A DNA stretch of 64,000 nt from Leucoraja ocellata (taxonomy: Eukaryota): assembly GCA_036785375.1 (NCBI GenBank), contig JAWMAR010001538.1:62001-126000 (forward strand), given 5' to 3'. The notes beneath the pieces were generated by a model that had not been told where the DNA came from, searched no databases, and worked only from the letters and a program-made list of their open reading frames with translations. The position numbers and the translations under genes are program-made. How positions within the stretch are numbered: the stretch's first letter is position 1; each line of letters starts with the position of its first letter. Positions 1 to 64,000 of this stretch are shown piece after piece.

Positions 1-668
1 AGTCCAGGTAAGTCCAGGATCAGCTGTTCCCCACCGGAGACCGCAGCTTTAAGTTGGTGTAGGCCGCAGGCCGGCGGTCGAGATTTAAAGTTTAAAGTTC
101 CCGCCGCGCCGCAGCCAGAAGCACCGCAGACCGCAGGGCCGGCGGTCGAAGCTCCCCTCCAGGGGTGATGGTAAGTCGCCACCGCGCCCACGGTAGAAGT
201 TGGCCGCGGGCCGGCAGTGATGGCTTCTTCTTCCCCCGGGTCCCCCATGAGGGATCCCGGGTTGTAGACGCCGCGCCAGCTGGAACTGTGCAGGCCACGC
301 GCGGCTTCAGGCTGCCGGCTGCCCCGGGCCAGCGAAACGGAGAGCGCTCCCCTCCAGCGAGCCCCAGCGATGGTTCACCCGTTCCACGCCGAGAGTCCAC
401 GCTGCGCCCGCCGCTGAAGCCCCGGGCGCGTCTCCGGGAAAGGCCGCGCCGATCATTGCTGTTAGGCCACGGGGGAGGCGACCTGGAAAAAGTTGCCTCT
501 CCATGGAGGAGGCGGCCGAAACGGGTTCCCCCTCACCCCCCCACACCACCCCCCACACAAAACACACAAAGAAACATTTAAAACATACTTTAAAACATAC
601 TAAAAAAAAAAAAGTTGACAAAACTAACGCGCTGCTGACACGGCTGCTGCCATTGCAGCGCCCCCACC
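1..668 (-). mobile_element. GC-rich non-autonomous retroelement, 5' part (same family as 49123-49850)
   Basis: Minus strand begins GGGGGCGCTGCAATGGC...TTTTAAAAGTATGTTTTAAATGT...GTGGGG...GGCCTAA, colinear with the 5' end of the element at 49123. Confidence 0.55.
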
Positions 669-1974
669 GAAAGGGCAACATCCCATTAGTCTTTCTAATT
701 GCACGCTAGACCTGTTTGCTAAACTTTTGCGGTTGATGAACTTGGATCCCCTGATCTCTATGTCTCCAGAAATCGATGGGCTGCACCACTATGGTGCCAT
801 TGCCATACAGGGAACAGTTTACAATGTGTTTCTCTTTCAGAATTTTGTGAGAAAAAGAACAATTTTATTTTACGCTTCAATATGCTGTTAAAAATAGAAC
901 AATACAAAAGGCTCTATGGATACATTGTGTAAGTAATATTGGATGAATGTTCTTGTTCAAACACAGCATCCGAAGCAGCCCTTCAGATGAGTTAAATAAC
1001 ACAGTCAAAGTGAAAAGATGAGCGAACCTGCCTGGGTCCAATATCACTATTTCTGTATTACATGGAATGGGATCAGATGAGAAGAGCCTTGTGCCTAGCA
1101 CCCGGCCACTTATCATCAATCAATGGCTTGCCACACACTCCACGTGTTACTCCCAAATCTCTTTGCTGACTCTGCCCCATTGCTGCCCGAGTCCTTATCC
1201 CTCCTCTGATGAACTCCTATACGTATTAGTCTCAGTGCTGGTAAGGCATGGACTACAGTCTAGGTAAATGGAGAGTGATGCTCTTTCTTTAAACAACCCT
1301 ATCAAATGTGCTCATTATGGTGCAACATTGCTCATTTTTATATCAAAGAAAACCTTTCTCCAAACAATGCCATGAAACACTTACAGGGCAGAAACAACAC
1401 CTGTTAGCTAATGGGCTCACTCAAAATTGCCCCATCAGATCTCACCACACATGCACACCAGGGCATACTCGTAGAGTAAAACTCTCTCTGAACTATTCCA
1501 TAAGGTACAGCAGGAGTTAAATATAACATAACCTCTGCTCTATCTGATAGAACAGTTGGATTGCTAAAATGGAAAATGATCTATTCCCTGCATTGAGTGA
1601 AAAAAGATAAATATTAATAATAAAAGATTTGTCGTTTAATTCTGCACCTTATCAATCAATGGCAATGTTATTGTGACTGTAATTTAATTTGTGGCTGTAG
1701 GGAAGGTGAGAAATGACCAACTGACACAGCAATGTATCCCCGTGTGATCAATGGGGAAGCATTTGTATTGTGTCACAAACAACTCTACATTTATACTTTA
1801 AAAAAAAGGGAAGGAGCCAAGTTATTTCCAATAAGTTTGACAGAACAGTAACACCATGAAATGTTTACTGATGGCAAAGAGGGTGAATTGAAGTGAATGC
1901 TCAGTGGATTGGGAATGGGTCTGTTCTATTCCCAATAGAAAACCATGAGGAACTCAGCAAGCCATTTTCTCCAA

Positions 1975-2200
1975 CAGATAGGCACAAAATGCTGGAGGAA
2001 CTCAGCGAGTTAGGCAGCATCTCTGGAGAAAAGGAATAGGTGACGTTTTGGGTCGAGACCCTTCTTCAGACTCTCCTGGATCTTGACTCGAAACATCATC
2101 TATTCCTTTTCTCCAGAGAGGCTGCTTGACCTGTTAAGTTACTCCAGCATGTTTTGTCTATCTTTGTTGTAACCCAGCTTCTGCAGTTCCTTCCTACACA
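1975..2200. mobile_element. Penelope-derived short element, inverted dimer with degenerate hammerhead core
   Basis: AAAATGCTGGAG..AACTCAGC..GGCAGCATCTCTGG..GGGTCGAGACCCTTCTTCAG followed by the reverse-complement arm. Confidence 0.75.
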
Positions 2201-3852
2201 GTTCCTCCAGCATCTTGTTTTCACTCAAAATTCCAGCATCACCAGTCTCTTGTTTCTCTCAATCACTAGTCAGTCCCACTTGCTATTCCTAAACCATACC
2301 TGCTCCATGAGATCAGTGAGGGCCTGTGCACTTACTTCACAACCCAAGCCAAGAGGTCATCACTGCATCAGAGTCGTTGCTAGACCAACAATACCACCAA
2401 TTACTGCATAAAACACTGGAGATGCAAATGACTGCATGGAAAGTACTTTGGTTGTTGGTTCAGTGATTGGTATTGATATTGGTTACAGTGAACATCTTTG
2501 TATTGCGTGCTATCCAGTCAAATCGTACCATACATGAGTGCAATCACACCATTCTTGAGTACAACTGGTAGTGCATAAGGAGCAAGGAAATGGAGTGCAG
2601 AATGTACTGTTACAGCTACAGAGGATGAGCCGAAAATAACGAATCAGACTAACTCATCTCTATCAATTGGTCTACAACAAACGCATGTGTGTGACAGTGA
2701 ATTAGAACACTTTGGAAAAAGAAGGACTAGGAAACTGTTAGAACGGTTACTGTATTCAAAGTAAGAGAATTAAGATGCTATCGTCACAGCCAACACTAAT
2801 GCAAGACGACAACCAACCCTTTGAACAATGCCTGCAGGAACTATTTGTGCAAATTTGTTCTGAAACATGCTAACAAGTATGAATCACACACATCAGTAGA
2901 TTAAACCCATGACACATCTTCATTTGCAATGTTATTGAAGACCGGCCCAAGGCGTCTTCAGTTAGACTGAGAAGCCCTCTGGCATTGTACAGTTGGCAAA
3001 CTTCCAGAGAACAAGGGATGATGGTGTAGGATTTCTGTGGCAGGTTTGCAGGTGACACCAACTGGAGCCAGCGTGGGATCTTTCAGGCATAACGAGATCG
3101 CAAAACTGCCTGGATATTGAATAAAAAAACATTTATGTTTCAGATTTACAGCATCTGTAGCTTTCTTTTGCTTTTCAATTATCGCATTGATATTAATTGC
3201 TGTTGACTGCAGCTTCACTAGCCAAGTGTGACAGTGTAAAGAAATGCTGTATCTCTGGAGGAAAACAAAAGGGTCAAAGTCAATTCAACTCTAATCGGAT
3301 AAATAAAAGGGCTTGAGGAGAAATTAGCCTTGTCAGGCGTGAAAGATTTATGCCATGAAATTCAGAGAAGGATGAAAAACAGCAGAGAGTTTGAAGCCAT
3401 TGGTAGATAACAGAGATTGGGTTGATTCCAAGCTTCTAATTCCACAGAGTTGGCTTTGCAAGTTCCTCGAAGCTTCCTTGAGTTCTGAGGAACTTACAAA
3501 TGCAACATGAGTTTGAAGTTAAAGATAGGGCTGATGTGCTCAGCAGGTACGTTGCACTGCTCCTTATGTCTGGAGATGATGCATTAGATACTGCAACATG
3601 AGACGTGTGTGCAGCTGTAATTATAGTAATGCCAAGACTAAGCAGGAGCCCAATGGCTGAGGCCATGGTGATAGGAAGTGCTTTATATACTGTATGCCAG
3701 AGGTGAGCGCTCTGATTTTAACCTGGGGCCAAAGGTAAGCAAAGGGCCTGGAGAGGCCGTGCCAGGCTCAACCTATTTCAAAAGCTATGTCCTACTCAGG
3801 GTCTCATCTTCCCTACGGGCATTTCCTCAGGACAGGTTGACTTATACCACAG

Positions 3853-3945
3853 GTAGACAAAAGTGCTGGAGAAACTCAGCGGGTGCAGCAACATCTATGG
3901 AGCGAAGGAAATAGGCAACGTTTCGGGCCGAAACCCTTCTTCAGA
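3853..3945 (-). mobile_element. Penelope-derived short element with intact hammerhead core
   Basis: Minus strand CTGAAGA-AGGGTTTCGGCCC-GAAACGTT; TTGACTTATA repeated at 3837-3846 and 3946-3955. Confidence 0.75.
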
Positions 3946-4199
3946 TTGACTTATAATTTATAACCTATTAACTTATACCACTCCTTCTGTATGTTCTGCA
4001 GTAGATGATGAGACCAGTGTGGGTCCCACAGGCTCTGCCACAGGTGGACAAGAGGAAGGGGGGGGGGGCAGTTTGTGAGGTGTTCACTCGGTCCACACTG
4101 GCCTTCTGTGTGCTCCTGACACTGAATACTCTTTCTGTCCTACAAGTGGTCATGGATCAGAAGTTCCCAGGAGTCAGTGGGGAGGTTGCACTTTATAAA

Positions 4200-5703
4200 G
4201 GTTCGGAGAACATCCTTAATTCTATTTTGGTAGATTGCTCCTTGATCGTGTGCAGTTGTGGTCACCCCATTGCAGGATGGAAGTGAAGGCTTTGGAGAGG
4301 GTGCAGAAGAGAATTATTAGGATGTTGCCTGGATTCAAAGCTATTAGTTGCAAGGAGAGATTGGACAAACTTGGATTGTTTTCTCTGGAGCATTGGAGGT
4401 TGAGGAGAAACCTGATAAATGTATATAAAATAATGAGAGACATAGATACAATAGACAATCAGAGCCTTTTTGTCCAGTTGAAAGGACAAGACATTAGGAC
4501 GGAGGTACTTGGAGCAGTCAATGGAAGTGTCTTGAGAGCAATCAGTGTTATCATCAAAGAAGTACTGAAGGTACTGTTGTGAATGAAGGTAGACAAACCT
4601 CCAGGGCCTGATCAGATATATCTGAGGACATTGCGGGAAACTAGAGAGGAAATTGCAGGAGCCCTGGTTGAAATTTACGAGTCGTCCTTAAATACAGGAG
4701 AGGTGCCAGAAGACTGGATGGTGGCAAATGTTGTGCCTCTTTTCAAGAAGGGCTGCAGCGAAAATGCTGGGAACTATAGGCCGGTGACTTAACATCTGTA
4801 GTTGGAAAGTTACTAGAGAGTATTGTGAGGGATAGGTTATACAGGCATTTGGATGGGCAAGGGCAGATTAGGGATAGTCAGCATGGTTTTGTATGTGGGA
4901 GGTTGTGTCTCACAAATCTGATTGATTTTTTTGAAGACGTGACCAAAAAGGTCGATGAGGACATTAGGGTGGGTGGGGGAATGGTTGATGGAATTTAATA
5001 CAGAGAAGTGTGAGGTGTTGCATTTTGGGACATCGAACAAGGGCAGGACCTGCACAGGTAGGCCTCTGGGTAGTGTTGTAGAACAGAGGGATCTAGGAGT
5101 ACAGGTGCATGGTTCCTTGATGGTCAAGTTTCAGGTAGATAAGGTGGTCAAAAAGGCTTTTGGCACTTTGGCCTTCATCAGTCAGAGTATTGAGTATAGA
5201 AGTTGGGAGGCCATGTTGCAGTTGTATAAGACGTTGGTGAGACCGCATTTAGAATATTGTGTTCAGTCTGGGCACCATGTTATAGGAATGATATTGTTAA
5301 GCTTGAAAGGGTTCAGAAAAGATTTACGAGGATGTTGCCTGGACCAGAGGGTGTGAGCTATAGGTTGAGTAGGCTGGGTCTCTATTCCATGGAGCGCAGG
5401 AGGATGAGGCGTGATGAGGTGTGCAAAATCATGAGAGGAATAGATCGGGTAGATGCACAGAGTCTTTTGCCCAGAATAGGGGAATTGAGGACCAGAGGAC
5501 ATAGGTTCAGAAGGGGAAAGGGAAAAGATTTAATAGGAATCCGAGGGGTAACAATTTCACACGAAGGGTGGTGGGTGTATAGAACAAGCTGCCGCAGGAG
5601 GTAGTTGAGGCTTGGACTATCCCATCTTTTAAGAAACTGTTAGATAGGTACATGGATAGGACAGGTTTGGAGGGATATGGACCAAGCGCAGGCAAGTGGG
5701 ACT
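4200..5703 (+). mobile_element. CR1-clade LINE fragments (ORF2 RT region, internally deleted)
   Basis: ORFs include KPPGPDQIY..EVPEDWMVANVVPLFKKG..NYRPV, EWLMEFNTEKCEVLHFG and LYKTLVRPHLEYCVQ. Confidence 0.9.
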
Positions 5704-6320
5704 GTTGAGTATAGAAGTTGGGATGTAATGTTAAAATTGTACAAGGCATTGGTGAGGCCAATTCTGGAGTATGGTGTACAATTTTGGTTGCCTAATTATA
5801 GGAAGGATGTCAACAAAATAGAGAGAGTACAGAGGAGATTTACTAGAATGTTGCCTGGGTTTCAGCAACTAAGTTACAGAGAAAGGTTGAACAAGTTAGG
5901 GCTTTATTCTTTGGAGCGCAGAAGGTTAAGGGGGGACTTGATAGAGGTTTTTAAAATGATGAGAGGGATAGACAGAGTTGACGTGGAAAAGTTTTTCCCA
6001 CTGAGAGTAGGGAAGATTCAAACAAGGGGACATGACATGAGAATTAAGGGACTGAAGTTTAGGGGTAACATGAGGGGGAACTTCTTTACTCAGAGAGTGG
6101 TAGCTGTGTGGAATGAGCTTCCAGTGAAGGTGGTGGAGGCAGGTTCGTTTTTATCATTTAAAAATAAATTGGATAGTTATATGGATGGGAAGGAAATGGA
6201 GGGTTATGGTCTGAGCGCAGGTATATGGGACTAGGGTAGATTATGTGTTCGGCACGGACTAGAAGGGTCGAGATGGCCTGTTTCCGTGCTGTAATTGTTA
6301 TATGGTTATATGTTATATGT
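5704..6320 (+). mobile_element. Young 5'-truncated CR1 LINE inserted in the 3' UTR of the preceding CR1
   Basis: Uninterrupted ORF2 C-terminus (LYKALVRPILEYGVQFW...FFTQRVVAVWNELP) with a (TTATATG)n tail; the host 3' UTR resumes at about 6321. Confidence 0.9.
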
Positions 6321-6389
6321 TGTAGCTGCGACATTGTTGGCCGGTGTGGGCAAGTTGGGCCAAAGGGTCTGTTTCCACACTGTATGACT

Positions 6390-6900
6390 AATGAACTCAA
6401 AGAACTGGAGAGACACCACCAACACTATCTCTACAAAATTCTCCACATCTACTGGCAGGATAGGTTTCTCTGGCAGACCGACAGACCCAGCAATGATCAC
6501 TATTAACTAGCTCTGATGGATAGGTGATGTCCCAGCAACAGATTCCCAAAACACTTTATTGATCACCTCATCAATGCAAAGGGTTACCAGGTGGACAGAG
6601 GAAATCTTTCATGAGGCTCTTTTTGAAAGATTAAAATATCCTTATTGATTCCTGGCTCAGGTCTGCTCAAAACAGAAATGGTTCATTGAGGAATGCACTG
6701 AGATCCTCAAGGATGCTGAGGTCCAGTGTAAAGGGCAGAAGGAATGTATCACCCTCTATGCCGCTCACCTACATCTATTGCCACCGTTATGTCAACTATG
6801 GCAGTGCCCTTGGATCCCACTTTGGGCATCCCAGAACCTACTGACCTAGAGTGGAAACATTCACGGCCACGAGCGTTGTACTAAGAAGACCAATGAAACA
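6390..6900 (+). mobile_element. Degenerate RTE-clade LINE 3' fragment
   Basis: LKELERHHQHYLYKILHIYWQDR resembles the RTE motif LERFHQRCLRKIL.I.WQD. Confidence 0.6.
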
Positions 6901-7661
6901 CATTTAACCAGGGGATAGGTTAATTTAGCTCTGAGTTATGTTTACCTGCCTGCTTTTTTTCTATTCTCTGATTAAGTATTTCTCCAGCCCTTTTATGTGA
7001 TGCTACATTTACTCTCTGTGACTCCACCCCTTCCCTGTGACACAGTGTCATATGGCATGGGAACACGCCCTTTCCAAATCTGTAGCAAACATCAAGCATG
7101 CATTTACCAATCCTGTTACTTACTCCCCACATTGCCATAATCTTCTCCCAGATTCAAACACACCTACACAGCGACAATTTGTAGTGGCCATTTAGCCTAC
7201 CACCTCATACATCTCTTGGACGTGGGAGAAAACTGGAGCATGTGAAGCCTGTGAGATGTTTGCTTCTTCTTTCGTGTCCATCTTCCATGTTTCAAATGTT
7301 GACATCGCTGTCATCGTCCGTCCTGAAAAGGATGCAAGCTCCCGGCAACAATCAGTGGGAGCCATCCCTTGTTGCAATAGATGATGGTGGTAGCAGAATT
7401 AGCTCAGGATACTTCCAGTTTCCAGCCCCGCTACATGGACGCTTCTGCTATGGGGCCAGACGTTTACTACAAAAATTAGTTGATGGGACTAAAATATTGT
7501 AACTATGTATATGATTATCACATGTGCAGTGAGCCAGCATTTCGAATGGTCATCGGCCATCTGGTGATAGCCCTCAGACTGTTCCATCATGGTACTGATT
7601 CACAAACCAATGGAACTGATCACTGGAATCATCACTATGGGATTCTTCATTCTATAATTAA

Positions 7662-8084
7662 AGGGCCTGTCCCACGAGCATGCGACTCCATGCGGCAAGC
7701 GCGACCTAAGCGACTCCATGCGGCAAGCGCGACCTAACGTGGTCGCTTGAGCCGTACGGCCTCGCGGGAACGGTCCCACTTCAATCGCCGGTGCCGTATG
7801 GAGTTGTGCAGAGCTGGTCCCGACATCGCGCAGGGCTCTGAAAAACAGACCGTGTTTAAAAATTCCGCGCGGCAACGACCTGCCGGCCCGCAGCCGCCTC
7901 GACGGCGTACGTAACGTGCGAACGTCCCGCGGACTTCACTCGAACTTCATTTCACTCACTCGGCCTCCGTGCGGCCCCCACTTCTGGTTTGGTCGCCTTT
8001 GCCGTATGCAGGCGCATGCTGGTGGGACCGGCCCTTTAGGCCGCGCTTGCCGCATGCAGGTCGCATGCTCGTGGGACAGGCCCT
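7662..8084. mobile_element. PIF/Harbinger-type MITE
   Basis: Perfect 25-bp TIRs AGGGCCTGTCCCACGAGCATGCGAC; TAA on both sides (7659-7661, 8085-8087); GC-rich interior with no recognisable ORF. Confidence 0.85.
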
Positions 8085-8944
8085 TAAGCCCTCGGTTTGC
8101 ACATAACACTCGTTGTGTGCTATGACCAATATGAAATCCTACATTGCATGTCATCATAAGAAATGTTACCTCTGTTTTTCTCTCCACAGATTCTGCCTGA
8201 CCTGCTGAATGTTTAGCGGCATCTTCAATATTTGTTTCAGGTTTCTAGTATCTGCAGATATTTGTTATGTTGTGAATCACACAGTCTCATCTCACCCAGC
8301 TAATTGAGGACTTGCCATTTGTGCTTTCAGTTTGATGGAGAATTCTTCTCATTTGACTGACAGAGTCTTCCATTGGAGCGATATTCATTTCTTAGCATAA
8401 TGCTGGCATGAAGGAAGCTTTTCCAACCTGTTTATTTTGCTTTATCATCAAACAATCTGACCCAGTAAAATAGCTGCTTGGTTTCCTTGTGTTTTACAAA
8501 GTAAATGAAAAGATGGTGTCTGTTATCAAGATAATGAAACTTCAAGAAGAGCTGAGAAGAAATCCCCAAGGGGATGCATTGAACTTTCTCATGTAGATGC
8601 CAGGTTCTTTCAGAGAATAATCTGTGCTCATCAGATCCGAGTCCCGTAGATGCAGCTGATATCATCAGCCTTTAAACGTCAATCAGAAGATTCAACCAGT
8701 GTCGATCATCTTCAAGTTATCTACCATCTCATTTAAAATAAAATACCCTGTTATTTTTCTATAAAGATATCAGCATGCAGTTTGGATATTTTAACACTTT
8801 CACTTTGACAGCTCAGGAGTCCCAGTGAGAGAAAGATATAGAATGCTAGTCCCACTGTCTCTTGACACATCCTGCGGTGGCAGGCAATGTAACTGACAAC
8901 ACACTGTCCTCAATTTCATGGAATCTCCTGTCACCAAACAAAGT

Positions 8945-9190
8945 AAATTCACACAGAGAGTGGTGAATCTCTGGAATTCTCTGCCGCAGAAGGTAGTTGA
9001 GGCCAGTTCATTGGTTATATTTAAGAGGGAGTTAGATGTGGCCCTTGTGGCTAAATGGATCAGGGGGTATGGAGAGGATACTGGGATACTGAGTTGGATG
9101 ATCAGCCATGATCATATTGAATGGCGGTGCAGGCTCGAAGGGCCGAATGGCCTACTCCTGCACCTATTTTCTATGTTTCTATGTTTCTGT
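8945..9190 (+). mobile_element. CR1 LINE 3' end
   Basis: [19 protein letters not shown] followed by the (TTTCTATG)n tail. Confidence 0.9.
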
Positions 9191-9485
9191 GTAAAAGACG
9201 GTGCCTGGTATCTCTATGAAGCTCCAACCCCATTTGGACAATCGTCCGACAGAGGAGAACAAAGCTTTTACCAGCGTTCCGCACTTTAGGTTATTTGTCG
9301 GGTGTTTGCATCAATACTCCTGAAGGTGCTATGAAAAATGGACTGGGAACATTTGTCCCAGTGCTGAGATCCTCAAGAATATGGCAGAAGGAGTGCACCA
9401 ACTCTGGACTGGCATGCTGCCATCCTGACCAGGCACCTGTAGCCTCAACTGTGTGAGAAGTGGAATAGAGTCCTTCAGACATCCT

Positions 9486-9860
9486 GTGTAGGAAAGATCT
9501 GCAGATGCTGGTTTAAATCGAAGGTAGACACAAAATGCTGGAGTAACTCAGCGGGACAGGCAGCATCTCTGGAGAGAAGGAATGGGTGAGGTTTCGAGAC
9601 CGTTCTTTGGATGAGAACATACAGGGCAAGATTAGCAAGTTTGCCGATGATACAAAAGTGAGTGGTTTTGCAGACAGTGAAGATGGTTGTGAAAGATTGC
9701 AGCAGGATCTGGATCGATTGGCCAGGTGGGCGGAGGAATGGTTGATGGAATTTCTGTCTTCAGACTGAAGAAGGGTCTCGACCCTAAACGTCACCCATTC
9801 CTTCTCTGCAGAGATGCTGCCTGGCCCGCTGAGTTACTCCAGCATTTTGTGTCTACCTTC
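9486..9860. mobile_element. Penelope-derived inverted-dimer element with a CR1 RT fragment at its hinge
   Basis: Inverted arms; CCTTCAGACATCCT at 9472-9485 and 9856-9869; internal ISKFADDTK segment. Confidence 0.8.
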
Positions 9861-12559
9861 AGACATCCTTCCTGTAATGGGGCGACCAGAACTGCATGCA
9901 ATGCACCAAATGCCGTCTATCCAAAGTCATCCTGAGCTGCATCATGACTTCCTGACTCTGACACTCAATGCCGTTGCTTGTAAAAGCAAGCACACCATAT
10001 GCTCCATGTGTAGAGTGGCCAAGGCTTAAGAGAGGAGGTTAATTTTAATGAATATTTTAATGGAGGGGCTATGGTGAGATTTGTTGAGTCCCTTAGCAGC
10101 TAGACAACTGAAGCAGCAACAGCCAGAAGTAAGGATCGCTGAGAGATCAGATTTGGAACAATGAAGACGTCTCTGTCAATTGGAGAGCTGGAGAAGGTTT
10201 TGGGTAGTTGGAGAGAGTGGGAAGCTTTGAATGTGAGGGTGGCAATATGAAAACCACCGCATTTGTGAACCAACAGCAAGAGCGGGATGAAAGGTAAACA
10301 TAGCTCGCGGATGTGAGCAGCAGAATTTTCAATGAGCTCCAGTTAATGGAGGCTGGCCTGAAGGGGTTGGGAATTGTGATGTCCGGATGGTGAATTTCCA
10401 CATCACATCGTTCAAGCAGGTCAGAGTCAGTGATATTACTGGCAGAAGTGGTGGTCATCGTGACAGAGAGAACTTGGGGCTGCAAGCTCAGATGCAGATC
10501 ACACACAAGGCTGAGACTGTGACATAAGTTGACGGAAGCCTCCCATAGCCTTTAGTACTGAAGCTCAGTACGTTGTAAGTTGGAACTCCAAAGTGCTGCC
10601 AATGTATTCCTAGATTGCGAAGCAGGAAAACTCAGGCCTGTTGGTCTGATGGTGTTTACTGACACCTCTAATCAAGTTCAAAATGCATAACCAATTTGAG
10701 AAATTAGAAATAAATGATGTCAATAATGAATTTAAATATTTTGGTTAGGTTATTGAAATAGCGGACGTGGGGGGTGGGGGTACTTACAGAAACAGTTTTA
10801 ATGGACTTTGAGAAGACAATTATGAGGGTTGATATAGGGCAACGTCAGCTAAACTTAAAACTCTTCAAGCTGAAGGCAAATGATTGTGGTTAGCAGATTG
10901 ATGAGGCTGTAGAAAAGAAACAGGAGGTAAAGGGAGTATTTGCATTGTCGAGTAGTTGCCAGTAATGTCCCACAGAGATGTCTAATGGACCTTCAACTAT
11001 TTGTTCCATTCATTAACAAAATAGACAGCAGTAGATCAGAGTTTGCAGCAACACCAGGGCAGGTGGGATTATGCATAGCGTAAGTGGTGAAGACTACAAA
11101 AGGAAAGAGCTGAGTATTATCTTAACTAGAGAAACACAACAAACAATGCAAAAAATTGGATTTAAACGATAATCAGAAAGACCAAAATACAGAACATGTT
11201 GGAAATGCTCAGCAGATCAGACAGCACCAGGGGGAAAGGAAACAGAGGTAATGTTTTGTGCTGAAGACCCTTCATCAGACTGATGGACATTAATGTGTAA
11301 GGAACTGCTATTTTCATGCACAGGGTGAATTAATTGGTGAAACTCCCTTTTCCAAGAAACAACAATTTTTTGTTGCTGGCAGGTATTAAAGACACAGGTG
11401 AGTGCGTGTGGTTGGGACACAGATCAACAGAGATTTCACTTAATGGTAGAACAGGTGGAGGGGCTGCAGACTTAACTCATGCTGCAGTTCCTCTGACAGA
11501 AATAGCCAGACACAAAACTGGTCACACTTGTGAGAGGGAGTGTTGCCAATTCAATCATCCTGTGCATGAGAAAGCAATTCCTCGCTCCTTAACATCCAGA
11601 ACCACGACAGACACACTCCATAAACACTCAGTGAGACCCATGACCCATAGGGTTAGTGAAAACCATACATCAAGAATGAACACAAATTGGAAACCAACTA
11701 GAATTATTCCTTTTTCCACCTCTACTCCATTCACTTAGTGATATATTCTTCATATGTACTCACTGTTCCTCTTTCATTACTTATGTCTCCATAATGTCCC
11801 ATTTTCATTATTAAATGTTATTTATCTGTCATTTGCCTGGTATGCCTACTTTGACGAAGTTCTCCTCCTCTCCAGAAGGGTCCTAACCCAAAACGTTGCC
11901 CATCCTTTTTCCTTCAGAGATGCTGCCTCACCCGTTGAGTTTACTCCAGCACTTTGTGTCTATCTTCAGTACGAACATCCACAGTTCATACCTACACGTC
12001 ATTGCCTGCTCCACTGCAAAATCCCCTCAAGGTATGCCTACTTTGAAGACGTTCTCCTCTTTCCAGGCCTGAAGAACGGTTCCGACCCGAAATGTAATCC
12101 ATCCTTTTTCTCCAGAGGTGCTGCCTGACCCGACAGAGTTAATCCAGCACTCTGTGTCTATCGTTAAATTGAATTAATCATTGGGATCCAATCAATTTCA
12201 TCACTCACTCTCACTGTCGAAAATTTCTCCAGTGAATCTGATGATTCCTAAACTTGGTACCATTGATTTTTCCCCACTCTATTTTATATCATTTAGCGGT
12301 ATGTTCTTCACTATGTAATCATTGTGAAGTTATACATCATTACGGTGTTCATCATTTAGCAATGTACCCATCACTGTCCACTCATAATGTAGTCATCCAT
12401 TCTACTCTGTTCACTTACTTTGTGATATACTCTTCATATGTACACACTGTTCCAACTCCTCTTTCATTACTTACAAGTATGTCTCCATAATTCTTATTAT
12501 TAAATGTTATTTATCTGTCATTTGCCTGGTATGACCCATCGTCCTTAATGTTTCTTGAG

Positions 12560-12680
12560 AACTTGCAGAGGAAACGCATGCAGTCACAGGGAGGACGTGC
12601 AAACTCTGCGCAGACAGCACCCAAATTCAGGATCCAACCTGGGCCTCTGGTGCTGTGAGACACCACTGCGCCACTGTGCT
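12560..12680 (-). mobile_element. tRNA-derived V-SINE (HE1-like), 5' fragment
   Basis: Minus strand GCACAGTGGCGCAGTGG...GGTTGGATCCTG...GGGTGCTGTCTG..GGAGTTTGCACG. Confidence 0.7.
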
Positions 12681-12807
12681 GCATATGTGGAGAGCCAATA
12701 ACTTTTGTTGGTGTTGGAAATACTTGGCAGCTCCAGCGTCCTCTGTGGTTTCTCTCTCCACAGATGCTGACCGACCGGTCAAATATGTCCAGCAGTCTCT
12801 GCTTTAA

Positions 12808-14106
12808 GAAACATAGAAACATAGAAAATAAGTGCAGGAGTAGGACATTTGGCCCTTCGAGCCTGCACCGCCATTCAATATGATCATGGCTGATCATCCA
12901 ACTCAGTATCCTGTACCTGCCTTCTCTCCATACCCCCTCATCCCTTTAGCCACAAGGGCCATATCTAACTCCCTCTTAAATATAGAAACATAGAAACATA
13001 GAAATTAGGTGCAGGGGTAGGCCATTCGGCCCTTCGAGCCTGCACCGCCATTCAATATGATCATGGCTGATCATCCAACTCAGTATCCCGTACCTGCCTT
13101 CTCTCCATACCCCCGGATCCCCTTAGCCACAAGGGCCACATCTAACTCCCTCTTAAATATAGCCAATGAACTGGCCTCAACTACCCTCTGTGGCAGAGAG
13201 TTCCAGAGATTCACCACTCTCTGTGTGAAAAAAGTTCTTCTCATCTCGGTTTTAAAGGATTTCCCCCTTATCCTTAAGCTGTGACCCCTTGTCCTGGACT
13301 TCCCTAACATCGGGAACAATCTTCCTGCATCTAGCCTGTCCAACCCCTTAAGAATTTTGTAAGTTTCTATAAGATCCCCTCTCAATCTCCTAAATTCTAG
13401 AGAGTATAAACCAAGTCTATCCAGTCTTTCTTCATAAGACAGTCCTGACATCCCAGGAATCAGTCTGGTGAACCGTCTCTGCACTCCCTCTATGGCAATA
13501 ATGTCCTTCCTCAGATTTGGAGACCAAAACTGTACGCAATACTCCAGGTGTGGTCTCACCAAGACCCTGTACAACTGCAGTAGAACCTCCCTGCTCCTAT
13601 ACTCAAATCCTTTTGCAATGAAAGCTAACATACCATTCGCTTTCTTTACTGCCTGCTGCACCTGCATGCCTACCTTCAATGACTGGTGTACCATGACACC
13701 CAGGTCTCGCTGCATCTCCCCCTTTCCCAATCGTCCACCATTTAGATAATAGTCTGCTTTCCCGTTTTTGCCACCAAAATGGATAACCTCACATTTATCC
13801 ACATTATACTGCATCTGCTAAACATTTGCCCACTCACACAGCCTATCCAAGTCACCTTGCAGTCTCCTAGCATCCTCCTCACAGCTAACACTGCCCCCCC
13901 GCTTAGTGTCATCCGCAAACTTGGAGATATTGCCTTCAATTCCCTCATCCAGATCATTAATATATATTGTTAATAGCTGGGTTCCCAGCACTGAGCCTTG
14001 TGGTACCCCACTAGTCACTGCCTGCCATTGTGAAAAGGACCCGTTTACTCCTACTCTATAGCCAATGAACTGGCCTCAACTACCTTCTGTGGCAGAAAAT
14101 TCCACA
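12808..14106 (-). mobile_element. Young CR1 LINE (about 12985-14056) inserted into another copy of the same CR1 family (12808-12984 plus 14057-14106)
   Basis: ORFs GVPQGSVLG..ISKFADDTK and a 244-aa ORF2 C-terminus; two (TTTCTATG)n tails; the host copy resumes at ATAGCCAATGAACTGG. Confidence 0.92.
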
Positions 14107-16029
14107 CTTTTATTTCAGATTTTCTGGATCTGCAGCTGTTATTTTCTCACTGTCTAGGGTGGGAGTTGAACCTATTAACTTCTGACTCAGTGATGATAAT
14201 GATTTCACTGAGGACCCTGGTGCTGTTTGCATTTGGCTAACTCATACAGTGTTACAATCTCTGCCAATGGAGGAGCCTGTCTCAGGTCCCTCATCCCCAG
14301 GCGTTGGGTAGGTAGAGATAACCCAGAGAGATGGTTTCCTCTTCCCCAGGAGCTCACTGCCCCCACAGAATCGACCTGTGGCCTTGGCTGCCTTCTCCAT
14401 CTCTGACCCAGGGTTTCCTGGTGAGCAGCAGCTCACAAGGCAATGAGGGCTTAAAGCCGGCAGTGTTTCCTGCACTCGGAGAATGACGGTAGTGTGGGTA
14501 GCTGGGCCTTCACTCACATGTGGGCTTATGAGGTGGTGGTAGAGGAGGGGTGGGTGGGGCACAGGTTTTATAGATGAGTAGGGGTCATGTAGCCTAGGCA
14601 ACCTTGCAGGCTGAATATAGCCAGGGATTGGGGCATGTCAGCGGATGTTCCAGTTACTTGGAATGTGCAATCTGCAGTTTGGGAAGCTGACCCAGGAAAA
14701 TTAGGACTGCACTGCACGGCTATTCGACTGTCTACAGAGAAACCCTCAAACCACACACACCGCCCTGACTGGGAGATGTACGGTCCATGTCCTTATTAGA
14801 ATTCCAGAATAGCCAGTTGGGAATTCTTTCACCACTAGCACTCCAACAGACCAACAGCTGGATGTCAACCTTCTGACAGGTTCAACATTATGTGGGTGAC
14901 AAAGAATGCAGATGAACCAGAATGTTACCTTCCCTTTTTAACTGGCCATTTCAGGATCTGCTTGAGACTAATCATGAAGGCAAGAACTAAGCAAATCATT
15001 CTACCAAACCAAATCCAACTAATAACAAATCCATTCCACCATTGACCCTCAGTCATGGAAACCTTTACTGTGGTGCCTTCCATGTGCATCTGGCTACTTA
15101 GACCGAGATTCTCAATGGCTGCAATCGCGGTGATGGAAGTCTGTTCCCACATGATGTGCAGAGTTGTGAGGAATTCCCAGACTGCCTGGCTCTGGGCTGC
15201 TTCAACTTGTTATGAATGACCACACACTGTTAGAGAGTAGTGGTGGGATCGTGAATGCTCTCGACCTGAGAGGGACTAGGCAATTAATAGAAGAGGGGAA
15301 GACCCAAGACATTCTATATGTGTTTTACGGAGGTAGACCCATGGCTCTCTCCCTAGAATAGTTCACAGAGCCCTTACTGCATCTCATCTACTGTCACTGC
15401 CTCTTTATATAGAGCAAGGTTCTCCTGGAGACACGAGGAACTCCAGATGCTGGAACAATGAGCAAAACACAGTGCTGGAGAGGTAATCATGCATAGTATT
15501 TTTATTGACTGAATAGCACGCAATAAAAAGATTCTCACGGTACCTCAGTACGTGTGTCGATACAGTAAACCGTTGTTATAATGGACCAGGTTATTATAAT
15601 ACAATGCCCCGGCCTGTTGGAAGGCAGGATAGAGGCAGGAATTGGCAGTCAATGGTCTGGGTCCGCGGGTAGTTGGTGTGCAGGTGAGGGTCGGCAGTGG
15701 CGGGTGGTGGTGGCAGACACGGCGTGGAAGTGGTACGAGTGGGGGGTGGGGGGGTGCAGGCAGCCCACAAACAACTTGCTCCAAACAACGTTTGCAAGTT
15801 CCTGTGTAATACCACCAGAGTTGGCCTTACCTCAATGTACATCTTTAACCGTGTGGGAAGGAACTGCAGATGCTGGTTTAAACCGAAGATTGACACAAAA
15901 AGCTGGAGTAACTCAGCGGGACAGGCAGCATCCCTGGAGAGAAGGAATTGGTGACGTTTCGAATGTGAGACCCTTCTTCAGACATGACTTCTTGTTACAT
16001 CTTTAATTTCTGGATTACTTAACTTTTCC

Positions 16030-16880
16030 ATAACTATTTTAAAACTAATAGAATTGGTTACTGGTTCCAGAGTGTTGGCCCACAGACTCCTCAGTTCCTT
16101 CTCCTGGCCTATTTCCTAACAGTAGGTCAAGCTTTGCCCTTTCCATTGAAGGGCCATCTAATTGCCTGAGGAAACGTTTCTGAACACACTTGTCAAATTC
16201 CACCCTATCTAAGTCCTTGGTGCTATGGTAGTTAAAATCCCTTACAATGAGAACCATATTATTCTTGCCGCTACCTTCAATCTCCCAGCATAATTATTCC
16301 TTTAATTCCCATTGACTTTTTGGGTGGCTATATTACAATCTCAACAAGTCTGAAGAAGGGTTTCGGCCCTAAACGTTGCCTATTTCCTTCGCTCCATAGA
16401 TGCTGCCTCACCCGCTGAGTTTCTCTAGCATTTTTGTCTACCTTCTAAGACGATCAGCCTCTTTTTATTTCTCAGCTCCATCCTATATAGCCTCATCAGG
16501 TGATTCCTCAGTAGTGTCATCTCAGACTACTGCCATGATGTTCCCTTTAATCAATAAAACTTCAGCAACCTCCTCCTCTCTTTCCCCCACCCCTGTCTTG
16601 CTGTAGCATCTGTCCCATCTTTAATCAGGTTTCTGCAATGGCTATAATATCCCAGTCCCACATACCTATCCATGCCCTGTGATCACCAGTGTTTAATTGT
16701 CTCCCTTAATAATTCTGTGCCTTTGGTGGCTATGTACTGGCCTTTCTCTTGTTTGAAGTGGCAGCACTTAATCAGGTGGTCTGCCTGTCCCCTCCCCTTA
16801 CCTGCCAGGCCTCTTGCATTGAAATGAATGTAATTCATCGAGCAGACTTTTCTTGTTCCCTGCTCTGTTCCCAATCGTCG
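16030..16880 (-). mobile_element. Old CR1 ORF2 endonuclease region, interrupted by a Penelope-derived element (16347-16445)
   Basis: HFNARGL and VRDFNY..LDLLLGN motifs of the APE domain. Confidence 0.7.
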
Positions 16881-16965
16881 TGTCTACTGAGCGTACTCAC
16901 ATTAGCATCTGTGATAGTGTATCAGTTTTTCTCTCTCTATTTTGCAACTTTTGCATTGGTGTTTC

Positions 16966-17325
16966 CAATCCAACTCCAATCCAACTTTATTTGTTAAGCA
17001 CTTTAAGACAACCAATGTTGCCCAAAGTGCTGTACAGAAGAATAAACAAGACATCATAAACAGACAACATAACAGAACATAATATAACAGCTCACATAAA
17101 GCGCAAAAATTACATATGAAATACAACAATAAATTAAAGACATAAAACATGAGTAAAAATAATAACCACGCAATAAAGCAATCAAAATAAGAAATTAAAT
17201 CAAGTAAATAAAGTCGACATCTTACTGGGTATCAAAGGCCACGGAGAAGAGATGGGTTTTAAGAAGTGATTTAAAAACAGACAGAGAAGAGGCCTGTTTA
17301 ATGTGGAGAGGGAGATCGTTCCATC
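16966..17325 (-). mobile_element. L2-clade LINE 3' end
   Basis: Minus strand FKSLLKTHLFSVAF followed by an AT-rich UTR ending AAAGTGCT..AATAAAGTTGG. Confidence 0.65.
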
Positions 17326-20300
17326 ATTTTTTGGTGTTTGTGACCTAACTGCTCAAATTTCATAGTTTTTAAGTTTGTTTGTTCATGCTCTTTCTCTTTC
17401 TAACAAACCTCGTCAAATTATCAACCAGGTGACTTCATCTGAAGTGTTTCCCCACACCGCTGGCCTCATCCCATCCATGTTACCTGCAATGCCAGTGACT
17501 CCTCACGCCTTACACCCCCCTTCAAAATCTCTGCCTCTTAGACTCTAGCACGTTGCGTTGGTGCTCAAGCCGGTAAACCCCTAACTCCCAAGATGACCTC
17601 CAACCTGCAAACCATGCTCTCTTTCTCTCTCGGCCTCCCTTATTAACAACTGACAATCTTTATCCAACCTTTTGGTAATATGATGCCTTATGTCCAGTGT
17701 GACGTGTTTACTCTGATAATAAATATGAGAATTGTAATAACTGACACAAGCATCCAACTATAAATAACACCCTTTAATGATCAAACCACTCTGAAACATT
17801 TAAAATTCACTTAACAATATATCCATGTAATTCGCTTGACTACATTATATTTTCATGTCACAATAAAGGTCATTACAGGTGACCTAATTACCAAATATTT
17901 CCACAGGTGAAGAATCAAAACCTCTGTATTAGTATAGAAAATGCTCATTGATTACATAGGCATGAGGTGAGCAGGTATTGGAAAGATACATACTAGATAC
18001 TGGGGATATAGACATCATACAGATAAGTATTGGATACATAGACACTCTATGGATAGGATCATTGAAAGAACGCTCCAGCAGGGCAATTTAACAAATCATC
18101 TTTGTCCATTAAACTCATTGTCAGCTCGTGAATGTATATTGCACATCGCTATGGGTCTTGGCCAGTGTTTAATAGTCTCCCTTAGTAATTCTGTGCCTAT
18201 GTACTGGCATTTCTCTTGTTTGAAGTGGCAGCACTTACTCAGGTGGTCTGCCTGTCCCCTTTATTCCAACCCTGGCCTTCGTATTCTGTGATCTACTCTT
18301 ATCAGTGTGGCTTGGGATTTCAGTCGGCACTAAAGCTGATACAATCACTGAAACAGATAGCATGGTTGTATTAGCCCAGTACAATTACATCCCGGGAATT
18401 CCCTTAGCTTCAATTGTTCTTGAACAAACTGAGCTACTACACACTGAAGAACAGTACCCAGACAATGCATGCGTGACTCATGGCTGTAGCAAAAATAGTT
18501 ACAAGCCACAGGAATTAAATGTTCCACCATCAGAACCCCGTTTGAACAGAAATTTGCTATTAGAATTTATTTTAAAAATCAGTTATCTCCATTGGAATTT
18601 CAATAGTGTCAATTTGTGCACTGAGCCTGTTTTAAAGAAGAAGCCTCAATATTAATATTCCATTTAAATAGATGGGAGATAAGGGGTGCAGATGAACGCG
18701 AACCGTGATGCCAATCTGTGTACAACACTGACTTGACACCAGAGTTACCACCTGGAGCTTTTCACTCTGGCTAATGCTCTCTCTTAACCTCACATGGAAT
18801 TAAATAGTAGCAAGGAATCTTGCTGTTCCCACAGTTTAATTTGGGAACACAGTCTCAATTTAATAACACTTGCTGTTCCCATAGTCTCAATTTAATAAAG
18901 TTGTCCTGGGCTAGTGTGATAGATACTGAAGTTACATACCCTGGACCTCTACACAAAGCCCAGACAAGGGGGCAGATGAGGACAGGCTACCCGAAGAAAG
19001 AGGAGGAAGGGAGATGGAGGTAGGACGGGCAGGAGGAGGAGATGAAGGAGGAACACTACAGAAAATCGGACCTGTCCAAGACATTCATGGAGTACTTTCC
19101 CTTGAGCTCCGAGTGAGGGACAACATAGAGTCATATGGCATGAAAACAGGCCCTTCGGTCGAATATGCCCATACAAACCAAGATGCCCCATCTGTACTAG
19201 TCCCACCTAAAAGAGTCATAGAGCATGGAAACATGTGGTATCACTAAAGACATTCTTCAGCTCCAGATGTGCCAGCTGATGTTGCTCTTTGTTCGATGCA
19301 GGCTGGCATTAAGCATTGCGGACTACTGTTAGCCCCTTATGGCATTGAATTCCTTTGGGAGGCATCCAGCTGATGAACAACACCGACTGAGTGTGACAAT
19401 CATGGAAATGAACTAAGAGCATCAAGCTGATGTGCAGGAGGTCACGAGACATATTTCACCAATAGGTAAATATGCCAATTATCACTTCCCTCTGTTTCCT
19501 CCGAATCCCATTTCCTAACCATTAATAACTTGCCTTCAATATCCGGAGCCTTAACTTCATATGTGCATGGGCATAGTTGCAAGTGATGCTATCAATGCTC
19601 ATATCATTAAAATTCGCAGACATTACCTTTTCCAAAATCCAGCACCTCTTCTGCTCATTCCATTTAGTTTGTGGTGTGTGATCTTCTCCTCACTAACTGC
19701 TTGATTTCTCCCTGGTTAACTGAAAATATTCAAGGTGTTCAGTTTCCCTGTCTAATCGCGGGCTCTGGGAAACCCCCAACTCTGAGCATTAGGTGAGCTG
19801 GCCCCTGGTTTATTTTTTACAACTTGCCGAAATAGTGGAGTTACTCATCTGAACAGAATTGAATTGAATTGTGAGAAGCAGAACCAAGTAATGTAGATGC
19901 CAAACATTCAAGGAATATGATAATTAACTTGTGGCCAACTGAATTAACTTGGAGCAACGGCACCAGATTGGTATGGGAAAGAAGACAATAAGTGCTGGAG
20001 TAACTCAATAGGTCAGGCAGCATCTCTGGAGACCAGAGACCCGACCCGAAACGTCGCCCTTCTACCTTCTCCAAAGATGCTGCTTGGCCCGCTGCGTTAC
20101 TCCAGCACTTTATGTCTTCTTTTTGTTGTAAACTAGCATCTGCAGTTCCTCGTTTTTACAGAGTGACCACTACCTACAGAACCGCACCAAAACATGAGGA
20201 GCTGGAGAAAGACCCGAGTACTTTGGACTATTCTCCGAGGAATGGGTTATTGATCACAATGAATGGCGGTGCTGGCTCGAAGGGCCGAACGGCCTCCTCC

Positions 20301-20619
20301 TGCACCTATTTTCTATGTTTCTATGAACTGGAGAAATGTCTGAGACAATGGGTTAAAGTGAGCAGAACCCGATTCGTTTGTGGGAGTTGTGGGAACATGA
20401 AGTGAACTAAATCTGACAACCCGGCCTCGATGGTGCAACCTGATTAGCGTGTGATTAATATTAAATAATTACTTTTACACCGAAATCCTGGACATGTCTG
20501 GGTAATAGCACCGGGTGTACTGTACTCCCAGCCGTGGCTCAAGAAGACAGCTGGCTCTTAAAGGCATGTGTGAGTGGGCACTAAAAGCTGCTTTTGCTTG
20601 CGATGTCCACATTCAAGCG

Positions 20620-20850
20620 CTGAGAGATGTTGCTTTAGAGACCCGGGTTCGATCGTGACTCCGGGTGCTGTCTCTACCGAGTTTGGACGTTCTCTCTGTG
20701 ACCTCCGCGGGTTTTCTTCGGGAGCTCCGGTTTCCTCCAAAGAAGACAGGCTTGTAGGCTAATTGGCTGTGGTATGATTGTAAATTGTCCCTAGTGTGTA
20801 GGATAGTGTTAGTGTGCAGGTTGGTGAAGCGCTGTATCTCTAAACCAAAT
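20620..20850 (+). mobile_element. V-SINE (HE1-like)
   Basis: GACCCGGGTTCGATC B box, V-domain GGTGCTGTCT..GAGTTTG..CTCCGGTTTCCTCC, tail TATCTCTAAA. Confidence 0.8.
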
Positions 20851-22459
20851 TAAATATAACATGAAATAATGAAAACAAACTTCTCCTGTGAGGAACTGGT
20901 GTAGCTTTGTACCTGCATTAATGTTTGATGCGTCGAGCCCTGTGTGCGGAACTGAACGGACGCGAGGTGCACTGGACTGCACAGAAGGAAATGATCTGAC
21001 ATACTAATTACCCAGCAAGAGTGGAGAATTCCTAATTGGTGCAGGGCCGACGGGCGGTGCGAGGGCGGGGAATGATCAGGGTTTGGGCGACAGCAAAGAT
21101 CTTAGATCCGCTATAAGATCTTTGGGCGACAGTGCAGGAGCCTGCGGGATCTTTCTGATCAAGAAACATATCATTGGAGCACAGATCCACACGATGCAAT
21201 GTGCAGAGCGATGCAGCCAGAGCAAGCAGTGGGATTTTACAAATCAATGCCCTCTGTCTGACTGTCGGCGGGGTCTGCTGGTCCCACCTCTGCTCTGGAG
21301 GAGTTCGGAAAGTCCTGTAATTCCCACACTAAACAGGCCCTGGACAGTTGGGAAAGTTTCTGGTTCGAAGGATGAAGGCTTTTGCGTGTCAGAGAACCAG
21401 CAAGGTGAGCAATCAGGTCAGAAAGAGCAGGCCTTTGTCCGCAATTAGTTAGGAGCGGACAACTACACCGACAGTCGACGGCTCCAAATTAACTGCAGCC
21501 AAGTAGCGAACACGGAGAATGCACGAAGCGCTCAGTCTTTTGGCGATCGACAACATTAACCTTTTTCCACGGTTGCTGCATGATCAACCGATTTTTCCCT
21601 GCATTTTCTGGTTTTCTTTTCGATTCTCAACGTCTCCAGTTTACAATTTTCATTTAACCGAGCAGCAGCTAAAGAGAAAACCAGCACCAATCTTTCAATT
21701 GATGTTCCTGCTTCCCGCTTCCACTTCCGACCGTTGGACTTTGGGGTTCAATTCTCGGGTCTCTCATCTCCTACAAAAAAAAACACACGGCTGGAGAAAC
21801 TCAGCGGGCCAGGCAGCATATGTGGAGTGATTGGGCTGCCGTTGTTTCGGGTCGGGAGCCTTCCTCTGTCTAGACTGAAAGAGTGGTGGGAATTGGAGAT
21901 CTACCCATCAAAGTACAGATGAAGGGTCTAGGTCTGAAACCCCATCTGCCCATTCCTTCCACAGGTGCAGCATGACCCGCTAAATTCAATTTTCATTGCC
22001 GCTTCATTTTTGCTCCAGATCCAATATTTGCAGGGTTTTTTTATGTCTCCTTATCTACCATAATTGAGAGTGAGACCCCGTTCTATCCATGTTCATTTTT
22101 ATTATTTCTGCCTCTCCACACTGGTTGTAAGGAACTCTAATACTGGAAGCAGATTGCATGGTGAGGATCAGCGCTCCGGGGCAGCAAGGCAGACGCCGCT
22201 GGCACTGCGGCAGGCTGGGTCCATGCATGGCAGGTTGATCGCGGGTAATCATTCTCGCTGCAACAGTGTACCTACCGCACATCCAACAACCTCCCCACTA
22301 CTAATCTAAACTCCCTTCATCTGCGTCCAACCTCAGTCGCTGAGCTTCAGCGCACTGATCACACACACTCGCCCATAGCCTGAGCTCTTGGTGATTATGA
22401 ACAACGTGAGTTGAAGCAGAGAGACTCAGCTTTGGGCGCAATATTTACAAAGCGAGACG

Positions 22460-22852
22460 TAGAAACAAGAACAGCAAATGCTGGTTTACCAAAAAAAAAG
22501 GACACAAAGTGCTGGAGTAACTCGGCGGGTCAGGCAGCATCTGTGGATAGGTGATGCTTCGAGTCGGGACTATTCTTCAGTCTGAAAAGACTGAAACGTC
22601 ACCTATCCATTTCCCCAGAAGCGCAGCCTGACCCGCCGAGTTACTCCAACACTTTGTGTCTTTTATTTTATTTGTAAAGCGAGCATTATTTATCAGTCTG
22701 AAGAAGGGTCTCGACCCGAAACGTCACCTATTCCTTCGCTCCATAGATGCTGCCTCACCCGCTGAGTTTCTCCAACACAGTTGCCGGCGTAGTCGTAGTT
22801 CTGGTCAGCGTCTACCTTCGATTTTTCCAGCATCTGCAGTTCTTTCTTAAAC
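22460..22852. mobile_element. Cluster of Penelope-derived short elements; intact hammerhead core at 22698-22726
   Basis: CTGAAGA-A-GGGTC-TC-GACCC-GAAACGTC. Confidence 0.8.
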
Positions 22853-23224
22853 ATTATTTAACAACCTCTCTCCAAAGCGCCGGCCCTTACAGTTATGGAG
22901 GTCCAACGCAAGGTCCTGGAAAACACAGAGTTTTCCATTTCTGGAGAGGCAAAGGTACAGAGGGAGAATGGGATTTGTCCCCAGTGCACCAGTACAAGAG
23001 ATGGCAACTCAGGGTAGAGTACTCAGAGACTCAAACGGTCATAAGTGATAGGGGAAGAATTAGGCCATTCGGTCCATCAAGTCTACTCCACCATTCAATC
23101 ATGGCTGATCCATCTCTCCCTCCTAACCCCATTCTCCTGCCTTCTCCACATAACCAACCCACCCCTGACACCACTCATCTCAAAATTGCCACCAGTTTGT
23201 GGTCCAGATACAATATAAAATGAC

Positions 23225-23655
23225 GATAGACATACATTGCTGGAGTAGCTCAGCGGGTCAGGCAGCATCTCTGGAGAAAAAGGACGGGTGACATTTCGGG
23301 TCGGAATCCTTCTTCAGACGGCAAGAATCGAGAAACCAGTCTGGGGCAGGGTTCCGACCGGAAACGTCATCCATCCTTTGGGGGTGAAATCTCGGAGCTT
23401 CTGATTACTTTATTTGCCCAGGGCCACGCAAATATACCAAAGATAGACACACGTAGCTCAGCTGGTCACACAGCTTTACTCCAGCTTTTTGTGTCTATCT
23501 TCGGTTTAAACCAACATCTGCAGTTCCTTCCTCCACAATAACTACTAATCGGCAGAGACAAGGACCTGCAGATGCTGGTTTACACAAAGGGACAGAATGT
23601 GCTGGGGTAACTCAGCGGTTCAGGCAGTATCTCCGGAGAACATGGATAGGACAGG
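23225..23655. mobile_element. Further Penelope-derived short-element fragments downstream of C1QL1
   Basis: Same family sequence present in both orientations. Confidence 0.7.
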
Positions 23656-24418
23656 GACAGATACTAATTGGTGCCTGAACTAAATATGTGAGAGTCGGAC
23701 ATGCGGCTTCCCTTGTGTTCGTTTGCTGGATGTTGGACTGGATCAATAATTCCTAACCCCCTCCACCCCCGGGAGCCACCACCCCTCCCCCCCGGGGAAA
23801 TTAGTTCCTATCGGCACAGTTCACAAACGGGATGAATGGATTTGGGGGCGGGAGTTTGGAGGGGGGGAGGGGGGGGGGGGGGAGATACGGTTGTCTTTCC
23901 TTCCACCCACCCTTTCCCCCCATCAACGGAATATCTGAACGTTTATATGAAAACAAGTCACATTACAGCAGGCAAGAGGCGCGGGTTCCCTGTCTGATCC
24001 ACTGGCAGGTGGCTCCTGTTTTAGCCAAGGGGCTTCTGTCCATCTCGGGCGAGGAGCCGGGTCTGTCCGGTCTGGAGCTCCCAGAGGCTGCTGATAGTTT
24101 GGAATCTATTCACAAAGAGACAAGTGATTCTCCCCGCTCTGCTTGTGCTGTCGGCTGCCGAGCTGAGAATGATCCAAATCAAACGCTACCGCCAGAAAAC
24201 CCCAGGAAAACATCCGGGCGCAGCAACACTTGCTGTCCCCGTGCCTCAAACACTGATCAATGTTGCAGATAAATATCCTTTAAGAGAACTATGAGAGTCA
24301 GCGAGTTGCGAAAAGCGCTCGCCTTTCCAGCGGTGACTGGGGATCGCTGCTCCGTTCCAGAGGTAGCTCCCTCGCCGGAGCTTGAAGGCGAGCGGATCCT
24401 GTTGCCGGAGCTGCCGCC

Positions 24419-24748
<330 letters not shown>

Positions 24749-24797
24749 TCAGAGAGGCAAGGCGGCGGAGAGAGAGAGAGAGAGAGAGCCAGAGAAA

Positions 24798-25210
24798 GTG
24801 TAGGAAGGAATTGCAGATGTTGGTTTACGCAGGAACTCAGCGGGACAGGCAGAATCTCTGGAAAGAAGGAATGGGCGATGTTTCGGGTCGAGGCCTTTCT
24901 TCAGACTAGAAATAGAGAGGCGAGAAGCCATAGGTTTGAGGTGAGAGGCGAAAGATTTAATAGGAACCTGAGGGGCAACTTTTTTCACACCAAGCTTGGT
25001 GACAGGTGTATGGAACGAGCTGTCAGAGGAGGTAGTTGAGGTAGTGAATAATATCACAACATTTAACAACCATTTGGACAGGTACATGGATAGGATTATG
25101 TTTAGAAGAATATGGGCCAAACGCAGGCAGGTGGGACTAGGGTAGATGGGGCATGTGGGTCGGCGTGGGCAAGTTAGGTCGAAGGGCCTGTTTCCACGCT
25201 GTAAGACTCA
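24798..25210. mobile_element. Intronic Penelope-derived element (24798-24907) followed by a CR1 3' fragment (+ strand)
   Basis: Family motifs; RSHRFEVRGERFNRNLRGNFF. Confidence 0.8.
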
Positions 25211-25390
25211 AGGAGGGGGGACACGAGGAAACGGAGAAGAAAGAGTACATGGCATTGAACAGAGTCTGTGCAGGAGACAGGAAAGACAGAAAGCAGAAAA
25301 TGCTGGAATATTGTGTCGCGCAAGGAAGAACGATGAAAGTCAGATGGGCAATTAATAAACTTGCAAATGTTTGAATCTAAGTTTTTTTTT

Positions 25391-25565
25391 GGCCTTCCAT
25401 CACAGCTATGTGATGGATGTTTATGTAAAATGTAATTATGTTGTGTCTGGGTCTATTTGTGTGTAATGTATGGCTGCAGAAACGGCATTTCGTTTGGACC
25501 TCTAGGGGTCCAAATGACAATTAAATTGACTCTTGACTCTTGACTCTTGACTCTTGACTTGAATC
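25391..25565 (+). mobile_element. 3' tail of a SINE/non-autonomous element (Rex1-like tail) with a (TTGACTC)n end
   Basis: CCTTCCATCACAG..GGATGTTTATGT shared with 49710-49770; hairpin before TGACAATTAAA. Confidence 0.6.
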
Positions 25566-25584
25566 TGCACCAAATGTTTGAATC

Positions 25585-25733
25585 TGCATCTATGGAGCGA
25601 AGGAAATAGGCAACGTTTCGTCCCGAAACGTTGCCTATTTCCTTCGCTCCATAGATGCTGTTGCACCCGCTGAGTTTCTCCTGCATTTTTGTGTACCTTC
25701 GATTTTCCAGCATCTGCAGTTCCTTCTTAAACA
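25585..25733. mobile_element. Palindromic Penelope-derived element in the C1QL1 intron
   Basis: CATCTATGGAGCGAAGGAAATAGGCAACGTTTCG-TCC-CGAAACGTTGCCTATTTCCTTCGCTCCATAGATG. Confidence 0.85.
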
Positions 25734-26526
25734 ACAAGTAATGGGAGTGAGTCTGGCGGCGGCGGCTTGGTGAGGGATCTCGGAGCCTGGTTCGAGCTGG
25801 TGCGGAGGGAGAGGAGCGGACGGGACGGGAGGGGGTGACTGGGGGGGTGGCAGGAGGGAGGCATAAGCCCCGCATCGGGGCCGCTCCACAGCCGCGGGGC
25901 CGGGCTGCTCTCCGCCGCCTCGCAGACCCGTCGGCACTCGGGCAGAGCCTTCAGCGGCGGAGGAAGGAGGTGGGGGGAGGTTGGGAGACAGAGACTGACG
26001 AAAGTTATGGGACGGAGGGCAGACGGCAAAGCAGGTTAGGGACACACACTGAGCGGGGCTGCTTCCCCCCATCCCGCCCCCCGTGCCCTCTCCATCTCAC
26101 CCTCTCACTAGCCCCACTCTCCCTTCAGTCCCCCTCCCTCCTATCCCGTCCCACCCCCCCCCCCCCCAACCCCTCTCGGCTCGCAACGTTGTCTATTTCC
26201 TTCGCTCCATGCTGCCGCTGAGTTTCTCCAGCATTTTTGTGTGCCTTCGATTTTCTAGCGTCTGCAGTTCCTTCTTAAACACCTCTCCTCTCCCTCTCCC
26301 TCCTCTCCCGTCCCCTCCCACCCTTCCCTCTGCCTCCTCCCATTCCCTCTGTCCTTCCATCTCCCCTTTCCTCTCCTTTCTCTCCCTTCTCCCCTTTCTC
26401 TCCCCCTCCTCTCCATCGCCTCTTCTTCTCTGTCCCTGTCCCCTCCCTTCCCCTAGACTCCCCTTCATCCATTTCCAGTCACGTTTCCCAATTCCCTGAC
26501 ATTCCCCCTTCTCCACCCGACCCTCA

Positions 26527-27520
<994 letters not shown>

Positions 27521-28429
27521 TGCAGCCACCGGTGATGTGTGTGGAGCAACTGAAGCTCTTTGTGCGCTGCGCTCTTTGCTAAAGCTCCTCACACTGGCTG
27601 TGACAGACACGGGCACTTGCGGATAGTCCAGACCCAACACTGAGAGACAGAGGGCGCAGAAACCACACAGGGGACCAGGTAGGCAGCGTCTGTGGAGGCA
27701 GAACCAGAGTTCACGTCTCAGCTCAAAGACCCTTCATCAGAATTGGGCGTCCCAATTATATTCTGATCAAACTTGAAACGTGGACTCTGTCACAGTCTCC
27801 GCAGATGCTGCCTGACCCGTTGAGAATTTCCAAACGCATTCAGGTTTTATTATCACCGAAGATAGACACAGATCGCTGGAGTAACCCAACGGATCAGGCA
27901 GCGTCTCTGGAGAAAAGGAATAGTTGGCGTTTCGGGTCGAGACCCTTCTTTAGTCAGACTCCAGTCTGAACCAATGCTGGAAGGTAGATTTGACTGGAGG
28001 GACCTCGGGCCAGCACAGACACGATGGGACGAATGGCTTATTTTGTTCCAGATCGACCGGAAACGTTACCTGTTCCTTCTCTCCAGAGATGCTGCCCTGA
28101 CCCGCTGAGTTACTCCAGCACTTTGTGTCTATCACCTGCAATTCCTTCATACACAGATATTAATGTCTTCAGTTGCTTTTTGTAATCTGTTCCTGCACTC
28201 GGAGTGTGGAAGGGACCATTCCCTCGAAGGGGCATTATGATTTGGAAGAGCAGGGCAGTACTGCCCACGGAACATCTTCTGCAAAGTCTGTTCATAGCCA
28301 CTGCACTGTAAGATTCTACAATTCCTTAGTAAAGATGGGCTGAAGGGCAGTAATTTTCACTTAATTCCCAATGCTAGCAGCTCCAGATGATTGAATCCAG
28401 AACCAATGTTTAACTCGCCCGTGTTGAAA

Positions 28430-29000
28430 CAAGAGTCATGGAGTCAGAGCTCCCTACATCATGGAAACAGGCCCTTCAGCCCAACTCGACCATGCCGACC
28501 AAATTGCCTAACCTGCTAGTCCCTCTTGTCCATGCCTGTACCGTATCTCTCTAAACCTTTCCTATCCATGTACCTATCCAAGTGTCTTTTAAATGTTACA
28601 ATTGTATCCATCTCCACTACCTTCTCTGGCAACTTGTTCAGTACACACGCCACCCTCTGTGTGGAAAAGTCCCTTTTACATTTTTCCACTCTTACCTTAA
28701 GCCTATGCCTCTAGTTTTAGACTTTGCTACCCTTGGGGAGAGACTGTGACTATTCACCTTATCTATGCCCTCCATGATTTTATAAACCTCTAGAAAGTTA
28801 CCCCTTAGTCACCCCAGAGAAAAATAGACAGCCTGTCCAGCCTCACTTTATATACGAAACACTCCAGACCTGGTAACATACTCATACATTTCTTCTGACC
28901 CTTTCCAGTTTAAAGACACCCTTCCCACAACAGTACTCCACATATGATCTTTGCTTTGTACAGCTGCAGCATGAAGTCCAACTCTCGTGCTCAATGCACT
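28430..29000 (-). mobile_element. CR1 LINE 3' fragment
   Basis: CR1 3' UTR and degenerate ORF2 end. Confidence 0.75.
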
Positions 29001-31127
29001 GAGGTTCAAATGATTTAAGAGTTGCTTTACCTCAGGTACACATACGGATGGGATGGGAGGAGTGGACTCCAACAGCTGCACTCTGAAAATATCGTAGATA
29101 GACACAAAATGTTGGAGTAACTCAACAGGTCAGGCAGCATCCCTGGGGAGAAGGAATGGGTGACGATTCATAGAAACATAGAAACACAGAAAATAGGTGC
29201 AGGAGGAGGCCACCTGGCCCTTCGAGCCAGCACCGCCATTCATTGTGATCATGGTTAATCGTCCACTATCAATTTCAGGTCAAGATTTCAGATTACAATT
29301 TCAGTTTCAGGTCAAGACCTCAGGTACACACATGGATGGGATGGGGGGAGTGGACTCCAACAGCTGCTTCAGACTGAGAGTCAGGGGAAAGATAGACTAG
29401 AGATATCTCTGAAAGCACCTCCATGTTTCTCACTTCTAATGCACATTTTAGAGGAGTAATTAACTATTCCAAATATTATACCCAGCTTAAACGAATAATA
29501 AAAGTGTTTGTATCAAATTCTTGTGTATTGGTAAATTACCAATGATAAAGATAATATTAAAAGAATATGGTGGTCAGAGAATGTAAGAACGAATAAAATA
29601 AAATTAAACATTATGTGCTGAAATGAGAAATATGGACAATCAATTTGCTTGATCAAAGCAAATGCTTTAAGGGGTTTGTAAAGGAAGAGCATGTGATCGG
29701 GGTGTTTATGGAGATTCCAGAGCTACAGTCAGATGGTTGTCAGAGTCAGTGAAGGAATGAAGGAATTGTGGCTACACTGGAGGGTTCAGAGTAAAACCCT
29801 AAGCACCTTCCCCAGCCTCCTAGTGCACTTCATAGTCAATGCAATACTTTTTGACTATAGTCACTGGTACAATGTGGGACAAACACAACCAGTTTCCACC
29901 TAGAAAGATCCTTGCAACAGCACCCTGAGTATTATATCTGCAATTTTATAATATTAACAATGTAATTTGGGCTTTAGGAAGAACAGGTATGTCAATAGAC
30001 AATAGGCAGTAGACAATAGGTGCGGGAGTAGGCCATTCGGCCCTTCGAGCCAGCCAATGTAATCATGGCTGATCATCCCCAATCAGTACCCCATTCCTGC
30101 CTTATCCCCATGTCCCATCCCACTGTATGGAATTTGCTTGAAACCGCGTTTAAATTAGCAAGGAGTTTTGTCCTGTTTCACTTGAGCGGGAAGTGTTTGT
30201 ATGAAGCTCTCTAATCATTTATCACTGTCACTTCCAGCCATCAAGTGTCTCCTGTTTTTCTTCTGTCTTGCTCACTCTGTTTCTGCGGGTCTGGTCTCTT
30301 GAGCCCATCTCAGCTCGGCACAAGGTCAATCCTTTCATCCATTTATCAACATCTTCTGGCCCATCCCTCTCTCATTGATTTTCATATTATTTATTGCTCT
30401 GAAGTGACCACAGGCAGATGTGATGGGGATTAAACAGCATCAACACACAGAATATTAATACAGTTTGATGTCTGAACACAAGAGGTTGTTTGGAATGAGA
30501 TGTGATGAATTCCCTGGCAGTTTGACTATACACAATCAAACCATTCATGATCTGAATTCCTTATTGTTTCCACGCTTCCCATCCCAGCTCTCACAGCTCT
30601 CCTATCCCATTCCTCCTCTGCGTGGCACTTGTTTGATTTATTGGTGCCTGGATATTCCTAGGGTATCCGCATGCAGATGTTGCTGGCTTTCATCACTTTG
30701 GACAATAATCGTTTCTTGAAACCTGGAGTTGCCCTTGAGTTGGACGAATCAAGGAGGCTGTTTGTGCAATTTGTTCATATTATTTTGTCTTTCCAATTGG
30801 CTCCCTTTCTCCGCTAAAGGCATTGACATTTGATGTAACGCTTTCAACCCCAACCGTGTTTAAAAAGTCTGCCAACATGCTGTCTAGGTTCATGTGAAGA
30901 ATAGCTTAAAGAACGGTACCAGAAAGTGACTTGGTATCAAAGATCAACGAGACGGCAAATGCCATTGCTTTATATTAATTTCATCTCCTCTGGCCCTACT
31001 GGCCTAATGTATTCATATTCTCCTCACCCATCTCCTAATGTTTCTTTAATTTATTTTTCATAGCCCAACTCCTTTATTCTTGGGTTCAAATTGTAGGGTT
31101 GACAAGTCATTGCAAAAAATGCAAAGA

Positions 31128-31472
31128 GGCGCACAGTGGCTCAGTTTATAGAGCCGCTGTCCCACAGTGCCAGAGACTCGGGTTCAATCCTGACCGCGGA
31201 TGCTATCTGTGTGGAGTGTGCACATTCTCTCAGTGACAACATGGATTTCCTCTGAGTGCTCCAGTTTTTTTCCACATCCCAAAGATACGCGGGTTGATAT
31301 GTGAATTGTCCGCTGTAATTTGACTCGTGTGTAGATGAGTGTAGAATCTGAAGGGGAGTTGATAATATTATGGAGATAATAAAGTTGGATTAGATTAGTG
31401 TAGGATTAGTGTAAATTGATGGTTGATGGTCTGTGGATTTTGTGGGACTAAGGGCCTGTTTCCATCTCTCTA
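31128..31472 (+). mobile_element. Full-length tRNA-derived V-SINE (HE1-like)
   Basis: A box TGGCTCAG, B box GGTTCAATCC, V-domain and CR1-like tail GGGCCTGTTTCC. Confidence 0.8.
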
Positions 31473-31699
31473 TTTGTTATGCCTGTATTAATCTGTATTT
31501 GGATGTTGTTTTGTAACTTTAGACCCATGATCCTGGTAGGGATTTCAATAGTGAACATGTCAATGTTTGCACTGTGTCTCTTATATATTACTTTAACAAT
31601 CTGATCTTATTGCCCCTGTGGACCGGAGTTCAGAGGCAGAAACATGATTTTCAAATTGACATTGTTGTTTTTAATATACATATTTTGTGAATGGATGTG

Positions 31700-32950
31700 A
31701 GCTTCCCAGGTTAATTCATCATTTAATTAATTGCTCATCCCGAGCTGCCTTTGAGAAGGTGAAGATGAGTTGTCTTCTTGAACAATTGCAGCCCTTGAGG
31801 TGTGGATGTGTCCACATGGCTGTTGGTGTGAGATGTTGGGGATTTTGACCCAGTGATGGTGAAGGAACAGCAATGTATTTCCAAGTCAGGATGGCGTGTG
31901 GCTGGAGGGCACCATCCAGGTGATGGTTCCACCATGTCTTTGCTCCACTGGTCCATGTAACTGGTAGTGCTCGCGGGCTTGGAAGGTGCTGGCGAAAGAG
32001 TCTTGGTGAGTTGCTGCAGTGCATCCTGCAGATGGTACAGTGCTGCCACTGTGCATTGGTGGTGGAGTGAATGAATAGTTGTGGATGGGGTGCTTATCAT
32101 GTGGGTTGCTATGTCCTGTAGGGTGGCAACCATCTGGAATGTTGGTAAAGCCATATTCATCTAGGCAAGTGGTGAGTATTCAATCACTCCCTTGACTTGA
32201 GAATTGTGGATGGTGAACAGGCTTTTGAGAGATAGAAGGAGAATTACTTGCCACTGGATTCCTAGTGTGTGATCTGCTCTTGTAGCCACATTGTGCAGAT
32301 GGCTACTCCATGTTCAGTTTCTGGTCAATGGTAACTGTAGATCAGTGCATGTTCCCTTAACCATAGTGACCTCCCCACTACTAACCACTCCCCATTGTCT
32401 CCAGTATAATTGTAGTGTCCCCACCTCTAGCTCGCTCTCTAGCTCCAGTGATGACCACGGACAGCTACAGCCTAGTGTAAAGTCTCAGTTTAATAAACAG
32501 TTACAGTAAAAAGACTTGTGTGTGCAGTAAGTCATTTTACATGGTGTCAGAAGTGGGATTTTACAGTAACCCCATTGATAGTGGAGGATTCAGTGATGGA
32601 ATATGATCGTGGGGGATTCAGTCATGGTAATGTCATTGAATGTCAGGGGATGGTAGCAGGATTTTCTCTCATTGAATATCATCAATATCTGGCATGTGTG
32701 GTAGGACTGTCACTTGCCATCCATCAACCCAGGCTTGGATATTATTCAGGTCTTGCTGTGGACTGCTTTCTTTTCAGAGTAGCTATAAATGGTGCCAACC
32801 ATTGCCCTATCATCAGCGATCATACCTACATCTGACCTTATGATTGAAGAAAGCTCATTGATAAGCCAGGTGAAGATAATTGGACCTAGGACACTCCGCT
32901 GAGGAATGATGCCTTGTGGCTGAGATGATTGACCTCAAACCACCATAACA
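31700..32950 (-). mobile_element. Old LINE (CR1/L2-group RT and 3' end), interrupted by an LTR remnant
   Basis: Minus strand PQ.SVLGP..INELSS.IRSDVGM.ADD near 32800-32910; IHSLHHQCTVAA. Confidence 0.7.
32336..32565 (+). mobile_element. LTR-retrotransposon remnant: ~206-bp LTR plus tRNA-Leu PBS, 5-bp TSD GTAAC
   Basis: TGTAG...AATAAA...TTTTACA, then TGGTGTCAGAAGTGGGAT (complement of the tRNA-Leu 3' end), then TTTACA; GTAAC at 32331-32335 and 32566-32570. Confidence 0.8.
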
Positions 32951-33769
32951 CTGCAGTAGCGAAGAAAACTAATAGGTGACGTTTTGGATCGAAACACTTC
33001 TTCTATTTTGTCTATCACTTCCATTCTTTTTCTACAGAGATACTGCCTGATGCACTGAGGTACTCCAGCATCTTGTGTCTACGTTTAGTATAAACCAGCA
33101 TCTGAAGTTCCTTCCTACACAATGTTGCATTTGTTTGTAGATTTCTTTCATTTTGAGCAATCAGACGTTTTCTAAAGCATATTTACAGGGTCCAGTAGCT
33201 CACCTCCGAGTACAGAAATGGATCAGTTTGACTCGGATTGGAGGTTAAGTAATTGATTTCAGGGAATTGTTTTAATGATCTCGGAACGGATGGCTCTCTA
33301 TGATTGAAAGCTAGACTCTCAGAACCAAACCTCTTCTTTTGGATTTTATAATGTTTTGGGATTCATCTAATTATATTCGATTTCACTGTGGATTAAGAAA
33401 TGGCTCCAAAAAGCAACTGAAAATTGGCAACATGAAGCTGGTATCATTACTCAAACACTGAAGCTCTTGAACTCTCCAGCTTCTGCCCCTGGCAGTTTCC
33501 CTTTACGGTTGTGATAAGGCTTAAGATGGCGAAGGACTGAGGTTCATTGAACAAATTACAAGGGTTAAATGAGACTTCAACTTATTTTTGGCAAGAAAAT
33601 AAATATGCTTTAGAAAATCGTATTTTTATAAACATTGTTTATATCCAGCGGGGTAAGATCTGAGCTGGATTTCCCACCTAGCACCTGGTCAATGGACAAA
33701 AGGAAGCCTATATTTGTGGTGTCTGTGGCTTCACAGGCCCTGTGGGAAGTGGTTATTTGTTCACAAGCT

Positions 33770-35190
33770 GACAATGGATGTAACGCTGAGGCTTTATAAG
33801 GCACTGGTCAGCCTGCATTTGGAGTATTGTGAGCAATATTGGGCCACATATCTGAGGAAGGCTGTACTGGCATTGGAGAGGGTCCAGAGGAGGTTTACAA
33901 GAATGATCCCAGGAATGATTGGATTAACATATGATGAGCATTTGGCAGCACTGGGCCTGTACTCGCCTCAGCCTCAGAATAAAAGGAGGTGCCTTTAGAA
34001 AGATGAGGAGGAATTTCTTTAGTCAGAGGGTGGTGAATTTATGGAATCCATAGTCGCAGACAGCTGTGGAGGCCATCAATGGATATTTTTAAGGCAGAGA
34101 TTGACAGATTCTTGATTAGTATGGGTGTCAGGGGTTATGGGAAGAAGGGAGGTTTGGGTCTGAGAGGGATAGATAGACCAGCCATAATTGAATGGCGGAG
34201 TTGGTTTGATGAGTCAGCAGTACCTAAAATCGTGGACCAGGACAGATCAATGTGCACCTATAATAGCATTCCACACTGTCTGGACCAGAATTTATCTCCA
34301 CAATTGCTGCCTGATCTGGTGAGTATTTCCAGAATTCACTGCAAAAACACTCACTGCAAGAAACATAGATTGAATACAACTTTTAGTTCTATTGCAAAGA
34401 GAGAATTCTGGAAAATACTCAGCTCAGCAGGTGAGGCAGCAATTGTGGATAGAGCTAGAGAGATTGTGTTAATGTTTCTAGTGATTGACCTTTCATTAAA
34501 ACTAATAGGTTTATACAATCCGTGCAGTCTCCTGCAATGGTGGATTCTGGAATTCTCCACCACAGAAGGTAGCTGAGGCCAGTTTATTGGCTATATTTAA
34601 GAGGGAGTTAGATGTGCCCCTTGTGGCTAAAGGTATCGGGGGTATGGAGAGAAGGCAGGTACAGGATACTGAGTTGGATGATCAGCCATGATCATATTGA
34701 ATGGCGGTGCAGGCTCGAAGGGCCTACTTCTGCACCTATTTTCTATGTTTCTATGGATTGTCCAATGACAGACACATTGTAGGGTCTGTAGAATCATGGG
34801 TTTGTAGAATGATGGCTTTGCGGCTCCAGGGAGGAACAGTCTTATCCAAATACCCCAAACCCTCACATGCTTTGAATGGGTAGATATTCCCCTTGCTGTG
34901 GTGTCTAGAGCTAGGGGGGGTCACAGTCTCAACATAAGGGCACCGAGCTGAGAAGGGATTTAGTTTCATTTTGAGGAAGGCAAATCTCCAGAATTCTCTC
35001 TCCAAGTGGACGTTAGAGGCTCCATTAGTGGGAACATTGACTGTAGAGACCAGTAGACTGATGGATATCCAGGGAACCAGGAATATGGGGGTTCGTACAG
35101 GAAAGTGGCCATAAAGTAAAAGGTTATCTAAGAACTTACTGAAAAGTGGAGCAGATGGGAAGGGGCGGATGGCTTTTTCCTGCTACTGTT
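33770..35190 (+). mobile_element. Several CR1 LINE 3' fragments
   Basis: LYKALVSLHLEYCEQYW..LERVQRRFTRMIPG and CR1 tails. Confidence 0.8.
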
Positions 35191-35611
35191 TAATAAATCC
35201 TAGCAATCCTATCACAGCAAAATGTCCAAATGATAATGCCAGTAAATAGCCTCCTCCTTTAATGTTAAAGAACCAGTTAATGAGCTGAGATGTATTTCAG
35301 TTGGTGAAGCTGAAATGAGGATGAGAAGGGAGGGACCTTTAAAAAGGCCAGCCAATTACCTGCCCTGTGGTTAACGAGCTGAGGTGAATTTCAATTGGAG
35401 AAGCTGAAAGTAGTTAGCTTACTGGAGGGACAGCTCCTTAGTCAGTGTATACAAGGAAGGTAGTTGCAGATGCTATGTGGTGATGTGATGCTGTGTGGGT
35501 GAAAGGCTTTGCCCTAGAGCCTTTGCTGGATAGGATGATGATGGGTTAAGGTATGGTGTGTGTTTCTTTTTATTTTGTAAATGTTCTTTAGTCTAATGCA
35601 GTAATGATGGC

Positions 35612-36680
35612 AGTTGCATGTTCCAGCTGCCATCTTTAATACCTTCCCACCAGGAAGGTATTACAGCCCTCCGTTTCTTCCTCAACTGTAGAACCAGCCA
35701 GTTTGCATCTACTGACCCTCTCCTCTGTGAGCAGAGTTGGTCCTTACCCTTAAAAACTTCTCCTTTGACTCCACACACTTCCTCCAAACCCAAGCCATAG
35801 CTATGGCCACTCGCTTGGGTCCCAGCTATGCCGGCCTCATTGTAGGGTATTTCGCACACTCACTGTTCCAGGTGTATACTGGCCCTATCCCTGAACTCTA
35901 CCTCTACTACAGTGATGACTGCATCGGTGCACTGCCTGCACCCATGCAGAATTCACTGACTTCATCAACTTTGCAACTAATTTCTATCCTGCACTCACTT
36001 CGACCATCTCTGACATCTCCCTACCCCCCCCCCCCCCCCCCCCCCAGGTACTTTCCTTTGCAACTGCAGGAGATGCAACACCTGTCCCTTTACCTCCCTC
36101 CTCGACTCCATCCAAGGACCCTGACAGTCTTTTCAGGTGAGGCAGAGGTTCACTTGTACCTCGTCTACTGTATCCACTGTGTCAACTCCTGTATATCGGC
36201 GAGACCAAGCGGCAGGCTCGGCGATCGTTTTGCTGAACACCTCTGCTCAGTCCACCTTAACCTACATGTTCTCCAGGTTGCTCAGCACTTTAACTCCCCT
36301 TCCCATTCCCAATCTGACCTTTCTGTCCTGGGCCTCCTCCATTGTCAAAGTGAGGCCCAGTACAAATTGGAGGAACAGCTCCTCCTATTTCGTTTGGGCA
36401 GCTTACACCTCAGTGGTATGAACATTGACTTCTCTACAAATAACCCTTGATTTCCCTCTCTCTCCATCCCCTCCCCTTCCCAGTTCTCACACCAGTCTTA
36501 CTGTATTTGACTACATTCTATCTGTCCTGCCCACTCCCCTGACATCAGTCTGAAGAAGGGTCTCCTCCCGAAATGTCACCCATTCCTTTTCTCCAGAGAT
36601 GCTGCCTGCCCCGCTGAGTTACTCCAGCATTTTGTGTTTACCTTTGATTTAAACCAGCATCTGCAGTTCTTTCCTGCACT
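35612..36680 (+). mobile_element. Penelope-like element (degenerate RT + GIY-YIG) ending in a hammerhead-bearing pLTR
   Basis: NFSFDSTHFLQTQAIAMATRLGPSYA, YSDDCIG and LGDRFAEHL; CTGAAGA core at 36550. Confidence 0.88.
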
Positions 36681-36939
36681 GCTGGTCCTGGACGCACCAG
36701 CCAGAGTAAACATCATCCCTGTACCCTCCCAAACCCTCTGTTAAGGTATCGGCCTTTGTAAACAACAGGATTTAAAGAGGCAATACTGTCGGATCCTGCA
36801 TTGTTATCCCAATGAATAGAAGGGTTAGGAATGTGAATGAAACTGAGGATTACAAACTTGCTGCCCCTTCTCTTCCTGTCACGTCAGAGATAGCTGACTG
36901 TCCCGCTGAGTTACTCCAGCATTTTGTGTCTCCCTGAGA

Positions 36940-37950
36940 ACGACACCTGTGTGAGGTGCATCCAGCTGCAGTTTCTTACAGGCTGTGTTAGGGAACTGAG
37001 GAGGTCATGGATCGGGGTTTCACTGTGATGCTTAAGGTATGGGCAGAAGATAGATGTGTGACCATCATCATGCAAGGGAGCAAGTGCTAGTGTCTCCTGT
37101 GGACATTTGCCTAAATACCAGATGTGCTCCTTGGGATACTGTTGGGGAGATGACGGGTCATGGGAGGAAAGCAACCATTAGGTCTGTGGCATTGAGCCTG
37201 GCTCTGAGGCACAGTGGTGGTGGTGGTGGTGGGGTGGGGGGGGGGGGGGGGGGGAATGGTCAGGTGTTGTGAGAGTAGCCCGTGTCCCACTTGGGAAACC
37301 TGAACGGAAACCTCTGGAGACTTTGCACCCCACCCAAGGTTTCCGTGCAGTTCCCGGAGGTTGCAGGTAGTGGAAGCAAGTAGGGAGACTGACAAAAACC
37401 TCCGGGAACCACACCGAAACCTTGGGTGGGGCGCAAAGTCTCCAGAGGTTTCCGTTCAGGTTTCCTAAGTGGGACAGGGGCATAATTGGAGACTCATGAG
37501 TAGTTTGGGGGTAGACGGGGGGGATTCTGTGGCAGCAAGTGAACGTCTAGGATGGTGGGTTGCATCTGTGGTGGCAGGGTCCAAGGATGTCTCTGTGCAG
37601 CTGCAGAATATTCTCAAGGGGAAGGTGAGCAGCTGGACGTCATTGTGCGCATCGGCACAATTGACATAAGTAGGAAAAGGGATGAGGTCCTGTGGAGTGA
37701 ATACAGGGATTTGGACAAAAGAATAAAATACAGGGTCTCCAGGGAAGTTGCCTATGGATTGCGTGTAATGCCATGTACTCGTGGGACAGGGATGTCGATT
37801 TTTGGACCGTTAGGATCTTTTATGGGCCAGAGGTAATTTGTGCATGAGGCTTGGGTTGCACCTGAATTGGAGGAGAACCAATATCCTGGCTGGTAGATTT
37901 GCTAGTGCGGTGTACTTCTCGGGGTGGTTTAAACAAAATTGGCAAGGGGA
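36940..37950 (+). mobile_element. CR1 ORF1 remnant (zinc finger plus SGNH esterase-like)
   Basis: C..C..LQ.L motif; LQNILKG.GEQLDVIVRIGTIDI. Confidence 0.7.
37278..37481. mobile_element. Palindromic Harbinger-like MITE nested in CR1 ORF1
   Basis: About 80-bp inverted arms beginning GCCC(G/C)TGTCCCACTT.GGAAACCTGAACGGAAACCTCTGGAGACTTTG. Confidence 0.85.
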
Positions 37951-38923
37951 CTGCGATGAGATTGGGACTACATCTGATATGTTTTCAATATCATGGTGAA
38001 TGGTTTTGCAGTCTCCAACCCTCTTTTTAATTGTTTCTTGATTTCATAACTAATCTAAATCCTGTTTATATTCCGTTTTATGTTCTGTGTTGAATCTACG
38101 AGCTACTTTTGGTTTAAATTTAGGTACCATCCATCATTGGTATTTTATCTTTTCCTTACTTTTAAAACCAACATATAATATTGATTATTTTATCATCCGT
38201 GTCTGCGAATGATGGTAATCATAGTAGTTTTTTTCTATTGGGCTTCATATTATTGTCATTTTGCTTTTTCATTCTAATATTTTCTTTTTGTCCATTTATT
38301 TTGTAATTCCCCTAGATCGACACCAAGCAGAATTGTGATCAAGTGCACTACCTTCTGTGTTAACATGTAATTTAGCGGCTATATTATTTCACTGTTCACA
38401 CCAATGTTGTGACCTTGGTTTACGGTAAATGTTTCTCTGAATACTATTTGCTCTCTTTCCATAGCCCTGTTTTATGTGCCCTGTCTACTCATTTCTTTGA
38501 AACTGGCCTTATTTAACTTTTTTTTTGAATCTCAAAATGTGTGTCTGGTTTAATCATGTTGTGGTCACTGTTTGCAAGATGCTCCCTTACTGTCAGATTA
38601 TTAATCAATTCTGTCTTGTTAGTCATCACTGAACCCAATGTGGCTCGTTGCCTTGTCACTGTAATTGTTTCAGAAAGCTGTCGACTGGGCATTTCAGAAA
38701 TTCATTATCTTTATGGCTTGAACTATTTCCCATCCCTCGGCTGGTGTTAACATTAAAATCCCCCATTATAACAAACTATGGCTTTGCTGCCTGATTCTCT
38801 GATTTCCTACATCATTCATCCTATAACTACTGTCTCTGTCAGGCAACGTGCCGACATCTCTCCTTGGAGCCAGACAGACTTTGGAACGTCTTAATTCTGC
38901 ACGGGTTCCAGTGCCCTCCAGTT

Positions 38924-39020
38924 CAGTCTGAAGAAGGGTTTCGGCCCGAAAAGTTGCCTATTTCCTTCGCTCCATAGATGCTGCTGCACCCGCTGAGTTT
39001 CTCCAGCACTTTTGTCTACC
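38924..39020 (+). mobile_element. Penelope-derived hammerhead mini-element with a 17-bp TSD
   Basis: TCCAGTGCCCTC(C/T)AGTT at 38907-38923 and 39021-39037. Confidence 0.85.
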
Positions 39021-39467
39021 TCCAGTGCCCTCTAGTTTGCTGACATCCTTTCCTTCCACTGCTACACCACGGCTCTGCGGTTTATGTGCGAGGCGCCATC
39101 AGCTGTGTTAAAGAATGCTGAAGTAAGCAGAATGAGGATGAAATGGAAGCTTGGAAGACAGTGGGTGAATTCAAGGTCAAATTATGTGTAGGGGAGAGAC
39201 AAGAAGGAAGAAAACAAAAATTGGTCTAAAAGAGCAAAATGGATTGGGTAGCAAGTTTTAAGTTGTCAACTTTAAACTTGAAGGAGTGAGATTCTACACC
39301 AACAATAATTCATTCTTATTGCTGGAGGCCCATTGAAATGAAAACATGATTACATTGTTAAACTATTATTTAAGATAATGGTAAGATTTGACTATGTACT
39401 CAAAATAAGAAGATTTAACTACTTGTGGCTGGTTTAACATGCATCAACCATATCAATGTATGATCCG

Positions 39468-39667
39468 TGTTTAAGAAGGAACTGCAGATGCTGGAGAATC
39501 GAAGGTACACAAATGCTGGAGAAACTCAGCGGGTGCAGCAGCATCTATGGAGCGAAGGAAATAGGCAATGTTTCGGGCCGAGTTTCGGCCCAAAACGTTG
39601 CCTATTTCCTTCACTCCATAGATGCTGCTGCACCCGCTGAGTTTCTCCAGCATTTTTGTGTACCTTC
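39468..39667. mobile_element. Palindromic Penelope-derived mini-element with a 15-bp TSD
   Basis: TCAATGTATGATCCG at 39453-39467 and 39666-39680; inverted arms meeting near 39580. Confidence 0.88.
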
Positions 39668-42419
39668 AATGTATGATCCGCGTACCTTTGGCTACATTAA
39701 GAGATATAGAATAGAATGCAATTTATTGTCATTCAAACCTAGGTTTGAACAAAATATCATTTCTACAGTTTTTTACATTACAAAACAATCCAAGACCCGC
39801 ACTTAACACAGTTTACATAAACATCCATCTAACCAACATCCACCAACATATACAGTCAAACTTCAATAATGTGCTGCTGTCATGAGTTGGATGGGGTGTG
39901 ACTCGTAGTTTTTCTAGACTATTTGATGTTACCCTTATAAAAACATTCATCAACCACCTTGGTGGTTATTAAAAAAATTAAAAAAAACATTCACATTTTT
40001 GAGATGCCATCTGGCTGGGTGATCATTTTACAGAGCACCTGAAGCTTTTTTTTTTTTTTTGCTTCCTATCATTTTAATTACCCACCCCAATCCCACTGAT
40101 CCCTCTGTGGCCGCCTATACTGTGATAACGAAGCCTAGTGCAAGGAGCAACTCCATCTACTGGGCTCGGTATAGACCTCTCCAACTTTAGATTACTTGGT
40201 CTCTCTCCCTACTTGAATGAGAACTGGTTGATTTTGCCAGCTGTCCATTTTATTTTTTGCATTATATTTTTGCATGTCAGATGATGACATTTTCAAACTA
40301 TGTAAAATTCCTTCATTATGGTCCCTCTTTCCCAAGGGTTACAACTTGATTATTAATAAACCGTGTATCATTGCACAAAGCTTGATTAAAAATAACCTTG
40401 TGCCTGAGACTCGAGGGACTGGCGATGCTGCAATAGTGAGCACTAAAATGTTGGAGGAACTTGACCGGTACCATCTGTGGAGTAAAATGAACAGACGATG
40501 CTTTGGTCAGAAGGACTCCAACCCAAAAAAAAAAAGACTGTTCATTTCCCTTCACGGTGCTGCCTGACCTGCTGAGACATCTTTTGCTATTTTCATTCAT
40601 GTTTCTCAACTAACTGAGGATGAAATCCACCTTGTATGCATTGCTGGAATTCATCCTTTACATTGCTGGTAGGGAATCTGATTTGTCCAATGTTTATCTA
40701 GTTTAAAGGCCACTGTGATTCCTACATTACCCCCATTACATGCACTATTGCTCTTCAGCTTTATGCCATGCTCTGCATTATGTCTGCGGCTTATCAACTC
40801 CCAGCAATATTTCTTGCTGCATGCTACTTAATTCCATAAATGTATTATAATTCTTGGCCATCACCTGCCAAGCCAAGATCTTGTATAACGGCTGGACTGA
40901 TGGCATCCTTAAATAGCTGTAATGTTCCCAGAAGTTGAAAACCAGGATTATTTAGTTCCCAACTTTGATCTTCCTTCGGGCAGGTTTCAGGACTGCATCA
41001 TCCAACCAGCTGTAGAAGCCTCTGGGCCAAGCAGACATTCATCGACAATGGTACAAGAGTGGGGTGTCATGGCATCAGCCTTATTCTTGCCCTTCTAACT
41101 AATAGTTGTGTTCCATGCAGGCAGGTGGTGACAAAACTGGTATCGAATTCACCCAGGTGAATGACCTGGTTATCCCCAGGGATTGAGGCAGGCATACTGT
41201 GGAGTTCCCTGACTTCTAATTGCGTTGTGTTCTAGTGCTGGTGGATACACGGCCTTTGTAAACAAAAGATGCTATTTTGTACCAGAAATACCATCATGAA
41301 GGGGAACAGGGAAGAAATTGTCATGAAATGGATTTACCCAGTAACCGTTGCGATTTTTTTTCCTTACTCCCAAGTCTTTGCTGCAAAAGGTCAGACATAA
41401 ATGATGATTAATTAGCTTGTAAACCATGAAATGCATCTTTAGTGACACCTGATTGACGGGCCCCTGATGGGTGAGCTTATTGTATCAAAGGCATCTGATT
41501 GGCAGATGGACAGATGTTAGTCCAACACTAAATGGATCAACAAAATCTATTTGTATCTCGAGGTGTTTCTGTCAGCCTGGCCCAGATGTTTGTACGGATT
41601 GATTGAGGTGAACTATTGTTGCCCCTCCTCCCTTGTCACTCACTTCCAGATGGAAGTTTATCTTGGAGAAAAATAAGACAAAATGTTGGAGAAACTCAGT
41701 GGGTCAGGCAGCATCTCTGGAGAACATGGGTACATGATGTTTTGGGTCGGGATCCTTTCTCCTTCATGCTGATTGTAGTTGGGGAGGGGGCAGGGCGGGG
41801 AGAAATAGTGGTTAGATTGTACATTTTACAACAAGATTGGGTATAGCTTGATAATAGCATTGGCACATCTCTTGTATTGGGTATTGTATAACAAAATGAG
41901 ATTTATGTATATAGTATGTCATAGCATAATGACGAATAATGCTCCTGAATAAGATATAGTTCAGTAAATTACTAGGTTAATATCTTGTAGTGTACACAGT
42001 TTGATAATGTAATGGTTAAAGCTCCTGCCTGAATGACCAAATTGGAGATTGTGGCAATCAATAATTTGCTACTTGAATCTTTTCCTTCTAACTGTGAATT
42101 CTGATCAATGTTTACTCACTGCCCCTACTGCAAATTGTGTTACATCCATCATCCCTCCATCCACTCTAAATTTGGTGACAAATTAATTTCTTAGCTGTGT
42201 TGATCATACTGTGATTATATTTTCAGTTAAGTTAGAAAGGTGTCTCATTTGTGATGCTGTGGCAGGTTTTACTGGGTCTGTGTGTGCTTGCTTCAATGCT
42301 CAGGGGAGTCTTGTTCTCCCTATGCTAAGTGGGGAGATGTTGATAAATGTATGAGGAGTGCTTCCTTTTTCCCTCCATCTGCAATTTTGAAATGTATGGG
42401 TCAGATACAGGGTAAACTT

Positions 42420-42800
42420 CCCTCCACGCCATAGGAGGCAACCTACCTGGATGCATCACAGCTTGGTATGGCATCTGATCTGCCTAAGCCTGCAAGAAAG
42501 TGCAGAGTTGTGGATGTGGTCCAGTCCATCACACCAACTAGTCTTCCTCATAGATTTTATCTACACTTCCTGCTTCCAGGGGTATCGGCTAACATTGAGG
42601 ACCATTTATATGAATTCTCTGTTCTTCCGTCGGGCAAAAGACACAAAAGGCTCAGAGCCACCAGATTCAAGAACCGCTTCCCTGCTGTTGTCGGAATTTT
42701 AACTGAACCTCTTCATGCTAAGGATGAATTCTAGATCTTCCAATCTACTTTGTTGCAGCGCTTGAACTTTTACATGCACTTTCTCTGTAGTTGCAACACT
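42420..42800 (+). mobile_element. Rex1/Babar-like LINE 3' fragment
   Basis: CITAWYG..LQRVV..AQ.IT and LPSGKR...RFKNRF motifs. Confidence 0.6.
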
Positions 42801-43664
42801 AGGTTTAGGTTCATTATTGCCACTTGTAATGAGGTACAGTGAAAAGCTTTGTTTTGCATGTTATCCAAACTGATCAGATATGCCAGACACAAATGCAATC
42901 AAACCAAACTAGTTCAATAAATAGAGCAAAATGGGTGATGCAGAATGCTGATTCTAATTCTTGCCACTGTAGTGCATCTGTTCCATAGACAAAGCTCAAT
43001 GTTCACAATGGATTAGAGGTAAATCACAGTACCCTTGTTTATGGAAGGACCATTCAGCAGCATGAAAACAAAGGGGAAGAAGCTGTTCCTGAGTGAGGAG
43101 TGTGCCTTCAAGCTTCTGGTCCTTCTGTCAGTTAGGAGGAGGAGAATCTAGAAGAGGCTGGTGGATATTTTCTGGGACAAAAGGAAGTACTGATCGCTGC
43201 TGTGGTTTTCAGTGTCATGGAGATGTACAGCACAGAAATGCTGCAGTACTCGGCGGGACAGGCAGCATCTCTGGGGGGAAAAAAGGAACGGTGATGGTTT
43301 GGGTCGAGACTGTTCTTCAGACATCTCGTTGAGTTACTCTAGCATTTTGTGTCGATCTGTGGTTTAAACTAGCATTTGCAGTTCCTTCCTGCACAGAAAT
43401 GGCCTGTCAGTCCATCTCATCCCTGCTGAGCATGTCTATTTATGCTAATCTCATTTGCCTCCATTAGATCAGAACCCCTCAATGCCTTTCCCATCCAAGT
43501 ACTTGTCCAAATGCCTTTTAAATGTTGTAATTGCATCTGCCTCGGCTCCCCACTGGGTGGCTCACTGTTTGGAAGAGTTTCCTCTTTATGTTGGGGACCT
43601 GGGATGGTGATTATTACAATACAATTCCCAGTGAACATTGAGCTGCACTGGGAAAGCTCTGGGG

Positions 43665-43960
43665 TCACAGTTTAAGGATCAGGGGGAAATCTTTTAGGAC
43701 CGAGATGAGAAAAAAACATTTTCACACAGAGTGGTGAATCTCTGGAATTCTCTGCCACAGAAGGTAGTTGAGGCCAGTACATTGGCTATATTTAAGAGGG
43801 AGTTAGATGTGGCCCTTGCGGCTAAAGGTATCAGGGGGTATGGAGAGAAGGCAGGTACAGGATGATCAGTTGGATGATCAGCCATGATCATATTGAATGG
43901 CGGTGCAGGCTCGAAGGGCCGAATGGCCTACTCCTACACCTATTTTCTATGTTTCTATGA
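43665..43960 (+). mobile_element. CR1 LINE 3' end
   Basis: Same family as the copy at 12985-14056; (TTTCTATG)n tail. Confidence 0.9.
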
Positions 43961-44974
43961 ATGCACTGGAAATAGGGTTTGTATCAGTTTCAAGGGTGTG
44001 TGGTAACAGGGACTGTTGACTGTAATGGGAACGCCACATGACAAACCACGGAAATTTACAAATATTTGTAAATTGGGGTTTTACTTTGAACCATTCGTTT
44101 CATGCAGCTGGAACTGGCGCATCAGAAAGGAGAATTGTTCACTGATAGGAGCAGTGCATGCTGATGTCTGGCATTGAGTAGGGAAGCTAATCCTCTGGAC
44201 ACCATTCAGCCTCGGGCTTTGGTGTGATCTTAGTTCAGTAATAATGTCTACATTCAACATTGGAGCATAAACCCAGCCCATAAACTCGGCTGCCTTTGAA
44301 CCGAAATAAGCTTGTTTCAGAAATTGGCACTGGGTACATAACCTTGCTTTGCTGGGAGATGTGGATTGAGGGCATGCTCTGCAGAGTGAGATCAGCCTGT
44401 CATGTTCTTGTGAACTAACAAGGAAATGGCTTATTTAAATTCAAGCTCGCTAAATGAACTGTTTTCAGTTACCTGGTAGCTTCACTGTCAGTCATTTCCA
44501 AATCTTACAAGCTGCACAAACTGGTTTCAGTCAACTGGACGCGATGTTCCAAATGTCAGTGCAATACTGAAGCCTTTCATTAGGAGCCGTCACACTTGGT
44601 CACCGCTGAGAGTTTGATTACATTTGTGACCCTTTCAGCAGCCCAGGGCTCGTGCATCTGAATGGATGGCTGCTCAAGTTGACCATTGTAGCACGAGTCC
44701 CAGATCTCTAAGCTTCAAGACCCGAGGAGATTTGGAGCTCTACACCACATACCTGAGCTGACTGCCAATGTTTTTATTCTGCCCCAATAGCTGCAATGCC
44801 GGGTGAGTCGATCAGACTTGTACAGCACAGAAATGGGGACTTCTGCCCAATCTGTCCATGCTCACCCAAATGCCCAGTTCTATAGTGAGGGGGTGGGAAG
44901 GGAAGAAAGACTGAGTTTTGGGCTATTGGGGTCAGGAGAGAAAATGAAGGCGGGTAATCGCACTGCAATAGATA

Positions 44975-45615
44975 ATAGACATTGGGTGCAGGAGTAGGCC
45001 ATTTGGCCCTTCGAGCCAGCACGGCCATTCAATGTGATCATGGCTGATCATCCCCAATCAGTACCTTGTTCTGCCTTCTCCCCATATCCCCTGATTCCGC
45101 TATTTTTAAGAGCCCTATCTAGCTCTCTCTTGAAAGCATCCAGAGAACCTGCCTTCACCGCCTCGGAGGCAGAGAATTCCACAGACTCGCCACTCTGTGA
45201 GAAAAAGTGTTTCTTCATCTGTTCTAAATGGCTTACACCTTATTCTTAAACTGTGTCCCTTGATTCTGGACACCCCCAACATCGGGAACATGTTTCCTGC
45301 CTCTAGTGTGTCCAAGCCCTTAACAATGTATGTTTCAATGAGATAACCTCTCATCCTTCTAAATTCCAGAGTGTACAAGCCCAGCTGCTCCATTCCCTCG
45401 GCATATGGCAGTCCCGCCATCCCGGGAATTAACCTTGTAAACCTACGCTGCACTCTCTCTCAATGGCAAGAATGTCCTTCCTCAATTAGGGGACCAAAAC
45501 TGCACACAATACACCAGGTGTGGTCACACTAGGGCTCTGTACAACTGCAGAAGGACTTCTTTGCTCCTATATTTGATTCCTCTTTTTATAAAGGCCAACA
45601 TGCCATTCGCTTTCA
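44975..45615 (-). mobile_element. CR1 LINE 3' fragment
   Basis: QRRFTRLIPGMAGLPY..LGLYTLEFRRMRG. Confidence 0.9.
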
Positions 45616-45879
45616 CTACATCTGAAGTAGCAGCCCTGAAGTTTATGCTGCCAGCCTAATTGAGAAGGACAACCCAGAGGTGTCCTTTGCTGTCATGATT
45701 TAGGTGTTCACAGCATTGGTTTTGGCCTGAGTCAGCTGGTAGGAAACTCTAGATCTACTCTAGAAACTGATGGCAAGGTGGATCCAACAGTCCATGGGGA
45801 AAGTCAGTGGACTTGGCTGGAGACTCGTGTGGCCATAAGCTTTCTGAATGGTGATAAACATAACACAAGCTGGGTTGGT

Positions 45880-47045
45880 CTGGCTTCCATCCAGCACTCA
45901 AATACACCTGGACCATTTCTGACACTTCCCTACCATTCCTTGACCTCACTATCTCCACTGCAGGTGATAGACTTCTGACCGACATCCACTATAAACCCAC
46001 TGACTCGCATGGCTATCTGGACTACACTTCTTCCCACCCTGCTTCCTGTAAGGACTCCATCCCCTACTCACAATTCCTCCGTTTACGCCGCATCTGCTCC
46101 ACGGATGAGGCGTTCCACACCAGGGCATCTGAAATGTCCTCATTCTTCAGGGAACGGGGGTTCCCCTCCACCATAGATGAGGCTCGCACCAAGGTCTCTT
46201 CCATACCCCTCTCTCCCCATCTCCCCCCCCCCCACTCGCAACAAGGGCAGAGTCCCCCTAGTCCTCACCTTTCACCCCACCAGCCATCACATACAACAAG
46301 TAATCCTCCGTCAGTTTCGCCACCTCCAACGTGACCCCACCACTCGCCACATCTTCCCATCTCCCCCCATATCTGCCTTGTGCAAAGACCGCTCCCTCCG
46401 TAACTCCCTTGTCAATTCATCCCTTCCCTCCCGTACCAAATCCTCCCCGGGCACTTTCCCTTGCAACTGCAAGAGATGCAACACTTGTCCCTTTACCTCC
46501 CCACTCAACTCCATTCAAGGACCCAAGCAATCGTTCCAGGTGCGACAGAGATTTACCTGCATCTCTTCCAACCTCATCTATTGCATCCGCTGCTCTAGAT
46601 GTCAGCAGATCTATATCGGTGAGATCAAGCGGAGGTTGGGCGATCGTTTCGTCGAACACCTCCGCTCGGTCCGCAATAACCAACCTGACCTCCCGGTGGC
46701 TCAGCACTTCAACTCCCCCTCCCATGGCCAGAGTGAGGAACATCGGAAATTGGAGGAAAAGCACCTCGTATTCCGCTTGGGGTGTCTGCATCCTGGGGGC
46801 ATGAACATTGAATTCTCACAATTTTGTTAGTTCTTGCTGTCTCCTCCCCTTCCTCAGCCCTCCTTGCTGTCTCCTCCCCTTCCTCAGCCCTCCTGCTGTC
46901 TCATTTGGGCTCCTCCTCCTTTTTCCTTTCTTTTGCCCCCCCCACCCTCGATCAGTCTGAAGAAGGGCTTTGGCCCGAAACGGTGCCTATTTCCTTCGCT
47001 CCATAGATGCTGCTGCACCTGCTGAGTTTCTCCAGCATTTTTATG
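45880..47045 (+). mobile_element. Penelope-like element (RT thumb + GIY-YIG endonuclease) ending in a hammerhead-bearing pLTR
   Basis: ORF 46177-46830 includes VPLVLTFHP, CNCKRCNTC and NLIYCIRCSRCQQIYIGEIKRRLGDRFVEH; CTGAAGA..GAAA at 46957-46980. Confidence 0.92.
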
Positions 47046-47524
47046 TATCTTGGGTTGGTCTGGGGCTGGTTCAGGGGCAGTTTGTGGGGAGGAGGGATGT
47101 AGTTCAGAAGCAAGGCTGGGGTAGAAGGGACAGGATGATGGATGGCAGCTGGAAATGTGTGATGGGCATCTGACATTGAGTTTGGGATTGACGATTGTGT
47201 GTTGGATGTGGATAAGGCACGTGGTCAGATCAGTCGGTGGGAGGGTTATCAATAGATTAGAGGCTCTGAGCTTGGTAGGATAGGGTGAGGAAAGTTTGGT
47301 ACCATGGGGAAGTGCAGTCCTGCAGAGGAGCAAGATAAACAATTTAAGGGGTCTGTTTCTGATCATGGGTGGGAATCAAAATCAGAGGGGACTCTGATGT
47401 AATGTGGGCAACATCTCATGACGTGCATTGCACCACTGGGCACGTATAACACGTCTGGCCTCTTCCATGCATTAGCATGATGAGGGCATGTAGTATGAAC
47501 CCTGATTCCAGTGATTCCTAATGC

Positions 47525-47670
47525 GTAGGAAGGAACTGTAGATGCTGGTTTAAATCGAAGATGGACACAATGCTCAGACTGAAGAAGGGTCTCGACCCGA
47601 AATGTCACCCATTCCTTCTCTATCGAGATGCTGCCTGTCCCACTGAGTTACTCCAGCATTTTGTGCATCT
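47525..47670. mobile_element. Penelope-derived hammerhead mini-element with a 19-bp TSD
   Basis: TTCCAGTGATTCCTAATGC at 47506-47524 and 47670-47688. Confidence 0.85.
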
Positions 47671-49122
47671 TCCAGTGATTCCTAATGCAAGCTACAATAT
47701 TGTATGTAAAATTGTAGCAGATTGTGAACCAATTTGCAGGCAAAGGCTGGTGATGACGTGCTGGTTGCTGACAGTATGATGATCCTGGCACTCATTCCCT
47801 TCTCTAAACATGTTTGTCTGTTTTTACATAGAGGGTTGTGGTGTCTACAATGCATTGCCAGCAGTGGTGGTGGAGGCAGATTTGATGGTGGCATTTTAAG
47901 AGGATTTTGGATCCTTGGGCCCATAGATATTTAGTGAATGCAGAAATGTGGATCATGCAGGCAGAGGAGAATAGTTTAACTTGGCATTATGTATGGCACG
48001 GACATTGTGGGACAAAGAGTTTTCTTGTGCTGTAATATTCTATTTTATGTTCTATGAATCATCTGTATACGTGTCTATGATGATTTGGGATTAGTTATTT
48101 GTGAGTCAGTGTCTTTGACCATTGGTGTATGGACATGCATGGTGGTTTTGTGTATATGCACATGCATGTAGTGTACAGTTGGGCATGGGGAGGTATATTC
48201 ATCCTTGCATGTATGTGCTAACCTGTGTGCACCAATTGATAATGTAAAGTGGGTCAGACTATGATCAGATATTCACAGTGCCCCGTGTCTGTCTTTAGTC
48301 ACGTGTGGGTACCTGTTCATTTGCAGAAGAAGCAGCAATTTAAACAGATATTCAAACAAATCTGAAATGAAACATAACATTACAGATGAGACTTTTGTGG
48401 CACGAAATCTCATTGCATGTCACTTCAGAGCAAAGTCAAATTGGGGATTGAAATGCAGGTCTGCAGGCTACTGTCAATCTCCTCCACATAGTGTTCCCAG
48501 GGCAGGTCGTGCACAGCTTAGACATAATGTAGAAATCCACTGTTCTGTAAAAACACTTTGTGCTTTAACCCAGTGCAAAGCTCCCCGTTAGACACTCCCA
48601 TGCAGTGACAGCACAGGTTAGATAGAATTGTAGAAATTTACTACATAAAGGGCAGCCATTAGGGTTGTTTTATCCATCATAACAAAAAACAAACATCAGC
48701 TTAGTGCCTCTGTCAGCTTGTGGAAGGTGTTTATACCCATTAGTCTCATCTCCCCACTCGAGGCCTGTATCCTTCTGTGTTTATTATGTAACTCCACCCC
48801 CAGTGGCAGTAAATTCCAGATACCAACTACTTTTTCGTCCATTAAAAAAAGTAGCATCTCAGACCCCCTTTAAAACTCCTTCCTCTCTTTAAATCTATGT
48901 CCTCTTAGAATGTTTTTCCATATTAAAAAAAAAAAATCTACCCATTGTTGCCATTTATAATTGTAAATATCTGTCATCCCTTGGACTCCTTCATCCAAGT
49001 CTCTCCTTACCCTCCCTCACTCCAGATCCGCCTATCTAATCCCTCCCTATGACTAATCTTTCATCCTGGTGAATCACTGTGAACTCTCTCCTGAATAACT
49101 ACATCCTGAATAACTGCCACCA

Positions 49123-49850
49123 GGGGGCGCCGTATGATGGCAACCTCGCAAACAGTCTGCCTTTTAAAATTTTTTAATACGTTTTAAAAGTATGTGTTAA
49201 TGTCCTCTGGTTTGTTTTATGTGGGGCAGGGAGTTTGAAGAAACTTTTTTCATTCTCTTACTTTGCCGGAGATGCGATTGCTTTCCGGATTGTATCTCCG
49301 GTTGCTCTGCGGCCTAATATCATGGAGCTGGAGGCCTTGCTCGTGACTGACTTTGAGCCCCACCGCAGGGTCGTGGACTTGCCAATGGAGCTGATCCCTT
49401 GCCTGGGGTCGACGCTCCAACCGCGGCCTGCAGATTTCACCATCGAGGAGCTCGCAGTCTCGGGTAGAGACCGATGTTGGGAAGCTCCAAATGACGCTGA
49501 AGGTTTTGGCCAGTCCTGACCCGGGGTCCGATCGCTGGCATCGGGGAGCTGAGATTCCCCCCCACCCCACCCCCGATGCGAGACCTTGATCGCCCTGACG
49601 CAGAGGGCCCGACCGCCGGCTACGTGGGCCAAGATCACCACGTCAACGTCAAGCTCGAGGCCCCCGACCTCGGGAGAACAAAGAAGGGAAGAGATTGTAC
49701 TCTTTTTCACCTACCATCACAGTGAGGAATGCGGAGGAGTCACTATGGTGGATGTTTATGTTAAAATGTATTTTGTGTTTTTTATTGGTATGACTGTATT
49801 GCAAAACATACCTGGCTAATAAAGTATGATTATGATTAGTATGATTTATG
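49123..49850 (+). mobile_element. GC-rich non-autonomous retroelement with AATAAA and a (TATGAT)n tail, inserted in an old CR1
   Basis: 5' end shared with 1-668, 3' part shared with 25391-25430; CR1 sequence flanks both sides. Confidence 0.65.
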
Positions 49851-52800
49851 ATCCTTCCTGTAGTGCGTGGTCAGAACTGCACACATTACTTGGTGTGCTG
49901 TCTGACCAGTATTTAAAAAAAATTGTGAAATAACATCCCCAAACTCTTGTCTTCACGGTCAGGACATAGAATATAAGTATGACATATGTAGCTAGTGTGG
50001 TGACAGTGGCATGCGATGCCACTTAAAGGAACTATGGAGTTCAAGTTCTCTGAGATCGGCCATATCCACCATTTTGTGTCTTTCTACTGTATATGTACTA
50101 CCCCCATCTGACTTCCATAATACATCTTGTTGGGATTAACTTCCATCTGCTAAAGCTCTGCCCTACTTTCTGTCCGGTCTACATCCTGCCATAGGTTTTG
50201 ACAACTTTCCACAAACACCAACTTTCATGTCATCTACAACGTTCTAAACACTTCCATCTCGTCTGTAGATTCTTTTAAATTGCGTGGGTGCAATCCATCG
50301 GGATTTCCTGTTTCCTATTTTAAGCTAACATTTCGCTGTCCAATGTAATCTCCGCCATTCTGTTTCCATGGTAAATGCAGAAATGGGAGTGGTTTAAGTT
50401 GTTCAGCCAGTGCAGTTATGGCCACACAGCTCCAGTGACCTGGTTGAATCCTGATATCTGGTGTTATCTGCTTGGGCATTCCCACTATGTATGCTTTTGT
50501 ATCAGCACTCTGGTTTTCTCCCACATACCAGAGATGTAGAGGTGGATAGACTGCAAATTTCCCCCAGTGTATGTTTGTTGAATGTGCGGGGACTTGATAT
50601 TCATTAAAATGTTCTAAAGAAACTACTTCCCTGCACAAACCTGGAGAGTGTTGCAGAGCCGAGATCTTGGAGTACAGGTGCATGTTTCCCTGAAAGTGAC
50701 CGTTCAGATGGACAGGGTGAAGTATTTGTCACCCTTGCCTTTATTGGGAATGACTGAGTAAAAGAGTTGGGAGATCCTAATACATCCATACAAGTCATTG
50801 GTGTGACAACACTGATTACTGGGTGCAGTTCTGGGGAAAATGGGCTATGAAATGGCAGATTAAATTAATGGTAGATAGAATTAAACACAGCATTGGAGAT
50901 GGTAGAAAGTCTGCAGGACAGGAGCGACTTCAGTTGACATGGGATTAAGATGAGAAAACTGTCGAGGCTGGTTTATAGAGAAGAAAAGTGTTGGAATAAC
51001 TCGGCTGTCAGGGAATATGTCTGCAGAACTTGAATGGGTGACTTTTGGCTTGAGACCCTTCAGATTGATTGTAGTTGGATGAATTTGTCCATTGCAATTG
51101 TTGGAGAGAAGGAAATGAGTTGTCCATGGTTTTCTGGCAATGACACTATGTTATCTGTCATTATTGTACAGTTCTTGGTCAGAGCTTGCTCTACAGAATG
51201 TTGGAATTCTCTTCCTGAATTTCAGTGGGGGCTAGAATTGGGAAATAGTTCATTGGCTTTTAATAATTTGGGATGCCGTGAAATCAGTCAGGAAATGATA
51301 CTGTCTCTACATTCATTAAAACAGGAGATTTCAGTACTTAGTTCCAGCAATTTGGGTCACATCAGCCTCTAAGGAAATGTCAGTTGAGCTCTGGTTAAGA
51401 GCGAAAATACTTCATGTGGGAGCCTTGCAGCGTGAAGAGAAGGGGATTTCATTCTATCAGCCTTGATCCTGAAGGTTGGCAATTTGTGCCTGATCTGGGT
51501 CCCAATATATTTTGATATTATAACATCACTGCCTGTCCAAGGGTAGCAAATGAGTTCTGAAGGACCGTGCAAGAACTAATTACCTCCTTAGCGGAATCTT
51601 TCATTGCAATGATTAAGCCAACTCCAGTCACTCCAATACTTTTTCTTTTCTCCAATTTCTCATCTACCTTCTATTCCTTGACAACAACCTTCACACAGTG
51701 CCTGACTGTGCCAGCCCCTCTGAATGCTTACACATCTCAGAATTTTCATGTCCAATGACGGGTAATATAGTAAAACAAAAACATGGAAACAAGTCCTTGG
51801 GGGCCCAACTCGTCCATGCCAATCAAGATGTCCCATCTAAGCTGGCAGATGTCTTGCATCCTACTAAACCTTTCATGTACAGTCTACCCTCATTATGACA
51901 GACTTCTTTATAATGATTTTGGTTGCAGCAGACCAAGATGTTGATTCATGGTTCAGCTGACCAGTTGAGCTATTGTCAGCTTAACCAGAGCTCAACTGAC
52001 ATTTCCTTATAGGCTGATGTGCACAGCACAACATTTGGGCATTGGAAAGGCAGCGGTGGGGAGAGATGGAGCAGTAAAACACTCGTGAGGAGCGTTGCAT
52101 TGGGGCCGTGTTTGCAGTGGTTGCTACAAACTCAGCAGTTTACTGGGTGTTGGATACAGCGCCAAGTGCACCAAGCACCTGCATGACCTTGGCAACACGT
52201 TTGTCAGTCACCTGGTAATGGCTTGAGGCTCCCGTTGCACCACTATGCTCTTTCTCCCCCCCCCCCCCCCCCCCCAAAAACCCCAATCTGCCTGGTTAGC
52301 CACTGAGCTGGCGCCACACGGCGTGCTTCCGCATGAAGGTGGTGTGAGTACCAGGCATGTCTGTGGTGCACTGTGGGGCAGAGGGCTCTGTGGCTCCATT
52401 TCCCCCCCCCCCCCCCCCCCCCCTTGGAATCAATTGGTAGGAACCGACACCATTTCCCCTTGTATAATGAGGGTTTGCTGTACTGTGTTATTGCACCCAC
52501 CTCAACTACTGCCTCTAACACCTCATTCCATATGTGTACCACCCTCTGAAAACATTTCCCCACACGTTCCTATTTTTTTTTTCTCTTGCCTTTTGATTCC
52601 ACCCTGGGGAAAAATACACTTTCCCTCATCTATTCCACGCAAGGTGCTGAAGGAATTGAATTTTTCTCCACCTCCATGTTGGGAAGTTCAAATCCTCCTG
52701 AACCTTCCCAAATATTATCACTCTGCTGTTGGTGACGGTGTCCATCTGCCAATATCTGAACATACAAGGCAGAAGCACGAGTTGGCCTCTCAGCCCTTCA

Positions 52801-52944
52801 AGTCCACTCCACCATTTCAAAAATCATGGCGAATCTGATTGTAATCTCATCTCTGCCCAGTTACTTGCAGTCACACTAGTTTATCAAGAATCTAATTCTG
52901 CTGTAAAATGGTGTTATGGGGAGAAGGCAGGAGAATTGGGTTAA

Positions 52945-53969
52945 AGCCCTGTCCCACTGTACGAGTTAATTCAAGAGTTTCCCCCGAGTTTGCCCCGATT
53001 CAAACTCGGAGATTTATGGTAATGGCCACTCGTAAGTACTCGGGGCTTTCGTGGACATGTTAGTCTTCCCGAGTACCTGCCGTTAGCGTTACGAGCCGCT
53101 AAAAGACATCCCAGCGCTCCGACACACCCGCTACGTTCATTCTACGTGCTTACCACGAGTTTGATTTTTTTTTTTTATATACTCTGGAGAATTAATGATA
53201 AAAATCTCGAAAGAAACATGAGGAAAGGTATTTGATATATATACATAAATGCTCAATTAATGCAAGACACAACTTAATTCAATTCAAAATACTACATAGA
53301 CTATATTATTCAAAAATTAGGCTGAATACATTTTATCCACCTATTTCTCCCATCTGTGATAAATGTCTTTCTCAAAATGCCAATATTACACATTCTTTTG
53401 TTTCCTGTATAAAACTTCATAAATTTTGGTGTGATAGTTTTGATATATTCACAAATCTATTCAAGACAAAAATGTAACCTAATATTGAAATGATTATATT
53501 TGGAGTAACGGGAGACGGGAACAAATTAAACATATGCCAAAATTCATTTTTTAATTATGGGTTAATAATAGCAAAAAAAATTAACGAGTTGGTCTCCATT
53601 TATTGACTTTTTGGATTCATGTGGTGCAACAGTATCGTAAAAAACAATTGTTTCAGGTCTGGGTGAAAGATGATCAACAATATAAAAACTCATCTCCTAT
53701 TGCCTATTTGCTAATCTCTCTCTTGCTCCTTTCTTACTTCTCTTCCTTACTATCTTTTTTTTATATACACACTACACATTTTTTCTACTCTACTATCTCT
53801 CTTTCTCATTTCTCTCTTTAAAATGAAGTTGTACAGAGAATGTATCAAGTCAACATATATTCGGCACCTGAAAAAAGGTACCACTGTATTGTACTTCTAA
53901 TAAATAAATTTAAAAAATCAAAAAAAATCGGGAGAGCACTTGAATGAACTCGTACTGTGGGACAGGGCT
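52945..53969. mobile_element. Harbinger-like MITE containing an L1/Tx1-like 3' fragment
   Basis: TIRs AGCCCTGTCCCAC(T/A)GTACGAGTT(A/C)ATTCAAG at both ends. Confidence 0.8.
53180..53920 (+). mobile_element. L1/Tx1-type LINE 3' end (zf-RVT region)
   Basis: LIQFKILHRLYYS..ICDKC..THSF.SC.KL..FW, followed by AATAAA and an A-rich tail. Confidence 0.75.
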
Positions 53970-55136
53970 CATTAGGAATGAGGGAGAGATAGATCAGCCA
54001 TGATTTAAAAGTGGACTTGATCGGCCGAATGCCTAATTCTGCTCCTGCTACTTTTGACCATGTGACTCAAAGATTCTGCTTCGTCTGCCCTGTCAAGGAA
54101 GTAAGTTTCAAAGACTCATGAGACCCTCTGTGAAAAGTTGCCTCATTGCCAACCAAACTGACCCCTGATCAACCCTTTCAGGATTTTATTTCAAACCTGG
54201 TCCTTTACACTCCAGAGGATACAAGCTTCCTTTGTACAATCTTTTTCGTAAGATTGATGGAACATAGACAGTGTAGCACAGGATCAGGCCCTTTGGCCTA
54301 CAATGATTGTGCCAAACATGATGCCTAGTTAATCTGATCTGCCTGGATGTGCATTCCTCTATTCCCTGCACTATCTAAATGCTGCTTAACCACCACTATT
54401 GTATCTGCCTCCATCGTTATCCCTGGCAATGCATTCCAGGCTCCCACCACTCTGTATATAGGGAAAAACTTGCCTTGCACATCTCCATTAAACTTCTCCC
54501 CCCCCCCCCCCCCCCCCCACCTTATTGCTGCGCCCTCTAGTGTTGGACATGTTTCCAAAGCCTCAACATCTTTCCTGTAATGGGGTGACCTGAAATGCTC
54601 ACGTTGCTCCAAATATTCAAGATATTAGTTGAGCTAATCTTCTCTAACCTGTTTCCAATGTATGTGTATCCATCTTTAAATAAGGAATCTGCTAGTGTGC
54701 ACAGTATTCCAAGGATCCACCCAAAGCTGTGTATAATTGAAGCATCAATTCAATGTGGTCCTCGCTCGGGACAACAGCTCGATTTGGCTCCTTCACAGCT
54801 TGATTCAGCCCATTCAGTAACTGAGTGGTAGAATCCCCACTGAACAGTTCCCATTGTCCTGTTGCTGCCCACGCTCCTCCCCACAGCAACTCCATCCCAC
54901 TGGCTGAATACCCTTGGTACTACAGCCAGCATTGGGCTTCTTCCTTTCAATTCCTCGGGGAACTCTTACGATGGGGAAAGCTGTCATTCTGCCTCCTATT
55001 GCCCTCGACTCTCACTCATCTGCCATTCTGCAGGTTGCTGACGACTGCAGGTATTCCCGATGTTCAAGCAGTTAAATTACTTGAAGAAAATGATCATCAA
55101 CATTTGCAGAATAACAAAGTTTAGTAACAAACCTGT

Positions 55137-55410
55137 GGGTGGCCACAGTGTTGCAGCGGTGGAGTTGCTGCCTTACAGCGCTCGCAGCCCTAGGGACCCA
55201 GGCTCGATCTCCCAGTGACCGCATGGGCTTTCTCCGAGATCTTTAGTTATCCTCCCACACTCAAGACGGACAGGTATATAGGTTAATTGGCTTGGTGTAT
55301 GTGTAAATTGTCCCTAGTGTGTAGGATAGTGTTATTGTGCGGGGATCGCTGGTCGGTGCGGATTCAGTGGGCTGAAGGACTGGTTTCGAAGATGTATCTC
55401 TAAACTAAAC
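55137..55410 (+). mobile_element. V-SINE (HE1-like)
   Basis: GCAGCGGTGGAGTTGCTGCCTTACAGCG..GGCTCGATC..GTAAATTGTCCCTAGTGTGTAGG..TCTCTAAACTAAAC. Confidence 0.8.
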
Positions 55411-57364
55411 CTCCTTAAAGATTAAAAAATGCATTTGGGTTTCCTAAAGATCAATTCGATTCTAAAGGCAAAATAAAAGCAGTCAATGCAAATTAAATTG
55501 AAATGTCCCATCTAGTGTGTTTACTAGAGTGGTGGGCAGAGGTGAAAGGTACAGGGGTTGCACTCCCCGTGGTTACACGGGAACATACCATGAGTGACTA
55601 GGAGGGAATGGGGAAAGTGTACCAAGGTGGCACAGAGGCAACAGTCTCTTTATAAAACTGATTTATTATTTACGAGATGCTTAAGATGGAATTTATAAAT
55701 TATCACATCTGAGTGTTTAGTCTAATGAAGGTTGCCAACCCTAAACATCACCTATGCACATTCTCCAGAATGCTGCCTGGCCTGCTGAGCTACTCCAGCA
55801 CTTTATTAAAAAAATAAAATAAATAAAAAAATAAAAAAATCAGCATCTGCAATTCCTTTGTTTCTGCCTTCTATGTATATTATTAATTACATTCCAAAAT
55901 AAAATAAAAACAGATACAAGGAAACAAGAAGTAAGCTAATAGAATTTATCAATTGACAATGTCCTATTTGCCTATATTTTTCCCTTGGCCAAGGTTCAGG
56001 CCAGTTTACGACTTGCCTTTCCACAGCTGGGAAGTCTGAACGACGGAAGTATAAATTCTTGAACGAACGTTTGCTTTCGTTGTCTCTGAAAGCTGTGATT
56101 GATCCAGTGCTGGAAAGCACACCATTTATCATTCTCAACGCCTGACAAGATTCCCATTCAGCTACTTTAATCATACTTGATTAATGATAACAGCTCAGAA
56201 TAACTGGTTTTCAATTGTCTGAAGTTGGCAAAATGTTTGTAAGAAGTTTGAACAAATGTCATTAATTGTGATGCGATGAATGTTTTCCCCAGAAATAATT
56301 GCAAGCCCTGTTTGATTTTGACACGACTGGGCCTTGGTACCCCTGAAGATGGCACCTGAACCAAAGTCTGGTCCCTGCTCGTTGTTGTTGATGTCTTGCC
56401 ATCTAATGAGGGTGGAACGTGTGTCCAAGACATTTGAAGCACAGCATTCCCACCAGTTTAGGTTCCCTGTACATCAAGCTGGGTCCTGTGATAGTTAGTG
56501 GGACAAAGTTATATAAACCAGAGGAATAGACTGCATTGGTCTAAACTCAGCCAAAACTGCCGGATCGTAGACCATTAAATATGGACCCAAAGCTAACAGC
56601 TCATTAAAAGGTTACCATCCTTAAAAAATCTCATGCTTTATTTATCTCTGGCAGTGAGCAGTTTTAAAACGTACAATGGGTCCGAGATGAATTTGCTACA
56701 TCTGTAACTTCTCTCTAATACTCTCTCCCTACTCTTGTTCTCCATCTTCCCACTTTGTGCTTCTATTGCTAGAAGCAGTTTGATCTCCATTTGTTTAGCC
56801 TATTCTACAAGGTGAAGTTGGGCTTTCATTAATAAGCCTATTACGCAAAAGTAGAGGAATAAGAACATAAAACATGGAAGCAAGCGTTGACCATCTGGTC
56901 CTTCGTGGCTGTTCTGCCGTTCACCTCTGATCTCTTGCTTCAGCGCCACTTTACTGCACTAACTCCATATCCCTCCATTTCCCCATTCATTTCCAAATTC
57001 TACCCCACCAAGAAGCCATAATATCTTTAAGATAAATGCAGAAAGTTAAGGTTTTTCAACATTAATACATGTACTATTCTGTAATGTTTTTTGCATCTTC
57101 AAGAATTTCAAATACAACAGGCAAATATAACAGGCATTTAATAATAGAAAGGAAATGCAGAAACAATCAGCAGGTCGGGCCACACCTGTGGGGGAAAGGC
57201 CGTAGCGTAATGTTTCAAGTTGGGTTCTGTATGGGTGCAAGAGGTAGCATCAATGCAGTCATTGAGGTACAGGAAAAATCATCGAGGGAGTAGCCTGAGG
57301 CTTGGCAAAATAAGAACTGAAATGAAAACAGCAAATGCTGTATACTAGATCAAGTGGCTTTGAC

Positions 57365-57970
57365 TCGTACACAACAGAGCAGGTCTTTCAGCTCAGTTTG
57401 CCCATGCTGACCAAGATGCCTCATTGACACTAGTCCCACATGCCTGCATTTGTCCCAAATCCCTCGAAACCTTTCCTATACATGTACCTGTCCAAAAGTC
57501 TTAAATGCTATAGTAAGTGGCTTAACTACATCATTGGGCAGCTCATTTCATATACCCATCAACACTGTGTGGGGAAAGGTTGCACCTTGGGTTCCTATTC
57601 AATCTTTCCCCTCTCACCATAAACCTATGCCCTCTACTTCTTGATATCCCCCACATATTCTAAAAGACTCTGGTCATTCATATCTATTCCCCTCATGATC
57701 TTGTACATTTTTATAAGATCACTCTTCATCCCCCTGCACTCTGAGGAATCGAGCCCTAACCTGCCCAACCTCTCCTCATAGCTCAGGCCCTCAAGTCCTG
57801 GCAACATCGTAGCAAATCTTCTTCTCTTCAATCTTTTCACTTTCACAACATCCTTCCTGCAGTGGTAGCGACCAAAACTGAATATGATCAAGTGTGGCCT
57901 CGACAATGACTTGTACAAATATAAAGTAACGTCCCAACATCAATTGTTCTCAACACCCTGACTAATGGAA
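57365..57970 (-). mobile_element. CR1 LINE 3' fragment
   Basis: YKSLSRPHL..MLPGLEGLSYEERLGRLGL. Confidence 0.85.
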
Positions 57971-60900
57971 AGAGAAATACGGGTGATGAAACCGTAAACA
58001 AGAGTTGAGTAATGGTCTTGGATCTGAAATATTCTTGTTACACAGAAATGTTGCCTTGTATGCTAAGTGTTTACAGAATATTCTCTATATTTCAGATTTC
58101 CAGCAACTACAGCGTTTTCAATTTTATTTTCTGAAATAAACTTGTTCCACATATCCCACAAAGGCATAACTTGACCCATGTAAGTTTCTGTAGCTACACC
58201 TTTGAGAGAGGATAGAGTTGGAGTTATTCAAAATGAGACCAGAACGTGATATTGGTTCATTTCTCTGTTTGTGGGCACAGTAAGACATGTCCTGCACTCA
58301 CAGCTTTTCCATTCCTTTGAATGTGTTCCTACTCTTCCTGTCCTTGTGTCATAGATTGGGATTATTGTCATGTGCACACGTTTGGCTTATTCTTGTGTGC
58401 ATTAGTACTTTATAACTTTTATGAACAAAGAACCATGTTCTCCTTTCCGAACCAATGGCATTAACCCATCTGACCAGATGACCTCTTACAGCTGAGCTCC
58501 AGGGTATCCTGACCGCATCCTTTCAGATACATCCCCCTTGTCCTATCCTTCCAAATTCAGACAAAGGCCCTTCAACATGAAACATTAACTCCTTTAACCT
58601 GCTGAGTGTTTCCAGCATTTTCTTTTTTTTGTGGGGGGGGGGGGGGGGGGGGGGGAATTTTCAACATCTGAAGATATTTGATTAACAATCATTTTACAGA
58701 GTAATGAGAATGTGGCAGATTATAGAAACATAGAAAATAGGTGCAGGAGTAGGCCATTCAGCCCTTCGAGCCTGCACCGCCATTCAATATGACCATGGCT
58801 GATCATTATAAAATATACGGTAGAATGGGAAGGGGATTTAATATATTTTAAGAATAAGGATAATTTTACTTCAATGGGAAGAGATGACATTTAATGAGAC
58901 GTAAGCAGATGATGAGACTATGATCTATTATTGGAATCCTGGGCCCAACACCAGCGGTGCTGTCGGGTACTACTGCACATCTGCAATACCGAGAATAGTT
59001 TAGTATCTTCTCAGACATTACATTACTCACGAAATATGACAGACATGGCTGAAGCTTCAATTCACACTGTGCTGTAAAGACAAGCGGGCTACTGAGCTAA
59101 GCAGGGAAGCGCACACACAGTACCAGCAATAAAGCTTTACTTCTGCCGGTATGATTTTGTACTTTAGTCCAAGGGATCCATTGAAGATCAACATGTATGT
59201 AGTACAGTTAGTCGTGTGCAAAAATGGCATGCCCTTGCATGTGTCATGAGCTCGCTTTGGTCATTGTTGCTTGTCGTCAATAAAAACCTGCCACATGTTT
59301 TGAGGCTCCTGCTGCCTCCTAGATATTGTTTAATGCCGCGATCACCAACAGTAACTCGTGGCCCACCTCCCATTACAATTCTCTATTTGTTTTAAACATT
59401 TGATTGATCTGTTCTACAGAACCTGAGCTCACAAACTAGATGACATACTGTAAGGTCAGGCGCGACTTGATTCTGGGGCAGTTTGTGATGATGTTTTTGT
59501 TGGTCTCTAATGAGCTGCACACTGCAAAAGTGGAGGGTCAATCTGTGCTTCTCGTTATCTGTGTGCCCAGATTGGGGCATTGTTGAATGTTTGATCAAGA
59601 TGCTGAGGGACTGGTTTGTTTACTCGTCTCTCCTTTCCCTTTCCCTTTCACCACATTCTCTGCCTATCTCTATCTCTCCCCCCCTGCCTCTGATTATCAG
59701 TAAGTCTCTCTCTCTTCCTCCCTTCTCGGTCTCGCCATAGCCTCTGACCCTGCGTCTGTCTCTCTCACTGTATTGTCTGTCTGCCTCTATCCACGTCCCT
59801 TTCCCATTCATTCTTCAAAGGAAGGGCCTTTGTATAATATCTCCTTCACTAGGGTACAAATCCCATATTACAGCAACACGGCATGAATTGTAAATGTCAG
59901 ACCTTTCGCGGCTCTGGCCTGTCTTCCTATTAATGTGGTTCACAGTGTAATGCAAGTCATCCTTAGGCAGAAGTTCATTACACACAATCCTTGGGCCCTA
60001 ACAGGGATCCCTGCATAAACATTATAATTAAAAAATAAATAATGAGTGAAGCATGTGACCTCATTCAGTAACAACAGGCTGTCAAAGCCTGAAAAATCTG
60101 CTCCGGGTAACTGCATGTGGATTACACGGAGACTCTTAGATTGCAATTATAAGGAGAAAAATCTTTATTTGAGGAACTTTTGAGTAATGTTTTGTAACGA
60201 GGATATAATGAGCGGAACAATCATGTTCTCTAGTGGACCGGCAGCAAGGAGCTCAGCTGCAAAATGTGCTGGTTTGGCAGTAACAATATGACAAGAATTG
60301 CAGGAAAGAGGTGGAAGCCATTCAGCCCCGCAATCATGTTCCTTTGTCAGCTGATGAATAAATAGTCTTGCTTAGTAAAATTCTACAATCTCTGCTTTAA
60401 CAGCGTGAGCTCAGCGTGCACCTCTAGCTCTCCATGGACAATAACTGCAAGTTTCTACAGTTGAGTTGTGAAGAAGCAGCATCCTCTAACTCAGTCTTGG
60501 GTCCTACTCCAAAGCCATACCCGGAACAATGGGTCCTTATTGAGAAATGTGATGAGTGTAGATAGAACAGGACGGCGCAAGAACAGGCCCTTCAGCCCAC
60601 AATGTCTACGCTGAACATGATACTAAGTTAAAGTTTGTTATGATCAGCCATGATCATATTGAATGGCGGTGCAGGCTTGAAGGGCCAAATGGCCTACTCC
60701 TGCACCTGTTTTCTATGTTTCTAAACTAGCTGCATGTGATTCATATCTCTCAATTCCTGGCATAACCATGTACCTATCTAAAAGCCTCTTAAATTCCCTT
60801 TATAATACCTGTCTCATTCACCTCCCATAACAGGATGTGCTGGGCACCTACCACACTGTTTAAAAAAAAAAAACACAGCCTGCCCTGAATTTGGCTGCTT

Positions 60901-63682
60901 TCATCTTAAAGCTATACCCGCTAGTTTTTGATAATTCCATAATGGGGAATAGGTTACAACTGTATACCCCGCATATGCCTCATAATTCCTCTAGACAATC
61001 TCTAGTGTATATCCACAGACAGAGGATGAAAGTGAATTAGGAAACGTATTGCAAAGCTTGAGTTACGGCAATCGGTTGTTCTTGCTGTCTTGATCCCTCT
61101 ATGTTCATCCAGAGGACAAAATATAGAAAGAATGATTTGGATTTATATACTACCTTTCAGATTGTTCAGATGCCCCTGAGCTCTCTGTAGCGAATTAAAT
61201 ATATCATTGCGAGATGGTTACTCATGCACGCAAATCCAGCAAACAATTTAAGTATAGCATGACATACAAATCTTGCTTTTATTCTGTGATGTGATAAAGA
61301 AATAAAAAACATGTAATTGACTCCCTTTAAGAGCCCAGGAAAAGCTTTGTGTTAATATTATTAAATAGCTTGCATGCCTTAGTGCAGCACCGCCACTTCC
61401 CTGCATCAAAGTAGTGTCGCGATCTTGCACGCGAGGATCTGAAATTAAAATATCACTTCTGACCCCATGGTGAAAGAGATACTACTTAATGATTTACAGC
61501 TGACAATATGAATGTTGAAGGAGTGGGAAGATAGATAGAGAGAACTTCCAGTTCCTTGCACAGATGGAGCAGGAGATGCTAATTCCAAATCGAGGGTATG
61601 CAGATGAGTACTGGGTACCAGCAGAATTGGGGGAAAAAACATAGAGGAGCCATGCTGTTGGTAAACAACACAAGGAGGCATGCTGGACAGGCAGAGATTA
61701 GGTGCCGGAGAAGCCGATTGTTCTGTTCCTTACCGAGTTGAGTGAGAGAGATCTAGTAAACACATTCCCAGAGATTGAGTATCAATTGAGATTCAATATT
61801 GAAAGTAATCACAAATAGTCAAGCAGAAGCAGCAAAATGATGTAACTCTTTGGTGACACATTTAGTAGTGAAGGGTGTGGCACAGTTAGCAATGGGGTAT
61901 GTCTAAAGAAGGGTCCCAACCAGAGACGTTGTCCACCCATTCCCTCCACAGATACTGCTTGACCCGTTACACTAGCACCTTGTATTTTGCTCAAGACGCC
62001 AGCATCAGCGATTCCTTAGCTTTCCATCTGTTGTGGATGCATCTTTCCATGTCAACACAGGTTGAAGGGACCCACTGTACACTGTACACGGCACCTTTGT
62101 TCTAGCCTCAAGAGATTCCTCTGGCTGCTCTATCCAGAGCTGAGGCACTTTTCCTCTACTGAAGAAATTGCCTCTCTGGTCCCTCTTAAATCTCTTGCCT
62201 CCAACCTTAAGCCTCTACCCTCTAATTTTAGAATTATTTTCTTTGGGTGGAAAAGACAGAGTATTCACTTCATCCATGCCCCTCGTGATTTTATATACTT
62301 CAATAAGGTCACCCCCTCAGCCTCGTACACCAATTACCCACTACCGATGTCCTGCTCACTGGCCTGTAGTTCCTTGGCTTGTCCTTGCCGTCCCTCCTCA
62401 ATAACTCCGCGACATGAGCCAGTCTTCTGGAACTCCACCTGTGGGTAAAGATAATGCAAATATCTCTGCAGGGGCATCTGCAATTTTTTTCCCAGGATCC
62501 AACAAAGCACTTGATCAGGTCCTGGGGATTTTTCCACCTTAATGCACTTTCAAACCACCAGTACCTCCTCTTTGGTCATTTGTATATGGTAGATGAAATA
62601 ACGGCACGAATTATGGTAACTGATCAAAAGGCCTTCGCTGGGATTTAGTTTCAACCAAGACTAGGAATCAAATATTCTCCAGGTCTTCACTTTCAAAGAA
62701 GATCAGTAGAACGGGAAATGAGATTGAGTACAATTGATCATAAAGTCTGAGATAACCATGTTGGCGATGAAGGATTTGTGCTCAGGAAACCAGGAGGAAG
62801 AATCAATTTGAAACGAGCAGCAAATTAACAAAGAGCAAAAGAAAGAGACGATGAAAGCTCATAGGCCCTCAAGTAATCCTGATGTTTGACGAAGTATAAA
62901 TCAAGAAATTAGAGAAACACAGAGCAAGAGTAATGCAATAATGCTGGAGGCTTCAATCTTCATGGTGACTGGGCAAACTAACTTTACAACAGCAACTTAG
63001 AGAATGAGCTCATGCCAAGGAACCCAGTAGGTAACGGATAATTGTTCCAATGTAGTATTGTGCATTGAGACATGATTAATTAGTAATAACAATGGCTCCT
63101 CTGGGAAAATCAGTCATAATATGATAAGTTTTATATTAGGTTTAAGAGATATGTCATTGACCCTGAAATGAGGGTCTTAAATTGAAACAAAGTTAATTAC
63201 AGTGGGTATGGAAGGCAATTTGCTGAGGAAGATTGGGAAATTAGATTCAAAGTTATGAGTGCAGGTAAGCAAAGCCAAATATTTAAAGAACTAATTCATA
63301 ATTTTGCAGGGATGTACGTTCCCTTGAGGCCTCTGGAGAAGAGATAGAACCTTGGCAAACTGGAGAATTGAAATATTAGATTAGGAGTTTGCAATTAAAG
63401 ATTTAAAAATGAGCAAAGATTCATCAGAAACTTGTCAGACTGTAAAACTAACAAGAATAATGAAAAAAAATTACAGTAACTTTTAAACAGGAATTGATTA
63501 AAGATTGAACGGGGAAGTTATAATGCGAGGGTGTAAGGAAATTAAACTTATATTTACACTAGTCTGTCTACGGAATACAAGATCCAAAGAAAATCAGAAA
63601 ATCTGGGTAACTCTGGTCTGAGTGAGTGTTCTCTATTTAATGTTGGTAATGGGGAATTTAAAAGCTCATGTTCTGTATATAA

Positions 63683-64000
63683 AGGGCCGGTCCCATGAGC
63701 ATGCGACATGCATGCGGCAAGCGCGACCAAACTGGAAGCGGGGGCCGGGCGGAGGTCGAGTGAGTGACGTGAAGTTCGAGCGAAGTCGGCGGGAAGTTCG
63801 CACGTGACGTACGGCGTCAAGACGCTGCGTACGGCGTCGAGACACTGCGCACGCCGGTCGAGGCGGTGCATACGGCGTTGAGGCGACTGCGTGCCGGCAG
63901 GCCGTTGGCGCGTGGAATTTTTGAACACGGTCAGTTTTTCAGAGCCCCGCGCGATGTCGGGACCAGCTTCGCACAACTCCATACGGCCCCGGCGATCGAA
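63683..64000. mobile_element. Harbinger-type MITE, same family as 7662-8084 in opposite orientation, truncated by the window edge
   Basis: TAA followed by AGGGCCGGTCCCATGAGCATGCGAC; interior is the reverse complement of about 7780-8000. Confidence 0.85.

Follow-up and report, generated by a model that had tools for sequence, protein, structure and literature searches.

The window analyzed here, a stretch of 64,000 bases from the skate Leucoraja ocellata, carries many stubs of about 100 to 135 bases from the end of a Penelope-like element (PLE), and many of these stubs retain part or all of a predicted self-cutting RNA motif. The repeat is the end module, a pseudo-LTR (pLTR) plus an optional tail of ~35 nt, of an elasmobranch PLE with a Neptune/Nematis-type linker. 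The stubs probably represent short by-products that form when the element copies itself, and not a separate ribozyme-driven parasite. Using a profile built from 19 window copies, we found 48 module pieces at E<1e-4 and 58 at E<0.05; the ten weak matches (E 1e-4 to 0.05) were excluded from every count, and five shuffled windows gave 0 matches to the profile. The pieces are ~35 to 135 nt long, lie in 29 loci, and cover 4812 of the 64,000 bases (7.5%), with 43 of the 48 inside 3837-47688. A preliminary description of this DNA had reported more than a dozen copies of 100 to 200 bp, an abundance now exceeded and a size set too high. Its claim that the family far outnumbers the coding copies agrees with 46 noncoding against 2 coding pieces and with a module depth 3 to 7 times that of the highest coding bin in four related sequencing runs. 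There are two main subfamilies, A and B, each with a coding partner in the window (identity of 91-92% and 87-89%). One reading frame is open past +47 of the module in both. Short "inverted" BLAST matches at 9513, 15878, and 23489 were set aside as the module-internal GATGCTG/CAGCATC repeat. In the literature we found no description of this Penelope family in sharks or rays, although Repbase and Dfam, outside the search, may hold it; the exact pattern of the skate core had 0 matches in metagenome contigs.

The Penelope origin and the presence of the same module at the end of both coding copies, as given in the preliminary description, were both borne out, as tblastn showed just two coding loci in the window and the module terminates each of them (Table 1). 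Coding copy B has, in order, an RT thumb, a CX4CxxC linker, a GIY-YIG endonuclease, a pyrimidine-rich 3' UTR, and a tailless subfamily B module, and it is flanked by a 13-bp target duplication (45871-45883 / 47051-47063). For coding copy A, whose start is that of the preliminary description and whose protein match begins at 35627, a target duplication was sought and none was found. The two 3' UTRs upstream of these modules have no other match in the window. Aligned motifs show an RT followed by a C-terminal GIY-YIG domain with a CCHH motif; the Pfam families RVT_1 and GIY-YIG were scored by the homologs P0001/P0018, and the window's own frameshifted coding fragments scored no Pfam family at all. 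The linker is C-x4-C-x2-C in the consensus and CNCKRCNTC in the window. Assignment of the skate element to Neptune or Nematis presumably rests on the host group. A CX2-5CxxC linker is common to Neptune and Nematis and absent in Penelope/Poseidon (PMC8557442), and the C-terminal GIY-YIG domain with its CCHH motif and the linker zinc finger are shared with Neptune/Nematis PLEs (Craig 2021, PMC8557442; Arkhipova 2013, PMC3846280).

Table 1. Coding copies, modules, hammerhead cores, and doublets of the Penelope-like element in the window
Feature	Position	Strand	Remarks
Penelope-like element, coding copy B	45884..47050	+	5'-truncated, frameshifted; tblastn 54-70% to shark/ray proteins
Module ending coding copy B	46953..47050	+	core 46957-46984, U16.1 lost
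Coding copy A	35612..36678	+	internally deleted, frameshifted; terminal subfamily A module with tail
Module and tail ending coding copy A	36546..36678	+	core 36550-36577
Best-preserved hammerhead core	22698..22725	+	CUGAAGA, extra A, 4-bp stem II, GAAA, ACGU palindrome; stem I 2 bp
Intact subfamily B core	3917..3944	-	GUU cleavage triplet; module ~3847-3944
Solo module with tail	22696..22851	+	12-bp duplication (1 mismatch), 22684-22695 / 22852-22863; 38-nt foreign insert inside
Solo subfamily B module, short end	38924..39020	+	17-bp duplication; 5' end at CAG, immediately followed by TCTGA
Solo subfamily A module with tail	15849..15995	-	11-bp duplication; 12 extra 5' bases, 15984-15995
Head-to-head doublet	47525..47669	.	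tail arm (-) and short-end arm (+); 19-bp duplication
Head-to-head subfamily B doublet	39471..39665	.	joined in loop II; one arm tailed; 18-bp duplication
Head-to-head doublet	9486..9855	.	encloses 146-nt CR1-like RT fragment (9608-9753); 14-bp duplication
Head-to-head doublet	43241..43388	.	13-bp duplication overlaps arm ends
Doublet	25586..25735	.	joined via stem II inverted repeat TTTCG/CGAAA; short fold-back-like arm
Doublet	22467..22686	.	arms share interrupted palindrome TCAG-T-CTGA at 22577-22585
Doublet	1977..2199	.	outside the range of the preliminary description; one arm short end, other arm tail

The module opens with a minimal hammerhead, comprising the CUGANGA and GAAA...UH core, an unpaired base after A9, G10.1-C11.1, and a palindromic helix III. 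The last three features are also found in distant relatives, and all four resemble the minimal hammerheads of metazoan PLEs in passages of PMC4209133. These core and helix features support, at the level of predicted structure, the earlier assignment to minimal type I hammerheads of the dimer type. Stem I, previously described as weak (2-3 bp), measures 2 bp in both subfamilies, against 3 or more in 16 of 19 distant relatives. Stem II has 4 bp and a tetraloop (CUCG/UUCG) instead of the 5 bp proposed before, as a fifth pair would leave a loop of 2 nt and is C-G in just 9 of 21 copies. The skate motif differs from the metazoan PLE hammerheads in those passages (PMC4209133) in its 4-bp stem II and in its 2-bp stem I, where 3 to 5 bp are expected of the class, although D. 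virilis also has 2 bp. The positions of six cores previously listed as clear were right, but only those at 22698 and 3944 keep the core, stem II, and ACGT: U16.1 is missing at 46957, stem II is mismatched at 36550 and the palindrome there reads ATGT, 38928 has AAGT, and 47579 has ATGT. The core is covered by 24 of the 48 pieces; all core bases are present in 9 of these 24, stem II as well in 5, and the palindrome as well in 3. Cleavage of the core at 22698 is predicted after 22725, where the triplet ends, in keeping with the GUC formerly placed at about that position. A hammerhead model search had been suggested as a check, but no Rfam hammerhead model scores the window copies. Module monomers fold no better than shuffles (z 0.49, -0.26, 0.33), and forcing the dimer fold costs ~19 and 32 kcal/mol relative to the best fold.

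Covariation of stem II in the window, another earlier claim, was not upheld: its score was reached by 260 of 500 shuffles, and both sides changed in 2 of 168 cells. The families differ by a single wobble, with U-G in place of U-A, and the GGGCT of 46968 is a private change (T in 1093/1178 and 1088/1143 reads of run X21). Among 19 distant relatives, compensatory stem II changes are real, so that, to judge from the alignments, the ribozyme is under selection in the master elements. The comparison of core with flank that had been proposed for subfamily variants came out in favor of the core, with shared variants in 0 of 10 non-CpG core columns and 23 of 65 others (Fisher p=0.026). Private divergence is alike in core and flank (6.6% versus 8.2%, p=0.41), and individual copies decay neutrally.

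We then mapped the ends of the pieces, taking C3 of the core as position 0. The 5' stop is sharp and lies just before CUGA: 26 of the 29 pieces reaching +5 stop between -11 and +5, a count that short extensions of other subfamilies could escape, as the window profile covers the upstream UTR poorly. Ordinary early stops occur too, since 19 of 48 pieces begin 3' of +5, with secondary clusters at +10 to +13 (6/48) and +18 to +20 (5/48), within stem II. The 3' ends use two sites ~35 nt apart, +94 to +103 in 15 of 48 pieces and +122 to +131 in 17. Many stubs, solo or head-to-head, are inside their own 11- to 19-bp target duplication; duplications scoring >=11 were found at 8 of 35 loci (one low-complexity and two overlapping arm ends) and at 1 of 150 random intervals. 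Neighboring pairs are head-to-head in 13 of 19 cases, and four doublets have a tail on one arm only. The doublet at 25586..25735 sits in an intron of a C1q-like gene. A variant with CAGA before CUGA, which breaks stem I and is the reverse complement of TCAGTCTGA, was considered as a subfamily and rejected; 3 of the copies inspected are at inverted junctions, and such a variant is, from its sequence context, more likely made at insertion.

These arrangements resemble solo and inverted PLE pLTRs (PMC8557442, PMC3846280), which also show head-to-head copies with palindromic junctions, one-sided tails, target duplications, and foreign DNA captured between arms. Head-to-head pairs have been described for Penelope (PMC3846280), whose tail is 30 to 40 bp (PMC8557442, PMC11167929), and passages of Cervera and de la Pena 2014 (PMC4209133) report that the genomes of fish, coelacanth, and frog hold single motifs by the thousand, along with nearby pairs on opposite strands; those passages name no cartilaginous fish and do not describe single-motif boundaries. 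Unlike the rotifer pLTRs (193-218 bp), the skate pLTR is about half as long, and most copies are solo or doublet forms inserted with target duplications of their own (46/48 pieces).

The preliminary description had regarded the family as retrozyme-like. Non-LTR retrozymes (Cervera 2020, PMC7229834; Li, Clavereau, and Pollet, bioRxiv 10.64898/2026.07.22.740005) are likewise noncoding, pLTR related, and without a protein, and have a type I hammerhead; tandem units cut by dimeric hammerheads would be circularized and reinserted. The motif is of the dimer type, head-to-tail joints occur in related runs (47665 to 47579; 48 and 69 contigs), and retrozymes are reported in the preprint for the single cartilaginous fish it covers. 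However, the skate stubs are not tandem (none of 4 same-strand neighbors has two intact ribozymes), their ribozyme is minimal where that of retrozymes is canonical, and their ends are set by RT starts and not by the cut: only 2 of 48 5' ends and 0 of 48 3' ends lie within 2 nt of the cleavage site (+26 to +30). The joints amount to just ~3 to 4% of loose 5' ends, and no pile of molecule ends was seen in two RNA runs, a weak test as these are fragmented poly(A) libraries of relatives. Together with the short stem I and the unfavorable dimer fold, this makes a retrozyme origin highly improbable.

We lean, somewhat beyond even chances, toward reading the stubs as stand-alone insertions of the element's end module, probably made by its own reverse transcriptase and endonuclease through run-off from an internal start. 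By their sequence, stubs start within a few bases of the core and end at one of two sites ~95 or 130 nt downstream. The element RNA would begin at an initiator-like TCAGT just before the core, and we take TCAGT to fit the initiator consensus. Priming on the 5' module copy would then yield a fixed run-off cDNA of 100 to 135 nt, while priming on the 3' copy would give the rarer, coding, 5'-truncated copies. Doublets would form if synthesis proceeds on both nicked strands and the two cDNAs, or a single folded one, become joined through self-complementary sequence, for which TCAG-N-CTGA and stem II are candidates in the doublets. The hammerhead, selected in the masters, would be a decaying passenger in the stubs and would need to dimerize or be helped by a protein in order to act. 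A precedent is the Poseidon element PAc of Anolis carolinensis (Frangieh 2024, PMC11167929), whose enzyme initiates internally on the RNA, at two positions shortly 3' of the hammerhead, and copies to the RNA 5' end. The PAc hammerhead thus lies upstream of two internal RT start sites that produce the tail, as proposed for the skate; in both, targets are AT rich and no RNA-seq ends are at the cut. Unlike PAc, the skate element has a CX2-5CxxC linker, has no start codon at stem II, and left mostly 100- to 135-nt stubs as genomic products.

Sequencing reads bear on the 5' boundary. In four related runs, loose 5' ends at 47579 number 1594 to 3865 reads and 1618 to 1801 contigs and share no consensus beyond ...AGT (agreement of 0.34-0.36); the pile is sharpened by the reference copy's own mismatch at 47578, and a subfamily B pile is not among the matches listed. 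In RNA of run X21, module reads are strand-symmetric and coding reads are not. Among indexed datasets containing the stretch, none was recorded as RNA, and two raw RNA runs had zero depth on the unique flank of the locus, giving no sign that this locus is expressed. We regard internal-start run-off as the best explanation because 5' stops are sharp, there are two 3' ends, target duplications, and head-to-head pairs, both subfamilies have coding partners, core and flank diverge equally, module RNA is strand-symmetric, the coding-copy 3' UTRs are unmatched elsewhere in the window, and the loose ends lack a consensus. Against an RNA start, TCAGT equally ends a splice-acceptor-like tract; in Drosophila Penelope, transcription begins ~120 nt further 5', and the ribozyme marks the end of an intron (PMC2377424, PMC4209133). 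Some target-flanked inserts also hold foreign 5' sequence (e.g., 35 nt at 11840-11876), and TCAG before the core is absent in all 20 distinct distant relatives.

Ordinary 5' truncation would produce similar stubs if RT began every time on the 3' module of a long transcript and then stalled or switched template at the hammerhead hairpins or the pyrimidine-rich UTR, with palindromes favoring end joining. Such a process would account for the secondary clusters in stem II and for doublet junctions at hammerhead inverted repeats; Cervera and de la Pena read single motifs as truncated elements in passages of PMC4209133, and palindromes occur at the 5' ends of rotifer pLTRs (PMC3846280). We consider it unlikely, as the main stop is upstream of the hairpin, while an enzyme stalled by the hairpin should stop at the 3' foot, monomers fold no better than shuffles, and partnerless solo inserts also start at CAG (38924, 22696).

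The SINE-like amplification suggested earlier would mean that stubs within host transcripts hold the whole internal-priming signal and are copied in trans, most stubs thus coming from stubs. Stubs are indeed abundant in poly(A) RNA on both strands, foreign sequence lies within target duplications (9608-9753), and for several of the older variant groups the window holds no coding partner; moreover, rotifer pLTRs alone mobilize host sequence (PMC3846280) and retrozyme monomers derive from pLTRs (bioRxiv 10.64898/2026.07.22.740005). Copying from host transcripts, however, should read past the 5' boundary, while most target-flanked inserts hold no or few foreign bases. A poly(A) or simple-repeat tail is absent, and a simple pattern search of the sense strand found no exact A or B box in the 3 of 48 pieces examined. 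The term can stand in a loose sense, but A and B have coding partners and the copies bear ordinary Penelope end signatures, and we give this explanation little credence.

Neither the ribozyme nor the abundance of single copies is new; the sharp 5' boundary is the one testable novelty. The skate family offers a dense fossil record of the start, stop, and joining sites used in Penelope reverse transcription, for an element type in which the steps past first-strand synthesis are still unvalidated (PMC11167929). Such stubs are prone to be miscalled as SINEs, retrozyme monomers, or microRNA hairpins; the doublets match microRNA models, below threshold only. Should the 5' step be the place where the RNA begins, it would explain the fixed boundaries of pseudo-LTRs and inverted pseudo-LTRs and also the excess of minimal hammerheads over coding copies, with no need for an active ribozyme in the stubs. 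More tentatively, PLEs may use the 5' copy of their internal priming signal to produce a fixed run-off cDNA, akin to a strong-stop product, that is integrated directly, single or paired at ribozyme palindromes; this by-product would be among the commonest skate and ray repeats, each copy would locate the RNA start to a few bases, and it could be remobilized with flanking cargo.

Using a profile built from 19 copies of the module, the end piece of a Penelope-like element (PLE) that starts with a minimal hammerhead, we found 48 pieces at 29 loci (E < 1e-4), covering 4,812 bases or 7.5% of the window, and no match in five shuffles. A simple scan of the window for cores with CTGANGA and GAAA returned 10 from this family. 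All six cores named in the preliminary description were among them, and that description had also correctly placed a module at the end of both coding copies. The element protein is encoded at only two loci in the window (35627-36444 and 45876-46848). Subfamily B is young, with nine pieces at a median of 6% from the B consensus; for the remaining 39 pieces (subfamily A and older variants), the median divergence is 16%. The best A stubs share 91-92% identity with the module of coding copy 36538, and B stubs share 87-89% with that of coding copy 46935. CR1 fragments and a C1q-like gene are also present in the window.

Among named proteins, those most similar to the coding piece 46177-46827 come from whale shark, devil ray, stingray, zebra shark, and bamboo shark (54-60%), which marks the window as elasmobranch DNA. 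Given its vertebrate host, we take the skate element to be a likely member of the Neptune clade. The linker of its protein is C-x4-C-x2-C, a type described in PMC8557442 as present in Neptune and Nematis and absent from Penelope/Poseidon. P0004, a predicted protein of zebra shark, has a C terminus that crosses the 3' UTR, and its last residues, SLMKGLRPKRQ, are the translation expected from a related hammerhead core; this protein suggests that sharks may carry the same module. L080 and L081 are contigs filed under bacterial genomes; both encode this animal retroelement, L081 together with its hammerhead, and both are probably host contamination. A pair of old, like-oriented modules at 11828-12168 (+), the first of which has lost CUGA, share 36 nt of upstream sequence (89%) that the rest of the window lacks; this sequence represents either a local templated copy or another subfamily's 3' UTR.

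All the sequence marks that Cervera and de la Pena (PMC4209133) list for minimal PLE hammerheads are present in the module motif: the core, G10.1-C11.1, a palindromic helix III, and an unpaired base following A9. In stem II, 4 bp are capped by a tetraloop, and stem I has 2 bp. Of 81 related loci on metagenome and genome contigs (protein identity, 30-51%), 60 had 250 bases available, and 26 carry the same motif 88-319 nt behind the endonuclease match. The claim that stem II covaries within the window was not borne out: in 21 core-covering copies (of 24; the other three, which have large indels or a degraded start, were excluded), the score was reached by 260 of 500 shuffles, both sides had changed in 2 of 168 cells, and the GGGCT variant occurs in a single copy. 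When 19 distinct relatives were compared together with two copies from the window, all 21 retained the first pair of stem I, in five pair types, and the palindrome alternated between ACGT and ATAT; in this comparison, stem II pairing had been a criterion for selection, and the shuffle takes no account of relatedness.

Within the window, variants shared by at least five copies were absent from all 10 non-CpG core columns and present in 23 of the 65 remaining columns (p = 0.026). Subfamilies A and B differ in 18 of 129 columns, none of them in the core (p about 0.16), private changes are at 6.6% in the core versus 8.2% in the flank (p = 0.41), and core, stem II, and palindrome are all kept in 3 of the 24 core-covering pieces. 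Taken together, the relatives' pairing, the core without shared variants, and the even private changes point, at the sequence level, to a ribozyme motif that is under selection in the masters, the source elements, and decaying in the stubs. In predicted folds, monomers bury the core in a competing hairpin, and a forced dimer lies far above the best fold. For the Poseidon element of Anolis carolinensis, PMC11167929 reports that the ribozyme cleaves only with the element protein and is not needed for insertion in vitro. Single minimal hammerheads, at thousands per genome, were reported in 2014 (PMC4209133).

Counted from hammerhead C3, the 3' ends cluster at +94 to +103 (15/48) and +122 to +131 (17/48), and this spacing is an optional tail of 30-40 bp. 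In the anole element, a 30-40-bp tail is reported as the distance between two internal reverse-transcription starts (PMC11167929). Target duplications scoring at least 11 were found at 8 of 35 loci versus 1 of 150 random intervals, and a second pass added two, at 22684/22852 and at the coding copy. Of 19 neighbouring pairs, 13 are head-to-head, 2 tail-to-tail, and 4 same-strand. Four doublets have the tail on one arm and not on the other, resembling the one-armed tail also drawn for PLEs; junctions occur at self-complementary stretches (TCAG-N-CTGA at 22577, TTTCG/CGAAA at 25613, and loop II at 39582). For rotifers, PMC3846280 describes solo pLTRs, captured DNA, and head-to-head junctions that are palindromic. 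Around the two 3' ends, from +45 to +120, the predicted fold has in both subfamilies a long stem of AGAUGCUG with CAGCAUCU and inner hairpins (fold z, -2.65 for 25615-25730 and 0.01 for 9487-9607); the region is a candidate reverse transcriptase binding site.

The 5' ends are sharp: of the 29 pieces that extend to +5, 26 have their end between -11 and +5, and only 2 of 48 start near the predicted cut at +28. The TCAGT bases also close a pyrimidine tract in which no AG occurs over about 55-68 nt, much as in Drosophila Penelope, where, according to PMC2377424, an intron ends at the ribozyme and transcription starts further upstream. Retention of this AG in the stubs speaks against a template that had been spliced. 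The stubs are of Penelope origin, with their own target duplications, two 3' ends, and a sharp 5' end, and they decay neutrally. The anole work describes internal priming, copying to the template 5' end, extension of both strands, and a predicted dimer (PMC11167929). If the skate element RNA started at TCAGT, its 5' copy of the priming signal would yield a short run-off product, which would then be integrated.

In related data sets matched to 45860-47760, depth over the B module exceeded that of the highest coding bin by factors of 7 and 6 in the two polyA RNA runs and of 3-4 in the two contig sets, in which depth is no copy number. Among the matches listed, loose 5' ends number in the thousands with just ...AGT in common, and those beyond the tail are AT-rich. 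Among the places listed for this stretch, no pile-up site of molecule starts or ends was seen. A strong stop on a long RNA may contribute besides run-off copying, and SINE-like copying from host transcripts may contribute too. Module reads are strand-symmetric in a run where coding reads are not, which is compatible with passive transcription of modules inside host RNAs.

Neighbouring features are listed below. The HDV-like match resembles the mammalian CPEB3 ribozyme, with 29.1 bits (cut-off, 35), E = 0.0011 in the window scan, several broken pairs, and a single copy in the window. The GC-rich element, with inverted ends AAAGGGCCTGTCCCAC ... GTGGGACAGGCCCTT, is probably a non-autonomous DNA transposon. 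One intronic module locus lies within about 50 nt of the second C1q-like exon. The 38-nt insert lies 1.7 kb from the exon it matches, and short stretches at its two joints match the module; it is likely a templated capture of gene sequence, either nearby or paralogous.

Features neighbouring or interrupting the modules
Feature	Coordinates	Strand	Remarks
HDV-like ribozyme match	7392-7468	-	below cut-off
GC-rich element	7660-8090		inverted ends
38-nt insert inside module	22775-22812		antisense of C1q-like exon 24537-24574 (89%)
Two-exon C1q-like gene	24298-27360	-	collagen and C1q domains
Module loci in C1q-like gene intron	24797-24914, 25586-25735, 26175-26279		three loci

Retrozymes are described as tandem units with complete ribozymes (PMC7229834; bioRxiv 10.64898/2026.07.22.740005). 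The skate stubs differ in this respect, and the preliminary reading of them as retrozymes was not supported; head-to-tail joints were seen in at least 48 and at least 69 contigs versus at least 1,618 and at least 1,801 loose 5' ends among the matches listed. The preprint derives retrozymes from pLTRs and reports some in one cartilaginous fish (bioRxiv 10.64898/2026.07.22.740005). The literature searched, which did not extend to repeat databases, gave no account of this PLE module family in sharks or rays and none of solo pLTRs arising by run-off copying. The sharp boundary and the run-off origin it may reflect offer one testable mechanistic lead in an otherwise known kind of element.

Follow-up and report, generated by a model that had tools for sequence, protein, structure and literature searches.

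A short insert in a Penelope-derived repeat of Leucoraja ocellata is probably a synthesis-dependent, repair-mediated local duplication that was templated on exon 2 of the neighboring C1QL1 gene. It lies in a window of 64,000 nucleotides (64 kb), the whole stretch of DNA analyzed here, to which all positions refer.

The insert and the repeat that carries it

Positions 22775-22812 align with 24537-24574 without gaps and in the same orientation, with 34 of the 38 bases identical, exactly as a previous sequence-only reading had placed and described this match to exon 2. The runner-up site for the 38-mer, on either strand of the 64-kb window, reaches only 23/38, and the best matches of 300 shuffled 38-mers ranged from 20 to 25/38, which excludes chance as the source of a 34/38 match. 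The one other copy of the 38-mer within the window is that in exon 2, and identity breaks off abruptly at both edges of the block. The parts of the event are the following.

22775..22809, + strand: acceptor segment, an insertion of 35 bases in place of 8 element bases, delimited by the alignment and by the loose-end consensus at 22774 and 22810
22810..22812, + strand: right-junction microhomology, 3 bases common to the element and the donor
24537..24574, + strand: donor stretch inside C1QL1 exon 2; 1725 bases separate it from where the acceptor block ends

Of the 38-base block, 35 bases are foreign to the element, for a net gain of 27. At the left junction, the first 2-3 bases of the insert can equally be read as element sequence, i.e. 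as microhomology, and the element picks up in register on either side of the insert. The previously claimed replacement of usual element sequence therefore holds, refined to 35 bases for 8. Neither a poly(A) tail nor an exon junction was found in the insert, whose donor sequence is wholly within exon 2. The anatomy of the event (a nearby donor, a small deletion, microhomology and no tail) is shown by the sequence. A search with the 30-base core gave no exact match in metagenome or prokaryotic genome collections that would point to a foreign donor, and a literature search, mostly outside subscription journals, found no report of the C1QL1 insert locus.

The host of the insert is a short repeat copy with a hammerhead motif and target-site-duplication-like flanks, as listed here.

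22693..22853, + strand: host, short copy of an extremely abundant Penelope-derived terminal repeat
22698..22728, + strand: minimal hammerhead motif; the cut is predicted to follow 22725, which leaves 49 bases up to the insert
22684..22692, no strand: first of the two 9-base direct repeats that flank the host, on its left, target-site-duplication-like
22852..22860, no strand: second of these 9-base repeats, on the right of the host, overlapping the element tail by 2 bases
45864-46830 and 35731-36450, + strand: broken Penelope-type ORF remnants, each with a hammerhead repeat 100-130 bases after it

Copies of the same family occur throughout the 64-kb window. In sequencing runs of relatives, 600 bases containing the host and two other repeats were matched by more than 200,000 contigs per run (216,000-252,000). 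The insert is not a feature of this family, an option that we rejected because 8 of 9 aligned element copies are without it and because the loose ends at 22774 in the relatives' runs, 1052-1286 per run, represent the normal continuation of the element.

The hammerhead motif has an intact CUGANGA/GAAA/UH core, an extra A after position 9, the G10.1-C11.1 pair and a palindromic ACGU (15.2-16.2) where helix III would be, together with a helix II of 4-5 bp and a helix I of just 2 bp. The core, the additional base, the G10.1-C11.1 pair and the palindrome at 15.2-16.2 are also the traits given for hammerheads of Penelope-like elements in the available text of Cervera and de la Pena (2014, PMC4209133), and the host resembles those hammerheads in all of them as well as in being dispersed as single copies. 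Its 2-bp helix I differs from the usual 4-5 bp in that account, where the Drosophila virilis variant also has 2 bp. Two copies of the host's family, at ~36545 and ~46955, lie 100-130 bases after related ORF remnants of GIY-YIG type, again as in PMC4209133; one of these remnants resembles GIY-YIG clusters with a score of 0.96, with a weak Pfam GIY-YIG match (E 0.06). Judged by its motif, the host carries a Penelope-type hammerhead. The palindrome is kept in 2 of the 6 hammerhead motif matches of the window, the host included. Rfam gave no match at gathering score in the whole window, and near the site, with E values up to 10, four sub-threshold matches were obtained, none of them a hammerhead. 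Moreover, neither strand of the host folds better than shuffled sequences (z = +0.8 for the + strand), and the minimum-energy fold of the region is not a hammerhead. The element had earlier been called a hammerhead element, a name that stands for the motif, with its core and palindrome, and does not extend to an Rfam hammerhead match.

Two other arrangements of repeats were observed in the window. At ~9607-9753, a LINE-like RT fragment of ~150 bases sits between opposite-facing halves of the hammerhead repeat. At 22460-22660 and 23216-23380, opposite-facing repeat pairs form long hairpins with sub-threshold Rfam matches to microRNA families, as expected from inverted Penelope ends.

We also considered whether the insert could be an artefact of assembly or polishing. 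None of the 24 sequencing runs listed resembles the window's own sample, the best sharing 0.58 of its words with the window; none of those listed is an RNA run, which has no bearing on expression. Four of them, probably from other species (X1 and X2 from organism A, X3 from B, X4 from C), were compared with 22500-23099 at 85% likeness. In these four runs the depth over the insert was 1,378-6,048, i.e. ~0.03% of the neighboring repeat depth and scaling with it; since the insert depth tracks a swamping repeat depth, a single-copy contig is invisible there. Among the 32 pieces listed of ~569,000, from filtered records, none spans the insert, and the longest over the host are 82-86 bases and end at 22772-22778. 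The unique flank 22880-23019 has no cover in X1 and short pieces in X2 and X3, which proves nothing. One organism C contig, with a depth of 31.9 under a 31-base bridging rule, corresponds to 22830-23068 with 8 differences in 239 bases; it begins within the host and takes in its last 24 bases, a weak sign that the host is common to a relative ~3% diverged. The lack of a run resembling the window's own sample and of a piece across the insert would be compatible with an artefact, but a chimeric read would presumably reproduce the donor without three transitions and a CpG change, and the junctions show microhomology and deletion. In addition, the right flank with the end of the host matches the organism C contig, and a young insert may simply be absent from the four runs if they come from other species. 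We regard an artefact as distinctly unlikely.

Donor gene and mismatches

The donor is a two-exon C1q-domain gene, located on the minus strand as follows.

26593..27174, - strand: C1QL1 coding exon 1, 194 codons; best match the sawfish C1q-related factor, 96% identical
24419..24598, - strand: C1QL1 (C1q-related factor) coding exon 2, 59 codons plus stop

The proteins closest to exon 1 are the C1q-related factors of sawfish (96%), basking shark and electric ray. We take C1q-related factor to be C1QL1, which agrees with two matches named 'Complement C1q like 1'.

Three of the four mismatches between insert and exon are transitions; one mismatch removes a CpG and one is at the left junction. Reading the insert on the coding strand, two of the four change an amino acid relative to the gene (Ser to Gly and Ser to Cys), and the remaining two are synonymous changes of Ala codons. 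These mismatches look like decay. One of the synonymous ones falls at a GCT codon of C1QL1, a gene with 84% GC3 in which GCC is used 12 times and GCT 3 times, so this mismatch may be a change on the side of the gene, given its preference for GCC.

The neighboring gene is the most likely donor, the main argument being proximity: as first proposed from the sequence, it supplies a match 1725 bases away, and a copy from a distant source would have landed so close to it with a chance of only ~1e-6. A donor among the paralogues (C1QL2, 3 or 4) or a pseudogene, the former having been offered before as an alternative, would account for the synonymous mismatches, i.e. for the two Ala codon changes, in a host repeat that appears younger than 10% divergence. 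Nevertheless, the prior for such a copy to land less than 2 kb from this exon is ~1-2 in a million, assuming a genome of 2-3 Gb, and C1QL homology that could have guided it is absent from the acceptor site. Besides, the two codon-changing mismatches would be left unexplained. The protein motif at this site is present in 68 of the 120 homologues listed, the other 52 being without it, and the named homologues in this comparison are mostly C1QL1 and C1QL3. YASNS is found in 66 of the 68 and neither YAGN nor a C after N in any of them (0/68), so that both amino-acid-changing mismatches differ from all motif-holding homologues listed, and even a paralogue donor would need later changes. A paralogue or pseudogene donor is therefore very unlikely.

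The number of mismatches puts some strain on the simplest account, in which a faithful copy decayed after capture. Across 127 bases the host has no majority difference relative to its family, with the highest alternative at ~41% (some differences being uncounted), and the contrast between the insert (4/38) and the host (0/127) gives a Fisher p of 0.0025, which becomes 0.03-0.10 if the bases at the junction and one change on the gene side are left out. Since the insert is no older than its host and yet has more mismatches, some of these may date from the capture itself, or the repeat may have been homogenized. Plain decay after capture is a poor fit, and copying errors at capture or homogenization of the repeat may be needed in addition. 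The insert's 4/38 falls inside the mismatch range of nine tabulated local pairs in the window, which extends from 1/42 to 5/40.

Mechanism of the duplication

A repair origin would begin with a double-strand break in the germline, or with a stalled fork, in the T-run of the already inserted Penelope-derived repeat. One 3' end would have annealed to C1QL1 exon 2, 1.7 kb off on the same chromosome, through a microhomology of 2-3 bases, and would have been extended by ~35 bases on this template. The extended strand would then have been released and, through the second microhomology, rejoined to the other end. A few element bases would have been lost, and the copy would have been neutral since then, accumulating changes. 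The pathway, the order of these events and the neutrality of the copy are what we infer from the anatomy of the event.

Such events have been described by Pace, Sen, Batzer and Feschotte (2009, PMC2671141), who detected repair-mediated duplications (RDs) as transposon interruptions. According to the available text of this study, 824 of 1136 donors in the human RD set lie within 5 kb, with a peak of distances near 1.2 kb, and donors include exons. All of the 39 proximal RDs inspected there (39/39) are without poly(A/T) and have microhomology, a deletion or filler; the bulk of RDs diverge at the neutral rate and RDs are found in all transposon classes in proportion to class abundance. The C1QL1-derived insert resembles the RDs so described in several respects: a transposon copy is interrupted, with its sequence continuing on both sides; the donor shares the chromosome with the insert, and its distance of 1725 bases falls between 50 bp and 5 kb; and the breakpoints correspond to the class 'MH+Del', with microhomologies of 3 bases on the right and 2-3 on the left, 8 bases replaced and no poly(A/T). 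Unlike them, it measures 35-38 bases and is below the 50-base search cut-off, which places it outside their catalogue; this cut-off is presented by the authors as a drawback of the BLAST step and not as a property of the mechanism. On the basis of the same text, we assign the insert to the broader group of short local duplications of repair type (RD/doublet, with the doublets of Thomas et al. cited in PMC2671141). The survey species given in that text include no cartilaginous fishes, and the RD class, described in mammals, chicken and zebrafish, is here extended to one.

A related process is the polymerase theta-dependent formation of templated insertions (TINS), for which the available text of bioRxiv 10.1101/2019.12.20.882852 reports that templates usually lie no more than 30 bp away and that primary tracts are seldom longer than 10 bp. 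The insert resembles TINS in pointing to microhomology-primed, aborted synthesis and in being a short direct repeat next to which a few bases were deleted, but it differs in having a 35-base tract templated 1.7 kb away. A classical polymerase theta insertion was rejected on both template distance and tract length.

Reverse transcription offers another route, and both templated repair and template switching by an RT had been proposed from the sequence. The ribozyme-sense RNA of the element corresponds to the + strand and the C1QL1 mRNA to the minus strand; the element cDNA has the same polarity as this mRNA, and switching of the RT onto it is therefore impossible. An mRNA template switch or retrocopy was rejected for this incompatible polarity and for the lack of an exon junction and of poly(A). 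Of the two proposals, templated repair is the one supported by the microhomology, the 8-base deletion, the local donor and the missing tail, and switching onto the mRNA is excluded.

With mRNA excluded as template, the RT of Penelope could still have left the element RNA during integration, copied ~35 bases of the nearby genomic + strand and returned 8 bases further on. Both cases in the window for which donor and acceptor could be told apart are found inside copies of the host's family, the second donor adjoining an element tail, and an error-prone RT step would account for mismatches in the insert in excess of those of the host. These observations have to be set against the requirement for two switches with a return in register, and against the ordinary 9-base direct repeats that flank the host. 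Furthermore, the term 'template switch' is absent from the available text of PMC11167929, in which 'jump' appears only as the name of an author, and duplications of repair type occur across all transposon classes by abundance, as reported in the available text of PMC2671141. We hold an RT chimera made during integration to be unlikely. It is similarly doubtful that the Penelope hammerhead repeats of this ray or skate lineage actively capture neighboring DNA, which would be seen as an excess of local inserts in this family.

Antisense potential and other local duplications

It had also been suggested that a transcript of the element in its ribozyme orientation would be antisense to the C1QL1 mRNA. 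A functional reading of this kind, in which the hammerhead cleaves the + strand RNA and this RNA pairs with C1QL mRNAs, is highly improbable, even if the host retains an intact hammerhead core and the predicted duplex with exon 2 has an energy of -62 kcal/mol (-78 for a perfect match) with 20 contiguous matching bases. Indeed, this strong duplex follows from the insert being an exon copy, as any same-orientation copy of an exon is complementary to its mRNA, and complementarity is the sole support for the antisense idea. Helix I has 2 bp, and in vitro no cleavage by a lone minimal hammerhead could be detected, according to the available text of PMC4209133. No second ribozyme is present to free a defined RNA. 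In anole, RNA reads neither start nor stop at the cut site of a Penelope hammerhead (available text of PMC11167929). The folding of the region, as given above, is no better than that of shuffles, the insert has drifted off its target rather than tracking it, and the sister event at 29317-29367 has a non-coding donor.

The same judgment applies to the more elaborate proposal that an RT captured local chromosomal DNA and that the + strand RNA left after cleavage is antisense to the most conserved C1QL motif, damping the whole family, to which we give very little credence; its regulatory half is the weak link and its capture half is more likely. Were the antisense reading correct, a regulator of a gene family would have been made jointly by the ribozyme of a transposon and an error of repair, which would be surprising.

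The position of the insert relative to the end of C1QL1 was also noted. Candidate poly(A) signals of C1QL1 (AATAAA on the minus strand) are found before the insert, at 23409, and after it, at 22662-22667 and 22098. Use of a distal candidate would place the insert, as a sense repeat, inside the C1QL1 3' UTR.

Local duplications elsewhere in the window were sought by an ungapped self-comparison, retaining two-copy pairs with E up to 0.01. A gapped self-comparison misses the insert, as alignments between repeats span it, and the ungapped version recovers it. This gave 21 two-copy pairs, including that of exon 2 and the insert, of which 13 are within 2.5 kb, compared to an expectation of 7.7%. Approximately 6-7 independent, non-trivial events are left after joining pieces of the same event and dropping a G-run, a palindrome and a known repeat. 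The pairs without an assigned polarity could be sparse, two-copy samples of genome-wide repeats.

One of these pairs serves as an internal control for the C1QL1-derived insert.

29317..29367, + strand: second local copy, 48/51 identical to the non-coding stretch 29029-29079

It interrupts a reverse-oriented copy of the host's repeat family, with ~43 bases added and microhomology at the junctions, and lies 238 bases from its donor, which directly adjoins the tail of the element, and 6.5 kb from the C1QL1-derived insert. Roles of donor and acceptor were assigned for this pair and for that of exon 2. The occurrence of two such inserts in a span of 7 kb, both in this very abundant repeat, suggests that it could report germline break repair genome-wide in rays and skates.

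Given 5-10 such events, the chance of a coding donor in the window is 6-11%. Our verdict is that the C1QL1-derived insert is an ordinary short local duplication, real-looking and conspicuous because its donor is coding. As one more local repair scar, it would be of little consequence and ordinary for vertebrate genomes.

Several further local copies were observed. A 42-base inverted copy with one mismatch (51358-51399 and 51980-52021), 581 bases apart and with otherwise unrelated flanks, probably represents a recent duplication of this kind. Short local duplications with 79-88% identity in gapped alignments are found at 16686-16793/18162-18260, 11721-11844/12401-12533 and 35276-35315/35370-35409. 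Finally, 37278-37481 is a 204-base imperfect palindrome with 85-base arms of 93% identity, perhaps a MITE-like element.
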